A DNA stretch of 64,000 nucleotides from an uncultured Trueperaceae bacterium. Its GTDB lineage: Bacteria; Deinococcota; Deinococci; Deinococcales; Trueperaceae. Below, piece after piece: positions 1 through 64,000 of this stretch. The translations under genes and the position numbers were made by a program. Positions within the stretch are counted from its first letter, which is position 1. Each line of letters starts with the position of its first letter. Under the pieces are notes generated by a model. It did no database searches and was not told the origin of the DNA. It saw only the letters and a list, made by a program, of their open reading frames with translations. Location: contig CAWFFU010000010.1 in the NCBI GenBank assembly GCA_963815215.1, forward strand, positions 1 to 64,000, read 5' to 3'.

Positions 1-536
1 CTGCCCGGGCGCCTCGGCGAACCCGGAGAGTTCATGCTGTCGAGCCGAGAAGGTGGATGGCATGGTCATCGGTTGCGTTTCCATGCCTGTAAGTGTCGCG
101 TGCAGCGGGGTTGCCGCCGTAGTGAGCAGCGTCATGGCGCAGGGGTGACATCTGTCATGGCCGTCATCGGCAGAACCGGGCCCGGAACGTCCCTGGGCAT
201 GTGGCCGCCGATCCGCGTGTTCTACGCGCTCGCGAGACGGGCGCCGTGGCCGATGCTGCGCAGCGTGCAGCGCACGATGACCGACCCGGACCGAAACTCC
301 ACCCCACAGAATGTGCAGCGCATGCGGCCGGCCGACGCGGCGCTGGTGGCGTGACGGCTCCGGCGGAGGCCCGGGGCCGTGGGGAGCGTCGTAGGCTGGG
401 CGTAGGGAGGGGTGCCATCCGTCGGCTCGTCAGGAACGCGCCCGCGGCCGACCGCCGGTAGGGGCGGTGCGGCCGCGGTGGGCCCTGGTTGGCTGTCGAC
501 GGCGCGTTCGGGTCGCGCGGTGTGGTGCCCCCAACT

Positions 537-755
537 TCACGCCTTGACGAGGCGGTAGAGCCAGCGTGGTGTGGGGTCCGGGCGGGCGGGTCCGGCGCTG
601 CGCGTTGGGTTGCGCTTGGGCTCGGCGGCCTGCCTGCGGGTGGATTCGGCGATCTCGCTGCGGTCCGGGCGGCGGCGCGCCTGGCGGCGGTAGTCGGCGG
701 AGCGTCGGAAGTCCGCGTAGCGTTCCATCCTGGCGCGCATCTCGGTGTGGGCCAT
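537..755 (-). CDS. Small Arg-rich hypothetical protein (72 aa)
   Basis: ORF MAHTEMRARMERYADF... with strong RBS (GAAGGAGGAAGG) directly upstream of the ATG at 755. Confidence 0.55.
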   Translation of the reverse strand: MAHTEMRARMERYADFRRSADYRRQARRRPDRSEIAESTRRQAAEPKRNPTRSAGPARPDPTPRWLYRLVKA

Positions 756-950
756 GGCCTTCCTCCTTCGTGCCTCCACCATGCGGCGGTGTCTACTGGA
801 GCCGAAAGGGATGGAGTCAAGTAGGGGACGGTGCGTCTCGTTCGGCTGCGTTCCCGGGCGGCCGGAGGCGCGCGCGGCGCGCGCGCGGAGCGCTGAGGGT
901 CGCGGCTAGGGGACCGCCGCTACCGCTTGCCTGACGCGGGTCGGCCACGG

Positions 951-979
951 TTGACCGCCCCCTGACGGCCGAGTAGACT
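951..979 (+). promoter_or_regulatory. Sigma70-type promoter of tRNA-Val
   Basis: TTGACC (951-956), 17-nt spacer, TAGACT (974-979), ending 14 nt before the tRNA 5' end. Confidence 0.75.
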
Positions 980-993
980 ACGTAACGCGTCGC

Positions 994-1068
994 GGGCGGT
1001 TAGCTCAGCGGAAGAGCACTCGCTTCACACGCGAGGGGTCGTAGGTTCAAATCCTATACCGCCCACCA
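994..1068 (+). tRNA. tRNA-Val (anticodon CAC), CCA encoded
   Basis: GGGCGGT/ACCGCCC acceptor stem, TAGCTCAG D-arm start, CTCGC-TTCACAC-GCGAG anticodon arm, GGTTCAAATCC T-loop, ACCA end; 75 nt. Confidence 0.97.
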
Positions 1069-1092
1069 CAGAGATAGCGTCACAGACGCAAC

Positions 1093-1128
1093 CGCCGTCG
1101 GCTCTGATTCGGAGTCGGCGGCGTTCTT
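1093..1128 (+). terminator. Hairpin terminator-like element after the tRNA (type-A right flank)
   Basis: CGCCGTCGGCTC...GAGTCGGCGGCG stem followed by TTCTT; homologous hairpins at 10088, 14716, 47847. Confidence 0.65.
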
Positions 1129-1232
1129 GGCGGAAGTGGCAGCCGATCGGAGACGAGGCAACGCCCGGTGCGACCTTCGCTCCGGGCGTTCTAGCTGGGG
1201 CCGGCGGCTGGCGGCGAGCGGGTGCCGGTGAG

Positions 1233-1457
1233 CTATGCGTCGTCATTCAGGCTGCGCCGGGCCGTCGCTGGGGTGGTGGGTTTCGCGGTAGCGAAGCGCC
1301 GTACGAAGGCGGCCATTGCGGTCGAGAATCCACGTCGCACGCTGCTGGGGGCGTTGTGCCGGGTGGCGGTGCGCGCCAGCTGTTCCCGCGCTGCGGTCCG
1401 CGTCAGGTCGTTGCGTCGGTACGTGGCGATCTGTCTTGCACTCCATGCGCTCTTCAT
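1233..1457 (-). CDS. Small hypothetical protein (74 aa), divergent from the XRE-ATPase regulator
   Basis: ORF MKSAWSARQIATYRRNDL... with RBS AAGGAGAGGAAGG. Confidence 0.5.
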   Translation of the reverse strand: MKSAWSARQIATYRRNDLTRTAAREQLARTATRHNAPSSVRRGFSTAMAAFVRRFATAKPTTPATARRSLNDDA

Positions 1458-1631
1458 CTTTGGCCTTCCTCTCCTTCACGAGTGCTGCTCGCGATGCAGT
1501 CATTTCAGCGTGTGGGAGGCGCCTTCGGGTCGCCCTGGTCGTGACCGCAGGGGAGACAGCGAGGGTGACAGGCGGTGCTACAATCGCGCCCGTAGGCTCC
1601 AGAAAGGCATCCGGGGGAGGGATGGGTACGC

Positions 1632-4600
1632 GTGGACACGCCCAGCGAGGACGCTCTGTTCGGCCCTTGGTTGCGGCGTCGGCGGAAGGTCCTCGATCTG
1701 ACGCAGAAGGAGCTCGCGCGTCGCGTGGGGTGCTCCCCCGCGACGATCCGTAAGGTCGAGGCTGACGACCGTCATCCCTCGCGTCATCTGGCGCGCGTGT
1801 TGGCGGGTGTGTTGGGGGTTCCGGAGCCGGAGCTCGAGGCGTTCGTCCGCTTCGCGCGTGGCGGCTGGGCGGATCGTCCGCCGACCAGCGCAGTGCCGGA
1901 CTTCGATCGCCCTTGGCTCGGCGGGGCGATGTCCGGTGAGGTGCCCCTGACTGCGGCGGAACCGGCAAACGGGACGCCGGAGGATGAGGCGGAGCACGTT
2001 CCTGAGGCGCCGCGCATCGTAGCTCGCGAGCGTGAGTTGGAGCGCCTCGATCGGGAGCTGGAGCATGCGCTTGGCGGCAACGGCCGCGTCGTGCTCGTCT
2101 CCGGTCAGCCGGGGCAGGGCAAGACGGCGTTGATGACAGCGTTCGCGGCGCGGGCGCAGGCCGCGCACCCGGAGTTGCTGGTGGCGGTGGGGACCTGCAA
2201 CGCGTACACGGGGCGTGGCGATCCGTTCCTGCCGTTCCGTCAGATCTTGGCGCAGTTCACGGGTGAGGTGCCCGCGGGCTCGCATCTCGATGCGTTCCAG
2301 CGCGAGCGCGCCGCGCGCCTGACGCGTGCGGTGCCCAGAGCGGCCGACATCCTCGTGCGCAAGGGGCCTCACCTGCTCGACAGCCTGGTGCCTGTGGCGG
2401 CACTGGGCGCGCGCATGCAGCAGGCTGGCGTTGCTCTGCCTCCGCTGCCCGCTACCGCTGGCTCGATGCCGGGTGCGGCGAGCATGGTGCAGCCGGGGGG
2501 CGAGAATCAGCGAGCGTTGCGTTCCGAGACCGCCGCCACCCTGGCGGCCCTGGCCGAGGACGCTCCGTTGTTGTTGGTGCTCGATGACCTGCACTGGTTG
2601 GACGACAGCTCCGCGGAGCTGTTGTTGCATCTGACTTCGGTGGTTGCGGGGCACCGTGTGCTGGTGTTGGGGGCATTCCGGCCTGCAGACCTGCAGATGT
2701 CCGGCTCAAGCGGGGCCCGCGTGTCGCATCCTCTGGTCGAGCTGGCGCAGTCGGGCGCGACCACGATCGACGTGGGTCGCAGCGACGGTCGAGCCTTCGT
2801 GGATTCCTGGGTCGACCGCGAAGCGAACGCGCTCGATGAGGACTTCCGTGCTGCCCTGGTGCGGCAGACGGGTGGGCATCCGCTGTTCACGATCGAGTTG
2901 CTAAGGGCCATGCGGGAGCGGGGGGATCTCGTCAAGGACGAGGCGGGCCGGTGGTCGGCCGCGCCGGACCTGCACTGGAATCAGGTACCGGACCGGATCG
3001 CCGACGCTCTGGCGGCGCGGGTCGGGCGTCTCGATGCCGCTGCCCGGGACGTCTTGAGGGTGGCGAGCGTGGAGGGTGAAGTGTTCACGGCGGAGGTGGC
3101 CGCCAGGCTGTTGGGGCTGGAACCGCGGCAGGCGGTCGCTTCGCTGGGTTCGGTGCTCGATCGCGGTCACCGCCTGGTGGCGGCGGTGGACGTGCAACGC
3201 GTCGCGGGCGGCCTCGTCTCTCGTTACGCCTTCCGGCACAACCTGATCCAGCGCTACGTCTACGACACCATCGATGTCGGCGAACGGGCGTACCTGCATG
3301 AAGGTGTCGCCTCTGCGCTGGAGGCGGTGTTCGGGGACGACGCCGATCCCGTGGCGCTCGCCTACCACTACACGCAGGCGCGGTCGCCGGAGAGGGCGGC
3401 GCGTCACTACCGGAAGGCGGGGGACCGGGCGCGCAGGGCTCACGCCATCGGTCAGGCGATCGCTTACTACCAGGCCGCGCTCGAGCACTGGCCCGAGGAG
3501 GAGCCCCTCGCGCGAGCGGCCCTCCTGCGTGATCTCGGCGAGTGTCAAGTCATCCGGGGTTGGGAGGAGGACGCCGGGCGCAGCCTCAACGAGGCCCGCG
3601 ACCTGTTCGAGGCGGCGGGTGACGTGCGGCAGGTGGGGCACGCGGACCGCTACCTCGCCCAGCTCGCCATCGGTCGCGGGGACGTGGCAGGTGCGGCCGC
3701 TGCTGCTCGTCGCGCCGTCGCCATGCTGGAACCGTTGGGCGACTCCGCCGAACTGGCGAGCGCCTTGTTCGTCAGAGGCTACTGCCACGTGCTCGTAGCG
3801 GAGTGGGAGGAGGCGGTGCCGTTGGCCGAGCGCGCCCTGGCCATGGCCGAGCGTGTGGACGCCCCCGCTGTTCTGGCCGAAGCCATGCTCTGCCTGGGCA
3901 GCGCCCTGGGCTACCTGGACCCGCACCGTTTCGACGAGAGCGTAGCGCTCCTCGAGCGCAGCAGCGAACTCTCCGACGAACAGGGCAACCCGATGATCGC
4001 GAGTCTCGCGCGACTCAATCTGGGGTATCATCTCGCGAGGATCGGGCGATACCGGGAGGTCCGCCTTAGCTGGGAAGCGGCCCTCGAGTACGCTCGTCGC
4101 CACCAGGCCACCACGTTCGAGACCTACGCGCTGGAGTGTCTCTGTTCGTACGCGTGGCGCCACGGCGACTGGTCGCGGGCCTTCGAGCTTTGGCGGCAGC
4201 TCCTCCAGCGCCGCGATGGCGTGGACCCTTCGGAGCACGACGGGCTGTTCGCGGATCAGGGGGTGATGTTCGCCGCGTTCGAGGCGGACCTGGGGAACCA
4301 CGATCGCGCTCTGGCCATGCTGGGGGCGCGCGACGACGCGCTTCGGCGTTTGCCCCGGGTCGGCTATCGCCTCCCCGCACTTGCCGTCTACCTTCGTGCC
4401 CATGTGGGTCTGGGCCGGAGCGACGAAGCGGATCGAGACGCCGAGGCGATCGCCGATGCCCTCGCTCCGGCGCTCTTGCCCAGTGCCAACATCACGGCCG
4501 TGTTGGAGGCGCTGCAGCACCTGGTGCAGCGGAGTCGCGAGGACGCCGGTCCCCGCATCACGACCTGCTTGCAGGTCCTGGAGCGCTTCGCGCGGCACTT

Positions 4601-4922
4601 CGAGTCGTCCCAGGCGAACGCCTCCCTCGAGGAAGCGCGGGCTCTGGTGGCAGCGTCGGCCGGCGCGTTCGAAGAGTCCGCGGACCGCAACCTCGCCGCC
4701 GCGGATGCGTGGCAGGCCGGCACCTTCCCCCTCTGGGAAGCGAGGGCTCGCGTCGCGGCCGCGCACGCCTTGCGGCGCCTTGGCCGCGAGGACGAAGTCG
4801 AGAGCCTTCTGGAGCGCGCGCGGGAACTTCTTTCGGGCCTCGCCGGGCAGATCCCCGATGACGAGCGCCGGGCCTCGTTCGCGCGCGTCATTGAAGCCAT
4901 GCTCGCGGCAAGTGCGGCCTGA
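1632..4922 (+). CDS. XRE-HTH + AAA/STAND ATPase + TPR transcriptional regulator
   Basis: N-terminal LRRRRKVLDLTQKELARRVGCSPATIRKVE (HTH-XRE), Walker A GQPGQGKT, Walker B LLLVLDDLHWLD, C-terminal TPR-like helices. Confidence 0.9.
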   Translation: MDTPSEDALFGPWLRRRRKVLDLTQKELARRVGCSPATIRKVEADDRHPSRHLARVLAGVLGVPEPELEAFVRFARGGWADRPPTSAVPDFDRPWLGGAMSGEVPLTAAEPANGTPEDEAEHVPEAPRIVARERELERLDRELEHALGGNGRVVLVSGQPGQGKTALMTAFAARAQAAHPELLVAVGTCNAYTGRGDPFLPFRQILAQFTGEVPAGSHLDAFQRERAARLTRAVPRAADILVRKGPHLLDSLVPVAALGARMQQAGVALPPLPATAGSMPGAASMVQPGGENQRALRSETAATLAALAEDAPLLLVLDDLHWLDDSSAELLLHLTSVVAGHRVLVLGAFRPADLQMSGSSGARVSHPLVELAQSGATTIDVGRSDGRAFVDSWVDREANALDEDFRAALVRQTGGHPLFTIELLRAMRERGDLVKDEAGRWSAAPDLHWNQVPDRIADALAARVGRLDAAARDVLRVASVEGEVFTAEVAARLLGLEPRQAVASLGSVLDRGHRLVAAVDVQRVAGGLVSRYAFRHNLIQRYVYDTIDVGERAYLHEGVASALEAVFGDDADPVALAYHYTQARSPERAARHYRKAGDRARRAHAIGQAIAYYQAALEHWPEEEPLARAALLRDLGECQVIRGWEEDAGRSLNEARDLFEAAGDVRQVGHADRYLAQLAIGRGDVAGAAAAARRAVAMLEPLGDSAELASALFVRGYCHVLVAEWEEAVPLAERALAMAERVDAPAVLAEAMLCLGSALGYLDPHRFDESVALLERSSELSDEQGNPMIASLARLNLGYHLARIGRYREVRLSWEAALEYARRHQATTFETYALECLCSYAWRHGDWSRAFELWRQLLQRRDGVDPSEHDGLFADQGVMFAAFEADLGNHDRALAMLGARDDALRRLPRVGYRLPALAVYLRAHVGLGRSDEADRDAEAIADALAPALLPSANITAVLEALQHLVQRSREDAGPRITTCLQVLERFARHFESSQANASLEEARALVAASAGAFEESADRNLAAADAWQAGTFPLWEARARVAAAHALRRLGREDEVESLLERARELLSGLAGQIPDDERRASFARVIEAMLAASAA

Positions 4923-4971
4923 CAGGACTCGGGCTCGAACGCCAAGGCGGCGGCAAGCGCGAGCTGCCATG

Positions 4972-4992
4972 TGACAGCCAATGGACAGCCAA
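4972..4992 (+). repeat. Putative integrase arm-type site (tandem 11-bp-period repeat), 136 bp before att copy 2
   Basis: TGACAGCCAATGGACAGCCAA; near-identical at 10132, 14511, 26623, 47891. Confidence 0.7.
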
Positions 4993-5107
4993 GCCCGAGA
5001 TTCGGGACGGTAGCGAGCGGTACGGCGCAACGGCGTAGTGTCGAGTGATGGCGTGAGGGACGCCAATGTGGGATGTGCCGTGATGAGCCAGGACGGCTCC
5101 AGCGCAG

Positions 5108-5153
5108 TTCACACGCGAGGGGGTCACTGGTTCAACTCCAGTACCGCCCACCA
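5108..5153 (+). repeat. att copy 2: tRNA-Val 3' half with variant T-stem
   Basis: TTCACACGCGAGGGGGTCACTGGTTCAACTCCAGTACCGCCCACCA; no tRNA 5' half upstream. Confidence 0.9.
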
Positions 5154-5431
5154 CGACTAGGCCCCGTCCGTGACAGTTGGCATCATCCGCCGCACGCGAG
5201 CACGTGCAACGCAGTCGATCCGAACCTCGGGGGCGTCGCACGTTCGTGTGCGGGACCGACCGCCGGCGGAAGCGCATGGGGGTCGTAGGGGCCGATGCCT
5301 CCCCGCAAAGATCTCGGCCCGGCGCACGGCTCAAACGTGCGCCGCCGAACTGGCGTGCGTGGAACACGGTGGCAGCCCATCCAGATACGCCGAGGGCGGA
5401 TGTGCTGTCACGTCCGATCGTGCCCGCGTCT

Positions 5432-5779
5432 TCATTGCCGTCCGCGACGGTACTCGACCAGCTTCACGACGTCCACGGCGAACGCGCTGAGGGCCACACT
5501 CGCGAAGAGCAGGGCCGCCAGCCAGACGTGCGGCGCCTCCAGCAGAACCAGGACGAACACGCCGAGCACCAGCACCGTCATGACACGGTAGCCAACACGC
5601 TCGGCGCGCCGAGCGATGCGCTCGTCGTGGGCCGTCCGCTGGAGACTCTGTGCGACCGTGCGGCCGCCAGCCAGGGTCGCGAGGATGGAACTGCCGATGG
5701 CGGTAGTGACGGCGCCTACGACCGTGAGGCCGATCCACGCTAGCGCTCGGAACCACGTGAGCTTCTCCTCGAACGACAT
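5432..5779 (-). CDS. Small membrane protein (DUF2178-like)
   Basis: MSFEEKLTW..., three hydrophobic segments, HDERIARRA motif, RBS AGAAGGA. Confidence 0.6.
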   Translation of the reverse strand: MSFEEKLTWFRALAWIGLTVVGAVTTAIGSSILATLAGGRTVAQSLQRTAHDERIARRAERVGYRVMTVLVLGVFVLVLLEAPHVWLAALLFASVALSAFAVDVVKLVEYRRGRQ

Positions 5780-5954
5780 GACGGTGGTCCTTCTGTGGTT
5801 CGGTTCCTGTCCGGCGGCCGGATGCGGGACAGAGGCCGAGGTCGGGCGCCCAGCCATCGTGCGAACGGTGGCAGCCATGCGGCCACCGTTCGCAGTGCGG
5901 ACGTGTGGGGCGGGTCGGGATGGCGTGCTGCCGATTCCCGTTTCGGGTAGGGGC

Positions 5955-6647
5955 TCAGGGCCTGCTGGGGACTGCAACGGGGCGGGCCTCGCGGGCCGCT
6001 TCGGCACCCCGTGCCAGCACGACGCCCAGCCACGTGAACCACACGATCTGCCCCAGCCCGAACACGAGGCCTACGGGCTCGAGAGCCGGAAGCAGCGTGA
6101 CCAGGCCGGCTGCGCCGACCACGACGCCCACCAGGTTGAGCGCACGTGGCAACGCACGCTGGCGCAGGGCTGCCACGCTCACGAGGAGCGTCCAAAGGCC
6201 CCCGACGAGCTCGTTGCCGCCGCCAAGGCCGTTCTGTACCGCCGCGATGGCCGTCCAGGCGGCGCCTGCAGCGGTCGGGTCGGTGCCGTGCAGATCGACG
6301 ACGGCCGCCGTGCCAACGTTGAAGATCATGCCGCTCGCGAGCACGAGCCCGGCCCAGAGCAGCCCGAAAGCGGTGGCGACGCGCGCGAGATCCGGCGATG
6401 CCGGGCGGATACGCTCGTGCAGCGCCAGGCTCAACACGACGAGCGCGATGCCGAACAGGATCAGGATGACCTGGTTCCACAAGTAGATCGTCGCGCGGTG
6501 CTCGGCGAAGAACGCGACGGTCTGGACGGGGTCCAACGCGCCGGTCATGTAGGGCGCCAGGACACTGAAGCCGAGCGCGATTCCGAAGGTATAGGCGGCG
6601 GCCTCGAACAGGGCGGCGTAGCCGCCCCAGCTCTGCAATCGGTTCAT
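5955..6647 (-). CDS. DUF4386-family membrane protein
   Basis: MNRLQSWGGYAALFEAAAY..., GLGGGNELVGGLW motif, several TM helices, RBS GAGGAGGAG. Confidence 0.8.
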   Translation of the reverse strand: MNRLQSWGGYAALFEAAAYTFGIALGFSVLAPYMTGALDPVQTVAFFAEHRATIYLWNQVILILFGIALVVLSLALHERIRPASPDLARVATAFGLLWAGLVLASGMIFNVGTAAVVDLHGTDPTAAGAAWTAIAAVQNGLGGGNELVGGLWTLLVSVAALRQRALPRALNLVGVVVGAAGLVTLLPALEPVGLVFGLGQIVWFTWLGVVLARGAEAAREARPVAVPSRP

Positions 6648-6741
6648 GGGGCTCCTCCTCGGGGAAGCAGCGGAGCGCCAAGGCGCTCCTGCAAGGCGTG
6701 CGGTCGGGGCGCAGCGCGCCCGTCGGCCGTGGGACTGTGCG

Positions 6742-7005
6742 TCACCTCCGATCTTCGTCGCCGGGCGGTCCGGGAGCGCTATCCGGCTCTGCGACGGCGC
6801 CATCGGTGCGGACGACCGACAGGAGCGGAGCGCCCAGGTCCCGGACCCGATTCAACACGCCGTAGAGCGCGGCCTGGTCGGGCACGTCGACGGTGAAGGT
6901 CGTGGTTCCGTTCGCCTCGCGCACGAGCCGGGCTGCGCCGAATGCGCGGGCCCAGACGTCGTCGAGGTGGCCGCGGACCCGCATGAGGTAGGTCATGGCT
7001 TCCAC
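6742..7005 (-). CDS. Conserved small ACT-like protein typical of MalT/LuxR loci
   Basis: RVRGHLDDVWA...PDQAALYGVLNRVRDLGAPLLSV signature. Confidence 0.8.
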   Translation of the reverse strand: MEAMTYLMRVRGHLDDVWARAFGAARLVREANGTTTFTVDVPDQAALYGVLNRVRDLGAPLLSVVRTDGAVAEPDSAPGPPGDEDRR

Positions 7006-7071
7006 CGCCCGGCGGTTGCGCTCGCAGCTGTCATGTCCGTGAGCGTAGAGCCGTGCCGGTGTTCCCGGGTA

Positions 7072-7085
7072 GACACGAAAGTGTC
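7072..7085. promoter_or_regulatory. Palindrome, possible operator of the MalT-like regulator
   Basis: GACAC-GAAA-GTGTC between the regulator and its downstream genes. Confidence 0.35.
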
Positions 7086-7171
7086 GTTCGGGGGGTGTTG
7101 GTGGGACGTGGAGGCGCTGGGCCGGCCGTGGCGACGCACGCGCTGCAGCGTGGATACGCGCGTCTGGAAGC

Positions 7172-9922
7172 CTAGGAAAGCAGCCCGAGCTCCCGTGCGA
7201 GGGCCACCGCCTCGGTGCGGTTGCGGGCGCCGAGCTTCGCGAAGATGCGCCGGTTGTGCCCCTTGACGGTGTCGACGGAGCGGTAGAGGCGCATCCCGAT
7301 CTCGCGGTTCGAGAGGCCGTCGGCGAGGAGGTGGAGCACCTCGACCTCGCGTCGGCTCAGGGGCTCGGCCGGCTCCGCAAGGGGCGCACGGGGTGCCGAT
7401 GTCGCGGCGCTTGTGCCGGGGCGAACCGGGCTCGGTTCCCGACCGGTGGCCCTGACCGCGTCGAACGCGGCCCGCACGTAGGCGCCTTGGCCCGCGTCCT
7501 CTCCGAGCAGTTGCACCAGGCGGCGCATCGGCGTGCCCTCGTCTGGGAAGCGTTGCAGCCAGCCATCGGGAGCGGCCGCCCGCAACGCCTGCCCGAGCGC
7601 CTCCAGCGCGCCCGTCAGCTCGCCGCGCGCCTCGCGCGCGAGGGCCTGCACGATGCGCACGTCGATTGCGCTGGCGGTGCGTGCGGCGTCCTCGGCCGCG
7701 CGGAGCAGCCGGTCGAGCAGCACGTCGGTGCCGGTCAGCAGGTCGGGGTCGGCTGCTGCGCGCGCCTCGGCGATACGAAGGCGCGCGAGCGTGAGGTGCT
7801 CGTATTCCGTCAAGTAGGACGGCTCCTCTTCGTCGCTCAGGCCGCGCGTCTCGGCCCAGGCAGCGGCAGATCGCAGGTTGCCCTCCGCCAGACGCAGGCG
7901 GGCCCGCCACGCGGCGAACGGCCGCACGTCGGGGATGGGATGGCGTGTCTGCCGCTTCTCGGCGTCGTCGAGCACGGCGATGGCGCCGGCGAGGTCGCCG
8001 TTGGATTGACGGAAGCGCGCGCGGGCAGACGCCCAGCGCCGCAGCCACGGTGGGAAGGCCGGCAACTCGCCCAGCGCCTCGGCCCGTGCAAGGTGATGCT
8101 GTGCCTCGTCCTGGACGCCGCGTTCGACCAGGAGTTCGCTCAGTCCGAGGTGAAGCACCGCACGCTCGCGTAGCTCGGGGCCACCGGCTTGCTTCACCCG
8201 CTCGAGCGTCTCGCGGTAGGTCCGGATGCCTTCGGTCAGTCGACCCTGCGCCACGAGGATGTCGACGAGGTACGTCGTGAAGCTGCTGACGAATCTCAAG
8301 TTGCCGCTACGCCACATGCCGGCGACGGCCTCGCCCGCGGCTTCGCGTGCCGGTTCGAGTTCGCCTTCCGCCCAACGGGCGAAGGCGAGCATGAGTGCTG
8401 CCAGCGCACGCTCGAAGTCGTCGCGCTCGCGCGACAGCTCGTAGGCGCGTTCGGCTTCCGCGAGCGCCTTCGGCCCGTAGCGTCCCAGGCCCTGCAGACC
8501 GTAGGCCCGTGCGTTCGCGAGGGTCGCCGGCAGGACCTCGTACTCCGGCTCGTTCGTCACGACCATCCCCTGCGCTTCGCGCTCTTGCTCCTCGATGCCC
8601 AGCCAGCGCTCCGCCTCGTACACCCAGTCGAGTGCCGGCTCGAGATCCCCTTCGTTGAGAAGGGCCCAGGCATGCGCGGCGCACAGGACGGGGCGGGCCC
8701 GCACGGTCGACTCCGGCAGTTCGCGCACCCATTGCAGCCACGCCCGGGACCGGTAGCTGCGGTCCATGTCGCGCCAGACGGTCTCGAGGAGTGCTGCGGC
8801 GCGCCCGTGCGCGCCGGCGGCGAGCGCATGCTCGATGGCCTCGGCCGCCATGCCGCACTGCTCGAACCAACGGCTGGCCCGCTCGTGCAAGGTCGGCACG
8901 ACCTCGCCCATCTCCTGCTCCAGGTGTGCCCGAAGCACATCCCGGAACAGGTGGTGGTAGCGGTACCAGAGCCGATGATCGTCGAGTTGAACGACGAAGA
9001 GGTTGTCCCGTTCGAGGGTCTCGAGCAGTGCGCCGCTTCCCTCGCGGTCGGTGACGGCGTCGCACACGTCGCTGCCGAGCCGGTCCAGGATCGAGGTCTG
9101 GAGCAGGAAGATGCGCTGATCGTGGGGCTGGCGCCGCAGCACCTCGTCGACGAGGTAGTCGAAGACGAAGCGGTGGCTGCCGGTGAATGCGGCCACGAAG
9201 GCACTTGTGTCCTCCCTGCCACGCATCGAGAGCGCTGCCATCTGCAGGCCCGCGATCCATCCTTCGGTGCGGCTCTCGAGCGCGTCGACCTCGGCCTCCG
9301 ACAGGTGAAGGCCCATGACGTGTGTGAGGAACTCGGCGGCCTCGGCCGCATCGAAGCGCAGGTCGGCGGCCCGCACCTCCGAGAGCTGTCCGCGTGCGCG
9401 GAGGCGCGCCAGGGGCAGGCGCGGGTCCTGGCGCGTGGCGATCACGAGGTGAAGTGTGGGCGGGTGGTGCTCGAGCACGAACGTGAGCGCCTCGTCCACC
9501 GCCGGTGCGTTGAGGCTGTGGTAGTCGTCGAGCACCACCGTGATGGGGCGCGCCATACGGTCGATGTCATTGAGCAGTGGCGTCAGCGTGCCCGGCTCAG
9601 GGACCGGGGGTGGCCCCTGCCGGGCCGCGGAGACGTTCGCCCCGAGTGCTGGGTCCACCGTTTGCAGCGCCGCCACGAGGTACGCCATGAACCGCCCGGG
9701 TTCGCTGTCGGCCTCGTCGAGCGATACCCATGCCACAGGCCGTTCTAGCGTGGCGACCCACTCTGCCACGAGCGTCGTCTTACCGAATCCCGCGGGCGCC
9801 GAGACCAACGTGAGCGCGCGCTCCAACCCGCGATCGAGTTGTTCGAGGAGGCGCTTCCGGGCGACGATCTGGTGCCGCCGGTGCGGCACGTACAGCTTCG
9901 TCCCGAGGAGGGGCGCCCGCAT
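7172..9922 (-). CDS. MalT-like ATP-dependent LuxR-family regulator
   Basis: LLGTKLYVP start, Walker A SAPAGFGKTT, LDDYH, WYRYHHLF, C-terminal LuxR HTH LSRREVEVLHLLADGLSNREIG; start reassigned to ATG 9922. Confidence 0.92.
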   Translation of the reverse strand: MRAPLLGTKLYVPHRRHQIVARKRLLEQLDRGLERALTLVSAPAGFGKTTLVAEWVATLERPVAWVSLDEADSEPGRFMAYLVAALQTVDPALGANVSAARQGPPPVPEPGTLTPLLNDIDRMARPITVVLDDYHSLNAPAVDEALTFVLEHHPPTLHLVIATRQDPRLPLARLRARGQLSEVRAADLRFDAAEAAEFLTHVMGLHLSEAEVDALESRTEGWIAGLQMAALSMRGREDTSAFVAAFTGSHRFVFDYLVDEVLRRQPHDQRIFLLQTSILDRLGSDVCDAVTDREGSGALLETLERDNLFVVQLDDHRLWYRYHHLFRDVLRAHLEQEMGEVVPTLHERASRWFEQCGMAAEAIEHALAAGAHGRAAALLETVWRDMDRSYRSRAWLQWVRELPESTVRARPVLCAAHAWALLNEGDLEPALDWVYEAERWLGIEEQEREAQGMVVTNEPEYEVLPATLANARAYGLQGLGRYGPKALAEAERAYELSRERDDFERALAALMLAFARWAEGELEPAREAAGEAVAGMWRSGNLRFVSSFTTYLVDILVAQGRLTEGIRTYRETLERVKQAGGPELRERAVLHLGLSELLVERGVQDEAQHHLARAEALGELPAFPPWLRRWASARARFRQSNGDLAGAIAVLDDAEKRQTRHPIPDVRPFAAWRARLRLAEGNLRSAAAWAETRGLSDEEEPSYLTEYEHLTLARLRIAEARAAADPDLLTGTDVLLDRLLRAAEDAARTASAIDVRIVQALAREARGELTGALEALGQALRAAAPDGWLQRFPDEGTPMRRLVQLLGEDAGQGAYVRAAFDAVRATGREPSPVRPGTSAATSAPRAPLAEPAEPLSRREVEVLHLLADGLSNREIGMRLYRSVDTVKGHNRRIFAKLGARNRTEAVALARELGLLS

Positions 9923-10018
9923 GACTCCAATCATAGACGGGGGAAGTTCCCGTCGTCTGCACCGGTGTGGTCGCACCCTCGGGAAGATCGCCGACCCTTC
10001 GGGATGCAACCGATGGGT

Positions 10019-10063
10019 TTCACACGCGAGGGGTCGTAGGTTCAAATCCTATACCGCCCACCA
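10019..10063 (+). repeat. att copy 3: tRNA-Val 3' half
   Basis: 45 nt identical to 1024-1068. Confidence 0.95.
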
Positions 10064-10190
10064 TGGAGATAGCGTCACAGACGCGAACGCCGTCACCTTG
10101 TCGATTAAGGTGGCGGCGACTTGTCTTCAAATGACAGCCAATAGACAGCCAATCTCGGAGGGAATCTACGATTACTGCCACGGCCCACCG
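10064..10190 (+). repeat. Type-A right flank (hairpin 10088-10118, arm-type repeat 10132-10152)
   Basis: Aligns with 1069-1150, 14692-14766 and 47823-47948. Confidence 0.8.
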
Positions 10191-10482
10191 AGGCGAGCGC
10201 AGTTGGGGTCGAGCCTGGCGGGAGATCCTGGCACCGGAGCTTGCCTTGAGGTCATCGAAGTGCGGCCGTCCCGGCCCGCGAAGTGGGGCGTGTGCATTCC
10301 GCTCTGTAGGCAACTGCTTGTTGTGACGAAGCTCGGAGCAACAGGTACCGGCGCAGCGTCACAGTGGGTATCGTCAGGCATCTTGCGGAGCGCCGACCTG
10401 CCAACTAGGGCATGGGGGAACTCGATACACCTGTCGAGGGCCTGCACACGCCGCCCCGCGAAGTGTGACTGTGAAGGACGCC

Positions 10483-10917
10483 ATGGCGTTAAAGAAATCC
10501 CAGCTCTACAGCTCACTCTGGAGCAGCTGCGACGAACTCCGCGGAGGCATGGACGCTTCCCAATACAAGGACTACGTCCTCACGCTCCTCTTCATGAAGT
10601 ACGTCAGCGACAAGTACGCCGGCAAGCCCGACGCTCTCATCGAGGTGCCGGCCGGCGGCAGATTCGACGACATGGCGAAGCTGAAGGGCGACAAGGAGAT
10701 CGGCGACAAGATCAACAAGATCATCGCCCGCTTCGCCGAAGCCAACGACCTGCGAGGCGTCATCGACCAAGCCGACTTCAAGGATGAGGGCAAGCTTGGC
10801 TCCGGCAAGGAGATGCAAGACCGCCTTTCCAGACTCGTCGCCATCTTTGACGGGCTCGATTTCCGCGCCAACCGCGCCGACGGCGACGACTGCCTGCGAC
10901 AACGTGAGGGAAGCTAG
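10483..10917 (+). pseudogene. hsdM: Type I restriction-modification methyltransferase subunit, N-terminal fragment
   Basis: MALKKSQLYSSLWSSCDELRGGMDASQYKDYVL... is the HsdM N-terminal domain; similarity ends after NRADGDD, no SAM-binding domain. Confidence 0.88.
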
Positions 10918-11113
10918 TGCGCTACGAGGTGCTGTGGGCCAGGACGGCGAGGGGCCAGTTCGCACCGAGTTGCACGCGTCACCGCGTGCGCCGGACTTCA
11001 CGCAAGTGGGGACGGGCTCGTTGACCTCTGGATGGCCGTCGACAGCTCGTTCGGACTTGGTTGAGGCACTCCGTTCGCTGGCCGCTGTTGCGGAGTCGCC
11101 TTAACTGGTTCTC

Positions 11114-13630
11114 ATGAACTTCTGGTGTTCAGCGTCTAGTGTTGCACCAACTTCGAGGTCGGGGGGAGGTGCCGCCATCAACCGAGCCGATCCGCCGCAA
11201 GATCGTGACGTGCGTGCTGGCGGGGCGCCGGCCGGGTCGCGGGTGGCCAACCCGACCGAGTTGCGCGGCTTGGAGGTGGTGGGACTGTTGTTCCTCGATG
11301 TGGGCGGCAGCATCCAGGACGCGGACGTACGGGCCCGACAGATCCTCGGCGAGCGTTTGCGACCGTTGTTGGGTCGGGCCCTGGAGGAGGTCGTACCGCG
11401 CGCGGGCGTGGCGCTTCGACGGTCGGCCGAAAGCGGTCGGAACATGCCGTTGGCAGAGGCGTTCGTTGCGCCGCTGGAGGACTGCGTTGCTGTGGCGGTA
11501 CATCCGGCGCCGAGCGGCTTCACCGTATCGGTGCGCAGTCGTCAGGACCAGCGCTTCGATGCCGCGTCGCAGCGGCTCCGCGAGCGCATCGTGGCCAGCG
11601 TTCCCACTGGGCTGGCGGTGCTCGACGCGGGGGCGCATAGCGTGCCCGTTTTGTACGTCAACGATGCCTTCCGGAACATTACCGGTCATGATGTCGAGAG
11701 CCTGGGAGACCAGGGGGTGCGCGCCTTGGGGCCGCATCCGCGATCGTTGGCAGGTACCTTGGCCCTCGCGGCGAGTGGGGAGTCCGTGAAGCTCGAGGAG
11801 CGATTGTCTCGGGCTGATGGAACGTCGTTCTGGGGGTCGCTGACGTTTTCGCCGGTGCGAGACGAGCGTGGCCGCACGACGCACGTGCTCCTCATGCTGG
11901 AGGACGTCACCGAGCGTATCGAGGCGGGCGCGGTGGTGGAGGAGAGCGAGCGCCGTTACCGGTTGCTGGCCGAGCGCTCCGGCGACATCGTCGCGCGGCA
12001 CCGGCCCGACGGCAATCCGATCTACGTGAGCCCGGCCATCGAACGGATCCTCGGCTACGAAGCGGCTGCGTACCCCGACCTGCATCCCTGGCAGCTCGTG
12101 CATCCGGACGACCGGAAGCGCCTGCAGACGGACCTGATGGCGGTGGCGCGCGGTGCGCCGGCGCCGAGCACCGTCCTGTTCCGCACGCGGCATGCCGACG
12201 GGCACTACGTGTGGTTGGACGTGAGCCTCACCCTCATCCGGGACGAGCATGGCCACATCGCTGAGATCGTTTCGGTCAGTCGTGACGTGTCCGAGCGCGT
12301 CATCGCGAAGCGCGATCTCGAGCGGAGTCAGGAGAGCTTCCGTCGCTTGTTCGCGGAGAACCCCGTACCGATGTGGGTGCACGACGCCAGCACGCTGGAC
12401 ATCTTGGAGGTGAACGACGCTGCGCTCGAACTGCTGGGCTACGGCCGTGAGGAGTTCGTGAACACGCCCACGACGGCGTTCGTGCCGGAGGAGGACCGCG
12501 ATGCGTACCTGGCCGTCGTCGAGGCGGCGAACCGGGAGGGTGTCCGGGAGTTCGGGGAGATCAACATCCGTCGCAAGGACGGTGGCACCGTGATCGCTGC
12601 GCTGGACAAGAGCCCGTTGAGGTTCGGGGGACGCGATGCTCGTCTGGTGGTGGCGCGCGACATGACCGAGGCCAGGCAGGCGCAGCAGGCGCTCGCGGCC
12701 AGCGAACAGCGCTTCCGCCGTCTGGTGGAGCGCAGCAGCGACGTGTTCGTGATCAGCGACAACCAGGGCTCGCTGACCTACGTCAGTGATGGCGTGCAGG
12801 CCCTCACGGGGTGGACGCCGGACGAGCTCGTCGGAACGGCCTTCGTGGACCTCGTCCACGAAGATGATCGCCCCGCCATGCGGCAGTTCCGCCGCGACAT
12901 CGACGCGTACGGCGCAGCCACCCTCCCGGTCTACCGTTTCCGCCACAAGGACGGTCGCTGGCGGTGGTTCGAGGCGATCGGCCGCGACTTGCGTGACGAG
13001 CCCGCCGTGCGTGGGGTCGTCGTCAATACGCACGATGTGACCGAGCGCATGACGAATCTGAGGGAGATCGAGGCCACGCGCGAGGCGACCTTCCGGGCGC
13101 TCGGCGTGGCGCTCGAGTACCGTGACCTGGAGACCAAGGGGCACACCGACCGGGTGGTGGCGATGAGCAGGCGCTTCGCTGCCGTGCTCGGCTTGACCGA
13201 GGAGCAGGTGCAGGCGATCACGTGGGGCGCCTACCTGCACGACCTTGGGAAGGTCGCGATGCCCGACGCCATCCTCTTGAAGCCCGGCCGTCTGACCGAG
13301 GAGGAGTTCGCGGTCATCCAGCGGCACACCTTGATCGGGGAGGAGATGTGCCGCGACGTGCCGTTCCTGCCAGTCACCACCCGGCAGCTCATCCGCAGCC
13401 ATCACGAGCGTTGGGACGGTGCCGGTTACCCGGAGGGGCTGGCGGGCGAGGCCACCCCGTTGGAGGCCCGTATGTTCGCCATCGTCGACGTCTACGACGC
13501 GCTCTCGAGCGAGCGGCCGTACAAGCGTGCGTGGAGTCGCGAGGAGGCAGTGACCGAACTCAGGCACCAGGCGGGCGCGCAGTTCGACCCCGACCTGATC
13601 GCGGTCTTCCTCGAGCGGGTGCTTCCCTGA
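11114..13630 (+). CDS. Multi-PAS + HD-GYP cyclic-dinucleotide phosphodiesterase
   Basis: Four PAS/PAC-like repeats; ETKGHTDRV, LHDLGK, HHERWDGAGYP, VDVYDAL; start uncertain. Confidence 0.9.
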   Translation: MNFWCSASSVAPTSRSGGGAAINRADPPQDRDVRAGGAPAGSRVANPTELRGLEVVGLLFLDVGGSIQDADVRARQILGERLRPLLGRALEEVVPRAGVALRRSAESGRNMPLAEAFVAPLEDCVAVAVHPAPSGFTVSVRSRQDQRFDAASQRLRERIVASVPTGLAVLDAGAHSVPVLYVNDAFRNITGHDVESLGDQGVRALGPHPRSLAGTLALAASGESVKLEERLSRADGTSFWGSLTFSPVRDERGRTTHVLLMLEDVTERIEAGAVVEESERRYRLLAERSGDIVARHRPDGNPIYVSPAIERILGYEAAAYPDLHPWQLVHPDDRKRLQTDLMAVARGAPAPSTVLFRTRHADGHYVWLDVSLTLIRDEHGHIAEIVSVSRDVSERVIAKRDLERSQESFRRLFAENPVPMWVHDASTLDILEVNDAALELLGYGREEFVNTPTTAFVPEEDRDAYLAVVEAANREGVREFGEINIRRKDGGTVIAALDKSPLRFGGRDARLVVARDMTEARQAQQALAASEQRFRRLVERSSDVFVISDNQGSLTYVSDGVQALTGWTPDELVGTAFVDLVHEDDRPAMRQFRRDIDAYGAATLPVYRFRHKDGRWRWFEAIGRDLRDEPAVRGVVVNTHDVTERMTNLREIEATREATFRALGVALEYRDLETKGHTDRVVAMSRRFAAVLGLTEEQVQAITWGAYLHDLGKVAMPDAILLKPGRLTEEEFAVIQRHTLIGEEMCRDVPFLPVTTRQLIRSHHERWDGAGYPEGLAGEATPLEARMFAIVDVYDALSSERPYKRAWSREEAVTELRHQAGAQFDPDLIAVFLERVLP

Positions 13631-13805
13631 CACCGTCTTACGGGCACCCTGCGCATGACCAAGGCGCCGCATGAGATCCGCCTGTGTGGCGTCGGCTTAC
13701 ACCGGGACGGGTGAGCGAAGCACGAGTGTCATGCCCTTCGGCCGTCAGCAAGTGGCCTGAAGTGACAACGAGGGACCCTTGCTTGCTGCGCGCGAGAATT
13801 GACCT

Positions 13806-14027
13806 GTGAACGTCCTGTTGATCCTGAACGATCCGCCCTACGGAACGGAGCGCTCCTACAGCGGTCTGCGTCTAGCGCTGCAACTAGGCAAGTAGGACGC
13901 CGTGCGGGTCCGAGTGTTCCTGATGGCCGATGCGGTGGGATGCGCCTGCGCCGGCTAGAAGACTCCCACCGATTACTACAACATGGAGCGCACGCTGCGT
14001 TGTGTGGTGAAGCGGGGCGGCGCGTAG
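13806..14027 (+). pseudogene. DsrE/YchN-family protein remnant
   Basis: Hand translation VNVLLILNDPPYGTERSYSGLRLA...RVFLMADAVGCACAG*KTP..YYNMER; in-frame TAG at 13893 and 13956; truncated. Confidence 0.75.
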
Positions 14028-14311
14028 CTTCTCTCGCAACAACTCTTGGCCGGGCCAGCCGTGTCCGTCGTTGTCGAGGTAGCGGCGGCCTGCCATTCGT
14101 GCCGGACCGTGGTAGCCCTCGAGGTCGCGGCCGTCGATGCGGATGGTGGGTGATCCCGCGAAGCCAGCCTTGTCCGCGCCGGTGAGGTCGGCGATGTCGC
14201 GCAGCCGTACGTTGGTCTCGATCACTTGCTGCATCAGAGCGTGCCCCAGCTCGACCAGGCGCGCTCCCAGGAGGGGCAGCCAGCGAAGTACAGCAGCTCG
14301 ACCTCGAGCAC
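14020..14311 (-). pseudogene. Thioredoxin-fold protein remnant (frameshifted)
   Basis: EVELLYFAGCPSW in one frame and GFAGSPTIRIDGRD in another. Confidence 0.6.
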
Positions 14312-14510
14312 GCCCCAGCCTGCGTCCTCGCCGGGTGGGCGGGGGTGTCCGATCTTCCCTGGATGAAGGGCACTGTTTCTTGGGTAAGGGCGGGTTGTGA
14401 CGGCGAACCGGGGAGCCGCTTGGGATGGGGGCGTAGTGGTGCTGAAGCGCCTTCGGTCTTGACGCCGTGGCCCGGCGTTTGTAGGCGGCGGCAGCCCCAA
14501 CTCGGAGATT

Positions 14511-14531
14511 TGACAGCCAATTGACAGCCAA
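14511..14531 (+). repeat. Putative arm-type site, 136 bp before att copy 4
   Basis: TGACAGCCAATTGACAGCCAA. Confidence 0.7.
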
Positions 14532-14646
14532 GCCCGCGGATTGTGGTGGGGTACGAGCGAACGTAGCGGGACGGAGCCGGTTAGGTGTGGCGTTTGGCAC
14601 GCGAATTCGGTAAGTGGCGGCATGAGGCGTGATGGGCAGCGGGCAG

Positions 14647-14691
14647 TTCGCACGCGAGGGGGCGTAGGTTCGAATCCTATACCGCCCACCA
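14647..14691 (+). repeat. att copy 4: tRNA-Val 3' half
   Basis: TTCGCACGCGAGGGGGCGTAGGTTCGAATCCTATACCGCCCACCA, 3 mismatches to the tRNA; followed by type-A right flank. Confidence 0.93.
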
Positions 14692-14766
14692 CAGAGATAG
14701 CATCACAGACGCGAACGCCGTCACCTCGTCGATTGAGGTGGCGGCGACTTGTCTTCAATCGACAGC

Positions 14767-14835
14767 TTGGCCTCGAACGGTCGCTGCAACACTTCATGAT
14801 GGACTCTCTTAGGCGCGGGAGGGGGCGGTGGTGCG
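14767..14835 (+). mobile_element. IS30-family left-end remnant
   Basis: GGTCGCTGCAACACTTCATGATGGACTCTC...AGGGGGCGGT matches 19879-19930, which precedes an IS30-like transposase N-terminus. Confidence 0.6.
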
Positions 14836-14893
14836 TTGAGATGGCTTGGGCTGCGGGGCTTGCGCTATGATCGCAGCACGCTGGCGGAAATAT

Positions 14894-15271
14894 ATGCCTG
14901 CGACTTCGGCGCCGGCCACGATCAACGAGTACGTCGCCGGTTTCCCTCCAGGCGTGCGGGAGAAGCTCGAGGCGGTGCGGCGAACGGTCCACGAGGCCGC
15001 GCCGGACGCAGAAGAGACCATCAAGTACGGCATGCCTTCTTTCGTGCTATCTGGCATCCTGGTGCACTTCGGGGCCTTCAAGACGCACCTGGGCTTCTAC
15101 TCGGTGCCCTCGGAGCTCGCCCCTGAGCTCGCCGCGTACAAGCAGGGACGGGGTTCGGTGCGGTTCCCGTTTGACCGGCCTCTGCAGCTGGAACTTATCT
15201 CTCGCATCGTGCAGGTCCGGGCAGAGCAGAACCTCGCCAGGGCGAAGACAAAGGGAAGACGCCCTCGTTGA
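14894..15271 (+). CDS. DUF1801 (YdhG-like) protein
   Basis: TINEYVAGFP...APDAEETIKYGMPSF...HFGAFKTHLGFY...GRGSVRFP. Confidence 0.85.
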   Translation: MPATSAPATINEYVAGFPPGVREKLEAVRRTVHEAAPDAEETIKYGMPSFVLSGILVHFGAFKTHLGFYSVPSELAPELAAYKQGRGSVRFPFDRPLQLELISRIVQVRAEQNLARAKTKGRRPR

Positions 15272-15419
15272 GAGACGCGCAATCTGGAGGATTGTCAGGA
15301 CGCTGGCGATGACCGTGCGATGAGGCTCTTGCCGCACCGTTGCCTCGCCGTTCCTGCCCGTGGCTTGAACTGGCCCGGGCAATCCGTGAACGGCGGCCCA
15401 TGCCGTCGGCAACCAATCG

Positions 15420-15516
15420 GGTTGACCCGCCGGTTGACCCGGGCCTTCGCCGGTTGACCGGCGTGGTTGACCCGCGCCGATCCGCCGGTTGGCCCGCAGA
15501 GCAACTGCGGTCAACC
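15420..15516. repeat. Cluster of GGTTGACC(C) short repeats
   Basis: Copies at 15420, 15432, 15452, 15465, 15487 (1 mismatch) and inverted GGTCAACC at 15509. Confidence 0.6.
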
Positions 15517-15645
15517 GGAGGAGGTGTACCGAATCTGGGAGGTGCCGTCGCGACCAGCTTCGGCGTGTCGGTGCTGTTGGGCCGGTAGCACTCCCGACCG
15601 AACCGCCGCTGTTGAAGTGCCAGTCCGACGCACCCGCCTTGTGGC

Positions 15646-16710
15646 CTACGACTGGGTGTTCCGGTCGATTGTGATGGAACTGCCGCTGCTGGCGAGCTCG
15701 ATGGAGTAGCACGACCCCGATGGGTCGTAGTCGTCGCTCTGAAGCCGGCGGCCGTTGCCGATGTCGCTCGCGCGTCGTCCGTCGAGAGCGAGTTCCGACC
15801 CCCAGCCCTTGAGCTGCACGCATGCTGCTGCACCCGGCTCGCGTCGGATGTCTATCGCCGAGCCCCCGCCGCTGATGCGCACGGGTACGACGGCTGAGCA
15901 GCCAGGCAGTTGCACGTTGATCGCGCTCCCTGCCGCGCTGATGTCGAGCTCTTCGAGGTCGAGGTTGCGGAGGTCCGCGTCGATCATGGAGCCGACTCCC
16001 TTGATTGTGATGCGCCACGGGATGCGGGTGTTGAGAGTGATGGTGGCGATGGCCATGCCGAGGAGTTGGATGCGCCTGGGGAAGCGCATGGCTACGACGC
16101 CCAGGTCCGCTTTCACGGTGGGCACAGGTCCGTCGAAGTCTGCCGTGTAGAGGTCGCGCATGGCGCGATCGACGCGGAGGAGTAGGTGGGAGACGCCGGA
16201 CACGGACAGGCTTCCGGCGGTGGCGCCGCCCACGGGCGAGGAGGTGGTTTCCTCGCCTGGGGAGGGCATCTCACGTAGTCGAATGATCTCGCCCGGAGAG
16301 AGGCCGTTGCAGTGCTTGACGAAGTCGAGGAGCGTCGCGGTCTCGGCGTCGTCGAGATCGGCGGCGCTCTTGGCCCATGCGTCCGTCATGGCGCGCAGCA
16401 TCCGGTCGACCTCGCTCAGGCGGCGGCTGTCGCCCTCGAGGCTGACGACGACCCGCCGGGCGTCGCTGGGGTCGGCGTCGCGCCGTACCAGGCCGGCGTC
16501 CTCGAGGCGCTTGAGCATCCCCGTCACCGCGCCGGTGGTGAGCCCGGTGAGGTTTGCGAGCTGTCCGGGCGTCGCGGGGCCGCTGCTGCCGAGAAGATCC
16601 ACGGCCTGCAGGTCGGTGGCAGGCATCCCGAGGCTGGCGGCCGCTGCGCGGAACATTGCGGCGCCAAGCCCATTGAAGCGCCGCAGCTCGTCGGCTAGCT
16701 CGTTCTTCAT
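15646..16710 (-). CDS. MarR-family regulator with C-terminal beta-rich extension
   Basis: LGMPATDLQAVDLL...TPGQLANLTGLTTGAVTGMLKRLEDAGLVRR..DPSDARRV. Confidence 0.85.
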   Translation of the reverse strand: MKNELADELRRFNGLGAAMFRAAAASLGMPATDLQAVDLLGSSGPATPGQLANLTGLTTGAVTGMLKRLEDAGLVRRDADPSDARRVVVSLEGDSRRLSEVDRMLRAMTDAWAKSAADLDDAETATLLDFVKHCNGLSPGEIIRLREMPSPGEETTSSPVGGATAGSLSVSGVSHLLLRVDRAMRDLYTADFDGPVPTVKADLGVVAMRFPRRIQLLGMAIATITLNTRIPWRITIKGVGSMIDADLRNLDLEELDISAAGSAINVQLPGCSAVVPVRISGGGSAIDIRREPGAAACVQLKGWGSELALDGRRASDIGNGRRLQSDDYDPSGSCYSIELASSGSSITIDRNTQS

Positions 16711-16850
16711 CGAGCGAAACCTTCCATGCCTTAGTGTATCTCTTGACAAAGGTGTTCTACCAGTAGTTAACTTAGCGAATGAGGGAAAACGATGCCAGTT
16801 ATCTTGGGAGCATAACAGGTGCCGACCCGGGAGACGCAGGGACGAGGACG

Positions 16851-17624
16851 ATGGTCGAAACGCGCGGGCTGCGAAAGGCGTATGGGGACGTGGCCGTCCT
16901 CAACGCCGTCGACCTAGAGGTCCCGGCGGGCACGGTGTTGGCACTGCTGGGGTTGAACGGTGCCGGGAAGACCACCGTCGTCAGGATCCTCTCGACGCTG
17001 CTCAAGCCGGATGGCGGCACGGCCACCGTCGCCGGGTTCGACGTGGTGTCGCAGGCGGCGCAGGTGCGGGGGTCGATCAGCCTGACAGGGCAGTTCGCGG
17101 CGGTCGACGAGATGCTCACCGGTCGGGAGAACCTCGTCATGATGGCCAGGCTGCGGCGGGTGACGGACCCGGGCGGCACAGCGGACGGCCTGCTCGCGCG
17201 ATTCGGTCTTGCCGACGCAGCGGGCCGCAGGGTGTCCGCGTACTCGGGCGGTATGCGTCGCCGCCTCGACATCGCCATGAGCCTCATCGGCGACCCGGCC
17301 ATCCTCTTCCTGGACGAGCCGACCACAGGGCTCGACCCGGAAGCTCGCCTCGAGGTCTGGCAGAAGATCCAGCAGCTCGCGGAAGGCGGTACGACGATCT
17401 TCCTCACCACCCAGCAGCTGGAGGAGGCGGAGAGGCTGGCCGACCGTATCGCCATCCTGCACGGGGGCGTGATCATCGTGTCCGGCACGCTGGCAGAGCT
17501 GAGGCAGGTTCTCCCGCCCGCCAAGGTGGAGTATGTGGAACGGCAACCGACCCTGGAGGAGGTCTTCCTGGCGATCGTCGGAAGCGACAAGGCTCCGATG
17601 AAGGGGAAGGAGGGGCAGCGATGA
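16851..17624 (+). CDS. ABC exporter ATP-binding subunit (DrrA-like)
   Basis: GLNGAGKTT, YSGGMRRR, LFLDEPTTGLDP. Confidence 0.92.
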   Translation: MVETRGLRKAYGDVAVLNAVDLEVPAGTVLALLGLNGAGKTTVVRILSTLLKPDGGTATVAGFDVVSQAAQVRGSISLTGQFAAVDEMLTGRENLVMMARLRRVTDPGGTADGLLARFGLADAAGRRVSAYSGGMRRRLDIAMSLIGDPAILFLDEPTTGLDPEARLEVWQKIQQLAEGGTTIFLTTQQLEEAERLADRIAILHGGVIIVSGTLAELRQVLPPAKVEYVERQPTLEEVFLAIVGSDKAPMKGKEGQR

Positions 17625-18382
17625 GCGGGCACTTCTTCAGTGACACCGCCGTGATGGTGGGGCGGACGATGCGGCACGTGACTCGTAGCGTGGACACCAT
17701 CATCACCGTCACGATCATGCCCATCGCGTTCATGCTGCTGTTCGTCTACGTCTTCGGCGGCGCCATCCAGGCCGGCAGCGACAACTACGTCGACTACCTG
17801 TTACCCGGCGTCCTGCTCATCGCCATCGCGAGCGGCATCTCCTACACCGGCTACCGGCTGTTCAACGACATGCAGAGCGGCATCCTCGACAGGTTCCACT
17901 CCCTGCCGATCGCACGGTCGTCGGTGTTGTGGGGGCACGTTCTGACATCGCTGGCGTCGAACGGCATCTCCGTCGCGATCATCGTCCTGGTGGCCTTGCT
18001 CATGGGTTTCCGGTCGTCGGCGGGCGTTCCAGCCTGGCTGGCCGTGGCCGGCATCCTGGCGCTGTTCACGCTGGCGCTGACCTGGGTTGCGGTGATCGCC
18101 GGGCTTCTGGCCTCCACGCCGGACGGCGCGGGCGCTTTCTCCTACCCGATCGTCTTCCTTCCATTCGTGAGCTCGGCGTTCGTGCCGACCGCCACCATGC
18201 CCGGGCCGGTACGCGCCTTCGCGCAGCACCAGCCGGTCACGTCCATCGTGGACACCATCCGGGCGCTGTTGGAGCGCCAGCCGGTCGGAGGCGACATCTG
18301 GATCGCCCTCGCCTGGTGCGTAGGCGTGCTCATCATCGCCTACACCCTCGCCATGCTGGCCTACCGACGCAAGACCGTCTGA
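17621..18382 (+). CDS. ABC-2 type permease (DrrB-like)
   Basis: ATGA overlap with the ATPase; YVDYLLPG, DRFHSLPIAR, SSAFVP, QPVT; six TM helices. Confidence 0.9.
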   Translation: MSGHFFSDTAVMVGRTMRHVTRSVDTIITVTIMPIAFMLLFVYVFGGAIQAGSDNYVDYLLPGVLLIAIASGISYTGYRLFNDMQSGILDRFHSLPIARSSVLWGHVLTSLASNGISVAIIVLVALLMGFRSSAGVPAWLAVAGILALFTLALTWVAVIAGLLASTPDGAGAFSYPIVFLPFVSSAFVPTATMPGPVRAFAQHQPVTSIVDTIRALLERQPVGGDIWIALAWCVGVLIIAYTLAMLAYRRKTV

Positions 18383-18473
18383 GCTAGGCGGGAGCGGTCG
18401 CACGCAGCGCCGATCGCGGCCGTTGCGGTCGTGGCGGCGCACTGCGTGGTGGCGGGCCCTACGACCGCGATCG

Positions 18474-18620
18474 CTACTTCCTCAGCAGTACCAACACGGT
18501 GGCGCCCATGAAGTTGGCGGTGACGAACTCGAGCTTGCCGTCGCCATTGGAGTCCCCCACCGCCACCGAACTCGGGTACTCGCCGACGGCATGACACGCG
18601 GCAAGCACGGCGGCGTAGCA
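18474..18620 (-). pseudogene. FG-GAP/VCBS repeat remnant
   Basis: AVGEYPSSVAVGDSNGDGKLEFVTAN...TVLVLL single repeat. Confidence 0.45.
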
Positions 18621-18789
18621 GCGATATCGCAGCACCTGACTCCCCCTCACCCGTCCAACCAAAGTACCGAAGGAGGGTTGTCGGGACGCTGGCGCCCGCT
18701 TGAACCCAAGGACCTTACGCGACGCTGACGGCGGGCCAATCCTATACGCGGGGGTTGGTTCTACCTTGATCGGGGTCAGGTGCTGGTCT

Positions 18790-19775
18790 GGCCCGTCGTG
18801 GTGACCGGCGTCGAAGTCTGCGACGGCCGAGAAGGACTGCTTGGGCTCCCAGTTCATGTCCGGGCAGGTCGTCCCCTTGCCTCGTCGGTACGTCTTGACC
18901 AGGCTGAACGCGTTCATGTCGAGGTCGTAGCGGGGCTCATCGCTGGTCGTGGCCTCGGCCGTCACGAACTCGTTGACGAAGGCGCCGTCGACGCCCGCGT
19001 CTTCGAGGATCGCCAGGGTCTCGCCGAGCTCGCGGGCCTGCATCGCCTCGTCTCGCACGTAGACCCCCTTCAGCCGCCGGAGGAACAAGCGGCCAACGGC
19101 GGGGAGCTGGTGGAGGAACACGCGCCCAGGGTCAGCGATGCCGAAGCCGAGCGTCCCGCCCTCGTCCTCGGCGCCCCGATACGTCCGCACGCCGAACTCG
19201 GTGATCACGACCGGCTTGCCTACTGCCAGCAACGGCTGAAGCATCTCCACATAGCGGTCCTTGATTTGCGCGTCGCGGTAGTGATCTACGCCGATGAGAT
19301 CGAAGCGGCCCCAGTCGACGTCCTCCAACATGCGCGAGGCCTAGGTTAGGGGCCCGTGGTAGACGTCGCGGACCGCTGCGCTCGCGCGGCCGAGGAAGGC
19401 GTTGAGGCGGTCGTTGGCGCTATGGTCACCCGCCTTCGCCTGCGCGAAGGCGGAGCGGACGCGCGCGGTGACGTCTCCACCCGGAACGATGCCCTGCATG
19501 AACAGCGTCAGCTCGCCGCCCATGACGAGGACCGCCCGCTCCGGGTGCCGGACGCGAAGCCGCTCGGCGCGCTCGGCCCCGGCGACGACGTAGCGCAACG
19601 TCGCCTCGGGAGACGCGCCCCACCAAGCGGACGGCATTGCAGTGAAGGTCGTCGCGCACGATCTGGAGCTCCCGCTCCGCGGTGGCGCGAGATCGAGCCT
19701 CGGACGAGACGGTACCCTCCATCCCGGACCCGCGAAGACCATGCCCATGTCGTATGTCACGCCGAGGCGCCTCAC
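18790..19775 (-). pseudogene. Glycoside-hydrolase-fold hypothetical protein, disrupted
   Basis: GVTYDMG..., ELQIVRDDLHCNAVRL, GELTLF, YHGPLT*AS..EDVDW..FDLIGVDHYR, GKPVVITEFG spread over different frames; TAG at 19341. Confidence 0.65.
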
Positions 19776-19864
19776 GTACCGACCACCCACATCGACCTGC
19801 ACAGAGACCTGCACAAAGGCATCGACCACACCATAAGCCGTAAGCACAGAACGCCCGCCAAGGA

Positions 19865-20122
19865 GCTTTGCCTCAGTGGGTCGCTGCAACCCCTCCTGAT
19901 GGACGCTCTCTGTGGTGATAGGGGGCGGTTGTGCAGCGCGAACTCGATGGTTGACGGAGGCGCAACGGTCGGAGGTGTGGGAGCGCTACAGGCGTGGGGA
20001 GTCATTCGGGCAGATAGGGCACAGCGGTTGGCACGGCCGGAAGATCTGGTTTCCCGCCTGCGACAGCGGTCACGTGATCTCCACGGAGAAAGCCACCGTT
20101 GCGATTACCCCTTGGATCAGCC
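19865..20122 (+). mobile_element. Internally deleted IS30-family element (MITE-like, about 255 bp)
   Basis: Left end GGTCGCTGCAAC, transposase N-terminus WLTEAQRSEVWERYRRGESFGQIG, right end GCCACCGTTGCGATTACCCCTTGGATCAGCC. Confidence 0.7.
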
Positions 20123-20474
20123 ACTGCTGAAGCACGGCGCGGGCCAAGAGTGATATCATCGTGATATAGGGGGTGCGCGTGCGCCTCATCTCACTGGAAG
20201 GCAATGTGATCTGCATGGCGGCGCTTGGGCCCGAGCCGAAGATGGCGGGAGTCGAGGAGCGCGGCTACCAGTGCGTCGTGTTCGCGGCTTCACTTCCGCT
20301 CGCCGCCGGCAAGGACCGGCGGCGCGGTGAACGCGACGGATGGTCCGATGGAGCAAGGTGCAGATCGTGCTTGGGTGCCGGTTCGTCCGCCAGGGCGATG
20401 GACTGCAGTCTGCGTAGGATCTCTGAAGGTGCCCCCAACTCGTGCTCGTTGTCCATGCAGGAAGGGCAGCACCT

Positions 20475-21140
20475 TTGAGCAGGACGGCAACATCCTACCT
20501 GGCGGTGCTCGTCGGCGCGATATGCGTCTACTTCCTGGCCTACTCCCTCCCGTTTGGCCCTGCGAGAACGATCCGCAACGACGTGGTCCAAGGGATACTC
20601 ATCGGCTTCGGGTTGGCTTTCGTCACGGCCCAAGCGTACGCAAGGGTCAAGGCCCGGACGGTCAACGGTTGGGTCACCATGTTCGGGTTGGGCGTCCCAA
20701 GTAATGGCATGCTGCTGCGAGCCGCGCACGCCCAGTACTTCCCTGGGCCGGTGAACGTGCCTGAAGAGGCAATGTATTGGTGGACGAAGGTGGATGCCGC
20801 GGGCCACACGCTCAGCGGAGAGCATGAGTACAGAGTGCACTTCCCGTCGGGCGGCTTGCCGCCCAACGAGGCGTTCTGGTCGCTGACCATGGGGGATGCG
20901 AGGAATCGCTTCGTGCCGAATCCGATCGATCGCTACAGCGTGAGTGACCGGTCGGGACTGGTGCCGAACGCCGACGGCTCCATCGACATCTACATCCAGA
21001 GGACCGCTCCAGAGAGCCAGAAGCCGAACTGGCTTCCCGCACCCTCAGGCACCTTCATCCTCTGGCTTCGCGTCTACGAGCCCGGCACCGCCATTCTCGA
21101 CGGCACATACCAAGTGCCGCCGGTCGTAAGAGCGACGTGA
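20475..21140 (+). CDS. DUF1214-domain membrane-anchored protein
   Basis: NVPEEAMY...LSGEHEYRVHF...PPNEAFWSLTM...DGSIDIYIQ...NWLPAPSG.F.LWLRVYEP; TTG start inferred. Confidence 0.85.
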   Translation: MSRTATSYLAVLVGAICVYFLAYSLPFGPARTIRNDVVQGILIGFGLAFVTAQAYARVKARTVNGWVTMFGLGVPSNGMLLRAAHAQYFPGPVNVPEEAMYWWTKVDAAGHTLSGEHEYRVHFPSGGLPPNEAFWSLTMGDARNRFVPNPIDRYSVSDRSGLVPNADGSIDIYIQRTAPESQKPNWLPAPSGTFILWLRVYEPGTAILDGTYQVPPVVRAT

Positions 21141-21147
21141 TGTCGGC

Positions 21148-21738
21148 ATGAGACTTGACCATGTGCTCATCTTCGGCGCGGCCTGTGTCTCGACGTGGCT
21201 CGTGTTCATCTACTTCTGGCCGCGCTTCTTGCTGATCGTGTACAAGAGGGCAATCCTCGTGCGAGGGTTCGGCGATGGACCTGTCCCGGTCAACACGCTC
21301 TACACGGAGCCGCAGGCGCTCTTCGCGGATCCTCTCCACCCACCGGCCTCCGCGTCGGGCTTGGCGACGACGGGCGTGAACCGCGATACGCTCCTCACGA
21401 TCGGTTGGCTGAACCTCAATAGGGGACCGCAGGTCTTGCACGTACCGGACATGGCTGGTCGCTACTACAGCGTGCAGTTCACGGATCCAACCAAGAACAC
21501 GAACTTCGCCTACGTCGGAAAACGCGCCACGGGCACGGGTGCCGGCGAGTTCCTCATCTGCGGCTCGGGGTGGATGGGAACCGCGCCAGAGGGAATGGCA
21601 AGGATCGACGCACCGAAAGACTCCGCTCTCGTTGTCGGCCGCGTATTCGTCGAGAACGAGAGCGACCTCCCCACCGCACACGCGCTAGCCAAGCAGATTC
21701 AGTTCGCACCGTTAGCAGCGCAGGAGCCTATCCGGTAG
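21148..21738 (+). CDS. DUF1254-domain membrane-anchored protein
   Basis: NRDTLLTIGWLNL..GPQVLHVPDMAGRYYSVQFTD...NFAYVGKRATGT.AG. Confidence 0.85.
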   Translation: MRLDHVLIFGAACVSTWLVFIYFWPRFLLIVYKRAILVRGFGDGPVPVNTLYTEPQALFADPLHPPASASGLATTGVNRDTLLTIGWLNLNRGPQVLHVPDMAGRYYSVQFTDPTKNTNFAYVGKRATGTGAGEFLICGSGWMGTAPEGMARIDAPKDSALVVGRVFVENESDLPTAHALAKQIQFAPLAAQEPIR

Positions 21739-21840
21739 ACCCGACACCACGGCGGGCCACGTTGCGCCGGACCCATTTGCTCGCGTGGCTAGGCGCCCTT
21801 CCATCGTGACGGCGACGCGCCCAACGCTGTCGTCCCTCGC

Positions 21841-21931
21841 CTCAATGCGAGGTCCCGTAGAACCCTGGACTCCCAAACCAAAGGCGATATGCTCCAGGCC
21901 GCCATCGCTGCAACTACCCCTTGAATCCGCC
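21841..21931 (+). mobile_element. IS30-family transposase C-terminus and right end (solo)
   Basis: LNARSRRTLDSQT..DMLQAAIAATTP* followed by TTGAATCCGCC. Confidence 0.75.
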
Positions 21932-22019
21932 CTCTTGGTCGCACGGTCTTGTCGGGAACGCTCCGGTCACTACCTTGGATAGTGCCTCCTGCCCAGTGTG
22001 GATCCGGTCGTTCACGGGG

Positions 22020-22626
22020 TCACCCGCGTCGGCGATACCGGATGTGGGTGGCCAGCGGCGAGTGAAGCACCTCGACCGGCTCGAAGCCGAAGGCTTCCGT
22101 TCCGTCGAAGATGCGCTCGCCCGAACCGAGCAAGACCGGGGCGATGTCGAGGGTCAGTTCGTCGATCACCCTGGCGGCCAACGCTTGCCGGACGGTGGAG
22201 GCGCCGCCGGCGATGTCCACGCCCTTGTTCCCGGCGGCCTCGCATGCTGCGGTGTAGGCCGCGTCGAAGCCCTCGCTGACGAAGTGGAAGGTCGTCCCGC
22301 CGTCCATCTGGATGGGGTCGCGGCGATGATGCGTCAGCACGAAGACCGGCGCGTGGTACGGAGGTTCGGGGCCCCACCAGCCCGTCCAGTCCTCATCCCA
22401 GCTGCCGCGGATGGGGCCCGAACATGTTCCGGCCCATCACGTAGGCGCCCCGGGGACGCATGAGCCATCCGTTGGCGACCTTGTCGGCGTCGGTCGTTCG
22501 AGGGTCGCCCATGTGCCAGCCGTGTAGCTCCTGCCCCCGCTTCCCTAGGGGGTTCTCGCGGCTCTGCTCCGGCCCGGCGACGAAGCCGTCCAGCGAGATC
22601 GACATGTGACAGGTGGTGTCCGGCAC
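22020..22626 (-). pseudogene. Dihydrofolate reductase/RibD-C family protein, frameshifted near 22410
   Basis: MSISLDGFVAGP...YVMGRNMFGP then, in another frame, VLTHH...IAGGASTVRQAL...IAPVLLGSGERIF; RBS AGGAGGT. Could be a sequencing indel. Confidence 0.8.
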
Positions 22627-22690
22627 CGCGAACCTCCTGAGGGATGGCGAATTGCGATCCGTTGTGCCGACGATAGCAGGCCGTGACCGC

Positions 22691-22790
22691 CGGCGCCTCG
22701 ACACCCGCCCCCGGACGACCCTCGGCTACCGAACCCCGGGCGATAGATAGGCTCCAGGCCGCCATCGTTGCAATCACCCCTTGATCCACC
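22691..22790 (+). mobile_element. IS30-family transposase C-terminus and right end (solo)
   Basis: RRLDTRPRTTLGYRTPGD...LQAAIVAITP*; GCTCCAGGCCGCCATCG shared with 21891-21907. Confidence 0.75.
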
Positions 22791-22799
22791 GGTGTTGTC

Positions 22800-23359
22800 A
22801 TTGCGTTGCCCTCGGCGAGCGCTAGGCGCCACCCGGCCAAGGCCGTGTGCGTTGCGGCCCGGTTGGCATGAGCATGAGCACGATCGCAGCAACCACGGCA
22901 GCGACGGTCAGGGTGATCCCTCAGGTCAGGATGATTCCGGCAGGTGCCACGATCGATTGGCCGATGAGCGCCTGCGAGGTCAGCAACACGACTGTCGCAG
23001 CGAGGGTGGCGACAGCAAGCAAGACCAGCCGTGAACGCCGACGGGCATCGCGCAAGGCCGGTACTCTCAAGGAGAGCATCTCAAGCAGGAGCACGAACAA
23101 TGGTAGCGCCTGGAGGTCGACATGCCGACGAGGTGGGGGATACGCAGGTCTCCTGCGACGGTGCTCCGGCCGAGCAGCGGAAGCCCGGGGCCGCCGTCTG
23201 CGAGCCCGACGGGAGTCGTCCGATCAACCAGGCGAGGGTGAGCGCGTAGATGCCGATGGAGAGGGCGAACTTCAGTGGTTTGAGCCACACTTCGGCGTTC
23301 GTGACCTCGCGCGAATCCATGAGAGCGCCCGCGATGTTGAGGATCACGAGCCCGCTCAT
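22800..23359 (-). pseudogene. Conserved membrane protein remnant
   Basis: WLKPLKFALSIGIYALTLAW and GDLRIPHLVGM motifs lie close together in different frames; internal stop near 22921. Confidence 0.55.
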
Positions 23360-23961
23360 CCTGAGAGTGGTCGCGTGCGTGCCTGGACCGCGACTGGGAT
23401 GGCGGCAGGTGCGCTGAAGCCGCGAACCAGGAGCCAGGTGGCGAAGGCGAGCTCGAACAGGCCGCCCGGGATGGCGGCCGGAAGGCCCGCTCCCGCGACC
23501 CCGAGGAGCTCGAGCACGCAGCCGGTGGCGAACGCCGCGTAGCCGATGAATCCCCAGCCTGCCAGGAAGCGCGGAACGAGTCGTGCCCGGTAGAGCGCGA
23601 TGCAGAGGAACAGGCTTCCGATACCCAGGCCCGCCATCGCGACGTTGTACGCGAGGACGTTGGTAGCGACCGCACCCATGACAAGTGCGATCGCGCCGCC
23701 GGCGAGCAGCACGCCCTCGAACAGGCGAGTGGCCATGTATCCGACGGCCACCGCCGCAGAATGCGGCCGCAGGATCGGATACAGGAACGCGCCGATCGCG
23801 ACCACCGCTACCGTGTTGAGGAGCATCATGACGACCCCGATCGATAGTGGGGCGCTGCCGAGGGCTGCAGTAGTCGCCAAGGACGTGCCTATGCCGTAGA
23901 GGAAGAAGGCGGCGAGCATGAGCGTTCCGACGGAACGGGCGATGGTGCGGGAGTTCTTCAT
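23356..23961 (-). CDS. DUF4386-family membrane protein
   Basis: AVGYMATRLFEGVLL, RARLVPRFLAGWGFIGY, PGGLFELAFATWLLVRGF. Confidence 0.85.
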   Translation of the reverse strand: MKNSRTIARSVGTLMLAAFFLYGIGTSLATTAALGSAPLSIGVVMMLLNTVAVVAIGAFLYPILRPHSAAVAVGYMATRLFEGVLLAGGAIALVMGAVATNVLAYNVAMAGLGIGSLFLCIALYRARLVPRFLAGWGFIGYAAFATGCVLELLGVAGAGLPAAIPGGLFELAFATWLLVRGFSAPAAIPVAVQARTRPLSG

Positions 23962-23990
23962 AGTGGCGTCCAATCTCGTACATCATTTCG

Positions 23991-24040
23991 ACCATACGGC
24001 GTAAGGTCGAATGACAAGACGATACCATACGATGTAAGGT
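23991..24040. promoter_or_regulatory. Two TetR-type operators between divergent genes
   Basis: ACCATACGGCGTAAGGT (23991-24007) and ACCATACGATGTAAGGT (24024-24040), both imperfect palindromes. Confidence 0.7.
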
Positions 24041-24047
24041 GGTGTCC

Positions 24048-24719
24048 ATGGCCACGTCGAAGACCAGGGAACCTGTCACCCGAGAGCGAGCGATACGGGC
24101 CGCAGTGGCACTCGCCGACGAGCGCGGCATCGAGTCGCTGAGCATGCGCAAGTTGGCCGTCGAGCTCGGCATCGAAGCCATGTCGCTCTACTACCACGTG
24201 AAAGGCAAAGACGACATCCTCGACGGGATGCTCGACATCGTCAACTCCGAGTTCGCGACGCCGCAAGCAGGCGACGAGTGGCGCTCCGCGATGCGCGAGA
24301 GGGCGGAGTCGACACGGCGTGTGCTCGCACGGCATCCCTGGGCCATCAGCATCAAGGCCCGAACCTCACCTGGGCCCGCGACCCTTGGTCACCTGGATTC
24401 GGTGATCGGCTGCTTCACGGCTGCTGGCTTCTCGATGCCCTTGATAGGCCATGCCATCTCGATCCTCGACAGTTACGTGCTGGGGTTCGCGCAGCAGGAG
24501 GCCACGCTGCCCCTCGATCCCTCCGGCGACATCAGCGCCGCAACGGAGGACATCGTGGCGCAGCAGGAAGCGATGGCCGAGACGTTCCCGCACCTGGCCG
24601 ACATGGCAACGAATCTCGTGCTGCAACCGGGATACGCGTACGGCAACGAGTTCGACTTCGGACTCGGGCTCATTCTCGACGGCATCGGTGACGCGTTCGC
24701 GGCCGAGACGAGCGCGTAG
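24048..24719 (+). CDS. TetR-family regulator (TetR_C type)
   Basis: AAVALADERGIESLSMRKLAVELGIEAMSLYYHVKGKDDIL...EFDFGLGLILDG. Confidence 0.92.
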   Translation: MATSKTREPVTRERAIRAAVALADERGIESLSMRKLAVELGIEAMSLYYHVKGKDDILDGMLDIVNSEFATPQAGDEWRSAMRERAESTRRVLARHPWAISIKARTSPGPATLGHLDSVIGCFTAAGFSMPLIGHAISILDSYVLGFAQQEATLPLDPSGDISAATEDIVAQQEAMAETFPHLADMATNLVLQPGYAYGNEFDFGLGLILDGIGDAFAAETSA

Positions 24720-25101
24720 CTCACGGTTCGGCTCCTTGCCGTATGGGAAACCGGGAAGCACCGGACAAGGTCTCGTCATGGTGGTGTCTTCCTCGCTGTC
24801 GGACTGGCCCAGCTGGGCACGAACGGGTGGGGCCCCGCTCGGACCGACGCACGCCGTCCGACCTTGACATTCGTTCGTCGGATGTCTACCCTTGACCCCA
24901 ACCCATACTCGGTACGAATTGCGGTGGACGGAGCGACGCCATGACCGGACTGACGGGTACCCACCTGGACCTAGGCCTGGACCACGGACCACGCACCATG
25001 GACCGTCTCCGGCTTCTTGCCGTGCCGGTGCACGTGCCAACCCCTGTCGGGATGGGTCGGTGGCCTTCTGTGCGTCCGCAAGTGCTTGCAGCGGGTGGCT
25101 G

Positions 25102-26544
25102 ATGCAGGTCCTGCGATCGCTGATGAGCCTTGCACCCGTGATCCTTGCGCTTGGCATGAGCGCCGCTTCGGCCGCCAGTGCCCCTGAAGGATCGATAGAG
25201 GAGTTCATCGATAGAGCCATGCCGGCTTCCGCCGTGCCCGGTCTGGCGTACGCCGTCGTGACCGACGGCGATGTCACGTCGGTGGGCGCGCGCGGGGTCG
25301 TCAAGCTCGGGGGCGACACGGCCGTCACGCCGGACACGCCATTCGTGATCGGCTCGATCTCCAAGAGTTTTACGGCACTCGCCGTGATGCAACTGGTCGA
25401 GGCGGGCAAGATCGACCTGGATACCGGACTCTCGCACTACCTTCCCGAGTTCTCGGGCCAACCGGCAGGCGCGATCACGATCCGGCAGTTGCTCAGCCAC
25501 ACGAGCGGCTACTCCACCATGCAGGGGAACGCCTCGCATGTGGGCACTACCGGCGAGAAGGATGAACTCGCGCGCGGGGTTGAACAGCTGGCAGGGGTGA
25601 GTCCTGCCTACAAGCCCGACGAGACGTGGGATTACTCCAATGCGAACTACGAGATTCTTGGTCGACTGATCGAAGTCGTGAGCGGACAGGAATACCAGAC
25701 CTATGTGGCAACCAACATCCTGGAGCCTGTAGGAATGAGCCACAGTTTCGTCGCTGACGGCGAGATCCACGCGTCCATGGCGACCGGGCACCGGCCGTGG
25801 TTCGGCACCAGACTGCCGATCTCCGACAACACGACCGACCGCGCAACGGCTCCGCAAGGCGGAATCGTTGCGAGCGCCAGCGATCTGGCGCGCTATCTGG
25901 GCATGATGATGAACGGCGAGGACGATGTGCTGAGCGCCGAGGGTAAGGCGCTGATGATGCGCCCAGCCAGCGAAGCATCGCCGGATTACGGCTTTGGCTG
26001 GCATGTGGATTCCGTCACCGGGGCGGTGTGGCATGACGGGGTCAGCCCTGGCGTCGAAACGCTCGCGACGATGCTCCCTGCCGAGAAGAAGGCGGTCATC
26101 GTGCTCGTCAACGGCGGCAGTGGAATGGGCTTCTCAGAGACGGGCCACCTGCGCGTTGGCATCTCCGATAGGGCACTCGGCCTCGGCTACGACAGCGACG
26201 GGGGCGGATGGTCCCGAAAGGCTCTGTTCATCGCTTTGGTGGTCCTGCCGATCCTCTACGTCCTCGGTATGATCAGGGTGTGGATCGACCGCGCCAGGGT
26301 TCGCGCCAAGCCTGGTTCCGGAGCTTTCGGCCTGTTCAGCTTATGGTTCCCGCTGCTCACCACGGGCGTCGCGGCGTGGGTTCTACTCGGCCTGGTGCCG
26401 AGCCTGTACGGCACGCCGATCAGGACCTTGATCGACTTCGTACCCGATTTCGTTCTGGCCCTCGTCGCATCGGCAGTCACCGGTGTGCTGTTCGCCGTGT
26501 TCAGACTCGGGGTGGCGTATACCGGCAGGACCCGCCCGGCCTGA
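25102..26544 (+). CDS. Serine hydrolase (beta-lactamase/PBP family) with C-terminal TM helices
   Basis: SISK (SxxK), LLSHTSG, YSN, WHDG; signal peptide; start reassigned to ATG 25102. Confidence 0.88.
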   Translation: MQVLRSLMSLAPVILALGMSAASAASAPEGSIEEFIDRAMPASAVPGLAYAVVTDGDVTSVGARGVVKLGGDTAVTPDTPFVIGSISKSFTALAVMQLVEAGKIDLDTGLSHYLPEFSGQPAGAITIRQLLSHTSGYSTMQGNASHVGTTGEKDELARGVEQLAGVSPAYKPDETWDYSNANYEILGRLIEVVSGQEYQTYVATNILEPVGMSHSFVADGEIHASMATGHRPWFGTRLPISDNTTDRATAPQGGIVASASDLARYLGMMMNGEDDVLSAEGKALMMRPASEASPDYGFGWHVDSVTGAVWHDGVSPGVETLATMLPAEKKAVIVLVNGGSGMGFSETGHLRVGISDRALGLGYDSDGGGWSRKALFIALVVLPILYVLGMIRVWIDRARVRAKPGSGAFGLFSLWFPLLTTGVAAWVLLGLVPSLYGTPIRTLIDFVPDFVLALVASAVTGVLFAVFRLGVAYTGRTRPA

Positions 26545-26550
26545 TTGGAG

Positions 26551-26575
26551 ATGCAGTGTTGCAGCGACCCGTGCA
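26551..26575 (-). mobile_element. IS30-type inverted repeat, inverted relative to 14779
   Basis: ATGCAGTGTTGCAGCGACC is the reverse complement of GGTCGCTGCAACACTGCAT (18/19 match to 14779-14797). Confidence 0.6.
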
Positions 26576-26622
26576 TCTGGTGCACACGTCGGTAGGTCAT
26601 CTTCCGGGTGCGAGTAACCGTC

Positions 26623-26643
26623 TGACAGCTAATCGACAGCCAA
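26623..26643 (+). repeat. Putative arm-type site, 136 bp before att copy 5
   Basis: TGACAGCTAATCGACAGCCAA. Confidence 0.7.
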
Positions 26644-26758
26644 CCCAGCGTCGTCGGATGGATACGGGCAGCACGTGGTGGGATGGTGAAGACCGGGGGT
26701 AGCGTAAGGGACGCTATTCCGGGACGTGCCGCCACGACTGGGGAGGGCTCCAGTGCAG

Positions 26759-26803
26759 TGCACACGCGAGGGGTCGTAGGTTCAAATCCTATACCGCCCA
26801 CCA
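26759..26803 (+). repeat. att copy 5: tRNA-Val 3' half
   Basis: TGCACACGCGAGGGGTCGTAGGTTCAAATCCTATACCGCCCACCA, 1 mismatch; type-B right flank TCGAAAGAGGCGTGCAG. Confidence 0.95.
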
Positions 26804-26830
26804 TCGAAAGAGGCGTGCAGGACATAGGAA

Positions 26831-26862
26831 GCCGGGTAGGCAGTCAGCTACCCGGCGCTTTC
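26831..26862 (+). terminator. Hairpin after att copy 5
   Basis: GCCGGGTAG-8 nt-CTACCCGGC followed by GCTTT. Confidence 0.55.
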
Positions 26863-26997
26863 GTGCGGCCGATCGTGCGGCGCTCGAGGCCGGACAGGAC
26901 CGTTGGTCGCCCGCGGGCGGTGCTCCGTGAAGCCCGCCAAGGCAGGTACGTCGAGGGCTCAGTGGAGCGGCCGGTTCGACGGTGGCGGCGGTCGTGC

Positions 26998-27165
26998 CTA
27001 CGGTTGTCTGAGGAATCTCAGGTAGAAGGCCGCGAAGACCAGGACGATTCCGATGTTCGCGAGCAGCCGTTCCACGAATCGATGTCTGAAGAACAGCAGG
27101 TCAGCACCGACGATCGCGGCGATCATGGTCACGGCGAAGAGCGCCAGGGTTGTCGGTCTCGTCAT
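26998..27165 (-). CDS. Small two-TM protein (55 aa), below the ORF-track cutoff
   Basis: Hand translation MTRPTTLALFAVTMIAAIVGADLLFFRHRFVERLLANIGIVLVFAAFYLRFLRQP*. Confidence 0.65.
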   Translation of the reverse strand: MTRPTTLALFAVTMIAAIVGADLLFFRHRFVERLLANIGIVLVFAAFYLRFLRQP

Positions 27166-27272
27166 GCTCGATCACCCGCTCGAGTGTACGCCCTCTCGAT
27201 TCGCGGGCTCGCCGTGGCTCCGGATATCGGCGGCCAGACCGAGAATGGGTCTGGCCGCCATCGCCTGTGCGT

Positions 27273-28565
27273 CTAGGGCGTGTTGATCGGCAGACCGGGC
27301 GCCGGCGGGCTGAACGCGAAGTTCTCGACGTCGGTATTCCCGATCGGGGAGATGATGACATCAGGTGTGGGCGTCACGGAACCCGACAACGAAGACGGGT
27401 TGGTGAAGCGCCGCAGATCCTTCGAACCGTAATCCGCCACCCACAACGCGCCGCTGGCGTCGAACGCCAGGCCCTCCGGGTGCGTTCCCAGCGATGCGCT
27501 GCCGATGGTGGCGGTCGGCGTCGGGTTGCCCGAACTCGTGAGCTGAGACGCGGCGTAGTGAACCACACTGATCGTGCCATAGGCGTTCGCGGCCCAGAGA
27601 CCGCCGCTGGCGTCGAACGCGATCGCGTACGGTTGGGACAGGCTCGGGGTGGCATCGGCACCGATCGTCACGCTCGGCGCAGGGTTTCCGGTAGCCGCCA
27701 GCTGTGCCGGCGTGAACGCCACCAACGTGCTATTGGAACTGTTCGCGACCCACAGGTCGCCAGAGGCATCGAACGCGAGGCTGAACGGATCGGAGATACT
27801 GGCCCCGTTCGTGCTGATCGTCACGGCCGGCGCGGGGCTGCCGGAACCCGCGAGCTGCGCCGGCGCGAACATGAGCAGCCGACCGTGCCCAGGGTCTCCC
27901 ACCCACAGGTCGCCCGTCGCATCGAACGCCATGCCGACGACCGTTGTCGAGGACGCGGTGATGTCGAGGGTCACCGCCGGTGAGGGCGAGCCCGAGGTGG
28001 CCAGCGAGGCAGCGTCGAAGCGATCGAGGTAACCGCCAGAATCTGCCACCCAGAGGTTCCCGGCATGGTCGACCGCCACCGCCTCACTGCTGTTGGACAC
28101 GACGCTCGAGAGAAGGACGTCCGGGCCCGTCGAGCTCGTCGCCGCCAGCGTGTCATGCTGATACGCTCCAACATCCGCAGACAACGGCAGCCAAAGGTGC
28201 CCGGAGCCGACCCGCAGGGCGTAACTCACCGTCGCGGACGAGGTCGTGTTGGCCGTCACCGTCACCGTCGAGGACGACGCGCTGCCGTCATACATCACCG
28301 GAACGATGGTGTTGCCGTCCGACGCCGCGCCCACCGCCACCGAGTACGTACCCAGCGCCAGATTCGACAGCGTGTTCGTCGCCGTAACGGCCTGTGTGTA
28401 CCCTCCCGGGCCCGTCACCGTCACCACGCCGTTCACGCCCGACGGCAAGCCGTTCACCGTCACCAGCAGGCTCCCCGTCGCAGGCGCGGAACTACAGGCG
28501 GCCAGCACCACTACCAATAGCAACGCAGCGACCGACAGCACGAGAATGCGAATTCGCCTCATCAC
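27273..28565 (-). CDS. NHL-repeat beta-propeller lipoprotein
   Basis: Lipobox LAAC, Ig-like N-terminal region, repeated (L/I)AFDASGxLWVA units. Confidence 0.85.
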   Translation of the reverse strand: MMRRIRILVLSVAALLLVVVLAACSSAPATGSLLVTVNGLPSGVNGVVTVTGPGGYTQAVTATNTLSNLALGTYSVAVGAASDGNTIVPVMYDGSASSSTVTVTANTTSSATVSYALRVGSGHLWLPLSADVGAYQHDTLAATSSTGPDVLLSSVVSNSSEAVAVDHAGNLWVADSGGYLDRFDAASLATSGSPSPAVTLDITASSTTVVGMAFDATGDLWVGDPGHGRLLMFAPAQLAGSGSPAPAVTISTNGASISDPFSLAFDASGDLWVANSSNSTLVAFTPAQLAATGNPAPSVTIGADATPSLSQPYAIAFDASGGLWAANAYGTISVVHYAASQLTSSGNPTPTATIGSASLGTHPEGLAFDASGALWVADYGSKDLRRFTNPSSLSGSVTPTPDVIISPIGNTDVENFAFSPPAPGLPINTP

Positions 28566-28779
28566 AGCCCCCTCTCAGACTGGACACATGTTGTGCAGTA
28601 TAGGGGGTCGGCGGACGCAACGGGCCGAGGAGCGTTCTCGGGCCGGAGGCCGGGCGGCCGGCGGAGACTCCGTTCGAAGTGATCCCTCCACGTGACGTCG
28701 GCCAGCGGTGCCGTCGCCGCTCAGGTCGGTTCTCCGCGCTCGAGCTCTTCGCGCAGCAGGGCTACTCCGCCACGACGAG

Positions 28780-29653
28780 GCTCCTCCCAGTCGACGGTAG
28801 ACCTCGTGCGCCGTGACGAAGTCGCGGCGGTCCAGCCCCAGACCGCGGCAGGCGTTCATCATCTCGTTCGCGGCCGCCGCCAGGGGAACCGGAGAGCCCA
28901 GCCTGCGACCCTGCTCCAGGACGAGCATCATGTCCTTCTGCTGGAGGTTGACGTCGGCGAGCGCCTGCTCGGGCATGTGACCCTCCAGGATGAACGGGCC
29001 GCGGTAGCCGAGCACCGGTGACGCGGCGACGCTGTTCAGCACCGCGTCGACGGCGACCTCCCGATCGACGCCCCCCTTCTCGGCCAGCGGATCCCCTCGC
29101 CGAACGCGATGACCTCGACCATCAGCACGAGGTTGATGGACAGCTTCATCTGCGCCGCCGTCCCGTTCGCGCCGATGTAGGAGGCCCTGGCGCCGATGTC
29201 GAGCAGCACGTGCTCGACCCGCTCGAAGGCGTCCCGGTCGCCGCCGACCATGATGGACGCCTTCCCCTGCTCGAGCGTCACGGGGCTGCCGGACAGCGGC
29301 GCGTCGAGCATCGTGAGCCCCGCCTCCGCGAAGGCGGCGGCTACCGCACGGCTCTCGGCCGGGTCGATGGTGCTCATGGTCAGGTAGATCCCGTCGGCGG
29401 ACAGGCCCGCCACGATGCCGTCGTCGCCAAGCGCCACCGCACGCACCGCGGCCGCGTCCGTCACGATGGAGAACACCACCTCCGACGCGCGCGCCACGTC
29501 CCTGGGGCTGTCGGCCCAGGCCATGCCCGCGCTCACGAGCCCGGCTGCTTTGCCATCCGTCCTGTTCCACCCGGTCACCACGTGCCCGGCCGCGAGCAAA
29601 CGCTGCACGATCCCGGCACCCATGGTTCCGATCCCGACCATTCCGACGTTCAT
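28780..29653 (-). pseudogene. 3-hydroxyisobutyrate dehydrogenase-family oxidoreductase, frameshift near 29090
   Basis: VGMVGIGTMG, LDAPLSGS, AQMKLSIN; C-terminal LAEKGGVDRE...LQQKDM in another frame; 3' end uncertain. Confidence 0.8.
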
Positions 29654-29901
29654 GTGCATTCCCAATCCCCGGTTCTTTCGTTGGGGGCCACTGTAGGTGG
29701 CCAGCCCGTGCCGAACAAGGGCGCGGTCACGGCCTCGCACGTGCCCGCGGGACCATTTGCCCTTGGCCCCCGCGAAGCGGACCGGCACGCTACAGGGAGC
29801 GACGGCCCCGAGCGGGGCGTCGCGAGCACGTCGAGCCACCGGGCACCGCTGCCCCGTCGCCGTTCTCGTCGCGGCCGAGCCCGCTGGTACGGAGGAGATC
29901 C

Positions 29902-30843
29902 ATGAACAACGCCCTGCACGTGGTCGTGGGCAAGGGCCCGCTCGGTCGGTCGGTGGTGCGCGCGCTGCTGGCACGGCACGCCCGTGTGCGCCTCGTGTCC
30001 CGACGGGGGCACGACGCGACCGTCGAAGGCGCGGAGGCGGTCGCGGCCGACGCCACGGACCGCCGGCAGATGCAGGAAGCGTGTTCCGGCGCGAGCGTGG
30101 TGTACCACTGCGCGCAGCCGCCGTACGCACAGTGGCCGAAGCTGGCGCCTCCCCTCATGGAAGGCGTGCTCCATGGCGCGGAGGCGGCTGGCGCCAGGCT
30201 CGTGTACGGGGACAACCTGTACATGTACGGACGCGTGAAGGGGCGCTTGCATGAAGGCCTGCCGAACCGACCGATCGGCCACAACGGGCGTGGGCGGGCC
30301 GCCCTGGCGGAGATGGTCCTCGCTGCCCACGCCGCGGGCCGCGTGCCCGGCGCGATCGCCAGAGCATCCGACTTCTACGGACCGTTCGTCACGAACTCGA
30401 CCCTGGGCGAGCGCGTCTTCGGGCGCGCCGTGCGCGGCCAGAGCGCTCAGCTCCTCGGTGACCCGGATGCGCCCCACAGCTACACGTTCATCGACGACTT
30501 CGGCGAGGCGCTGGCGGTCCTCGGCGACCGCGACGACGCGCTGGGGCAGGTCTGGCACGTCCCGAGCGGTGAGCCGTCGAACGCCAGGGCTGTGGTCACG
30601 ATGGCCTACCAGGAGCTGGGGCGCGAGCCGAAGCTGTCGGTCATGCCGACCTGGTTGTTCCGGTTGGGGGGCGTGTTGGACCCGACGCTCCGGGCGCTCG
30701 GCGAGGTGCTCTATCAGAGCCAGGATCCGTGGCTGATCGACAGCAGCAAGTTCGAGCGCGCGTTCGGCGACATCGCGACGCCCAGACAGGAGGCGGTGGC
30801 ACGAACCGTGCGCTGGTATCGCGAGACGGCGGAGGCGCGATAA
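29902..30843 (+). CDS. NAD-dependent epimerase/dehydratase-family protein
   Basis: VVGKGPLG, DNLYMYG, RASDFYGP, HSYTFIDD; RBS GGAGGAG. Confidence 0.88.
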   Translation: MNNALHVVVGKGPLGRSVVRALLARHARVRLVSRRGHDATVEGAEAVAADATDRRQMQEACSGASVVYHCAQPPYAQWPKLAPPLMEGVLHGAEAAGARLVYGDNLYMYGRVKGRLHEGLPNRPIGHNGRGRAALAEMVLAAHAAGRVPGAIARASDFYGPFVTNSTLGERVFGRAVRGQSAQLLGDPDAPHSYTFIDDFGEALAVLGDRDDALGQVWHVPSGEPSNARAVVTMAYQELGREPKLSVMPTWLFRLGGVLDPTLRALGEVLYQSQDPWLIDSSKFERAFGDIATPRQEAVARTVRWYRETAEAR

Positions 30844-30849
30844 CCTGAC

Positions 30850-31048
30850 CGACGCCCTGCAGCTCCCCGAAGTACCAGGTCGAGCAACCGAGGAGCAGGA
30901 CGTCGAAGGCCGCGAGCTCGCGGAGCTCGTAATAGGCGACATTTTCGATCGTCGGCCTCAGGCCCGTGAGTTCCGTAAGCGCCCTTCCGATGCGTTCGGC
31001 CGTGTCGGCGGTGTCCCCGTAGGCGACGACGATACTCCGTTCCTTCAT
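30850..31048 (-). pseudogene. Flavodoxin N-terminal fragment
   Basis: IVVAYGDTADTAERI...FDVLLLGCSTWYFGELQ then no further similarity; paralogue of 39957-40526. Confidence 0.8.
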
Positions 31049-31250
31049 CGGAGGCCTTCCGTGGTCGACCGCTGCCGTGGTCTATGGCCTCCCACCCTGC
31101 CGCGGAACCCGACTTCGGCTCGGTCCCGTCCGCTGACCGTTCCGATCGCCCGTGCATCCGTCGCGTGGGTGTCCAGGCGGTAGCCGCCGCGGTCGCTGCG
31201 CCCAGCAGGCCCGACGCACGCCTTTGGGGCCCGGCCCCGAGAACGCCGCG

Positions 31251-31868
31251 TCACAACGAATCCATGACCGTGCGCTCCTCGAGCTCGGCCAGCCGTCGGG
31301 GGTGTGCCAGGTAGCCACCGTGTCCGCCGTATATCGCGTGGTGGCGCGCGATCTCCCCCATGAATCGCGTGACGGTCACACGATTGAGGCCGACGTAGCG
31401 GGCCAGAGCCTCATGGGGCAGGTAGGCGTTGACCCGCGTCCACCCCGGCACAGACGCGTCAACCCCGAGGCTCACGGTGAGTCCGTGCAGGGCGCGTGCC
31501 AGTCGGGCCAGGCCCGGCAGATGCTCGTCGCCAAGTCGTTGGACCGTCTGGCGGCGCTGCCTGGCCAGTGAACGCGCTACGGCATCCCACACGCTGTTGG
31601 GCGAACTCTCACCTGGCGGATCGATCTCTCCCACGGAGGTCTCCCAGGCGGCGACGGCCGTGGCATGGTGACGATGCGCGGTCAACGCCTCCTCACCGAA
31701 GATGTCCCCGGGCCCGAGGAACGCTAGCACCCGTGCGCCGGCGCCCACCCCGCCGGCGTCGAGCCGGATAGCTCCCCGTTCCACGACATAGAGGCGCGCG
31801 GCCGCTGAATCCGCCGCGTACAGCGTGTCGCCAACGGCGAGCAGGTGTCGTCGGCCTGTCTCGTTCAC
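31251..31868 (-). CDS. Crp/Fnr-family regulator
   Basis: LYVVERGAIRL, LGPGDIFGEEAL, HTH LPHEALARYVGLNRVTVTRFM; GTG start inferred. Confidence 0.85.
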   Translation of the reverse strand: MNETGRRHLLAVGDTLYAADSAAARLYVVERGAIRLDAGGVGAGARVLAFLGPGDIFGEEALTAHRHHATAVAAWETSVGEIDPPGESSPNSVWDAVARSLARQRRQTVQRLGDEHLPGLARLARALHGLTVSLGVDASVPGWTRVNAYLPHEALARYVGLNRVTVTRFMGEIARHHAIYGGHGGYLAHPRRLAELEERTVMDSL

Positions 31869-32201
31869 CGTGCCGGACCAGCCCCCCGCCAGCGTCGCCC
31901 GCACCCGAAAACGGCTTCCAGCTGCTTTCCCAGACGCCATCGAAAGGATGCCGTGGGCTTGTCACGCTTGCACCACCGCTCCACGCGACCGCTCCCCATA
32001 GGCGAGAGCGAGTCTCTTCGACGACCGACGAGCTCGTCGATCTCGGGCCGCCCGCCCCTGCCGTGTCGGACCCCACGGCCCGGGGCCGCCGCCGGCGCAC
32101 CGACGCCGCGGGCCCTCGCCCAAGTACCTGCCGTACTGGGCCGACGCTCACCTACCTCTCGTCGGTCCCGCTTCCCTCGAGGGCATCGCCGCGCCGCTAC
32201 G

Positions 32202-32594
32202 TCAGTCTTGCGTCCCGTGTCCCAGCCCGGCCTCGACGTCGCGGTGGTCTGCCCGCGTCGGAGGTGGGCTCACGACCTGGTACGCGATCATCCGCGACTT
32301 CGCCGTGATCCCCCGGGTCTCACCCGCCGGGACGAAGGCCATCGTGCCTACCTCGAGCGGCGTCTCGCCGCCGGCCGACACCAGCGTTCCACTCCCCTCG
32401 AGCACGAGCAGGGCGAGATCGATCTCGGGCGCGTGCACGGGTATGAACTGCCCGGCGTGGAAACAGACGAGCAGCGCCTTCAGGTGCGTGCCCTCGGCTA
32501 GCACCACCGGGGTGAATGCCTCGTGACGACACTGTCTGGCATCGAGCAGGGTGGCGTACGTCGTAACCTTGGGGCCTTGCGCTGAGGGGCTCAT
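32202..32594 (-). CDS. Cupin-domain protein
   Basis: FHAGQFIPVHAP...VLEGSG...MAFVPAGETRGITA. Confidence 0.8.
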   Translation of the reverse strand: MSPSAQGPKVTTYATLLDARQCRHEAFTPVVLAEGTHLKALLVCFHAGQFIPVHAPEIDLALLVLEGSGTLVSAGGETPLEVGTMAFVPAGETRGITAKSRMIAYQVVSPPPTRADHRDVEAGLGHGTQD

Positions 32595-32629
32595 CCCCAA
32601 GGCATACCGCCGGGAGCCCCGGCGCAACC

Positions 32630-32643
32630 ATGACCTGCGTCAA
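32630..32643. promoter_or_regulatory. Fnr/Crp-type box upstream of the cupin gene
   Basis: ATGAC-CTGC-GTCAA, one mismatch to TTGAC-N4-GTCAA. Confidence 0.5.
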
Positions 32644-32835
32644 GCGGCGACGATGATGCGGTCGTCGTGCGCTCACCGCTACCTAGCGTCTGCGTGTGTT
32701 GGGGGGTCCGGAAACCGGCACTCCGACCCTGTTCGAAGCCCTCGCTCCCACCGCGGCCACGACCTGTCGGGTGACCGCCACGCTCGATTCGCACGGCGCT
32801 TGACGGGCCCGACCCAAGCGTCGTATGGTCTTTTC

Positions 32836-32853
32836 GTTGAGTAGCTACTCAAC
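32836..32853. promoter_or_regulatory. TetR operator
   Basis: Perfect 18-bp palindrome GTTGAGTAGCTACTCAAC just after TTGACG-18-TATGGT; related TTGAGTAAGT..GTCAA at about 33659. Confidence 0.7.
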
Positions 32854-32866
32854 AAGTGAGGGAGCG

Positions 32867-33556
32867 ATGGCGAAGACACCCGAGAACCCCATCAGGCGAT
32901 CCTCTACACGCAGTGAACAGGCTGAGGCACGGCGCCAGCAGATCGTTGACGCCGCGCTCGAGCTCTTCGCGCAGCAGGGCTACTCCGCCACGACGACCAA
33001 GAGCATCGCTCAGGCGGTCGGAGTCACAGAGGGGCTGATCTTCCACTACTTCCCCACCAAGGGCGATCTCCTCCGCGTGGCCGCAGGCCAGCGGTCGATG
33101 TTCGTCCGGGAGGTACACGATCTCCTCGACGGCGCCACCGGCCGGCCGGCCCGTGACGTCCTGGGCGGCATCATCCTGGGCTGGGTGGCGGCGATCCGTC
33201 ACCAGGAGAGCCTGGTGACGATGCTCCTGGTGGAGTCGCAGTCGAATGATGAGCTGGGGCAAGCGTTCAGGGGTGTCGTCGGAGACCTCGTGGAGGCCAC
33301 GGCAAGGTATCTCCGGGCCCGGGTCGAGGCGGGTGAGCTTCGGGAGGATCTACCCACCAACACCAGCGCCATGCTGTTCTTCTCCTCCTTGATGATGTTC
33401 TTCCTGGCGAACCGGCATCTCGAGCCGGACGTCTGGCGTCGGCAAGCCACCCGCTTCACGTCGGAGATGCTCGACACCTGGTTCCGTGGGGCGCTTGCCC
33501 CTGGGAGCCACGTCGCCCACCCGACCATCGCAGCCGACTCGCAGGGAGGCGGATAG
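32867..33556 (+). CDS. TetR/AcrR-family regulator
   Basis: RRQQIVDAALELFAQQGYSATTTKSIAQAVGVTEGLIFHYFPTKGDLL. Confidence 0.92.
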   Translation: MAKTPENPIRRSSTRSEQAEARRQQIVDAALELFAQQGYSATTTKSIAQAVGVTEGLIFHYFPTKGDLLRVAAGQRSMFVREVHDLLDGATGRPARDVLGGIILGWVAAIRHQESLVTMLLVESQSNDELGQAFRGVVGDLVEATARYLRARVEAGELREDLPTNTSAMLFFSSLMMFFLANRHLEPDVWRRQATRFTSEMLDTWFRGALAPGSHVAHPTIAADSQGGG

Positions 33557-33759
33557 CCGGGCCGGGGTAGCGCCCCGGCCCGGCGGGCGCGGTTCTTGCC
33601 CCGCACACAGCCACTCCCATCGGGCGCTCCGACTCCTCGACATCGCTTCACGCATTTATTGAGTAAGTCCCTAGTCAATCTCGAATCACACCTACCCGAA
33701 GGAGCCTCGATGATCCAACCGACCGACGCCGAAGCACGGCCGACGAGCGAGGTGCGGGC

Positions 33760-36012
33760 GTGAGCCGCCTCGCCGGCTTCGCGACGAAGCATGCCCGCCT
33801 CGTCATCACCGCCTTCGCGCTAGCGACGATCCTGCTGGCGGCGAGCGCCCGTCTCACTCAGACGAACAACGCCACCGACGCGCTCTATCCGGACCACTCG
33901 CCGGTGGCTGCCCTCACCCGGACGATCGGTGACAGCTTCGACCAGCACGAGCGCTTGCTCGTCGTCCTCAACGGCGACATCTACACGCCCGCAGCGCTCG
34001 ACGCCGTGCGCACGCTGACGTCCGATCTGGAGCGCATCCCAGGCGCCACCCGCGTCACCTCCGTGGCCACGGCGAAACGCTTGGCGGACGACGGCGGCTT
34101 CCTGTCGGTGGGGAACCTGTTGCCCAGCTCGTCACCAAGCCCCAGCGAGGTGGCGTCGATCCGGATCTACCTACAGACCTCGCCCATGTACCGCAACGTC
34201 AATCTCGTGAGCCGCGACGGCCGCACGGCGAGCGTCATCGTCGAATACCAGAGCGGGATCGACGCCGCCGCCTTCGCGCGCACGGTCGATGTCACGGTGA
34301 CCCGGGACTGGCCCGGCTCGCATGCGCTCGCCGGCCAGGCGTACACCAGCATGGAGCTCCAGGCCATCATCCGACGCGACCTGCCCGTCCTCGCGAGCAT
34401 CGCCATCGGGCTCATCCTGCTGATGCTCTTCCTCAACTTCCGCACGTTCCACGGCACCATCCTGCCGCTCGTCCAGATCCTCGTGGGCGTCGTCTGGGGT
34501 ATGGGGCTGTACCACATCCTCGGCGGCGAGCTGATGGCGCTCACGGTCATCGGCCCGGTCGCCGTCATGGCTGTGGGGAGCTCGTTCTCGCTCCACCTGC
34601 TGGGCCGCTACTACTACGAGCTGGCACGCGGAACCAAGAAGTTGGAGGCCATACGGCTCATGCTCTCGGAGACCGGCCTCGGGGTCCTCGTCTCGGGGCT
34701 CGCCATCTCCGCAGCCATGAGTACGTTCCTCCTCTCGGACCTGGCCATGGTCCGGGGAGTGGGCCTCATCGCTGCCCTGGGCGTCCTATCGGTCTTGCTT
34801 GCCTCCCTCGTGCTCCTTCCCGCGCTGCTCAGCGCTCTGCCCTCCCCGAAGGCCATCCACGACCCCGAACGACCGGGAGCTCTCGGCAAGGGCCTGCGAT
34901 CCCTCGCCAACGGGGTGAGTCGGCGACGCCGCGCCATCCTGGCTGCAACCGGGATCCTCCTGGCTCTCGGGATATGGGGGGCAACACGGATCGAGGCCAA
35001 CACCTCCGTGCTGGCGTTCTTCCCCGCCAACGGTCCGACGCGCACGAGCGTCGCACAGGTAGAGCACGCGCTGGGGGGCTCGGCTTCGATCACGGCGTGG
35101 ATCCAGGCGGACATCGAAGACCCCGCGGTCCTGCGCAGCATGGAGCACTTCCAGCAAGCGGCCAGCAACCTGGACGGCGTGGGGACCAGCCAATCCATCG
35201 CCGACGTCCTGCGGGCGCTGAACCTCACCCTTGCCGGCCAGGACAGCCTGCCGTCGACACGGCAGGCTGTCGCTCAGGAGTTGCTGCTGTACCAGTCGTC
35301 CGGCAACCCCAGGGACCTGTCGCGCTTCATGACCGTCGACGGGAAGCAGGCCATCGTCACGTTCATCACCCGCTCGATGTCGACCGGCCGCTCGGCAGAA
35401 TTGGAACAGCAACTCGCTCGACTTGCGAAGAGCAGCTTCGGGGACCTCGCGCAAGTGCGGTTCGTAGGCGAGCCGCTCATGGAGCGGGATATCGAGCTCT
35501 CCATGCGGCACGACTTCCGGATCAGCCTCACCCTCGCGATGGCGTTGGTCCTGTTGATCGACAGCCTCGTGCGATCGTTCCGCGCAGCGTCAGTCACCAT
35601 CCTCGCCCTCCTCACCACGGTCGTGCTCCAGTACGGCCTACTCGGCTGGCTGGGGCTGCCACTGAATCTCGCCACCATGCTCATGGGGGCGCTGGCGATC
35701 GGGGTCGGTGACTACGCCATCCATCTGACGGTGCGCTACATGGAGGAACGGCGCCGGGGACTGGGACCCGAAGCCGCCATGGAGCACACCCTGGTCACGT
35801 CGGGCCGCCAGATCGTGTTCACGGCGCTCACGCTGGGGGCAGGCTTCGGCGCGTTGATGTTCGCCGATTTCGTGCCCGTCTCAACGCTCGGCGGCCTGAT
35901 GGTCGTGACCGTGGTTCTGGTGGGCCTGGCGACCCTCATCCTGCTCCCCGCGGTGAGCCTCACCGCGTTCCGCAACCCCCGTACTCGTATCCAGCCCAAT
36001 CCCGAGGAGTGA
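33760..36012 (+). CDS. MMPL/RND-family transporter
   Basis: Two homologous halves of about 6 TM each with large extracytoplasmic loops; AIGVGDYAIH motif. Confidence 0.88.
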   Translation: MSRLAGFATKHARLVITAFALATILLAASARLTQTNNATDALYPDHSPVAALTRTIGDSFDQHERLLVVLNGDIYTPAALDAVRTLTSDLERIPGATRVTSVATAKRLADDGGFLSVGNLLPSSSPSPSEVASIRIYLQTSPMYRNVNLVSRDGRTASVIVEYQSGIDAAAFARTVDVTVTRDWPGSHALAGQAYTSMELQAIIRRDLPVLASIAIGLILLMLFLNFRTFHGTILPLVQILVGVVWGMGLYHILGGELMALTVIGPVAVMAVGSSFSLHLLGRYYYELARGTKKLEAIRLMLSETGLGVLVSGLAISAAMSTFLLSDLAMVRGVGLIAALGVLSVLLASLVLLPALLSALPSPKAIHDPERPGALGKGLRSLANGVSRRRRAILAATGILLALGIWGATRIEANTSVLAFFPANGPTRTSVAQVEHALGGSASITAWIQADIEDPAVLRSMEHFQQAASNLDGVGTSQSIADVLRALNLTLAGQDSLPSTRQAVAQELLLYQSSGNPRDLSRFMTVDGKQAIVTFITRSMSTGRSAELEQQLARLAKSSFGDLAQVRFVGEPLMERDIELSMRHDFRISLTLAMALVLLIDSLVRSFRAASVTILALLTTVVLQYGLLGWLGLPLNLATMLMGALAIGVGDYAIHLTVRYMEERRRGLGPEAAMEHTLVTSGRQIVFTALTLGAGFGALMFADFVPVSTLGGLMVVTVVLVGLATLILLPAVSLTAFRNPRTRIQPNPEE

Positions 36013-36016
36013 CCCC

Positions 36017-36856
36017 ATGACCGATCGACGCATCACCGTCCCGCTCGAGCCCGTGCCGGCCACCGACCGTGCGCCGCGGCCGCCTCGCTACGCCCTGCGC
36101 ATCCGCCCGCTGCTCACCGCCGCAGCCCTCCTCGTGCTGCTCGGGGCTGGCGCCTCGTCAGCCCAGGCCTACACCACCGGGGCCGAAGTGATGCACGCGG
36201 TCGACGCGCGGCCTAGTCCGGCCACCGCCGAATCGACCCTCACGATGACCATTACCACAGGCGGCGGCCAGAGCCTCACCCGAACGATGACCATGTGGTC
36301 GGCGAACGACGACCGACTCATCAAGTTCACGGCCCCCGCCAACATCGCCGGGTCCGGCTTCCTGATCGTTACGCATCCCGACGGGAGCGACGAGACCATG
36401 GTGTACCTGCCTGCCCTCGGCCGCGTCCGTAGGATCGCCGCCGGGCAGCAGAGCGACTCGTTCTTCGGTTCCGATTTCGCGTACGAGGACATCACCGGGA
36501 TCCCCTTCGACGATTACCAGTGGCAGCTCCAATCGGTCGGCGACGGCCCGACGTACGTCGTCCAGGGGACTCTGAAGCCGGGACGTACTTCCAGCTACGA
36601 CCAGCTCGTTCTCGACGTGCCACAGAGCACGCTCATCCCGACCCGCATCGCGTACTACAGCCACGGCGAGAGGGTCAAGGTCCTCACCGTCTCCGACGTC
36701 CAGAAGGTCGGCGACTACCTGATCGTGGGCAAGCGGCGGATGGAGTCCATGACCGCCGGCTCCGTGGTCGGCAGCACGGACATCGAGCAATCCGACGTCA
36801 AGCTCGACGCGACCATACCGCCCGAGGTCTTCACCGAGCGGTTCCTGAGGCGCTGA
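36017..36856 (+). CDS. Outer-membrane lipoprotein-sorting (LolA-like) protein
   Basis: LIKFTAPANIAGSGFL, VYLPALGRVRRIA, SFFGSDFAYEDI. Confidence 0.88.
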   Translation: MTDRRITVPLEPVPATDRAPRPPRYALRIRPLLTAAALLVLLGAGASSAQAYTTGAEVMHAVDARPSPATAESTLTMTITTGGGQSLTRTMTMWSANDDRLIKFTAPANIAGSGFLIVTHPDGSDETMVYLPALGRVRRIAAGQQSDSFFGSDFAYEDITGIPFDDYQWQLQSVGDGPTYVVQGTLKPGRTSSYDQLVLDVPQSTLIPTRIAYYSHGERVKVLTVSDVQKVGDYLIVGKRRMESMTAGSVVGSTDIEQSDVKLDATIPPEVFTERFLRR

Positions 36857-36857
36857 C

Positions 36858-38081
36858 GTGCGTGCCCTTCGTGGGTTGCTTCTCGTGCTCGCGCTCGCGG
36901 GCGGATCGTCGCTCGGCTGGGCCCAGGTGACGCTGGGCGGCGAGGCGAGTGCCCGGTTCGGTGTCGCGATCGATGGGAGCCTCCCCATCGCCGCCGCTCA
37001 GCTCGAACTCGACGTGAAGGGGGAGACGGGATCCGGGTTGTTCCCCGACGCCACCTTCAACGCATCCCTCATCGCCCGCTACGACGCTGCCGGGTCGAGC
37101 GAGGTACGCCTCGGTGAGGCCTTCGCCACCCTCTATCTCGGCGGTCTGGAGCTCTCGGTGGGCCAGCAGGACGTCGCCTGGGGCACGACCGTGGGCATCA
37201 ACCCGGTCGACGTCGTGAACCCTAGAGACCGCTCCTTCCCGCCGGACATCCAGAAGCTCCCGGTTCCGATGGTGCATGCCAGCTACTACCTGGGCGACGT
37301 CGCCCGCATCGAAGCCGCGCTCGTCCCTGTGTTCGTGCCATCGGTCCTCCCGGGGGACACCTGGCAGTCGTCTCAGACGATGTCGCCTCCGCAAGGCGTC
37401 ACTGTCGTCGGCCAGCTCCCGAGCCAGGACGACCGTCCTACGGCCGGGCTCGACAACGTCCAGGTCGGCCTGCGCGCGACCGCCACACTGCCGGGATTCG
37501 ACGTGAGCGCCACGTACTTCCACGGCTTCCGCAGCCTGCCCACAGTGCAGAAGTCCCTCGTGCCGAGCGGACCGCCGGGTGAGTTCCTCGTCCAGCCGGT
37601 CGCGCGCTACGACCGTATCAACGTCGTCGGCGCGGACTTCTCCCGCGTCATCGACAACGTGGTCATGAGGGGCGAAGCCGCGTACACGTTCACGGCGGAC
37701 CCGAACGGCAGCGACCCAGCCATCGGCAACCCGTCGTGGCAGGCCGTGCTGGGGGGTGAGTACGCCGTCCCCAAAGGTCCGAGGGTCGTCCTGCAGGGCG
37801 TTCTCGACGTAAGGGTGCCAGACCAGGGCACGAGCGCCGACACCCGTTTCAAGACCATGACCATGCTCTCCTACCAGGCCGGCACGCGCAGCCAGATCGA
37901 CCTCGGTTGGATGCAGGATCTCGATGGCAGTGGCACCCTGCTGCCCAGGCTCTCGTACACCTTCGCCGACGGCGTGGTCGGTCACGCTGACGGCTACATC
38001 TTCTACGGTGCGGACGGAACGGAGTTCGGCGGCTGGCGTGGCAACTCGCAGCTGCGCGTCGGGCTCACCTATTCGTTCTGA
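36858..38081 (+). CDS. Outer-membrane beta-barrel protein (DUF1302-like)
   Basis: Signal peptide, VGQQDVAWG...NPVDVVNPRD, C-terminal LTYSF. Confidence 0.75.
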   Translation: MRALRGLLLVLALAGGSSLGWAQVTLGGEASARFGVAIDGSLPIAAAQLELDVKGETGSGLFPDATFNASLIARYDAAGSSEVRLGEAFATLYLGGLELSVGQQDVAWGTTVGINPVDVVNPRDRSFPPDIQKLPVPMVHASYYLGDVARIEAALVPVFVPSVLPGDTWQSSQTMSPPQGVTVVGQLPSQDDRPTAGLDNVQVGLRATATLPGFDVSATYFHGFRSLPTVQKSLVPSGPPGEFLVQPVARYDRINVVGADFSRVIDNVVMRGEAAYTFTADPNGSDPAIGNPSWQAVLGGEYAVPKGPRVVLQGVLDVRVPDQGTSADTRFKTMTMLSYQAGTRSQIDLGWMQDLDGSGTLLPRLSYTFADGVVGHADGYIFYGADGTEFGGWRGNSQLRVGLTYSF

Positions 38082-38175
38082 GTGCGCCCTACCGAGCCGG
38101 GGTGCCGGTGTCTCGCTGGGAGGCGCGACCATGCTGCACGCTACCGATCCGCTGAAGCGCACGCACCTCCGTCTC

Positions 38176-38560
38176 GTGGCGTTGTCGCCCGGCAGGTGCG
38201 GGCGATCTTCCGCCGTCAGCGCAACCTCGCATTCCGGGAGGGGCGCGTCCTTGCCGTCGAAATGGCAGACCGGGTGGTGCAGGTATCCGGCGGAGGCCGG
38301 TTGCCTTTCGACCACCTGGTGCTGACGGCGGGCGCGACCAGCAGCGACTTCGGCGTTCCTGGCGTGCGCGAGCACGCCCTCTTCCTCAAGACGCTCACGT
38401 AGGCCGTCAACCTGCGATCGCACGTCCTGGAGCAGTTCGCGCGTGCGGCGCGGGACCCTGCGGCCCTGCTCGACTGGGCGCACAATCACCTGACCTGGGA
38501 GCGGCATACGCGCCTCATCACGCCGATGGTGCCCTCGCCGGGCGATGCCGCCGACGGGAA
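38176..38560 (+). pseudogene. ndh: Type II NADH dehydrogenase remnant
   Basis: LPFDHLVLTAGATSSDFGVPGVREHALFLKTLT*AVNLRSHVLEQF joined directly to C-terminal-like DWAHNHLTWERHTRLIT. Confidence 0.7.
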
Positions 38561-38661
38561 TGTTCGGTCTCGGCCCATGTCGGGCGGAGGCGCGGAGCAG
38601 AATGGACCGGAAACGAGGACCTAGCCGTCGCCATTTTGGCGACGCCGCGCAGGAGGACAAC

Positions 38662-38994
38662 ATGCCGAAGGATGTCTACCCCGCCGCTACCCAGGAGCTT
38701 GCCGAGGAGCGTGAGCGCCTGGCGCCCGACACGCTGGCGGCGTTCCAGGCGTTCAGCCGTCAGGTGTTCGCAGAGGGGGCGCTGCCGGCCGTGACCAAGC
38801 AGCTCATCGCGGTGGCGGTGGCGCACACCACGCAGTGCCCGTACTGTATTCGCAGCCACACGCGTCAGGCGCTGAAGGCGGGCGCCAGCCGCGAGCAGAT
38901 CATGGAGGCGATCTGGGTGGCCGCCGAGATGCGGGCAGGCGCTGCTTACGCACACTCGAACCTTGCGCTCGATGCTCTGAACCAGGCACCGTGA
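38662..38994 (+). CDS. Carboxymuconolactone decarboxylase/AhpD-family protein
   Basis: KQLIAVAVAHTTQCPYCIRSH...AAEMRAG; RBS AGGAGG. Confidence 0.9.
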   Translation: MPKDVYPAATQELAEERERLAPDTLAAFQAFSRQVFAEGALPAVTKQLIAVAVAHTTQCPYCIRSHTRQALKAGASREQIMEAIWVAAEMRAGAAYAHSNLALDALNQAP

Positions 38995-39113
38995 CGGGGC
39001 CCGCGCGCAGGCGGGAGGACGACGCGTTGGGCGCGTAGTTCACTTCGCCAGCAGACCCCGCCTGCGCCTCTCTCGGGACGAACGCGCGAGACGTGTAGAA
39101 CGGAGGCGAGGCG

Positions 39114-39452
39114 GTGTTGCGGATCAAACGAGTCTACGAGCCTGAGGGCGAGGACGACGGGGCACGCGTCCTCGTCGACCGATTGTGGCCGCGCGGCGTA
39201 ACGAAGGCCGACGCCAACGTTTCCTGGTGGGCGAGAGAGCTCGCTCCTTCGACGGATCTGCGCCGCTGGTTCGGCCATGACCCCGCACGCTTCGACGAGT
39301 TCGCGAGGCGCTACCGGGACGAGATCGCCGACAAGCCGGAGCTGTTCGCGCTCAGGCGGATGGTCCGGGAGGGACCCGTGACACTCATCTACGGGGCACG
39401 CGATCAGCGTTACAACAATGCCGTCGCGCTCAGAGCCCTTCTCGAGGAGTAA
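39114..39452 (+). CDS. DUF488 (YeaO-like) protein
   Basis: IKRVYE...DDGARVLVDRLWPRGV.K...LAPSTDLRRWFGHDP. Confidence 0.9.
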   Translation: MLRIKRVYEPEGEDDGARVLVDRLWPRGVTKADANVSWWARELAPSTDLRRWFGHDPARFDEFARRYRDEIADKPELFALRRMVREGPVTLIYGARDQRYNNAVALRALLEE

Positions 39453-39956
39453 CGCCTCCAGGCGGAGGCAGGGGCCCGGCCGCACCGGTGGTCACGCGGT
39501 GTGTCCGTGCCCCTGGCCGCCATGGGCCACTCGGGGCCGGCCGCCGCGCGGGCCGCCGAGCGGGCCGTGAGAGGTCACCCAGGTGATGGCGATCCGACGG
39601 CCGACGGGCAGAGGATCGACCCATGTCGCTTCGAGCGAGTCTCATCTTCGTCGAGCCCTATGCCGGTGCGTGCCGGTGACGGAGCTGGCGCCCTGGTTGC
39701 AGGGCCCAGGTGGTGGCGAGCACTGTGGCCCGGGGGCACGGTGCGCGGTGGTGCTCATTCTGCTCCTGAATGCGGTGGGGTGCCATGGCGATGGGCTCGG
39801 CGGCCGTATGCAGGCGCTGGCTAGAGGACAGCTCGAGGCCAAGGCGGAGGAGACCCGTGGCTACCGGTACCACCCACCCGTCGCCGCGCGTTTCGCCGCG
39901 TGCTCGACGTGATGGGTCCACACCAGCGCCCAGGACCGTGAACTGAGGCTCCGAGG

Positions 39957-40526
39957 TCAGTGGCCGGCCGGGATCGGTTCCGTTCCGCGGAGGCTCCACG
40001 AGTCGAGCTCTTCGATGAGCTGCATCACCCATCTGTCGATTCGAGAGGGGGTCAGTTCGCCTTGGCTCGTTTCGTCCAGGGCCAGTCCTACGAAGCAGCG
40101 CTCGCGTTGCGCGAGCGACGCCGTGTGTTGGTACCCCGAGATCGACCAGAGGCCGATCAGTTCGGCGCCGCGTGCTTCGACCCGCTGGGCCAGGATGCCC
40201 AGGGCGTCCATGTACGTGTCGGGGTAGCCGAGCTGGTCTCCCGAGCCGAAGAGGCCCACCTTCTTGTTGTGCATGTCGAGGGAGTCGAGGTCGCTGAGCT
40301 TCGCTTCCCAATCGCTCTGCAGCTCTCCGATATTCCAGGTCGAGCAACCGAGCAACAGGACGTCGAACGATTCGAGTTCGCGGAGATCATGGTACGCGAT
40401 GTCCATGAGTGTCGGGCGGACACCGGTGAGTTCCGTCAGGACCGTGACGATGCGTTCGGCGGCATCGGCTGTGTCGCCGAACGTACTCCCGTAGGCCGCA
40501 ACGATCCGGGGTGATTCCATGACCAT
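39957..40526 (-). CDS. fldA: Long-chain flavodoxin
   Basis: YGSTFGDT, LGCSTWNIGELQSDW, FGSGDQLGYPDTYMDALG, FVGLALDE; RBS GGAAGGAG. Confidence 0.9.
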   Translation of the reverse strand: MVMESPRIVAAYGSTFGDTADAAERIVTVLTELTGVRPTLMDIAYHDLRELESFDVLLLGCSTWNIGELQSDWEAKLSDLDSLDMHNKKVGLFGSGDQLGYPDTYMDALGILAQRVEARGAELIGLWSISGYQHTASLAQRERCFVGLALDETSQGELTPSRIDRWVMQLIEELDSWSLRGTEPIPAGH

Positions 40527-40720
40527 GTCTCCTTCCGGCTCGAGCCCCGAGTGGTCAGTGGCGCGCTCCTGAACGCTCATTGTGTAGTGGGCCTCGACGG
40601 TAGGTGCCGCGAGATCCAGTCTTCGACCCAGTGTGGTCCTGCCCTCCAGGTGTCCGCATCGCCGGTCGCGACAGCGAATCAGCCGCCTCCCGATTATTGG
40701 CACTTCATCGCCGGGCGTCC

Positions 40721-40734
40721 TTGACCCAGGTCAA
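40721..40734. promoter_or_regulatory. Fnr-type box upstream of the flavodoxin gene
   Basis: TTGAC-CCAG-GTCAA. Confidence 0.6.
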
Positions 40735-40851
40735 GGACGCCCGGCTCCTCGGCGTGGCCGCTGCCGCGACCCGCGCGTGTGGGATGGTCTACCCAGTTCT
40801 TGGCCGAGCCTGGCCCAACTTCGTGGCGGCCCCCTTGCCCGATGGCAGCTC

Positions 40852-41964
40852 TCAACCCTTCAGGCCGCCCGATCCCTTCTCGCGGCGCGCGAGTGCGATG
40901 TCGTAGTTGATCATCCGCTCGACCAGGACGTCAAAAGGCAGGTCCGGATGCCAGCCGAGAACGCTGCGGGCCTTGCTGGCGTTGCCGGAGCGCTCGACGA
41001 AATATGACGTGTCTCGCGCGTTACCAAGCTCTTCCACATGGTGGCGCCAATCCAGGCCGAGTCGGCTGAACACCCGATTCACGAACCCCCTTGTCGTGTG
41101 GGCATCTCCCGTTGCGATGACGTAATCGTCCGCGCTGTCTTGCTGCGCCATCCGGGGCAGAGCAGCCACGTGATCTGCGGCGTAGCCCCACTCTCTCTTC
41201 AGGTCGAGGGTGCCCAGCGAAACGCGTGGTTGTAGTCCGAGCCTGATGCGCGTTGCCGCGCGCGTCACCTGGCGGCTGAGGGCGTCGCGTGATTGACGCT
41301 CACTCTCGTGATCGAACAGGATTGCCGTGCTGGCGTGAAGGCCATGAACCTCCCGGTATCGGATGACGATGTCCCAGGCCCCTGCCATCGCAACTGCTTG
41401 CGGCCCGTCGGGCCGGGTCGGCGACGCTTCCGTCAATGCCGTTCCTCCGGCACCGAAAACGTCGGCTGCCAGGCCTACGATGAGCTTCACGCGGCCTTGC
41501 TCCGCAGCCTCGTAGTCTCGGATCGCGCGAAGCCAGTTGTGTGTCACCGTCAGGACTGAAGCGTTACAGTCCGCGATGGGATGCTCCCCCGCGTTCGTAG
41601 CGAGAACATAGACTTCGCTCGGCTCCACGCGGGTGAGTAGGCGCCGTAGGGCTCGTTGCTCATGGTCTGGACTCGGATGAAGGGTCGTTGCGGCGCACGC
41701 TTGCCGGCTGGAAGCACCCAGGTTGTCGACACCGTCACTCCAAGGCGGGCGTGCGTGCGCCACGACTCCGTGAACCTCACATCCCTGGGCCGTCAGGAGT
41801 TCGACGAGGAAGGACGCGTCCTGTCCGCCCAGACCCGAGACGACGGCTCGCCGTGGCGTGTTCGCTTCGTAGGGTTCATTGCTTCGCAATCGACGCCTCC
41901 GGGATACGTGTTGCCGCTGATTCACGGTAAGTGTCTCGTGGGAGGCGCGAGCCGATTGCTTCAC
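40852..41964 (-). CDS. GDP-mannose 4,6-dehydratase-like protein with degenerate active site
   Basis: SGLGGQDASFL, ILFDHESER, LGTLDLKREWGYAAD, DDYVIATG; start uncertain. Confidence 0.7.
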   Translation of the reverse strand: MKQSARASHETLTVNQRQHVSRRRRLRSNEPYEANTPRRAVVSGLGGQDASFLVELLTAQGCEVHGVVAHARPPWSDGVDNLGASSRQACAATTLHPSPDHEQRALRRLLTRVEPSEVYVLATNAGEHPIADCNASVLTVTHNWLRAIRDYEAAEQGRVKLIVGLAADVFGAGGTALTEASPTRPDGPQAVAMAGAWDIVIRYREVHGLHASTAILFDHESERQSRDALSRQVTRAATRIRLGLQPRVSLGTLDLKREWGYAADHVAALPRMAQQDSADDYVIATGDAHTTRGFVNRVFSRLGLDWRHHVEELGNARDTSYFVERSGNASKARSVLGWHPDLPFDVLVERMINYDIALARREKGSGGLKG

Positions 41965-42224
41965 ATTCCTCGAAGGAGCCAGTGAGTACCAGGCTGATGG
42001 CCGGTCGACACGAACACGTCGGGCCCCGTGGCTCTATCGCAACAGGCAGCGTCCTCGGTGTAGAGATCCCACATGGAGCGGTGACCTCGGCCGATCGCAC
42101 GTCGACCATTCAAGCTCGTGGCAAGCGCCCGAGCACGGAGGCAGGTCACTGTGTCGGCGCAGCACGCTTCAGCCATAGGGCTCGGTGCTTGGCCATGCTG
42201 CGGGCTAGGGAACCGGCACCGTGC

Positions 42225-42512
42225 GTCTACGCAGCGCTTGCCGAGGTGGCGCGATGAAAGCCACCCGACTCAAGGTCGATCTCGATGCCACCGCCGCCAG
42301 GCTGCAGCACGTGGGTCTCGAGCACGCCGTAGAGATGCTCGGCGAAAGGCTGGCGGAGGGGGTGAAGACCGAGGCCTCCACGCACGCCTTCCTCGACCGC
42401 TTGCTCGACGACGAGCGCGCCTTCCGCGAGGAACGCCGCGTCCGCACCCGCCTTGGGCTCTCCGGCCTCCCCACCGGCGACGAAGTCATGGCCACCGCCA
42501 TCCTCGACCGCC
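42225..42512 (+). mobile_element. istB: IS21-family remnant (istA 3' tip and internally deleted istB)
   Basis: ...VYAALAEVAR* overlaps ATG 42254; IstB N-terminus FLDRLLDDERAFREERR..RLGLSGLPTG fused to C-terminal DEVMATAILDR; Walker motifs missing. Confidence 0.8.
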
Positions 42513-42570
42513 GATCTGCGCTAGAGTCCGGCGTGCAAGCCGGTGTGGCACGCCGTGTAGGAGGGAACTC

Positions 42571-43683
42571 ATGAACGTCAGCGACGGTGTTCTGCTCCTG
42601 GTGGTGCTGGGGTTCGCGTGGAACCTCGGCGCGCACTATACCGGCGCGACCATGGGAATGCCCTACGCCGCGCGCTCGGTTGCGTTGTGGCCGGCGTTGG
42701 CGATCGTCGCGTTCTTCGCCCTACTCGGGGCGACGACCATCAGCGGCCGCGTCGAAGAGACCGTGGGGCTGCACCTCATCGCGGATCAAGCCGTAGGGAC
42801 GGTGACCGCTATCGTGATCGTTGCTTCGGCGGGCGTCCTCACCGCGGTCTTCAACTTCCTTCGGCTGCCCACGTCCACGATCCAGATCCTCGTGTTCTGC
42901 GTCATCGGTGCTGCCAGCGGCGCAGGCCTGCCGGTCTACTGGCCGACCCTCGCTAGGCTCGCCGGTGTCTGGGTGGCGGCGCCCATCGCGGCCTTCGGGC
43001 TCGGCTTCGTCCTCACCCGCTTGCTCGACCTGGTCGTCCCGCGTCACGCGGCGAATGTCCAGGCCCTCCGACAGCTCGAAGCGGTCGATGCTCCATCGGT
43101 CTCGCGCGGCGGTATCGCCGCCTGGTTCCCGGGCGCCACGCTTGCCCTCCCGGCCGAGGTTCAGCGTGAGGCCGAGCGTGAGCACAGCCGACGGCCGAGG
43201 ATCGCCGTCGCCGCTCTCCGCCTGCTGCCGGTGCTCCTCATCGTGGTGGGCGTGGCGGCGTCCTTCGTGATGGGCGGAAACGATGTCGCCAACGCCACCG
43301 GAGCGCTCATCCTGGTGCACCTGTTCAGCACCCACGTCGCCGGTGCTATCGGCGGTGCTGCCATGTTCGTGGGTGCCCTCACCTGGGGCCGGCGCATCCT
43401 TGAGCGCGTTGCGTTCGACGTCGTCGAGATGGACCTCGCCATGGCCAGCGCCGCCCAAGGCGTGCAGGCCCTCGTGGTCGTCCTCGCCGTCAGCCAAGGC
43501 CTGTTCACCTCCATGAACCAGGCCCTCATCGCGGCCATGGCCGGAACGGGGCTCGCCCGCGGTCGCGAGACCGTCAAGCGACGCCAGCTCTACGGCATCC
43601 TGCGCGGCTGGCTCATCGGCCCTGCCGCCGGCTTCCTACTCGCCTACCTCGCTGAACTCCTGGCTCGCGGCCTGGGCGCCTGA
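42571..43683 (+). CDS. PiT-family inorganic phosphate transporter
   Basis: WNLGAH, LPTSTIQ, MGGNDVANA motifs, multiple TM; RBS GGAGGG. Confidence 0.85.
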   Translation: MNVSDGVLLLVVLGFAWNLGAHYTGATMGMPYAARSVALWPALAIVAFFALLGATTISGRVEETVGLHLIADQAVGTVTAIVIVASAGVLTAVFNFLRLPTSTIQILVFCVIGAASGAGLPVYWPTLARLAGVWVAAPIAAFGLGFVLTRLLDLVVPRHAANVQALRQLEAVDAPSVSRGGIAAWFPGATLALPAEVQREAEREHSRRPRIAVAALRLLPVLLIVVGVAASFVMGGNDVANATGALILVHLFSTHVAGAIGGAAMFVGALTWGRRILERVAFDVVEMDLAMASAAQGVQALVVVLAVSQGLFTSMNQALIAAMAGTGLARGRETVKRRQLYGILRGWLIGPAAGFLLAYLAELLARGLGA

Positions 43684-43797
43684 CACGTCGCAGCTTGCGC
43701 GCCCACCGCGCCTGCATCGCCCGTGAGACGGGCCGGCTCCGGGCACCGGGAGAAGGTCGACTGGCGCCGGCGAAGCATCCTATGTCGGGCGCGCCGT

Positions 43798-45972
43798 TCA
43801 GATCGAGGCATGGGCCTCCCGCGTGGCCGCTCCTCGGCTGGTGAGTGCGGTGACCTGCCGAGGGGGCCGCAGCAGCCTGGCGGAGTTGGCCATGATGCCC
43901 AGGTCCGGCAGCGACTGCAGCGCTGCGGCGTAGATCGGGGGTAGCAGGCCGAGCGCGGCGAGGGTGAGGCCGGCGGCGTTGTAGACGATGGTGAAGCCGA
44001 TGTTGAGGCGCACCACGCGCATGGTGCGGCGAGCGGTGCGGATCAGTTCGGGGAGGCGACCGAGGTCGTCGTTCATGAGTGCGACGTGGGCGACCTCGAG
44101 GGCGATGGGGCTGCCGGCGGCGCCCATGGCGATGCCGATGTCGGCCTGGGCGAGGGCCGGGGCGTCGTTGACGCCGTCGCCGACCATCACGACGGTGTGA
44201 CCGCGCGCCTGGTACCGCTTCACCGCGTCCACCTTGTCGCTGGGCAGGAGGCCGGCATGCGCGGTGATGCCGAGGTCCCGGACCAGCGCTTCGGCGGTGG
44301 CGGGATGATCGCCGGTGAGGACCTCGACGTGCCGCATGCCGAGCGCGCGAAGGGCGGCCACCGCTGCGGGCGCTTCGCTGCGGGGCGCGTCACGTGCGGC
44401 CAGGATGCCCACGGGCACCCCGTCGACGAGCACGTGGAGGAGAGTCTTGCCCTGGTCCTGCAGCGGTCCGGCGGGGGCCGGCGGCTCACGGCCGTCGAGC
44501 AGCTGGACCGAGCCGACGCTCACGAGCCGGCCGCCGATGGTGGCGTGCACGCCGAGCCCCGGCACGGCCTCGAAGGTCTCGGGTGCGACGAGGGGGATCC
44601 CACGCTCTGTGGCCGCGCGCCGGACGGCTTCGGCGAGGGGGTGCTCGCTGTCGCGTTCGGCGCTCGCCGCCAGGCGCAGCAACTCGGTTTCGGGGAGGGC
44701 GCCGAGCGGCAGCACGTCGGTGAGTTCGGGCTCGCCCCTGGTGAGGGTGCCGGTCTTGTCGAGGAGCACCGTGTCGGCGCGGGCCAGCGCCTCGATGACG
44801 AGGCCACCGCGGATGAGGAGGCCGCGTTTGGCGGCGGCCCCGACCGTGGCCAGCATCGCCACGGGCGTAGCCAGCGCGAACGCGCAGCTGCAGGCGACCA
44901 CGGTGACGGCGACGGCGGCCAGGAGGTCGCCACGGAGCGCGTAGGTGGCGAGCGCGATGACCGCAACGACCGGCAGGTACCAGGTGGCGAAGCGATCGCC
45001 CAGGCGTTGCGTGCGCCCGCGGTTCGCTTCGGCTTCCTCGACCAGTCGCACGGTATGTCCGAAGGCGGTGTCGGCCCCGACGCGCTCGGCGCGGACGCGC
45101 AGGCTGCCGAGCTGCGCCAGGGTGGCGGCGAAGACCTGCACGCCCGGCTCCGCCGCGAGCGGTGCGCTCTCGCCGGTGATGCTGGCCTGGTCGACGCTGG
45201 CGTGGCCGGCGAGGACCGTGCCGTCGACGGGGATGGCTTCCCCCGGCCGCACGATGACGACGTCACCGACGCACACCTGGTTCGCGGGCACGGTGATCTC
45301 TTGGCCGTTGCGGTCGAGGCGTGCGGTGGGAGGCGCCAGAGCGGCCAGGTCCCTCACGGAGCGCCGTGCACGCGCAGTCGTCATCCGCTCGGCGTAGTCG
45401 CCCACGCGCATGAAGAACACGACCAGCACGGCGGTCGGCCACTGCCCGACCACCAGCGCCGCGAGCGCGCCCATGCTCATCAGGGTGTGCGACACGATGC
45501 GGCCCCTGAGCGCGTTGCGCACCACGTTCACCCAGACGGGCCGCCCGAGCCCCAACGCCAGCAGGGCACCGACCCACCAGGGCACACGACCGGTCAACGA
45601 ACCGAACAGGCCCAACCCTTCGCCCACGACCAGCGCGAACAGCATCACGCCGAACAAGGCCCCCAGCAGGGTCAGCGCCCTCCGGCCCAGGCGGGCGGCC
45701 TGGTCGGCCTCCTCCGTGGCAGCGTCGCCCGCGCTCGGTGCAGGGGACCGGTAGCCGACACTCTCGATGGCCGCCCGCACGTGCGCGGCGCTGGCTCGCG
45801 AGGGGTCCAGCGTGACGCTTGCCTTCTCCGTCGCCAGGTACACCTCCACGGAGGCCACGCCGGGCACGTCCGCGATGGCGCCGCGGACCGTCGCCACACA
45901 TTGCGCGCAGTCCATCCCCAGGACCGGGATGTCGATGACTTCCCTGCGGCCCGCGGACGTTGCGTCAGGCAT
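43798..45972 (-). CDS. P1B-type heavy-metal ATPase
   Basis: GMDCAQC (HMA), TGES, CSC, DKTGT, SEHP, GDGVNDAP. Confidence 0.93.
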   Translation of the reverse strand: MPDATSAGRREVIDIPVLGMDCAQCVATVRGAIADVPGVASVEVYLATEKASVTLDPSRASAAHVRAAIESVGYRSPAPSAGDAATEEADQAARLGRRALTLLGALFGVMLFALVVGEGLGLFGSLTGRVPWWVGALLALGLGRPVWVNVVRNALRGRIVSHTLMSMGALAALVVGQWPTAVLVVFFMRVGDYAERMTTARARRSVRDLAALAPPTARLDRNGQEITVPANQVCVGDVVIVRPGEAIPVDGTVLAGHASVDQASITGESAPLAAEPGVQVFAATLAQLGSLRVRAERVGADTAFGHTVRLVEEAEANRGRTQRLGDRFATWYLPVVAVIALATYALRGDLLAAVAVTVVACSCAFALATPVAMLATVGAAAKRGLLIRGGLVIEALARADTVLLDKTGTLTRGEPELTDVLPLGALPETELLRLAASAERDSEHPLAEAVRRAATERGIPLVAPETFEAVPGLGVHATIGGRLVSVGSVQLLDGREPPAPAGPLQDQGKTLLHVLVDGVPVGILAARDAPRSEAPAAVAALRALGMRHVEVLTGDHPATAEALVRDLGITAHAGLLPSDKVDAVKRYQARGHTVVMVGDGVNDAPALAQADIGIAMGAAGSPIALEVAHVALMNDDLGRLPELIRTARRTMRVVRLNIGFTIVYNAAGLTLAALGLLPPIYAAALQSLPDLGIMANSARLLRPPRQVTALTSRGAATREAHASI

Positions 45973-46318
45973 GCCCTCGTACCTCGACTGCGCGGTAGTT
46001 CTTGCAGTCCCGAACGCCCTGTGCCGCGCTCGACAGCAGCTCCTCCGCCAGGTCTAGTACGGCGACCACCCGTGTGTCACTCAAGCTGTACACCACGGAT
46101 CGCCCATGGCGCTCGCACGTCACGAGCCCGCAGTCCTTCAAGCACGCCAGGTGGTTCGAAACGTTGGACTGCGACAACCCCGTGGCCTCCACCAGCTCCC
46201 CGACCGCTCTGGGACCGTCCCGCAAGCCCTCCACGATCGAAAGGCGTGAAGGGTCGGCGAACCCGCGGAAGAGCTTCGCCTTGAGAGCCACCTCGGTTGC
46301 CGATGTCGCCACGGCCAT
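45965..46318 (-). CDS. ArsR/SmtB-family metal-sensing repressor
   Basis: AKLFRGFADPSRLSI...SQSNVSNHLACLKDCGLV. Confidence 0.9.
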   Translation of the reverse strand: MAVATSATEVALKAKLFRGFADPSRLSIVEGLRDGPRAVGELVEATGLSQSNVSNHLACLKDCGLVTCERHGRSVVYSLSDTRVVAVLDLAEELLSSAAQGVRDCKNYRAVEVRGHA

Positions 46319-46327
46319 GGCGCTTTA

Positions 46328-46345
46328 TATCATCCAAGGCTGATA
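46328..46345. promoter_or_regulatory. Putative ArsR operator
   Basis: TATCA-N8-TGATA directly upstream of the repressor start. Confidence 0.5.
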
Positions 46346-46675
46346 AGGCCCTGGGCGCCAGACGGCCCACGAAGGGTCGGACGGACGTGTCGACTTCGCG
46401 AAGCGCAGCGAGTTCAACGGATCAACGCAACAGCTGACGTGACGCTCGGGATTGGCACGCCCACGCCGGCGGCGTCGGCGGTGCGCGCAGGGCCAAGGCG
46501 CGAATGGGCGCTCGCTTCGCTCTGCGCCTGGTAGGCCGCGCGCCGAGCGGCGCGGTGCAGCCGACCCCGGCCGCGGGGGCCTGCTGCGTGAGGCCCAGAT
46601 CCTTTCGGCACCTGTCGCGCCCACGGTGGCGCAGCCACGCGTAGCCGGTAGGCTGAGCGGTGGAAGGAGCCTGAC

Positions 46676-47521
46676 ATGGCGCACGCCAGCGACGACAACC
46701 GTGTCCCCCTGGAGCCGTACCGTGTGGTGCCCGGCGGAGCCCCTGCGCTACGGGAGCGCGACGCCGGGGACACCGGCCCGTTCGACTCCGACCACGACGG
46801 CAAGAAGCTCGGGAAGCGTCGCCGCAAGGCTCTTCGCAAGCGGCTCGCAGCGCTGCAGCGATTGTTCTATGCCGACGGCCGTTATTCGGTGCTCGTGGTG
46901 CTGCAGGCCATGGACACCGGGGGCAAGGACAGCACCGTCCGCCGCGTGTTCCACGGCGTCAACCCGCAGGGGGTCGACGTCACCAGCTTCAAGGCGCCGA
47001 CCTCCGAGGAGCTGGCGCACGACTTCCTGTGGCGCGTGCACCGTCACGCACCGGCGGCAGGCCGCATCGCGGTGTTCAACCGCTCGCACTACGAGGACGT
47101 GCTGGTGGCGCGGGTCGAGGGGCTGGTGCCGGAAGCGGTGTGGCGGCCGCGCTACCAGATCATCCGCGAGTTCGAGGCCGCGCTCGCGGAAGCCGGCACG
47201 GTCGTCTGCAAGTTCTTCCTGCACATCGATGCGGACGAGCAGAAGGAACGTTTGCAGGAGCGGCTGGACGATCCCGACAAACGCTGGAAGTTCGACGAGT
47301 CGGACCTCCGGGACCGGGCGCTGTGGGACGAGTACGTGGACGCCTACGAGGAGGCTCTGGCGCGCACCAGCACGGACCGGGCGGTCTGGACGGTGGTGCC
47401 CGCCAATCGTAAGTGGTTCCGGGACGTCGTGGTCCTCGAGACGCTCGTCGACGTCTTGGAGTCGCTGCAGCTCCGCTATCCGCCGCGGACCGGTGACCTA
47501 GAAGGCATCGTGGTGGAGTGA
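46676..47521 (+). CDS. ppk2: Polyphosphate kinase 2 family (class III-like)
   Basis: LQAMDTGGKDS, HDFLWR, FNRSHYEDVL, KFFLHI. Confidence 0.92.
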   Translation: MAHASDDNRVPLEPYRVVPGGAPALRERDAGDTGPFDSDHDGKKLGKRRRKALRKRLAALQRLFYADGRYSVLVVLQAMDTGGKDSTVRRVFHGVNPQGVDVTSFKAPTSEELAHDFLWRVHRHAPAAGRIAVFNRSHYEDVLVARVEGLVPEAVWRPRYQIIREFEAALAEAGTVVCKFFLHIDADEQKERLQERLDDPDKRWKFDESDLRDRALWDEYVDAYEEALARTSTDRAVWTVVPANRKWFRDVVVLETLVDVLESLQLRYPPRTGDLEGIVVE

Positions 47522-47540
47522 GTCGGTCGACCAACACGGC

Positions 47541-47620
47541 ATGGTCGAACTCGACTTCGTCCGGCCGCAGTTCCGACCCCTGGTGGGCGACTGGGTGTAC
47601 CTCGACAGGGTCACTGCGTC
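47541..47620 (+). pseudogene. Possible cysteine-desulfurase-like N-terminal remnant
   Basis: ELDFVRPQFRPLVGDWVYLD resembles class-V aminotransferase starts; very short. Confidence 0.35.
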
Positions 47621-47777
47621 GGCCGCCCTCTCGCGGCGACATGGAGCCTGTAGAACTACACCTCGACCGCGTGCGCCGGAGGGACCGCGGAGCGGCCCCT
47701 TCCCGATCGCTCTACCTCTGCGCGTCTTGGGCGACGGTTGGGATGCCAAGGGACGAGGCGGGAAGCGCCTAGGGCCA

Positions 47778-47822
47778 TGCACACGCGAGGGGTCACGGGT
47801 TCAAATCCAGTACCGCCCACCA
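47778..47822 (+). repeat. att copy 6: tRNA-Val 3' half with variant T-stem
   Basis: TGCACACGCGAGGGGTCACGGGTTCAAATCCAGTACCGCCCACCA. Confidence 0.9.
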
Positions 47823-47948
47823 CAGAGATGGCGTCACAGACGCGAACGCCGTCACCCCACCGATCGAGGTGGCGGCGCGTTGTCTTGGCGTGACAGGCAA
47901 TGGACAGCCCATCTCGCAGGGCATCCGCGACTACTGCCGCGGCCCACC
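47823..47948 (+). repeat. Type-A right flank (hairpin 47847-47877, arm-type repeat 47891-47911)
   Basis: About 125 bp colinear with 10064-10190. Confidence 0.8.
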
Positions 47949-48101
47949 ATGCCGTCTAGCCCGATAACGCTTGTTGCCGTGGCAAGCGAAGGACCTGTGC
48001 TATGTTCCGTAGCGCCTTTCGCATCTTCGTGGAGGCGCGCCGGTCGGCGCGCGGGCGTTGTGGTGTCGGGCCGTCGGTAGAGGGCCCCGAGGGAGGAAAC
48101 C

Positions 48102-49421
48102 GTGGTCTCGCGTCTTCGATTCGTGAGCGTTGCTGCTGCCTTCGTTGTGCTGGTGCTGCTGATGGCCGGCTGTAGTCAGCCGAGTCCGAGCGTCTCTGCC
48201 TTCTCGGCAAGCGACGCGTTTCTGTCTAGTTTCGGGGGGGCCACCACCCTTAGCTGGAGCGGCAGTGACGTCACCGACTACAGCTTGAGCGTGAGCCCCA
48301 GCGCCGGCGTGAAGATCAACGGCAGCGCCTACACGGGCCCGGCAGATCTCGGCACCAGCACCAGCGCGACCGTGAGCTTCCCGAGCAACCCCAGCCCCAG
48401 CAATTTCGACTACATCGTCACCATCACCGCCACCGGCAGCGGAAGCGCCCACACGGGCCCGGAGACAACGCCCGTCACGGTGGTGGGGCAGCACGCCACC
48501 GTGTACTCCAACTCGACGGGCAGCTACGGCTTCGACTACGTCGCTGGGGTGGCGGCAGACGGCGCCGGCGACATCTGGATCGTCAACGGCCTCGGGAACA
48601 GCTTGACGGAGTTGCCGGCCGGGAACTCCACGCACCCCACTGTCTACTCCGGCAGCAGTTACGGCTTCAACATCCCCGTGGGGGTGGCGGCGGATGGCAG
48701 CGGCAACATCTGGGTCACCAACCCCGGCGGGGCCAGCGTGACGGAGTTGCCGGCCGGGAACCCCACCAACCCCACTGTGTACTCCGGCTTCAACGGCCCC
48801 CGTGGGGTGGCGGCAGACGCTAGCGGCAACATCTGGATCACCAACAGCGGCGGGAACAGCGTGACGGAGTTGCCGGTCGGGAACCCCACCAGTCCCACTG
48901 TCTACTCCGGCAGCAGTTACGGCTTCGGCTACCCCTGGGGAGTGGCGGTGGACGGCAGCGGCAACATCTGGATCGCCAACAACGTCGGGAACAGCGTGAC
49001 GGAGTTGCCGGCCGGGAACCCCACCAGTCCCACCGTTTACTCCGGCAGCAGCTACGGCTTCAACTACCCCTCTGGGGTGGCGGTGGACGGCAGCGGCAAC
49101 ATCTGGATCACCAACAACAGCGGGGACAGCGTGACGGAGTTGCCGGCCGGGAACCCCACCAGCCCCACCGTCTACTCCGGCAGCAGCTACGGCTTGAACG
49201 GCCCCTGGGGGGTGGCGGTGGACGGGAGCGGCAACGTCTGGATCACCAACCACAGCGGGACCAGCGTGACGGAGCTGCAGGCCGGGAACCCCACCAACGC
49301 CATCACCTACTCCGACAGCAGCTACGGCTTCAACAGCCCACGTGGGGTGGCGGTGGACGGCAGCGGCAACGTCTGGATCGCCAACAACGGCGGGGACAGC
49401 GTGACGGAACTGTTGCATTGA
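48102..49421 (+). CDS. Lipoprotein with seven NHL-type repeats
   Basis: Lipobox MAGC, RBS GGGAGG, seven GVAxDxxGx(I/V)W(I/V)xN units. Confidence 0.9.
   Translation: MVSRLRFVSVAAAFVVLVLLMAGCSQPSPSVSAFSASDAFLSSFGGATTLSWSGSDVTDYSLSVSPSAGVKINGSAYTGPADLGTSTSATVSFPSNPSPSNFDYIVTITATGSGSAHTGPETTPVTVVGQHATVYSNSTGSYGFDYVAGVAADGAGDIWIVNGLGNSLTELPAGNSTHPTVYSGSSYGFNIPVGVAADGSGNIWVTNPGGASVTELPAGNPTNPTVYSGFNGPRGVAADASGNIWITNSGGNSVTELPVGNPTSPTVYSGSSYGFGYPWGVAVDGSGNIWIANNVGNSVTELPAGNPTSPTVYSGSSYGFNYPSGVAVDGSGNIWITNNSGDSVTELPAGNPTSPTVYSGSSYGLNGPWGVAVDGSGNVWITNHSGTSVTELQAGNPTNAITYSDSSYGFNSPRGVAVDGSGNVWIANNGGDSVTELLH
48501..49415 (+). repeat. Intragenic tandem repeat, unit mostly 135 nt (45 aa), 7 copies
   Basis: TACTCCGGCAGCAG recurs at a 135-nt period (48903, 49038, 49173); unit 3 lacks 12 nt. 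Confidence 0.9.
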
Positions 49422-49604
49422 GGGTCCGTCCGTCGAGCAGGCCTGCGTAGTCTGCGGGCGGGCACGGCCGCCAACGCCCTTCCGACGGTATCCCGGCAGT
49501 TGGGCGGGGAAACGCGGTTCTGCACCGGGAGGGCCATCCCAAAGAATCCTGTCTCCGTCGGAATCTCGGGAAGACAGTGAACCCAGCGGGGGGCACTGAA
49601 GGGT

Positions 49605-49649
49605 TTCACGCGCGAGGGGTCGTAGGTTCAAATCCTATACCGCCCACCA
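49605..49649 (+). repeat. att copy 7: tRNA-Val 3' half
   Basis: TTCACGCGCGAGGGGTCGTAGGTTCAAATCCTATACCGCCCACCA, 1 mismatch; type-B left and right flanks. Confidence 0.95.
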
Positions 49650-49765
49650 TCGAAAAAGGCGTGCAGCACCTGTCCTCGCTCGAGGAGTTGCTGGGCATGA
49701 CGACGGTCCCGAAGGCACCGTCCGATACCACGGCGTCGTCCCCTCTCCCTCCGCCCCGCTACCAG

Positions 49766-49803
49766 ACCTTGAGGGCCCGCAGTCCACTGCGAGCCCTCAA
49801 GGT
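49766..49803. terminator. Long inverted repeat (terminator or operator)
   Basis: ACCTTGAGGGCCCGCAGT-CC-ACTGCGAGCCCTCAAGGT, 17 of 18 positions paired. Confidence 0.5.
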
Positions 49804-49902
49804 TGAAGCTGTGCTGTCTAGCGCGGCATGACGGTCAGGTTCTGACTCCTCTATCCCGTGTAGCCGCTCGTGATCACGGCTGGCACGAGGTCTCTCGGTC
49901 CC

Positions 49903-52041
49903 CTACTGGAGTTGCACGTTGAGCCCCACGCCGGAGACGTCGCCGCCGCTGCCAACGGTAACGGTGGTCGTGCCGTAGAACTCGCCGACGTCCCCGAGCA
50001 CGCCGTTGTGGTTGGCGTCGTTGCCGGCCTCCACCGTGTACGTGCCGGCCGGGACATTGGCGAGCGTGAAGTTCCCGCCGGCGTCGGCGCGTGCCTGCTC
50101 GACAAGGGTGGTCCCCTGAAGGAGCTTCACGATGAAGTCGCTGGCGTTGGCGGTCGCGCTGTTGCGGGCGTCGTTGATAGCGTTGGTGGGCAGGATCAGT
50201 CCGTAGCCGAGGTACTGGTTGGTGCTGCTGCCGCCGTAGGCGGTCTGTTCGAGCATCAGCTTCACCTGTGTAGGCGTCAGCTTGGGGTTCTCTGCCAGCA
50301 TCAGGGCCGCTAGGCCGGCCACGTGCGGGGCGGCCATGGAGGTCCCGACGTCAGACGCATACGTTGGCGTGTTTGTGTTCGCGTCCCAGTAGGTGCTGAC
50401 GATGCCCTCCGCAAGCCACCCACCCTCGCCAGTCATGCCGCTGGGCAGCGGGACGGGGCTGCCGTTGTTGAACAGGAAGCCGCCCGGAGCAACCACCGTG
50501 ACGCCTTGGCTGTCGCTGGTCGGTGCGCCGTTGTCGGAGAAGCAGCTGATCGCGAAGGTGCCAGCGCCCTCGTCGTAGTCGACGGACCCGACCGCGATGG
50601 TGGTCGGGTATGCCGCCGGGTAGGCGACCCAGCTGAGCGCGATGGCCGAGTTGTAGGGCGGATAACCAGACGTGCCGCAGTCGGCGCTGTCGTTGCCGGC
50701 GGCGGCCACCACGACCGTGCCGTTACCGGTGGCTTGCGCGATGGCGTCGTCCTCGAGCGGTGCCGGCGCGCTGCCACCCAAGCTGAGATTGATGACGCGT
50801 GCCTGCGTTGGCGGCGTAATGAGCACGTTGTTGCTGTTGTTCACGGGAAGCCCGGCGGCGTACAGGATACCCCGAGCAACGTCGGCAGTCGTGCAGCCGC
50901 TAGCGGCGCTGCACACGCGCACCGGGAGGATGCTGACGTGCCAGTTCATGCCGGCGATACCAGCGCCGTTGCCGGCCACCGCGCCGATGGTGCCGGCCAC
51001 GTGCGTTCCGTGGTACACGCCGTCACTGGCAGGCGTAGTGGCGCCTACCTGGTTGAGCACGAAGTCGTACCCGGCATACGGCACGTTCGCCTGCAGATCT
51101 GGATGCGAGCGCATCACCCCGCCGTCCACGACCCCCACGACCACGTCACTGCTGCCGGCGTCGGTGCTCCAGACATTGGACATGCCCAGCAGGCGCATGT
51201 CCCACTGGTCGGAGAACAGGGGATCCGTCGGCGTGGCTTGCGGGCTGATCCCGGCGGTCTTCACCGGCACGCTGCTCGCGTTCAGGTGGACCACGTAGTT
51301 GGGTTGGACGGCAGCCACGCGGCCGTCGCCACGGAGAGCGGTCACCGCCTGCGCCACGCCCTGCCCGTTGGTGCTGAGCACCGCCCAGGGAGAACCGGGT
51401 GCGATGAAGCTCTGCACGCTCAGCCCGTGCGCCTGCGCGATGGTCGCCGCCGCGCTCTGTACCGCCTGCGCGGTCACGGCCTGAGGCGTGATGCGCCCGC
51501 CCAGGGCTTGCGGCGCCATCCCCTGCACGGCCAGGTAGCCGGTGGACACCTTGGCCAGAACCTGCCCCGGCGCGTACGCCGCGCCCGGCGCCACAGCCGG
51601 CGCGGCGCTCACGCTCTGCGGGAGGATCTGCCCGGCCGGTCCGGTGATGTTGCCCGACACCTGCGCGAAGCGCATGTAGACCGTCACCGCCTTCAGCGGG
51701 TCAGCCCCCTTGAGCAGCACGCTGGCGGCGTAGTCGCCAGGGGTCAGGCCGGTGCGGTCCACGGTCAGCGTCAGGGTGGCGTTGCCGCTTCCGCTGGTGG
51801 GGCTGAGCGACAGCCAGCTCTGATCGGTCTGAGCCGTCCAGCTACCGTTGGCGGTGATGCTCACGGTGGTGCTCGAGGTGCCATCGAAGCTCACGTAGTT
51901 CGGCACGGCTGTGATGGTGATGGCGCCACCACCGCCTCCACCGGTGGTGCCCCCACCAGGTGTTCCGGAGCTGCAGCCGGCCAGAAACAGCAGTAGTGGG
52001 ACGCCGAGCGCAAGAAGTCGCAAGAACGAACGCATGCTCAT
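49903..52041 (-). CDS. S8 subtilisin-like protease lipoprotein with BACON-like domain
   Basis: Lipobox LAGC, WLSLSPTSGSG, VVDGG, HGTHVAG, AAGN, GTSMAAPHVAG. Confidence 0.92.
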   Translation of the reverse strand: MSMRSFLRLLALGVPLLLFLAGCSSGTPGGGTTGGGGGGAITITAVPNYVSFDGTSSTTVSITANGSWTAQTDQSWLSLSPTSGSGNATLTLTVDRTGLTPGDYAASVLLKGADPLKAVTVYMRFAQVSGNITGPAGQILPQSVSAAPAVAPGAAYAPGQVLAKVSTGYLAVQGMAPQALGGRITPQAVTAQAVQSAAATIAQAHGLSVQSFIAPGSPWAVLSTNGQGVAQAVTALRGDGRVAAVQPNYVVHLNASSVPVKTAGISPQATPTDPLFSDQWDMRLLGMSNVWSTDAGSSDVVVGVVDGGVMRSHPDLQANVPYAGYDFVLNQVGATTPASDGVYHGTHVAGTIGAVAGNGAGIAGMNWHVSILPVRVCSAASGCTTADVARGILYAAGLPVNNSNNVLITPPTQARVINLSLGGSAPAPLEDDAIAQATGNGTVVVAAAGNDSADCGTSGYPPYNSAIALSWVAYPAAYPTTIAVGSVDYDEGAGTFAISCFSDNGAPTSDSQGVTVVAPGGFLFNNGSPVPLPSGMTGEGGWLAEGIVSTYWDANTNTPTYASDVGTSMAAPHVAGLAALMLAENPKLTPTQVKLMLEQTAYGGSSTNQYLGYGLILPTNAINDARNSATANASDFIVKLLQGTTLVEQARADAGGNFTLANVPAGTYTVEAGNDANHNGVLGDVGEFYGTTTVTVGSGGDVSGVGLNVQLQ

Positions 52042-53062
52042 CTCCCCTCTGGCTGGGGTGACCCAGGCTGTCCACACGACCCCGCGTCCTCGCGTTCACG
52101 CGAGGACGCGGCGCAAGCATTAGCTACTGCTGGCGAGCTCGGATCCCCCAACGACACGTGACATGCGCGACCACTCTATCCGTGCAGGCCTGCCTCCGGA
52201 TGTGAACCGGTGCTGTCTGGGCTCCATCCGTGAGTCTGGGGGCTCACGTTGCCAAGCAGCCTCCGTCGTCCTGTTCTCGAAGTTGCCCTGTTCGTCGCGT
52301 GCTCGCGGCCGTTGACTCAGACGTCGGCGGTGGCTTGAGGTGAATGGCCTGCAGCCTCTGCGCCGCCCTGTCGCTGGCGGTGGACCGTGCGGAGGCCCGT
52401 GGGCAGAGCGTTCACCGCGCGCGCAGGCATCGGTTGAACCTGTCCGCCATGATTCTGGCGCGTCGCTTCGGTGACGACCAACCGCGTGACCATGTCCCGC
52501 TGCCCGAGCCTCGCGATGGCATCGCCGGCTACCGCTTCCGCGATGGCCGGGCACACCCCGTGCCGACCGATGGCTCCACCAACTTGTGGCGCCGGGCGCA
52601 TTGGGCGGCCATACGGGCGTAGGCCGAACTCGGCTCGGCCTACGCCGGGTCGCTGCTGACTCGGTTCACGAGCCTGGCTGTCGAAGCGCCGGCCATGGGC
52701 AAGCGCAAGCCGGTGGCGTGGCGTGGGCCGTGGTGAAGCGCGAGAGCTACGACGAGGTCCTCAGGGATGCGGCGGCGTGCTCGTGTCGGACCTCATCAGC
52801 GTTCCGCAGCCGACGAACCGGTCTTGCCCGTGCTCGCATCTGGCATACGACAGTCAGTCTTCCACCGTCGTCGACAACGCAGCTCCAGCCACGCTGTGGC
52901 ATAGTGCTTGCAGAGCCCCGCTGATCCCGCCCGACCGGGCATCGCCCCTCCCTACATCTTGCGACCATGCAGGACGATGCCTGCCGGGTACACGAAGCGG
53001 TGCCATCACTGCGCCACGCGCACGGCCCTGTCGTGCGCCTTGCTGAGATGAAGGGGACCTCG

Positions 53063-54562
53063 ATGAAGACGCTGAAGCACCTGACGCTGACCCTCATGGG
53101 CGTGGGAGCCCTGCTGCCGTTCGCCCTGGGCCAGAGCGCAGGCGGGCGTAGCGTGGCAGGTGCCTGGGAAGGCAACCTCGTCGTGGGTCAGGCATCGCTC
53201 CGGATCTGGCTCGAGGTCACGAAGGACCCGAGTGGCACTCTCACTGCCACCCTCATCAGCATCGACCAGGGCGCCACACCGATCCCCTGCACCGACGTCG
53301 CCCTGCAAGGCGACACGTTCAGCTTCAAGGTGCCGGCCGTCAACGGCAGCTACAGCGGCAGCCTCAGCACCAGCGACGACAGCATCGAAGGTACCTGGAC
53401 GCAGGGCCGGTCCCTACCCCTCACGCTCCAACGACAACCCGAAGGCGCCCAACCACCGGTATCCGCCAAGCCGAATCCCGCACAGCCGCCCGTGCCCCTC
53501 GACCAGCTCGAGGCCGTTCTCGATCGGGAGTTCCGATCCATCACCGGCAAGCCCGTTCTGAACGCCTCGGCCGGCATCGGCATCGTCATCGGCGTCTACC
53601 AAGAAGGCCAGCGGCGCATCTTCGCCTATGGCGCCGCCGACCCCGACTCCATCTTCGAGATCGGCTCCGTCACCAAGACCTTCACCGGGCTGCTCCTCGC
53701 GCAACTGACTGCGCAGCACGACGTCACGCTGAACGAGCCCATCGGTACACTGCTACCGCCCGGCGCCGTCACGAGGCCTGCCGGCCCCGAGATCACCCTG
53801 CTCGACCTCGCCACCCAGCACTCCGGCCTCCCCCGCCTTCCCGCGAACCTCCAGGCGAACGCCAACCCCGCCGACCCATACGCCGGCTACGGCCCCAAGG
53901 AGCTCTACGCATACCTCCAAGACCATGGCGTGGCGCTCCTAAAGACACCGACGTACCTCTACAGCAACCTCGGCTACGGCCTACTCGGCTTCGTGCTCGC
54001 CCGCCACGCAGGGAAGCCCTACGCCCAACTCGTCGAGGACCAGATCACCACGCCCCTCCACATGACCAGCACAGCCGTCGACCTCCCAGCGAACGAGAAG
54101 CCACGCCTCATCCAGGGGCACGATGCCGCCAACGCCCCCGTACCCTCCTGGACGTTCGACGCACTCGCAGGCGCCGGGGCCCTACGATCGAGCGCCGGTG
54201 ACCTCCTCACCTACCTCGCCGCCCAACTGCACCCCACATCCATCTCAACCGGCGCCGAACAAGGACCGGCGGCGACGCTCAGCAGGGCCATCTCCATGAC
54301 CCACGAGCTCCGCGCCGACGGTCCGGCAGGCATGAAGGTCGGCATGGGCTGGCTCTACGAGGAGGCCAACGGCACTTACTGGCACGACGGCGGCACCGGC
54401 GGATACACATCCATGGTGGCGTTCCAACCCGCCAACGACCGAGCCGTGGTCGTGCTCTACAACCGCGAGGACATCGGCACCAGTGCCGTCCCCTTCACGC
54501 AACGCGCAGCCGCCAACGTCCTCGCCCTCCTCTCCGGAACACCAGCCCCTCCGCTGCAGTAG
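53063..54562 (+). CDS. Secreted serine hydrolase (class C beta-lactamase/PBP family)
   Basis: FEIGSVTK, LATQHSGLP, YSN, WHDGGTGG; signal peptide; RBS AAGGGG. Confidence 0.9.
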   Translation: MKTLKHLTLTLMGVGALLPFALGQSAGGRSVAGAWEGNLVVGQASLRIWLEVTKDPSGTLTATLISIDQGATPIPCTDVALQGDTFSFKVPAVNGSYSGSLSTSDDSIEGTWTQGRSLPLTLQRQPEGAQPPVSAKPNPAQPPVPLDQLEAVLDREFRSITGKPVLNASAGIGIVIGVYQEGQRRIFAYGAADPDSIFEIGSVTKTFTGLLLAQLTAQHDVTLNEPIGTLLPPGAVTRPAGPEITLLDLATQHSGLPRLPANLQANANPADPYAGYGPKELYAYLQDHGVALLKTPTYLYSNLGYGLLGFVLARHAGKPYAQLVEDQITTPLHMTSTAVDLPANEKPRLIQGHDAANAPVPSWTFDALAGAGALRSSAGDLLTYLAAQLHPTSISTGAEQGPAATLSRAISMTHELRADGPAGMKVGMGWLYEEANGTYWHDGGTGGYTSMVAFQPANDRAVVVLYNREDIGTSAVPFTQRAAANVLALLSGTPAPPLQ

Positions 54563-54592
54563 AGACCACCCCACCTGGGCGCGGAAGGGTAC

Positions 54593-54620
54593 GCGCTGCA
54601 ACACTGCATGATGGACTCTC
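54593..54620 (+). mobile_element. IS30-family left-end remnant
   Basis: CGCTGCAACACTGCATGATGGACTCTC, 26/27 match to 14782-14808. Confidence 0.6.
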
Positions 54621-54714
54621 ACCGAGTCCAGGTGGTGCCAGGCGCCCACCCTCCACTGGGGTGCGCTCGGACCGACACCGTCGATCCGGTCGAGTCTCGG
54701 GTTCGTGGTGGGCC

Positions 54715-55140
54715 GGGCATGGCGTCCCACTGCTGCTGGTAGCTCGGCTCGTGCTCGGCGATGAGCTCGGCCAGCAGCGCCTCGTGCGCAGGTACGTCCT
54801 CGGAGGGCAGCGTGCGCGCGCTGCCGGTGGCGTGGACGGTGACGTAGTTCCAGGTCGGCACGCTCTCGGTCGCGTCGTAGTGGCGCGGCGAGATGTAGGC
54901 GTGCGGCCCATCGAAGACGACCAGCGCGCTAGCGCCGTCGAGGACCTTGGCCTGCGGATTGGCACGTGCCAGGTGGCCGCGCACGATGAGGCCGCCCTCT
55001 CCATCGCAGACAGTGACCGGGACGGGTGTCGCGAACGGCTCGTCGTCGACCACCGAGACCAACAGTGCGAAGGGTTGCTCGCGCATGAACGTCCGCAGGA
55101 CGTCCGGATCCTCGATGCGGTTGTCTGCGGGAAGGTACAT
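54715..55140 (-). pseudogene. paiB: FMN-binding PaiB-family protein, C-terminally truncated
   Basis: MYLP...GHLARANPQ...FDGPHAYISP..Y...VPTWNY..VH; similarity stops at QWDAMP. Confidence 0.75.
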
Positions 55141-55410
55141 GTGGCCACCTCCGGCGATGCTCCGGTCAGTCTACGGTCCGCCTTGCCACTCCGCCGCCCG
55201 GCTGGCATCGCGCAACCGAACCTTCTCACGTCCCCAATGCGTTTAATGCGAGCCAGAAGCGGCCGGGGAAGGTCGCGCGAGGATCTCCTGGACCCAGGGC
55301 CCAGGGTCGACCGTGCCGTCGGCGAGGTCCGGAACGTGCGTCGGAACGCCGGCCTGTGCGGTAGCCGAGTCGCGGCACGACCTCGCCGTCGTGGCAAGAG
55401 AGGAAGAGGC

Positions 55411-58083
55411 ATGAACAGATTCATTCAACTGGCCGTCGCCTTGGCGCTGGCTCTGAGCGCGGGAAGTCTGGCCGGCGCAGCGTCGGCCCCATCGTCCGAC
55501 GTCCTGCGCGCCACCCTGCCCAACGGGCTGCGCGTGGTCATCGTGCGCGACACGCTGGCGCCGGTGGTGACCACCGAGATGAACTACCTGGTCGGCTCCG
55601 ACGAGGCGCCCGCAGGCTTCCCGGGAACCGCGCACGCGGTCGAGCACATGATGTTCCGCGGCAGTCCGGGTCTGAGCAAGGACCAGCTCTCGGCACTGGC
55701 GGCGAACATGGGGGGCAACTTCAACGCCGACACCACGGAGGCCGTGACCCAGTACTTCTTCACCGTGCCGGCGCAGGATCTCGATGTCGCGTTGCGCATC
55801 CACGCCATCCGCATGCGCGGCGTGGACATGGCTCCGAAGGAGTGGGCCACCGAGCGGGGCGCGATCGAGCAGGAGGTCTCGCGCGACCTGTCGAACCCGG
55901 GCTACAAGTTCTTCACCGAGCTGCGCGCGCGCATGTTCCAGGGCACGCCGTACCAGCACACGCCGCTGGGCACGCGGCCGTCGTTCGACAAGACCACGGC
56001 GGCGGCGCTCAAGACGTTCCACGACACCTGGTACGCGCCGAACAACGCCATCCTGGTGATCGCCGGCGACGTCGACCCACACGCGGCGTTGAAGGACGTG
56101 AAGACGCTGTTCGGTTCGATTCCCAGCAAGACGATCCCGCAGCGCCCGGCCTTCCACCTCCAGCCGGTGCAGGCGCACACTGTCAAGCTGCCGACCGACT
56201 TCCCGTACGGCTTCGTGCTGCTGTCCTACCGCATGCCGGCGTTGCGTGGGTCGGACTACGCGGCGGGTCTGGTGCTCTCGCAGGCGATGGCCTCCAAACG
56301 CGCTCCGCTCTACGCCATGGGTCTGAACGGCAAGGCGCTGTACGGCGGCTTCTCCAGCAGCTTCCTGCCGCATGCCGGCTTCGCCTTCGCCGAGGGCGTG
56401 TTCCCGCGCGGGGGCAACGCAGGCGGCGTGCTCCAGGCCATGCAGGACATCATGCAGCAGGCCCGCAGCCAGGGCGTGCCCGCCGACCTGGTCGAGGCCG
56501 CCAAGGCGCGGGCCATCGCCGACCTGGAGTACAAGAAGAACTCGGTCAGCGGCCTGGCCAACGCCTGGTCGCAGGCGCTGGCGTTCGAGGGCGCGAGCTC
56601 GCCCGATGACGTGAAGGCGGCGATCGAAGCCGTCACGCCGGCCCAGGTCGATGCGCTGGCCGCCCGGCTGTTCGACCCGGCCCACGCCATCACCGCCGTT
56701 CTGACGCCCCAGTCGTCGGGCCAGCCGACCACCAGCAAGGGCTTCGGTGGGGCGGAGAGCTTCGGCGGCCAGCCCAGCGGTCCGGTGACGCTCCCGACGT
56801 GGGCCGCGAGTGCCTTCGCTGATCTCCAGGTGCCGAAGTCGGCCATCCAGCCGACCGATTTCACGCTCCCGAACGGACTGCGTGTGATCGTGCAACCGGA
56901 GAGCGTCAGCAAGACGGTCGAGGTGTTCGGCCGGGTCAAGACCAACCAGGACATGCAGGCGCCCAAGGGCCAGGAGGGCGTCGCCGCCGTGCTGGGCGAC
57001 ATGTTCGACTTCGGGACCACCACCATGAACCGCCTGCAGTTCCAGACCGCCGTCGACGCGATCCAGGCGCATGAGAGCGCCGGCTCCAGCTTCTCGTTGG
57101 CCGTGCCCTCGGCGAACTTCGCCGACGGCATGAAGCTGCTGGCCGACAACGAGCTACATCCGGCGATGCCGCAGCGGGCGTTCGCCACCATGCAGCGCCG
57201 CGAAGCGGCGTCGACGGCGGGTCAGCTGCAGACGCCTGACTTCCTCGACGCCATCCATCTGGACCGGGCCCTGCTGCCGGCCAACGACCCGGGCCTGCGC
57301 TACGCCACCAAGCAGTCGATCGATAGCCTGACGCTGGCCGACGTGAAGGACTACTACGCCAAGACCTTCCTGCCCGATATGACCACCATCGTGGTGATCG
57401 GCGACGTCACGCCGACCCAGGCGCGAACGGTGGTCGAGGCCACCTTCGGCGGCTGGACGGCCACCGGTCCGAAGCCCGTTGCGGACTACCCAGCCGTGCC
57501 GCTCAACACGACCGCGAGCCAGTTCAACACTCCGGACAAGACCTCGGTGCAGGACCAGGTGACCATGGCGGAGCAGATCGCGATGGACAGCCACAGCCCC
57601 GATCGCTTCGCCCTGTACGCCGGCAACACGGTGCTCAGCGGCGGGTTCTACGCGGCGCGCCTGCCTCGCGACCTGCGCGAGAAGCGCGGTCTGGTGTACA
57701 GCGTGGGGAGTCAGGTCAGCCTCGACACGAACCGTGGTCGCTTCCAGGTGTCGTACGGCTCCGACCCGGGCAACGTGGCCAAGGCGCACGATCTGATCCT
57801 GCGCGACCTGAAGCAGATGCAGGACGCCCCGGTCTCGGCCAGCGAGCTCCACCAGGTCAAGGGCATGCTGCTGCGTCAGTTCCCGCTCGGGGAGGCGAGC
57901 TTCGGCAGCATCGCCGGCTTCCTCCTGCAGCTGTCGCTGGAGGGCAAGCCGCTGGACAGCGCCACCATCGCCTCCCAGCACTACCTGGCGTTGACCGCCG
58001 CCGACATCCAGGCGGCGTTCAAGAAGTACATCCGGCCGGACGCCTTCGTCACGGCGGTGAAGGGGCCGGCGCCGAAGCCGTGA
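55411..58083 (+). CDS. M16 (pitrilysin-family) zinc peptidase, secreted
   Basis: TLPNGLRV twice, HAVEH (HxxEH), WYAPNNA, LREKRGLVY; start reassigned to ATG 55411. Confidence 0.92.
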   Translation: MNRFIQLAVALALALSAGSLAGAASAPSSDVLRATLPNGLRVVIVRDTLAPVVTTEMNYLVGSDEAPAGFPGTAHAVEHMMFRGSPGLSKDQLSALAANMGGNFNADTTEAVTQYFFTVPAQDLDVALRIHAIRMRGVDMAPKEWATERGAIEQEVSRDLSNPGYKFFTELRARMFQGTPYQHTPLGTRPSFDKTTAAALKTFHDTWYAPNNAILVIAGDVDPHAALKDVKTLFGSIPSKTIPQRPAFHLQPVQAHTVKLPTDFPYGFVLLSYRMPALRGSDYAAGLVLSQAMASKRAPLYAMGLNGKALYGGFSSSFLPHAGFAFAEGVFPRGGNAGGVLQAMQDIMQQARSQGVPADLVEAAKARAIADLEYKKNSVSGLANAWSQALAFEGASSPDDVKAAIEAVTPAQVDALAARLFDPAHAITAVLTPQSSGQPTTSKGFGGAESFGGQPSGPVTLPTWAASAFADLQVPKSAIQPTDFTLPNGLRVIVQPESVSKTVEVFGRVKTNQDMQAPKGQEGVAAVLGDMFDFGTTTMNRLQFQTAVDAIQAHESAGSSFSLAVPSANFADGMKLLADNELHPAMPQRAFATMQRREAASTAGQLQTPDFLDAIHLDRALLPANDPGLRYATKQSIDSLTLADVKDYYAKTFLPDMTTIVVIGDVTPTQARTVVEATFGGWTATGPKPVADYPAVPLNTTASQFNTPDKTSVQDQVTMAEQIAMDSHSPDRFALYAGNTVLSGGFYAARLPRDLREKRGLVYSVGSQVSLDTNRGRFQVSYGSDPGNVAKAHDLILRDLKQMQDAPVSASELHQVKGMLLRQFPLGEASFGSIAGFLLQLSLEGKPLDSATIASQHYLALTAADIQAAFKKYIRPDAFVTAVKGPAPKP

Positions 58084-58092
58084 GAGATCCCC

Positions 58093-58122
58093 GGCCGGCC
58101 GCGACCGACGTCGCGGCCGGCC
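58093..58122. terminator. GC hairpin between convergent genes
   Basis: GGCCGGCCGCGAC-CGAC-GTCGCGGCCGGCC. Confidence 0.6.
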
Positions 58123-58147
58123 AGGGCGAGGCGGGACGCGGCTGGAC

Positions 58148-58579
58148 CTACTTCTTCTTGTCGGCCCGTTGAGCGCGCGCTTCGGAGTTGGCCGCTACCG
58201 CGTCGCGGATGAGTTGCTTGAAGGCGGCTTCGTCGATCGTCTCCCCTTCGCGAAGGTCGATCGCGCGCCGCGTGTTCCCTCCCAGGCTGGAATTGAAGAG
58301 CTTCTTCGGGTCCTCGATGGAGGCCCCGCGGAAGAAGGTGAGCTTCACGACCTGCTTGTACGACTCTCCCGTGCAGATGCCTCCGTCATGGGACCAGACG
58401 GGGGTCCCGGGCTTCGACGGCTTCACCCACTTCCACTCCTCCTGGATGTCGGGGTCGGCCTCGCGGATGAGCTGACGGAGACGGGCGAGGGTCTCTCCTC
58501 GCCAATCCCCCAGCTCTTCGATCCGGTCGGTGATGTTCGCTGACGCGGCCTCGTCATCCGTACGACGTGTCGGATCCAT
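58148..58579 (-). CDS. DUF1801-domain protein
   Basis: DWRGETLARLRQLIREADP..EEWKW...TPVWSHDG.ICTGE.YK...FNSSL.GNTRRAID. Confidence 0.9.
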   Translation of the reverse strand: MDPTRRTDDEAASANITDRIEELGDWRGETLARLRQLIREADPDIQEEWKWVKPSKPGTPVWSHDGGICTGESYKQVVKLTFFRGASIEDPKKLFNSSLGGNTRRAIDLREGETIDEAAFKQLIRDAVAANSEARAQRADKKK

Positions 58580-58927
58580 GGTCTCTCCGATCCTGGGCTT
58601 CGCTCACCGGCCCCATGCCGGCAGCGGGGCATCGCCCGGGGGACGTCGTCCGGCTCTCATCCAGAGGCCGTTCACGTAGGGGGCGTCTGCCGTAAGTATG
58701 GCAGAGCCCTGAGCCTTGAGGGGGCCTTGCGCGCAATTCCGGAGCGCCGCTCGGCACTCGCCCGAGATCCGAGCCCGGCTGGACCCCCGGCGTTCATCAA
58801 CGCCTGCGGCCCGGACGGGGACCGCGGCATCGTGGAGGTACTGGACGCGGACTGAGGCTGTGGCGCCGTCGTCGGTGAACAGGGCTCGGATGGGTCGCAT
58901 CCTTGGCGCCGACCGCCGCTCGTGCTG

Positions 58928-59269
58928 CTAGTCGCGCTGCATCAGGGGCGACGGCGCGGTCTCGCTCCAGCTCTCCAGCCAGTGGATGATCGCGTCGAGG
59001 ACACCCGACAGGGCGCGACCCTTGTCCGTGAGGTGGTACTCGACGCGGACCGGCATGTCGGGGAGGACCTCGCGCCTGGTGAGGCCCTCGGCCTCGAGCT
59101 CGCGGAGTCTCTCGGCCAGCATGCGGTCGCTCAGGCCGGGGATCGCGGCCTTGAGGTCGCTGAAACGGTGCACGCCTCCGAGCAGGGCACGGATGATCAC
59201 GCCAGTCCAGCGCCCGCCGATGAGCTCGATGGCGCGTTGGTACTGCTCGCAGAAGACCACTTCCGGCAT
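58928..59269 (-). CDS. HxlR-family regulator
   Basis: C..YQRAIELIGGRW...RFSDL..IPGLSDRMLAERLRELE...PVRVEY.LT.KG. Confidence 0.9.
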   Translation of the reverse strand: MPEVVFCEQYQRAIELIGGRWTGVIIRALLGGVHRFSDLKAAIPGLSDRMLAERLRELEAEGLTRREVLPDMPVRVEYHLTDKGRALSGVLDAIIHWLESWSETAPSPLMQRD

Positions 59270-59296
59270 GGCACATTATTACATAGAGTAAGTAGC

Positions 59297-59325
59297 TTGA
59301 CAAGGGTAAGCACCTGACCTATAGT
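59297..59325 (+). promoter_or_regulatory. Sigma70-type promoter of the FMN reductase gene
   Basis: TTGACA, 17-nt spacer, TATAGT. Confidence 0.75.
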
Positions 59326-59392
59326 TCGGTCCGTGACCGGCACCCCGTCGGAGGGTGCGGCCCCGACTCTCGTGCAAGGAGCACTACACTCC

Positions 59393-59989
59393 ATGAACAA
59401 GCCCCATATCGGCATCATCGTTGGGACGACGCGCGAGAAGCGCTTCGCCATGACCCCTTCAGTCTGGATCCGCGATATCGCGTCGCGGCGCGACGACATG
59501 ACGGTCGAGCTAGTCGACCTGCGCGATTACCCGATGCCCTTCTTCGACGAGCCCGCGTCGAACGCCCACACGGCGTCGCGCGACGAGGTCGCGCGGCGCT
59601 GGCAGGCCAAGGTGGGGTCGTTCGACGGCTTCGTCTTCGTCACCGCCGAGTACAACCACTCGATCTCGGCGGTCCTCAAGAACGCCCTGGACTATGCGGC
59701 GCCGGAGTGGCACCGCAAGCCCGCCGCGTACGTCGGCTACGGAGGCGTGGGGGCTGCCCGGGCCGTGGAGCACCTGCGCGGCATCCACGTGGAGCTCCAG
59801 ATGGCGCCGATGCGCACGGCCGTGCACATCGCCGGGGCGGACTTCATGGCGCTGCGCCGCGGCGACAAGGAACTGGCAGCGATGCCGCACCTGGCAGCCG
59901 GCGCCGAGGCCATGCTCGACCAGCTCGCATGGTGGGCGCAGGCGCTGAAGGCCGCGCGCCACGCGGACGGAGCGCTGGCCGCCGCCTGA
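59393..59989 (+). CDS. NADPH-dependent FMN reductase
   Basis: IIVGTTR, AEYNHSISAVLKNALD, GGVGAARAVEHLR. Confidence 0.9.
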   Translation: MNKPHIGIIVGTTREKRFAMTPSVWIRDIASRRDDMTVELVDLRDYPMPFFDEPASNAHTASRDEVARRWQAKVGSFDGFVFVTAEYNHSISAVLKNALDYAAPEWHRKPAAYVGYGGVGAARAVEHLRGIHVELQMAPMRTAVHIAGADFMALRRGDKELAAMPHLAAGAEAMLDQLAWWAQALKAARHADGALAAA

Positions 59990-60041
59990 GTGACCGCTCC
60001 TCGGAGGGTGACGCCGTGACACCCGCTCCGCGGTCGGCAGC

Positions 60042-62117
60042 TCACCAGGCGATCGGGCGGACCCGTTCGAACACGTAGCGGTCGGGTGGGCTGGTGAGCG
60101 TGAGGGTGGGAGCGCCTTCGGCGTCCTCGGTCAGGCTCAGCGGAAGCCCGGCCAGGGGTGGATCTGCAGCCAGATAGAGGACGCTGCCGTCGTCGGCCGT
60201 GTAGCGCCACAGGTCCGTCTTGAACTCACCAAGGTCGGCCACGAAGCGGCCATCGAGGAAGCTGAGCGTGAGGTCGCCGAGGGCCGCGTTGTGATAGGCG
60301 CCCAGGTGGGCGCTCACGGCGGCCGGATCGACGCGGGTGGATTCGTGCTCGGCCGCGCTCGCCAGGGCGTCGGCGGTCCGCTTCAGCGCGAAGTGGAAGT
60401 CGGCTGCGCCCGCGGCCGTGTCCTGGCCGAACGCCAGATCGATGACGCGGCGGATGACGGCCTCGTTGAAGACGTTGCTGGCGCGGGCGTTGGTGAGCAC
60501 GACCACGCCCAATCCCTTGTCCGGCAGGAGCGCCAGACCGGACGTGAAGCCGAAGGTGTTGCCGCCGTGCTCGATCTTGCGCAGCCCCTTGGTGTCGGTG
60601 ATCATCCACCCCAGGCCGTAGCTGGTGTCGGCGGAGACCTTCACCTGCGGCGTCCATAGGTGGTCCAGGGCGGCGGCGGAGACGATACGGCGGCCGTCGG
60701 GCGCTACCCCGCCCGCGAGCAGGGTGAGGAGGTAGCGGGCCATGTCGGGCGCCGTCGACCAGGTGGCGCCGGCCGGCGCCACGGGGTTGAGGAGGGCCTC
60801 CTCCGACAGCGCGATGGGCTGGCGTGCGCCACTCAGGGTCTGCCCGTGAGGGGTGGCGTAGTCACCGCGGGCCTCCACCTGGCGCGACGAGATGGTGGTG
60901 GCCCGCATGCCGATCGGGGTGAGCACGCGCGCCTGGAGGGCCGCGGCGTACCCCGGCAGCATGGCGTCCGGCCGTCCGCCCGCCGCGACGCCCGCCACGT
61001 AGCCGGCGGTCGCGACCATCTGGTTGGAGTACTGGAAGGTCTCGCCGAAGTCGGTGAAGAACTGGAAGTCGGCGAGCGAGCGCACTACGTCCTCCGCGCC
61101 GAGCGTGTGGGCGTTGAGGATGAACTCGTAGTCGCGGCGCGGGACTCCCGAGCAGGCGCACACCAGGTTCTGCATGGTGAGGGTCCGGCTGAGCTCCGGG
61201 TCGGCGACGCGGAAGCTCGGCAGGATGTCCGCCACCGGTGTGTCCCAGGCCATCAGGCCGTCGTCGACGAGCGTCGCCATCATCAGCGTGGTGAGCGACT
61301 TGCCGGTCGAGCCGATCATGAGCTGGGTGTCGAGCGTCATCGGTGCGCTCCGGCCGCTCTCCTTCACGCCGAAGGCGCGCTGGTAGGCGACGCGACCGTC
61401 CTGCACCACGGCGACCACGGCACCGGGAACGTCCGCCTCGGCCATGGCCCCGGGGACGAAGGCGTCCAGGTCCGCTGCGTCGGCTGCGCCCAGGGCGCGT
61501 GCCGGCGTCGAGGCGAGGTCGGTTCTGCTACGGGCCAGGATGTCGAAGCTGGAGACCAGCACCGCCACCTGCGCCTGGCGCCGCGCCAGCGCGTCCTGGG
61601 AGGCGTCCGCCATGACCGCATAGACGCGTCCTTGGAAGAGATAGCCGATGGCGAACACGACGCGGTCCTGAGGTGTCTTGTAGACGATCTGTGCGGCCTG
61701 CTCGATGCCACCGGAGACCGGCGGGTGCACCTCGTCGGCGACCTCGAGAACGAATCCGGGGAGGGCCAGCTGCCAGGCCTCGGCGATACCCGCGACGACC
61801 TCGTCGGCCGGCACGCTCACGAGCCAGGCGCGGAGTTCGCCGTCGGGGCCCGCGAGCGCCAGGGCGTCGCCCTGGTCCCAGCGCGACCAGCCGGCGGGGA
61901 CGGTCACCTCGAAGCCACGTTGCGCGTCCCGGTACGGCGTGTCGCCGGCTGCGACCTGTACGTCGCCGCGTCCCTCCTGCGCGTGCGCTGCCGGGGAGGC
62001 GGCGAGGCCGGCGCCGGTCAGGATCAGCGCGATCAACAGCCGGCGGAGGGAGGAAGGGCGCAGTGCGCGGCGCGCTCTCTGCCGCGCGCGCCCTCCGGGT
62101 GGGACTCGAGCTGTCAT
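60042..62117 (-). CDS. Secreted serine hydrolase with N-terminal extension
   Basis: IGSTGKS, FQYSN, HGGNTFGF; signal peptide ending AHAQ. Confidence 0.88.
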   Translation of the reverse strand: MTARVPPGGRARQRARRALRPSSLRRLLIALILTGAGLAASPAAHAQEGRGDVQVAAGDTPYRDAQRGFEVTVPAGWSRWDQGDALALAGPDGELRAWLVSVPADEVVAGIAEAWQLALPGFVLEVADEVHPPVSGGIEQAAQIVYKTPQDRVVFAIGYLFQGRVYAVMADASQDALARRQAQVAVLVSSFDILARSRTDLASTPARALGAADAADLDAFVPGAMAEADVPGAVVAVVQDGRVAYQRAFGVKESGRSAPMTLDTQLMIGSTGKSLTTLMMATLVDDGLMAWDTPVADILPSFRVADPELSRTLTMQNLVCACSGVPRRDYEFILNAHTLGAEDVVRSLADFQFFTDFGETFQYSNQMVATAGYVAGVAAGGRPDAMLPGYAAALQARVLTPIGMRATTISSRQVEARGDYATPHGQTLSGARQPIALSEEALLNPVAPAGATWSTAPDMARYLLTLLAGGVAPDGRRIVSAAALDHLWTPQVKVSADTSYGLGWMITDTKGLRKIEHGGNTFGFTSGLALLPDKGLGVVVLTNARASNVFNEAVIRRVIDLAFGQDTAAGAADFHFALKRTADALASAAEHESTRVDPAAVSAHLGAYHNAALGDLTLSFLDGRFVADLGEFKTDLWRYTADDGSVLYLAADPPLAGLPLSLTEDAEGAPTLTLTSPPDRYVFERVRPIAW

Positions 62118-62345
62118 GGGACCCCCTTCGGTGCCGGCGGGACGTCGTTCCCGCGTGTGGGCGGATGCACCCACTCGATGGGGCCGCGAGCTGGTCGCGG
62201 CCGCGGGTAAGGGTAGGGTCTGCGGAGCGGTCCGCGCCAGAGGCAGATGGCCCGTGCCGGGCGCGCCCGCGGCCGACCTCCGTGAGCCTCGGGATGGTGG
62301 CCGCGCACGATCCGGCCGGGCACTAGCTGGATCAGGTCCTGCTCT

Positions 62346-63245
62346 CTAGCCGCGGGTCTCGAGGTCGGTGAGCACCTCGCCGATGACGTGTCGGGCGCTT
62401 GCTGCGAGGGCCGGGTTGGTGTGCTCGTAGTACGGGAGCTGGATCAGGGCGACGGAGAGGGCCTGACCGCGGCCGCGCTTCCAGGTGTCGGGGTCGACGC
62501 CCAGGGCGGTGCGGTAGGTGTCCCGGGCGCCTGGCGGCAGGAGCGTCCAGGCGATGAGCATATCGGCGGACGGGTCACCGATGCCGGCGCTGCCGAAGTC
62601 GATGACGGCATCGAGGCGGCCGTTGTCGATGAGGAGGTTCCCGGGTGCGAGATCGCCGTGGATCCATACCGGCGGCCGGGGCCAGGGCGGAGTGGCAAGG
62701 GCATCGTCCCAGGCCGACACAACCCCTTGGATGTCCACCTTTCCGCGGAGTTGGGCGATGGCAGCGCGGGTCTCCGCATCCCGCTCGATGAGAGGCACGC
62801 CCCGTCCGCTTGGCGGCGCATGCGTGGTGTCGATCCGTCGAAGCGCGGTGACGAAGGTGGCCAGGTCGTGGGCGAGCGCCGTTGGGTTGGGGATGGCGCC
62901 GATGCTGGGGTTCTCCCCGTCGAGCCAGCGGTAGATCGACCACTGCCACGGGTAGCCCGTACCGGGGCGGCCCAGCGCCAGAGGCGTAGGTATGGCGACC
63001 GGGAGATGGGGGGCGAGTCTGGGCAGCCAGTGCTGCTCCTTCTCGACGTCGGCGGCGGCCCAGTGGATGCGTGGCAGCCGGATGAGCATGTCGTGACCGA
63101 GGCGGTAGAGCGCGTTGTCGGTGCCGGCGGAGGGGACCCGCGCGACGGGGAGCACCGCCAAGTGCGGGAACTGCTCTGCGAGGAGGCGCCGGACGAGCGC
63201 GTCATCGGTAGGGACTTCGTCGCTGTGCATCGTGGTCGGCGTCAC
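62346..63245 (-). CDS. Aminoglycoside phosphotransferase-family kinase
   Basis: GTDNALYRLG, WIHGDLAPGN, VIDFG. Confidence 0.9.
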   Translation of the reverse strand: MTPTTMHSDEVPTDDALVRRLLAEQFPHLAVLPVARVPSAGTDNALYRLGHDMLIRLPRIHWAAADVEKEQHWLPRLAPHLPVAIPTPLALGRPGTGYPWQWSIYRWLDGENPSIGAIPNPTALAHDLATFVTALRRIDTTHAPPSGRGVPLIERDAETRAAIAQLRGKVDIQGVVSAWDDALATPPWPRPPVWIHGDLAPGNLLIDNGRLDAVIDFGSAGIGDPSADMLIAWTLLPPGARDTYRTALGVDPDTWKRGRGQALSVALIQLPYYEHTNPALAASARHVIGEVLTDLETRG

Positions 63246-63350
63246 GGTGGGCCTCTCGTGGCGGCGCGCTCATGGGGCGTTCGCCTACCGTTGTCGGGGC
63301 GAAACGGCTGTGCCGCCGGTCGCTGCGATCGCCGCGTTGGCGTCACTCGA

Positions 63351-63968
63351 CTAGCGGTGCGACCAGTCGCTCGGATCGTCGGTTGCGCTGGGCGACAGGC
63401 CGAGCGTGTCCCCTTCGGTGGTGACCCCCAGGCCTAGCACGGTGCGGTTGGCGTACGCGAAGTAGGCGATCACCTGGTTCGCCTCCAGGATCTCGCCGTC
63501 GCTCATGCCCTCGGCGCGCATGGCGCTGACGACTCCTTCGTCGAGCTCGCCGGGGCGCAGCGTCAGCACCTCGGCGTAGCGCAGCATCGCCAGCTCGCGC
63601 CCGTCGAAGGCGTCCGCCGGCCGGCGCCGCCGCAGCGCCTCCAGGACGGTGTCGGCGCGGCCGTCGTCGTCGAGCAGGCGCCGCAGACCCGAGAAGTGGT
63701 GCTCGACGCAGTAATCGCAACCGTTGAGGAGACTGACGTAGACGCCGGCGGTCTCCAGCAGCCAGCGAGGCAGGGTGTTGCGGGCGTGGTGCAAGGTCGC
63801 TTTGTAGAGGGCCAGGTGCCCCTCCATGGTGTGCGGGCGCAGGCTGTGCGCCTGCATGATGTTATCGACGCTGCCGTCCGCGCCGCGGATGCGCCGGTAG
63901 AGCTCGGCCAGTCTGCCGGTGGCGTCCTCGAAGGGGATGGTCTCGATCCAGCGGATGGGGTGGCCCAT
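63351..63968 (-). CDS. Peroxidase-related AhpD/CMD-family protein
   Basis: VSLLNGCDYCVEHH, YFAYANR. Confidence 0.85.
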   Translation of the reverse strand: MGHPIRWIETIPFEDATGRLAELYRRIRGADGSVDNIMQAHSLRPHTMEGHLALYKATLHHARNTLPRWLLETAGVYVSLLNGCDYCVEHHFSGLRRLLDDDGRADTVLEALRRRRPADAFDGRELAMLRYAEVLTLRPGELDEGVVSAMRAEGMSDGEILEANQVIAYFAYANRTVLGLGVTTEGDTLGLSPSATDDPSDWSHR

Positions 63969-64000
63969 CCGGGACTCTACCGTGACCGGGATCACGAGCA

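Follow-up and report, generated by a model that had tools for sequence, protein, structure and literature searches.

The window analysed here, a 64,000-nucleotide stretch of an uncultured Trueperaceae bacterium, carries at positions 1069-49649 what is probably a genomic island built by tandem site-specific accretion of integrase-less, CIME-like modules at a tRNA-Val(CAC) gene. The array is unusually readable, with seven repeats, three arm types, an arm-site motif at fixed spacing and no integrase. Serial accretion at the tRNA had been proposed in a sequence-only reading of this DNA and is upheld by our analysis.

ARAGORN detected a single tRNA gene in the window, an intact tRNA-Val(CAC) at 994-1068 on the forward strand. 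No other tRNA-Val(CAC) locus occurs in the assembly, as the copy on contig C14 is an overlapping contig end. The 45-nt 3′ part of the gene (1024-1068, R0) serves as the attL core and was used as a query, with up to 3 mismatches allowed. Matches were found at 10019 (0 mismatches), 14647 (3), 26759 (1) and 49605 (1), and none of 100 shuffled sequences matched at the same threshold. Copies at 5108 and 47778 exceed 3 mismatches and were recovered by a repeat-family search. All six recurrences listed in the sequence-only reading were thus confirmed; every copy is in direct orientation, and the tRNA brings the total to seven. Start-to-start spacings of 4085, 4910, 4628, 12112, 21019 and 1827 nt agree with the module sizes given in that reading. 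Homology begins in each copy at the first base of the 7-nt anticodon loop (TTCACAC), and the sequence upstream of the core copies is unlike the tRNA 5′ half. Such a block of identity, from the anticodon loop to the 3′ end, is that of elements whose tyrosine integrases cross over in the anticodon loop, and the earlier interpretation of the repeats as att sites of elements of this kind is borne out.

The six downstream copies, all on the forward strand, differ in detail. R1 (5108-5153) has one extra G and a compensatory T-stem variant, R2 (10019-10063) is exact, R3 (14647-14691) has 3 mismatches, R4 (26759-26803) has 1, R5 (47778-47822) has a T-stem variant, and R6 (49605-49649), the last copy, has 1 mismatch at tRNA position 37. 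R3 has a P arm on its left and a P′ arm on its right and so resembles attP, as the junction of two tandem elements. The T-stem changes in R1 and R5 are paired (ACTGG..CCAGT and ACGGG..CCAGT versus GTAGG..CCTAT). The R1 variant is that of the resident tRNA-Val of genome G093, and the R5 variant is identical to the tRNA-Val T-arm of G056, which belongs to another genus; these matches suggest a horizontal origin.

The core copies are real att sites, as they carry lambda-type arms of about 125-165 bp with tandem GACAGCCAA at fixed spacing. P arms were found on the forward strand at 4945-5107 in module 1 (tandem GACAGCCAA at 4973-4992), at 14483-14646 in module 3 (GACAGCCAA twice at 14512-14531) and at 26610-26758 in module 4 (GACAGCTAA/GACAGCCAA at 26624-26643), with the motif 115 nt before the core in all three. 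These arms, which precede R1, R3 and R4, are 67-69% alike overall, and their motif identity is 18/18 in R1 and R3 and 17/18 in R4. The P′ arms that follow R0, R2, R3 and R5 are 73-93% alike and also lie on the forward strand. That of module 1 (1069-1194) consists of a hairpin and a degenerate arm motif and is 73-79% identical to the other three; that of module 3 (10064-10189) has a hairpin and GACAGCCAA twice at 10133-10152; that of module 4, after R3, is cut short after about 75 nt and keeps one motif copy; and that of module 6 (47823-47948) has GACAGGCAA/GACAGCCCA at 47892-47911. Both motif copies are kept after R2 and R5, in each case 69 nt after the core. The word TGACAGCCAAT, to which the sequence-only reading had drawn attention, was matched 7 times with at most 1 mismatch versus 0.53 expected, always beside the repeats.

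A matched pair of motif-bearing arms was observed in modules 1, 3 and 4 only. Arms of modules 2, 5 and 6 are mixed or unrecognised, as recombination between different repeats of an array would be expected to produce. After R4 (26804-26866) comes a second type of flank, which has a hairpin of its own and matches the C14 tail behind tRNA-Val at 87-90% identity; about 20 nt after R6 are similar to this flank. Module 2 has no motif-bearing arms, and its last 60 nt resemble the flank that precedes R6 (39/60, z 6.9), while the right flank of module 5 is at most a weak relative of the P arm (z ~3). The view of the modules as unrelated minimal cassettes is only partly right: the flanks sort into several arm types, and the matched motif-bearing pair is confined to modules 1, 3 and 4.

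Association of this motif with integrases was observed both in the same genome and outside it. An integrase at C10:327877-328989 adjoins tRNA-Ala(GGC), and the segment between the two has the same layout, a hairpin followed by TTGACAGCAAT TTGACATCAGT, a near-identical version of the motif. Among 88 loci with the exact GACAGCCAA motif that were scanned in the collections, a homologous integrase lay beside the motif in five, two of which are followed by a tRNA gene (tRNA-Ser(CGA) in L155 and tRNA-Gln(CTG) in L163). Judging from these sequences, the motif probably marks arm sites of integrases with an arm-binding N-domain.

Cargo of the modules is diverse. Module 1 has a single gene on the forward strand (1632-4922), for a 1096-aa protein with XRE-HTH, AAA_16 (STAND-type) ATPase and TPR domains (Pfam). 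Module 2 (5154-10018) codes for a DUF4386 protein and a MalT-like LuxR regulator (Pfam and NCBIfam). Module 3 has, both on the forward strand, a truncated type I methyltransferase (10465-10917; Pfam HsdM_N), limited to the first ~140 residues of a model of about 810 positions, and a signalling protein with four PAS domains and an HD-GYP-type (HD_5) domain (11114-13630). PADLOC assigned the former to MTase_I with coverage of profile positions 1-138 of 810, and truncation of this hsdM is a sign of decay. The whole region was also considered as a defence island, a reading that we rejected, as PADLOC returned nothing beyond this truncated methyltransferase and weak domain-level matches. Module 4 (14692-26609) contains DUF1801, MarR, ABC transporter, FG-GAP, DUF1214/DUF1254, DUF4386, TetR and beta-lactamase-family proteins. 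The 21-kb module 5 (26804-47777; Pfam) holds genes for an NHL protein, an epimerase, Crp, TetR, MMPL-LolA-DUF1302, CMD, DUF488, flavodoxin, PHO4, a heavy-metal P-type ATPase with ArsR, and PPK2. Module 6 is again a single-gene unit, with an NHL-repeat protein on the forward strand (48081-49421) that has internal 135-nt repeats. Across the array, genes occur on both strands and have their own regulators (MarR, TetR, Crp, ArsR and LuxR).

No recombinase, relaxase, Rep or phage family was detected by Pfam among the 51 likely genes of the window, in agreement with the sequence-only reading, and extended searches gave the same result. A six-frame search of the genome with PF00589 yielded 5 matches, none of them in the window, and the best E-value of an integrase-family HMM in the window was 0.22; as a control, the same HMM found an integrase fragment outside its training set at 7.5e-21. 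A 196-aa integrase remnant elsewhere in the genome was readily detected. None of 150 alternative-frame ORFs at 1-23.8 kb had a Pfam match, and the serine recombinase families PF00239 and PF07508 were absent genome-wide. An SSV-type integrase, interrupted by its own att site, was another candidate; it was rejected because none of the repeats adjoins a frame that looks like an integrase. The integrase of canonical relatives is located within about 10-250 nt of the P′ motif, a slot that in all four P′ arms of the array is occupied by unrelated sequence and contains no remnant. Loss of the integrase by four clean and independent deletions would be odd, and this weighs against the accretion reading.

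A helper for the valine core was not found elsewhere either. The assembly, which is 97% complete, has no valine-specific integrase, and no core-specific integrase was detected near tRNA-Val cores in nine other genomes of the genus, most of which are fragmented. Two att-junction patterns gave 0 matches in viral and genome collections, from which near relatives may have been left out, and a motif scan of viral contigs yielded 8 loci, none with an integrase or the core. Three candidates in the same genome were rejected. A frameshifted integrase at C11:1569-2700, which shares 48-61% identity with the tRNA-Val integrase in G023, lies at a repeat of tRNA-Ala(TGC) and does not fit the valine core. 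The integrase at C10:327877 is located at tRNA-Ala(GGC), with a core unrelated to that of valine. The locus at C11:170044-170212 has a P arm and 21 nt of core, with the nearby integrase fragment in the wrong orientation, and is a broken copy. Given that no integrase specific for the valine core was found, mobility of the modules is putative and the array is probably static in this genome. An integrase provided in trans, as invoked in the sequence-only reading, is the sole means by which the modules could move as units.

Related genomes and metagenomes show that module content varies from att site to att site, which had been anticipated and was observed in metagenome contig L112, in metagenome run X10 and in G094. 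Among 127 related genomes, 34 had at least two matches to the att query, which points to a habit found across the family. The sister species G094 combines the same P′ arm with other cargo. G093 has its P′ motif joined to what is left of a P arm, which looks like the outcome of a cargo deletion between the two motif copies. An intact 393-aa integrase lies inside such a module in G023, and G056 has a frameshifted one. The module 1 gene is 99% identical in G099, 88% in G097 and 97.6% in L112. In G097, a second species, module 1 is located directly behind tRNA-Val, with a divergence like that of core genes (88% vs ~85%); this module is therefore old in the genus, contrary to the suggestion that the newest cassettes lie next to the tRNA. 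Its arms in G097 are 80-82% conserved compared with 88% for the gene, and thus give no sign of selection on the arms since the split. L112 is 97.6% identical to the 3′ end of module 1 and, after the repeat, passes straight into a flank like that at the end of the array. A contig of run X10 has the same order of module 1, repeat and array-end-like flank, and together the two indicate that the extra modules lie distal to module 1.

In G099, whose core genes are 86-94% identical, module 1 and modules 4-5 reach 95-100% identity, which again suggests a horizontal origin. Contig G099:C59 carries module 5 at this level with two deletions, and the interval between an exact 45-nt repeat at 28734 and 32952 is missing in G099. 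The high identity spans stretches of several modules and could stem from homologous recombination of the island as a whole, as opposed to movement of cassettes. Summed contig depths for modules 1, 2 and 3 were ~30, 2-3 and <1.5 in X10; 11, 4 and 0.8 in X9; 28, 16 and 12 in X1; and 8, 8 and 8 in X4. Neither a circular junction nor an empty site of a single module was detected in contigs of the metagenome runs, which drop rare variants. Two joints were examined as possible circles and set aside. A joint in X10 that goes back from 5063 to 1027 is better read as module 1, P arm, a core with the native T-stem and a foreign flank, and a joint in X1 from 5154 to 1077 may come from a strain with the variant T-stem in its tRNA. 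Several further joints, whose sides are 20-28 letters long, trace to paralogues or to other tRNA-Val genes and were disregarded.

Taken together, these data are best explained by a series of site-specific integrations at the anticodon loop of tRNA-Val(CAC), for which lambda-type tyrosine integrases with an N-terminal arm-binding domain would have been responsible. Each integration would have brought a new tRNA 3′ half, with the old half left behind as a direct repeat. In the matched arm pair kept by modules 1, 3 and 4, the P′ arm has the tRNA terminator hairpin and then two GACAGCCAA sites 69 nt after the core, and the P arm presents the same two sites 115 nt before it; these arms may still be functional. 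All six modules are by now CIME-like, with cargo between att sites and no integrase. At the population level, modules probably come and go at the repeats, either through an incoming helper element, whose integrase would act in trans or in cis, or by homologous recombination among the repeats.

Several other explanations were considered. One is that the array is an inert fossil, in which deletion removed the integrases of ordinary integrase-bearing elements and left fixed remains, strain differences arising only from recombination or deletion between 45-nt repeats and from replacement of the whole island. The failure to find a cognate integrase in the genome, genus or collections searched is consistent with this, as are the truncated hsdM, the degenerate arm motifs at R0 and R5, the fused arms of G093, the interval lost from G099 and the G097 arms, conserved no better than cargo. 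We nevertheless regard it as unlikely, since the motif is exact and its spacing fixed in arms that are only 67-69% alike, since the arm-gene-arm unit of module 1 is shared by three or more species and by several metagenomes, with an abundance unlike that of its neighbours, and since the modules contain no integrase remnant although one of 196 aa was detected elsewhere. It is extremely improbable that the array is an assembly artefact, produced by joining contigs from different strains at the 45-nt repeat. The assembly has a metagenome-like source with contig ends overlapping at 97-100%, and module depth is unequal between runs. The window is the start of contig C10, the first 1069 bases of which overlap C14:79366-80407 at 97%; C14 has a different 1.7-kb tail after the tRNA, so the assembly forks at tRNA-Val. 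This tail was rejected as an empty site, being ~88% similar to the R4 flank over ~60-108 nt and then continuing into odd C-rich sequence. However, C10 is uninterrupted through all six core copies, depth in X4 is even for modules 1-3, long contigs of X1 cover all three at 99+%, and arm pairs match across each module. Moreover, the junction that runs from the end of module 4 across R4 to module 5 is present independently on G099:C59, and L112 independently holds module 1 with P arm and repeat.

The sequence-only reading had favoured an integron-like capture platform, considered here as a selected system in which minimal cassettes are gathered at tRNA-Val by a trans-encoded integrase. The six integrase-less units, two of which (modules 1 and 6) have a single gene, recurrence of the integrase-less state at the same tRNA in G094 and G097, and the missing integrase remnant all fit this idea, yet it is very unlikely. 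Neither in the array nor next to it is there a resident or platform integrase, and attI/attC-like structures and a common outward promoter into cassettes are likewise absent; boundaries are tRNA halves with arms, where integrons mostly have single promoterless ORFs ending in attC; and modules range from 1.8 to 21 kb with their own regulators. In addition, the long lambda-type att arms are typical of self-mobile elements, arm types are mixed, and modules of this kind do contain integrases in relatives from the family. A further reading, which we raise tentatively and consider doubtful, is that the integrase-less arm-cargo-arm units are actively maintained satellite cassettes and not wreckage, moved between hosts by a valine-specific helper integrase. 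Module 1, with one gene for a regulator-like STAND ATPase between P′ and P arms, is the clearest case. If so, arm sites would be kept by selection, the helper would be carried by a phage or a conjugative element that circulates in soil and salt-marsh communities, and tRNA-Val in this genus would be an open, helper-served site of gene exchange. The GACAGCCAA arm code, which is common to integrases for different tRNAs, would then let one helper family serve many sites.

The array illustrates how accessory genes amounting to about 49 kb, including regulators, transporters and functions in metal and phosphate handling, can reside at one tRNA hotspot, and these genes vary between co-occurring strains. 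The arm motif provides a concrete handle for finding the missing helper integrase. A literature search on genomic islands and integrase in Trueperaceae returned no paper.

Comparison with known systems helps to place the array. Lambda/P4-type elements with crossover in the anticodon loop (Williams' sublocation classes) show an identity block from the anticodon loop to the CCA end and have attP arm-type sites on both sides, with the integrase normally beside the tRNA-proximal arm; in contrast, no unit here encodes its own integrase. Integrons are similar in outcome only, as a row of integrase-less units at one site. Unlike them, this array is devoid of intI, attI, attC and Pc, and has large, multi-gene, self-regulated modules with double-stranded lambda-type att sites. 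Tycheposons of Prochlorococcus are likewise tRNA-targeted elements separated only by partial tRNA copies; in the parts of that account considered here, newcomers push older elements along, degenerate remnants give rise to variable islands, and cultures are heterogeneous for excision (bioRxiv 10.1101/2020.12.28.424599). The same account defines them by their own recombinase and replication modules (bioRxiv 10.1101/2020.12.28.424599), and the window has neither a tyrosine or serine recombinase nor a replication module beside the tRNA. At ssrA of Dehalococcoides, many islands also stand in tandem behind one small-RNA gene, with 3′-end repeats and strain-specific content, and 15 islands without an integration module have been reported and proposed to be cis-mobilizable (PMC3146451). 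Those islands use the serine recombinase DsiB and a tmRNA T-loop repeat of 20 bp (PMC3146451), whereas the present array has a 45-nt repeat from the anticodon loop and arm sites of the tyrosine-integrase type, and each of its modules lacks an integration module.

The closest parallel is with CIMEs, att-bounded units that have lost integration and transfer genes and form composite arrays by site-specific accretion in the three-step scenario outlined in PMC5704250. Units in the window correspond to this description, each being bounded by attL and attR and having no integration or transfer genes. CIMEs of the ICESt1/ICESt3 type in Streptococcus thermophilus are, in the portion of that work on which we draw, also tandem att-bounded units at the 3′ end of a target gene, with movement expected only when an incoming element provides its integrase (PMC5704250). 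The target there is the fda 3′ end (PMC5704250), rather than a tRNA anticodon loop; relative to the cases covered in that portion, the present array has six units, and neither the array nor, for this core, the genome holds a partner with an integrase. The array is thus a clear example of a known mode of island growth, not a new gene-capture machine.

The only tRNA gene found by ARAGORN in the window is tRNA-Val(CAC), at 994-1068. Its last 45 nt (the core; R0 within the gene) recur exactly at 10019 (R2) and with three, one and one mismatches at 14647 (R3), 26759 (R4) and 49605 (R6). Two further copies, at 5108 (R1, with one extra G) and 47778 (R5), were detected by a repeat search of the window, and both have paired changes in the T-stem. 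All copies are in direct orientation, and their spacings agree with the sequence-only reading. The core had no match in 100 shuffles. In every copy, the first nucleotide of the 7-nt anticodon loop is where similarity to the tRNA starts. Integrases of this class make their crossover there, and the tRNA is then restored with sequence that the element itself brings.

The repeats are arm-bearing att sites. A common right-hand arm (P') follows R0, R2, R3 and R5 (73-93% alike): about 8 nt lead to a G+C hairpin, resembling the tRNA terminator, and then to two 9-nt GACAGCCAA words 11 nt apart. Both words are kept after R2 and R5, starting 69 nt past the core; they are degenerate after R0, and a single copy is left after R3. 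A common left-hand arm (P) precedes R1, R3 and R4. It has two GACAGCCAA words at a distance of 115 nt from the core, and next to the core a conserved block. Despite an overall arm likeness of 67-69%, the motif is exact at R1 and R3, with a single mismatch at R4. Given this distribution of flanks, modules 1, 3 and 4 (numbered from the tRNA, each between consecutive core copies) have matched motif-bearing arms, module 6 has a P' arm only, and the arms of modules 2 and 5 are weak or of other types. R2 and R6 also share a similar left flank (39/60 positions, z 6.9 versus shuffles), and R4 and R6 have right flanks with a similar beginning. R3 lies between a P arm (left) and a P' arm (right) and so resembles attP, the form expected of a junction between two tandem elements. 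Elsewhere in the genome, C11:168852-170212 (L006:4853-6213) includes a broken P arm, 84% identical to the arm before R1 and with two exact GACAGCCAA words, that runs into the start of the valine core and breaks off abruptly 21 nt in; a 189-aa integrase fragment lies on the other strand about 0.6 kb past the break. In a related genome (L056, G093:C179, 1355-1650), tRNA-Val with the R1-type T-stem is followed by the P' hairpin and motif, which pass without intervening cargo into what is left of a P arm; this looks like a deletion between the two motif copies.

An exact-motif scan of collections yielded 8 viral and at least 118 metagenome loci, and 88 loci were examined, including 80 metagenome loci taken with flanks. 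An integrase homologue adjoins the motif in five of these (L126, L135, L141, L155 and L163), and one (L112) is closely related to module 1. L155 reads integrase, motif, tRNA-Ser(CGA), and L163 reads integrase, motif, tRNA-Gln(CTG). Because the motif adjoins integrases at different tRNAs, it appears from sequence to be an arm code common to integrases with different tRNA targets. The usual place of the integrase is about 10-250 nt from the P' motif, on the opposite strand. Among the family's 128 genomes, the motif (up to two mismatches) adjoins tRNA-Val only in the window's own genus (this genome, G093, G094 and G097). On contig C10 itself, a 409-codon integrase frame (C10:327877-328989) lies directly behind tRNA-Ala(GGC), and the intervening gap has the same layout, a hairpin and then TTGACAGCAAT TTGACATCAGT. 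This integrase is intact (L008, C10:327692-328989) and is followed by about 5 kb of poor codon bias; a second tRNA-Ala(GGC) end was not found on the contig. Exact conservation of the motif argues for constraint within the element family. It does not show selection on the integrase-less copies themselves, because the arms in G097 have diverged as much as the cargo.

In Pfam searches, the 51 likely genes of the window matched regulators, transporters and enzymes, and there were no phage proteins, recombinases, relaxases or Rep among them. The single gene of module 6 contains eight 135-nt tandem units (45-aa NHL repeats) at 48389-49456. All five PF00589 hits of a six-frame genome search lie outside the window, and an HMM built from five related integrases found nothing in the window's 1189 six-frame segments (best E 0.22). 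As a control, the same HMM recovered an untrained 196-aa integrase fragment on C11 (7.5e-21). Alternative-frame ORFs number 150 at 1-23.8 kb and 181 at 23.8-52 kb; the first set was searched against Pfam (1e-4), and no ORF in it was matched. The genome has no serine recombinase families, rve has one match (on C11), and the resident integrases are located at other tRNAs. No integrase was found near the tRNA-Val core in genomes of the genus, most of which are fragmented, and two att patterns detected no valine-specific integrase in viral or genome collections. At one end of C11 (C11:1-2946), a 25-nt copy of the tRNA-Ala(TGC) 3' end is adjoined by an HTH gene resembling excisionase genes and by an integrase with a frameshift, whose identity to the G023 tRNA-Val integrase is 48-61%; the tRNA-Ala(TGC) gene is at the start of C3 (C3:1536-1611), and a single unassembled element probably lies between these contig ends.

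Decay is shown in module 3, where a type I restriction-modification methyltransferase (10465-10917), directly after the P' arm, is reduced to its first ~140 residues. Integrase remnants are cleanly absent beside four P' arms, and simple decay does not explain this absence. The window is the start of C10 in a 3.3-Mb assembly (70% G+C, 14 contigs) whose contig ends overlap mutually at 97-100%. C14 precedes C10, because C14:79366-80407 overlaps C10:1-1069 (97%) and colinearity of C14 with the sister species G094 extends as far as the tRNA. The assembly forks at tRNA-Val, since C14 carries a different 1.7-kb tail there, similar to the right flank of R4. This alternative continuation (C14:80407-82111; R4-like flank, about 500 nt of C-rich low-complexity sequence, FG-GAP repeat gene) may stem from another strain or from misassembly. 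Genus-conserved genes resume near 52.9 kb. The stretch occurs in sediment, soil and salt-marsh metagenomes.

The locus varies among relatives. In G094, tRNA-Val is followed by the same P' arm and then by unrelated cargo. In G097, tRNA-Val and the P' arm precede a homologue of module 1 (88%, against ~85% for core genes), and another contig carries the end of the gene, a P arm and a repeat. G099 (core genes 86-94% identical) carries module 1 at 99% and, at 95-100%, a stretch from the end of module 4 across R4 and into module 5, in which there are two deletions. One G099 contig (C59) lacks the 4.2 kb between exact 45-nt repeats within two TetR-family genes (28734-28778 and 32952-32996), as if deleted by homologous recombination, and also lacks 33148-37567 (MMPL-LolA-DUF1302). 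Among the other 127 family genomes, 34 gave at least two att-query matches, which are not copy numbers; G090, which is unpublished, is part of this tally. Four core copies and a single integrase, frameshifted, occur in G056; G023 has an intact integrase within its module, and G027 has none. A ~70-nt repeat with CGCTGCAAC, CTTCATGATGGAC and GGGGGCGGTGGTGC in this order occurs at 14764-14834, 19864-19934 and 54572-54620, in several genus genomes, after the repeat in L112, and at two sites immediately upstream of an integrase in G096:C371.

Metagenome contig L112 is 97.6% identical to the 3' part of module 1, its P arm and repeat, and past the repeat it resembles the R6 right flank over the first ~20 nt, not module 2. 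A 6.4-kb contig of run X10 likewise passes from module 1 to an R6-like flank. Summed contig depths of modules 1/2/3, a rough measure, are ~30/2-3/<1.5 (X10), 11/4/0.8 (X9), 28/16/12 (X1) and 8/8/8 (X4). The suggestion that the newest cassette is next to the tRNA is contradicted: module 1 is of old standing in the genus, and the flank that lies beyond modules 2-6 here directly adjoins module 1 in L112 and X10. The T-stem variant of R1 is that of the resident tRNA-Val of G093, and the variant of R5 that of G056; these matches support a foreign origin.

The best reading of the array is tandem accretion of tRNA-integrating elements, now integrase-less. The proposed likeness to integrons fails in every defining feature. 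The elements match the definition of cis-mobilizable elements (CIMEs) given in PMC5704250. Close precedents are the Dehalococcoides ssrA islands, 15 of which are described as lacking an integration module (PMC3146451), and tycheposon arrays (bioRxiv 10.1101/2020.12.28.424599).

What the first reader, a model, noticed from the sequence alone, without database searches (positions are those of the whole stretch)
1024..47911. Invariant att geometry: tandem repeat at -136 and +113, hairpin at +69
Seen: TGACAGCCAATNGACAGCCAA (11-bp period, about one helical turn) starts exactly 136 bp before the anticodon loop at 4972/5108, 14511/14647 and 26623/26759, although the DNA between has diverged strongly. 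It starts exactly 113 bp after the loop at 10132/10019 and 47891/47778, with degenerate or truncated versions at 1137/1024 and 14760/14647. The hairpin starts at +69 in all four type-A right flanks. Established: lambda-family integrases need tandem arm-type sites at fixed phasing on both sides of the core. Inference: spacing kept while sequence drifts implies selection for recombination competence, at least while these elements were mobile.
Basis: partly seen in the sequence, partly recalled or inferred. Interest (0 to 1): 0.85.

Follow-up and report, generated by a model that had tools for sequence, protein, structure and literature searches.

The report
Integrase docking sites flanking tRNA-Val islets
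The paired 11-base repeats beside each tRNA-Val fragment are most likely the docking ("arm-type") sites of a lambda-like integrase, left on a row of small gene islands that have lost their integrase genes; this is a known kind of mobile-DNA anatomy, seen here in a Trueperaceae bacterium.

Summary
The tandem motif occurs 5 times in the window (0 expected) and only once more in the 3.3-Mb genome, again on an att-type arm. It starts 136 bp before the anticodon-loop position in 4 of 4 left arms and 113 bp after it in 2 right arms. A hairpin starts at +69 in 4 of 4 type-A right flanks.

The reading as integrase arm-type sites is well supported:
- The motif is 91% conserved where the gapless spacer is 59%.
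- Elements in other genera and at other tRNAs of this genome keep the same geometry, each with its own 11-bp unit matched between its two arms.
- Intact relatives encode tyrosine integrases.

Three qualifications apply:
- No integrase or remnant lies in the window, so the islets look like CIME-type relics of serial integration.
- The hairpin looks like the tRNA's terminator.
- A GCGT-N5-ACGC palindrome sits on both arms.

Pairs of 11-bp arm sites with a terminator beside the core are already described for mycobacteriophages (PMC3203893). This scan has noted similar integrase-less cassette rows on other DNA. New member of a known kind; moderate interest.

The parts
951..979 (+). promoter-like site (TTGACC-17-TAGACT) just upstream of tRNA-Val
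   Evidence: the only promoter-like hit in 900-15000
994..1068 (+). intact tRNA-Val(CAC); anticodon loop starts at 1024. It serves as attL core/attB for the array
1077..1089 (.). P'-arm palindrome GCGT-N5-ACGC (start +53) of junction a1
1093..1123 (+). hairpin at +69 of junction a1 (terminator-like)
1137..1157 (+). decayed P' tandem site of islet I1 (first unit 9/11, second lost)
4972..4992 (+). P-arm tandem arm-type site of islet I1 (0 mismatches), 136 bp before the loop position
5050..5064 (.). P-arm palindrome GGCGT-N5-ACGCC (start -58)
5108..5153 (+). tRNA-Val 3' fragment a2 (core copy; T-stem variant, one extra G)
10019..10063 (+). tRNA-Val 3' fragment a3 (core copy)
10072..10084 (.). P'-arm palindrome GCGT-N5-ACGC of a3
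10088..10118 (+). hairpin at +69 of a3, 13-pair stem then ACTTGTCTTC; terminator-like
10132..10152 (+). P' tandem arm-type site of islet I3 (0 mismatches), +113
14511..14531 (+). P-arm tandem arm-type site of islet I3 (0 mismatches), -136
14647..14691 (+). tRNA-Val 3' fragment a4 (core copy), the only junction with both arm types
14716..14746 (+). hairpin at +69 of a4; terminator-like
14760..14770 (+). single remaining P' unit of islet I4 (the other unit is missing as an 11-column gap)
26623..26643 (+). P-arm tandem arm-type site of islet I4 (1 mismatch), -136
26701..26715 (.). P-arm palindrome AGCGT-N5-ACGCT (compensatory change relative to a2)
26759..26803 (+). tRNA-Val 3' fragment a5 (core copy), followed by a type-B flank
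47778..47822 (+). tRNA-Val 3' fragment a6 (core copy, one broken T-stem pair)
47831..47843 (.). P'-arm palindrome GCGT-N5-ACGC of a6
47847..47877 (+). hairpin at +69 of a6
47891..47911 (+). P' tandem arm-type site (2 mismatches), +113; its islet (I6) has no matching P arm
49605..49649 (+). tRNA-Val 3' fragment a7, last core copy; no motif on either side

Best explanation
MAIN READING. The tandem TGACAGCCAAT units are arm-type binding sites of a heterobivalent (lambda/L5-class) tyrosine integrase whose core site is the anticodon-loop-to-3'-end part of tRNA-Val(CAC).

HOW THE ARRAY AROSE (inferred). Each integration put a P' arm to the right of a core copy and a P arm to the left of the next core copy. 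Serial integrations into the tRNA or into its fragments built the array.
- P' arm: GCGT-N5-ACGC palindrome at +53, hairpin at +69, tandem site at +113.
- P arm: tandem site at -136, palindrome at -58.

WHICH ISLETS. Islets I1 (1069-5107), I3 (10064-14646) and I4 (14692-26758) still carry both arms. I6 keeps only P'. I2 and I5 are bounded by other flank types.

PRESENT STATE. All islets have lost the integrase gene, so they are CIME-like relics. The strong conservation of the sites dates from the time the elements were mobile, or reflects trans use.

OTHER ELEMENTS.
- Inferred: two integrase N-domains sit on the same DNA face (11-bp period) on each arm and bridge to the core.
- Inferred, weaker: the palindromes, equidistant from the anticodon loop, are sites for a bending or accessory factor.
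- The hairpin is the terminator that the element supplies for the rebuilt tRNA gene.
For: SPECIFICITY. 5 copies in the window against 0 in shuffles. There are 6 in the whole genome, all on att-type arms. Only 2 of 201 sampled genomes of the order have the pattern: this one and a congener, where it lies at +115 after the intact tRNA-Val.

CONSTRAINT. Among 4 left arms the 21-nt motif is 91% identical. The gapless 115-nt spacer is 59% (24-35% if shifted) and the 34 nt upstream are 29%. The one free position N takes G, A, T and C.

GEOMETRY SHARED WITH A CHANGING UNIT. Each element has one unit, matched between its two arms:
- G145: TGACGACAGTT at +109 and -128.
- G056: CGGCACCTTTT at +114 and -140, with a 393-aa tyrosine integrase in the element.
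- This genome, Arg(ACG) element: TTGTGTC-type units at +112 and -150, intact integrase adjacent.
- This genome, Ala(TGC) element: CGGCTGCTTTT at +114 and about -140, beside Xis-like and frameshifted int genes.
P' repeats start at +109 to +116 in all of these, and also at Ala(GGC) and Pro(GGG).

FAMILY-WIDE ENRICHMENT. 8 of 78 flanks of 39 distinct tRNA-Val junctions carry a tandem repeat matching at 9 of 10 positions or better at period 11. Only 22 of 2000 random windows do.

OTHER PHYLA. The exact motif lies within 250 bp of an intact tRNA gene in 9 of 72 loci: 0.25 per kb near the motif against 0.03 per kb elsewhere. An integrase is adjacent in L108 and L115.

INTEGRASE N-TERMINUS. The model has three strands plus a helix, pLDDT 84-91 over residues 11-60.

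HAIRPIN. 12 pairs, 96.4% of cells paired, 3 pairs with compensatory changes, 0 of 500 shuffles reach this. The U-G pairs fit RNA of the tRNA strand. A terminator-like scan hits 2 of the 4 copies.

PUBLISHED PRECEDENT. Two pairs of 11-bp arm sites flanking the core, with a stem-loop terminator between the core and the right pair (PMC3203893, passages read).
Against: - No integrase domain or remnant in 101 candidate ORFs of 1-52.5 kb, and no tblastn hit at E<=1 (5 integrase queries in all) inside the window.
- No integrase in the genome is linked to this exact site. The nearest is the tRNA-Ala(GGC) integrase, whose P' units are TTGACAGCAAT/TTGACATCAGT.
- The N-domain fold match is weak: Foldseek found nothing at E<=0.001, and VIA gave AP2 domains at Z 4.5-5.2, tied with unrelated folds.
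- Two P' copies have decayed (1137, 14760).
- Homology of the left arms stops exactly at the motif in 4 of 4 copies, with unrelated cargo beyond. Random decay would not obviously produce that.
- Binding and recombination are untested.
Confidence: 0.82

Rival explanations
1. The islets are not relics. They are integrase-less cassettes still moved in trans (or in cis) by an integrase encoded elsewhere, and present selection keeps the minimal arms intact.
For: - Three junction sites have 0 mismatches, and the left arms begin exactly at the motif with unrelated cargo beyond.
- An intact integrase of the same clade, with similar P' units, lies 327 kb away on the same contig.
- G259 has a cargo-less P'-P fusion after tRNA-Val.
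- Islet content differs between metagenome populations: I1 is covered in 4 of 4 runs, I2-I3 are well covered in 2, and I4 in none.
Against: - No integrase with this arm site is found in a 97%-complete genome.
- I1 is shared in place with another species at 88% identity and its P' site decays in both.
- No contig joint precisely removes an islet, though contigs cannot show rare forms.
Confidence: 0.2
2. The tandem motif is itself the crossover site of a cassette-exchange system. Cargo is swapped at the motif, and the tRNA fragment units are only spacers.
For: - Cargo is bounded by direct copies of the motif.
- Left-arm homology ends at the motif.
- In G259 the P' motif runs straight into the P spacer with no cargo.
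Against: - In single islands (G145, G056) the flanking direct repeats are the tRNA 3' parts, as in classical integration, and an integrase is present in G056.
- Right-arm homology runs 37 nt past the motif in a3/a6.
- The sites are tandem direct repeats, not the inverted pair expected of a core.
Confidence: 0.06
3. The repeats bind another protein (excisionase/RDF, a cargo regulator or a host factor) and not the integrase.
For: - Xis-type proteins also bind tandem direct repeats (recalled knowledge).
- An Xis-like HTH gene precedes the decayed int on C11.
Against: - The sites lie on both arms at near-symmetric distances.
- The unit changes with the element and integrase lineage, not with the cargo.
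- The cargo next to the sites is unrelated in each copy.
Confidence: 0.08
4. There is no constraint. The copies are recent duplicates or homogenised by gene conversion, and the fixed spacing is simple descent.
For: All copies are homologous, and exact spacing is expected if no indel has happened since the copies arose.
Against: - The spacer is 41% diverged while 20 of the 21 motif positions are almost unchanged.
- The free position differs in each copy, which argues against conversion.
- Unrelated units at the same offsets in other elements show a geometry rule.
Confidence: 0.03

Closest known systems
attP of Cluster K mycobacteriophages (CrimD and relatives), and of L5 and Giles, as described in PMC3203893 (passages read)
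   Same: - Two pairs of 11-bp arm-type repeats, one pair on each side of a common core that overlaps a tRNA/tmRNA 3' part.
- A stem-loop terminator between the core and the right pair.
- The unit sequence differs between related integrases.
- In L5 and Giles the pairs are in direct orientation, as here.
   Different: - Here no integrase gene remains, and the host is a Trueperaceae bacterium.
- An extra GCGT-N5-ACGC palindrome sits on both arms.
- In CrimD the right pair is inverted.
Bacteriophage lambda attP (P1, P2, P'1-3; IHF and Xis sites). Recalled knowledge; 240-bp assembly paper PMC4880445 seen in a search listing only
   Same: - Heterobivalent logic: arm sites distinct from the core sites, on both arms.
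- An att region of about 250 bp.
- Accessory-factor sites between the arms and the core.
   Different: - Lambda's target is not a tRNA gene.
- Its P1 and P2 are not adjacent.
- The accessory sites here, if the palindromes are such, are dyad-symmetric and unidentified.
CIMEs and tandem accretion (ICESt1-type; review PMC5704250, passages read)
   Same: - Elements that lost their integration genes but kept attL and attR.
- They are stacked in tandem at a tRNA-type target by later integrations.
   Different: - No integrase-bearing partner is present in the assembled array.
- No conjugation genes are present.
- Cis-mobilisation has not been shown.
Tycheposon-type tRNA islands of Prochlorococcus (bioRxiv 10.1101/2020.12.28.424599, passages read)
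   Same: - Repeated integrations at one tRNA push older elements further into the island.
- Partial tRNAs and degenerate elements are scattered through the island.
   Different: - The word 'arm' does not occur in that main text.
- Relatedness of the integrases was not tested here.

Membership tests
Arm-type sites of heterobivalent (lambda/L5/Tn916-class) tyrosine integrase att sites | Short repeated sites in the arms, different in sequence from the core | tested here: met
   An 11-bp unit repeated in tandem, unrelated to the tRNA core: 5 copies in the window, 0 expected
Arm-type sites of heterobivalent (lambda/L5/Tn916-class) tyrosine integrase att sites | Sites on both sides of the core, with the same unit on both arms of one element | tested here: met
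   I3 has perfect sites at 10132 and 14511. Matched units in G145, G056 and in this genome's Arg(ACG) and Ala(TGC) elements
Arm-type sites of heterobivalent (lambda/L5/Tn916-class) tyrosine integrase att sites | Element flanked by direct copies of a core shared with the target (tRNA 3' part) | tested here: met
   Seven core copies, one of them inside the intact tRNA
Arm-type sites of heterobivalent (lambda/L5/Tn916-class) tyrosine integrase att sites | Tyrosine integrase encoded by the element | tested here: not met
   None in the window (Pfam on 101 ORFs; tblastn with 5 integrases in all). Met in relatives: G056 (PF00589 at 8.8e-20), L108 and L115
Arm-type sites of heterobivalent (lambda/L5/Tn916-class) tyrosine integrase att sites | Integrase has a separate N-terminal arm-binding domain | tested here: inconclusive
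   - Model of the N-terminus of this genome's clade integrase: 3 strands plus a helix, pLDDT 84-91.
- Pfam Arm-DNA-bind_4 at E=0.097, below cut-off.
- Foldseek: nothing at E<=0.001.
- VIA: AP2 domains at Z 4.5-5.2, tied with unrelated folds.
Arm-type sites of heterobivalent (lambda/L5/Tn916-class) tyrosine integrase att sites | Sites are bound by the integrase and needed for recombination | not testable with these tools
   Needs EMSA or footprinting and recombination assays
CIME (cis-mobilizable element) in a tandem accretion | Has lost integration and transfer genes | tested here: met
CIME (cis-mobilizable element) in a tandem accretion | Retains attL and attR | tested here: met
   I3 and I4 keep both arms. 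I1 keeps P, and its P' has decayed. I6 keeps only P'. I2 and I5 do not have these arms
CIME (cis-mobilizable element) in a tandem accretion | Excises together with, or by means of, a neighbouring integrase-bearing element | not testable with these tools
   No integrase-bearing neighbour in the assembled array. Laid contigs show no precise excision joint but cannot show rare forms
Intrinsic (Rho-independent) terminator, for the hairpin at +69 | G+C-rich stem-loop followed by a T-rich tract on the transcribed strand | tested here: met
   The scan flags 10088-10118 and 14716-14746. The a1 and a6 copies have the stem but were either not flagged or not scanned. Covariation: 3 pairs, 96.4% of cells paired
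Intrinsic (Rho-independent) terminator, for the hairpin at +69 | Stops transcription | not testable with these tools
   No RNA run holds the stretch (0 rows on record as RNA)

The most novel reading that the evidence does not exclude
THE BLUEPRINT. The window would show one instance of a fixed attP layout used by a single integrase clade across at least five phyla and many tRNA species. Its parts, counted from the anticodon loop, are:
- a dyad-symmetric CGT-N5-ACG site about 55 bp out on each side;
- a tandem 11-bp arm pair about 125 bp out on each side;
- a terminator inside the P' arm.

THE ISLETS. In Trueperaceae, minimal arm-bounded, integrase-less cassettes would be kept exchangeable by a trans-acting integrase, so that tRNA-Val acts as a cassette rack for regulators and defence genes.
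Probability: 0.22. Interest if true: 0.55.

Novelty: new member of a known kind. Interest (0 to 1): 0.35.

Why it matters
It gives a sequence-only rule for recognising att arms of decayed tRNA islands: a matched 11-bp pair at about -136 and +113, with a terminator and palindromes between. The rule separates the three true islets in this array from neighbouring segments, and it points to further relic elements at other tRNAs of the same genome.

If the islets are still mobilised in trans, the array would be a cassette system outside the classical integron. As it stands, this is ordinary lambda/L5-type anatomy in a little-studied phylum.

Tried and rejected
- KNOWN ncRNA IN THE ARMS. Rfam at gathering thresholds finds only the tRNA.
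- INTEGRASE REMNANTS IN THE WINDOW. Pfam and tblastn with 5 integrases in all at E<=1 found none.
- COGNATE INTEGRASE NEXT TO A LEFT ARM IN CONGENERS. Arms were found in G262, G259 and G096, but no adjacent integrase. There is only an 80-aa fragment 3.6 kb away in G096.
- FOLD OF THE N-DOMAIN. Foldseek against pdb gave nothing at E<=0.001. The VIA wide search gave only middling, tied scores.
- EXCISION OR CIRCLE JOINTS. I laid Logan contigs of 4 metagenome runs on 800-20700 and found no joint that precisely removes an islet.
  - The 5063-to-1027 'goes back' joint in X4 is compatible with a contig ending in the repeated core.
  - The 1020/5120 joint with 14 other letters looks like another organism's tRNA-Val.
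  - Contigs cannot show rare forms, so this says nothing either way.
- C14 AS AN EMPTY SITE. The second tRNA-Val copy on C14 is only 97% (upstream) and 88% (type-B flank) like the window. It is therefore another strain or a paralogous locus, not an excision product.
- LEFT FLANKS OF a3 AND a7 AS A SECOND ARM FAMILY. The local score is 18 against a null of 12.5 +/- 2.4, too weak to claim.
- GEOMETRY SCRIPT. One script was not run (see steps_to_tell). The measurement was redone.

Full report
WHAT IS THERE. The window is G000:C10:1-64000 of a 3.3-Mb, 70% G+C genome that is 97% complete. One intact tRNA-Val(CAC) lies at 994-1068, with a promoter-like site at 951-979. Six copies of its 3' part, from the first base of the anticodon loop to the 3' end (45-46 nt), follow at 5108, 10019, 14647, 26759, 47778 and 49605. 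I call the seven junctions a1-a7 and the segments between them I1-I6.

THE OBSERVATION. The tandem motif occurs five times, all on the + strand, with 0, 0, 0, 1 and 2 mismatches, against none in 100 shuffles. In the whole genome, allowing up to 4 substitutions, there is one more copy, at C11:170180 on the minus strand. Motif start to loop start is 136 bp at a2, a4, a5 and in the C11 copy. Loop start to motif start is 113 bp at a3 and a6. At a1 the first unit keeps 9 of 11 positions and the second is gone. At a4 one unit is missing as an 11-column gap. The hairpin begins at +69 in a1, a3, a4 and a6.

STRUCTURE OF THE ARRAY. Local alignment of the flanks (null 12.5 +/- 2.4) gives these groups:
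- Left arms: one family, a2, a4 and a5 (scores 40-51).
- Right flanks, type A: a1, a3, a4 and a6 (28-80).
- Right flanks, type B: a5 with the C14 copy (40).
- The other flanks are unrelated to these.
So only I1, I3 and I4 are bounded by a type-A arm on the left and a motif arm on the right. I6 has only the type-A arm. I2 and I5 have neither.

No integrase domain appears in 101 composition-filtered ORFs of 1-52.5 kb. tblastn with five integrases in all at E<=1 gives no hit in the window. The cargo is regulators (HTH-AAA-TPR, MalT/LuxR, PAS-HD, MarR, TetR), an HsdM fragment, an ABC transporter, a beta-lactamase-family protein and others.

CONSTRAINT. Among the four left arms the 21-nt motif is 91% identical. 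The 115-nt spacer, aligned without gaps, is 59%, and 23-35% when shifted by 1-5 nt. The 34 nt upstream are 29%, which is random. The arms are therefore homologous over their full length, have taken no indel, and start at the motif. The single free position takes G, A, T and C in different copies. That argues against homogenisation by conversion and for selection on the other 20 positions.

COMPARATIVE TEST. Elements elsewhere keep the geometry but carry their own unit, matched between their two arms.
- G145 (another genus of the family): a 12-kb island at tRNA-Val carries TGACGACAGTT pairs at +109 and -128. Its cargo is type I restriction-modification and PIN toxins, with no integrase.
- G056: a 13-kb island carries CGGCACCTTTT pairs at +114 and -140, plus a 393-aa tyrosine integrase (PF00589 at 8.8e-20).
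- This genome, tRNA-Arg(ACG): a 32-kb element (C11:169.5-201.4 kb) has an intact integrase and TTGTGTC-type pairs at +112 and -150.
- This genome, tRNA-Ala(TGC): an element split between the starts of C3 and C11 has CGGCTGCTTTT pairs at +114 and about -140, beside an Xis-like gene and a frameshifted integrase.
- This genome, tRNA-Ala(GGC): TTGACAGCAAT/TTGACATCAGT at +112, next to an intact integrase.
- This genome, tRNA-Pro(GGG): a perfect pair at +112, with no integrase hit within 50 kb.
Five units are each matched within their own element. Neighbouring flanks that belong to different elements carry different units.

Across 39 distinct tRNA-Val junctions from family genomes, 8 of 78 flanks hold a tandem repeat matching at 9 of 10 positions or better at period 11, at +94 to +120 or -126 to -140. 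Only 22 of 2000 random windows do. One of the 39 junctions comes from G208, which is marked unpublished; it showed no repeat.

WIDER DISTRIBUTION. In 201 sampled genomes of the order, the pattern (up to 1 mismatch) is found only in this genome and in congener G115, where it follows the intact tRNA-Val. An exact scan of genome contigs gave 72 loci. My own rough expectation for 18 fixed bases in 596 Gb is about 17. Intact tRNA genes lie within 250 bp of the motif in 9 of the 72 loci (0.25 per kb near the motif, 0.03 per kb elsewhere). These are tRNAs SeC, Val(GAC), His, Ser, Lys and Gln. By record title the hosts are Acidobacteriota, Bacillota, Planctomycetota and Chloroflexota. Other loci show the left-arm layout followed by a tRNA fragment. 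An integrase abuts the motif in L108 and L115. The same arm word is thus used with many core specificities.

THE INTEGRASE. The G056 integrase matches Tn1549 Int and lambda Int from about residue 82 onward. The N-terminal 93 residues of this genome's clade integrase fold as three strands plus a helix (pLDDT 84-91 over residues 11-60). That fold class is known for arm-binding domains (recalled knowledge). The searches are inconclusive:
- Pfam Arm-DNA-bind_4 at E=0.097.
- Foldseek: nothing at E<=0.001.
- VIA: AP2 domains at Z 5.2, 4.9 and 4.5, among tied unrelated folds.

THE HAIRPIN. In seven type-A flanks (four from this window, three from congeners) a 12-pair stem is 96.4% paired, with three pairs changed on both sides. 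0 of 500 shuffles reach this, and slid controls pair at 31-63%. Five U-G pairs fit RNA of the tRNA strand only. The terminator-like scan flags the a3 and a4 copies. I read the hairpin as the terminator that the element brings for the rebuilt tRNA gene. The same is drawn for Cluster K mycobacteriophage attP sites (PMC3203893, passages read).

A FURTHER ELEMENT: A PALINDROME ON BOTH ARMS. A palindrome GCGT-N5-ACGC lies at -58 in the left arms of a2, a5 (with a compensatory change) and G262. It lies at +53 or +54 in the right arms of a1, a3, a6, G115 and G071. The same CGT-N5-ACG type sits at +52 to +54 at the Arg, Ala(GGC), Ala(TGC)-fragment, Pro(GGG) and Gly(GCC) loci. The midpoint of the two palindromes is +4, and that of the two tandem sites is -1.5, both at the anticodon loop (0 to 6). 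This fits a crossover in the anticodon loop and an accessory or bending factor, but that is inference only. Any perfect 5-bp inverted repeat occurs in 665 of 5000 random 35-bp windows, so the position and the type carry the argument, not mere presence.

AGE AND MOBILITY.
- I1 is shared in place with congener G071 at 88% identity, and its P' site decays in both.
- The a5 junction is shared with G262 at 96-99% identity, but with a different left part of the arm.
- G259 has tRNA-Val, hairpin and motif running straight into the left-arm spacer, with no cargo, before its contig ends.
- Contigs of four metagenome runs cover I1 in all four, I2-I3 well in two, and I4 hardly at all. No joint precisely removes an islet, and contigs cannot show rare forms.
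- C14 holds a second tRNA-Val locus (97% identical upstream) followed by a type-B flank.

VERDICT. The islets fit the published definition of CIMEs stacked by accretion (PMC5704250, passages read). They also resemble tRNA islands built by serial integration (bioRxiv 10.1101/2020.12.28.424599, passages read). Pairs of 11-bp arm sites with a terminator beside the core are in print. This scan has noted similar integrase-less cassette rows in other genomes (unchecked AI notes). I found no paper on such sites in Trueperaceae, but I ran no search for that. This is a new member of a known kind.

Noticed in passing
window 5050-5064, 26701-26715 (left arms); 1077-1089, 10072-10084, 47831-47843 (right arms): A 13-bp palindrome GCGT-N5-ACGC sits on both arms, equidistant from the anticodon loop. 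The same type lies 8-10 nt after the 3' end of tRNA-Ala(GGC), Arg(ACG), Pro(GGG) and Gly(GCC) of this genome. It is possibly an accessory-factor site.
   Followed up: partly
G000:C11:170045-170200 (minus strand): A sixth copy of the left arm (motif, 136-bp spacer) is followed by only about 17-19 bp of the Val core. Unrelated DNA follows, with its own tandem pair at +116. It lies about 500 bp from the P arm of the 32-kb tRNA-Arg element, and looks like a fossil of an att-module swap.
   Followed up: partly
G000:C14:79366-82111: A second intact tRNA-Val(CAC) has a 97% identical upstream flank but a type-B downstream flank, and 147-bp tandem repeats at the contig end. This is a strain variant or a paralogous locus.
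   Followed up: partly
G000:C3 c281044-281120 (tRNA-Pro GGG): The same P' layout (palindrome at +53, perfect 11-bp pair at +112), with no integrase Pfam hit within 50 kb. Probably another relic element.
   Followed up: no
L131 (G259:C179) 3920-4289: tRNA-Val, hairpin and tandem motif continue directly into the left-arm spacer. This is a cargo-less P'-P unit, cut by the contig end.
   Followed up: partly
window 26860-26881: The type-B right flank of a5 also has a hairpin followed by a 12-bp-period tandem pair at +101. This suggests a second arm family. No matching left arm was found.
   Followed up: no
window 48389-49456: Eight copies of a 135-bp period repeat lie inside the NHL-repeat protein gene of islet I6 (48081-49418).
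   Followed up: no
window 28734-28778 and 32952-32996: An exact 45-bp direct repeat in two TetR-type N-termini. The close relative G262 lacks the 4.2 kb between them.
   Followed up: partly
window 489-497 (-) and 50506-50514 (-): Two more exact single 9-mers of the unit, in inverted orientation, lie outside the array (21 in the whole genome). Probably chance.
   Followed up: no
L006 (G115:C8) 10100-10500 in locus coordinates: Just after the right arm in the congener lies a dense field of short direct repeats (GACTTGTGGA-like and CCAGTAG-like). Next come TacA/GNAT, DUF2726 and MmeI-like genes. The repeats look like iterons.
   Followed up: no
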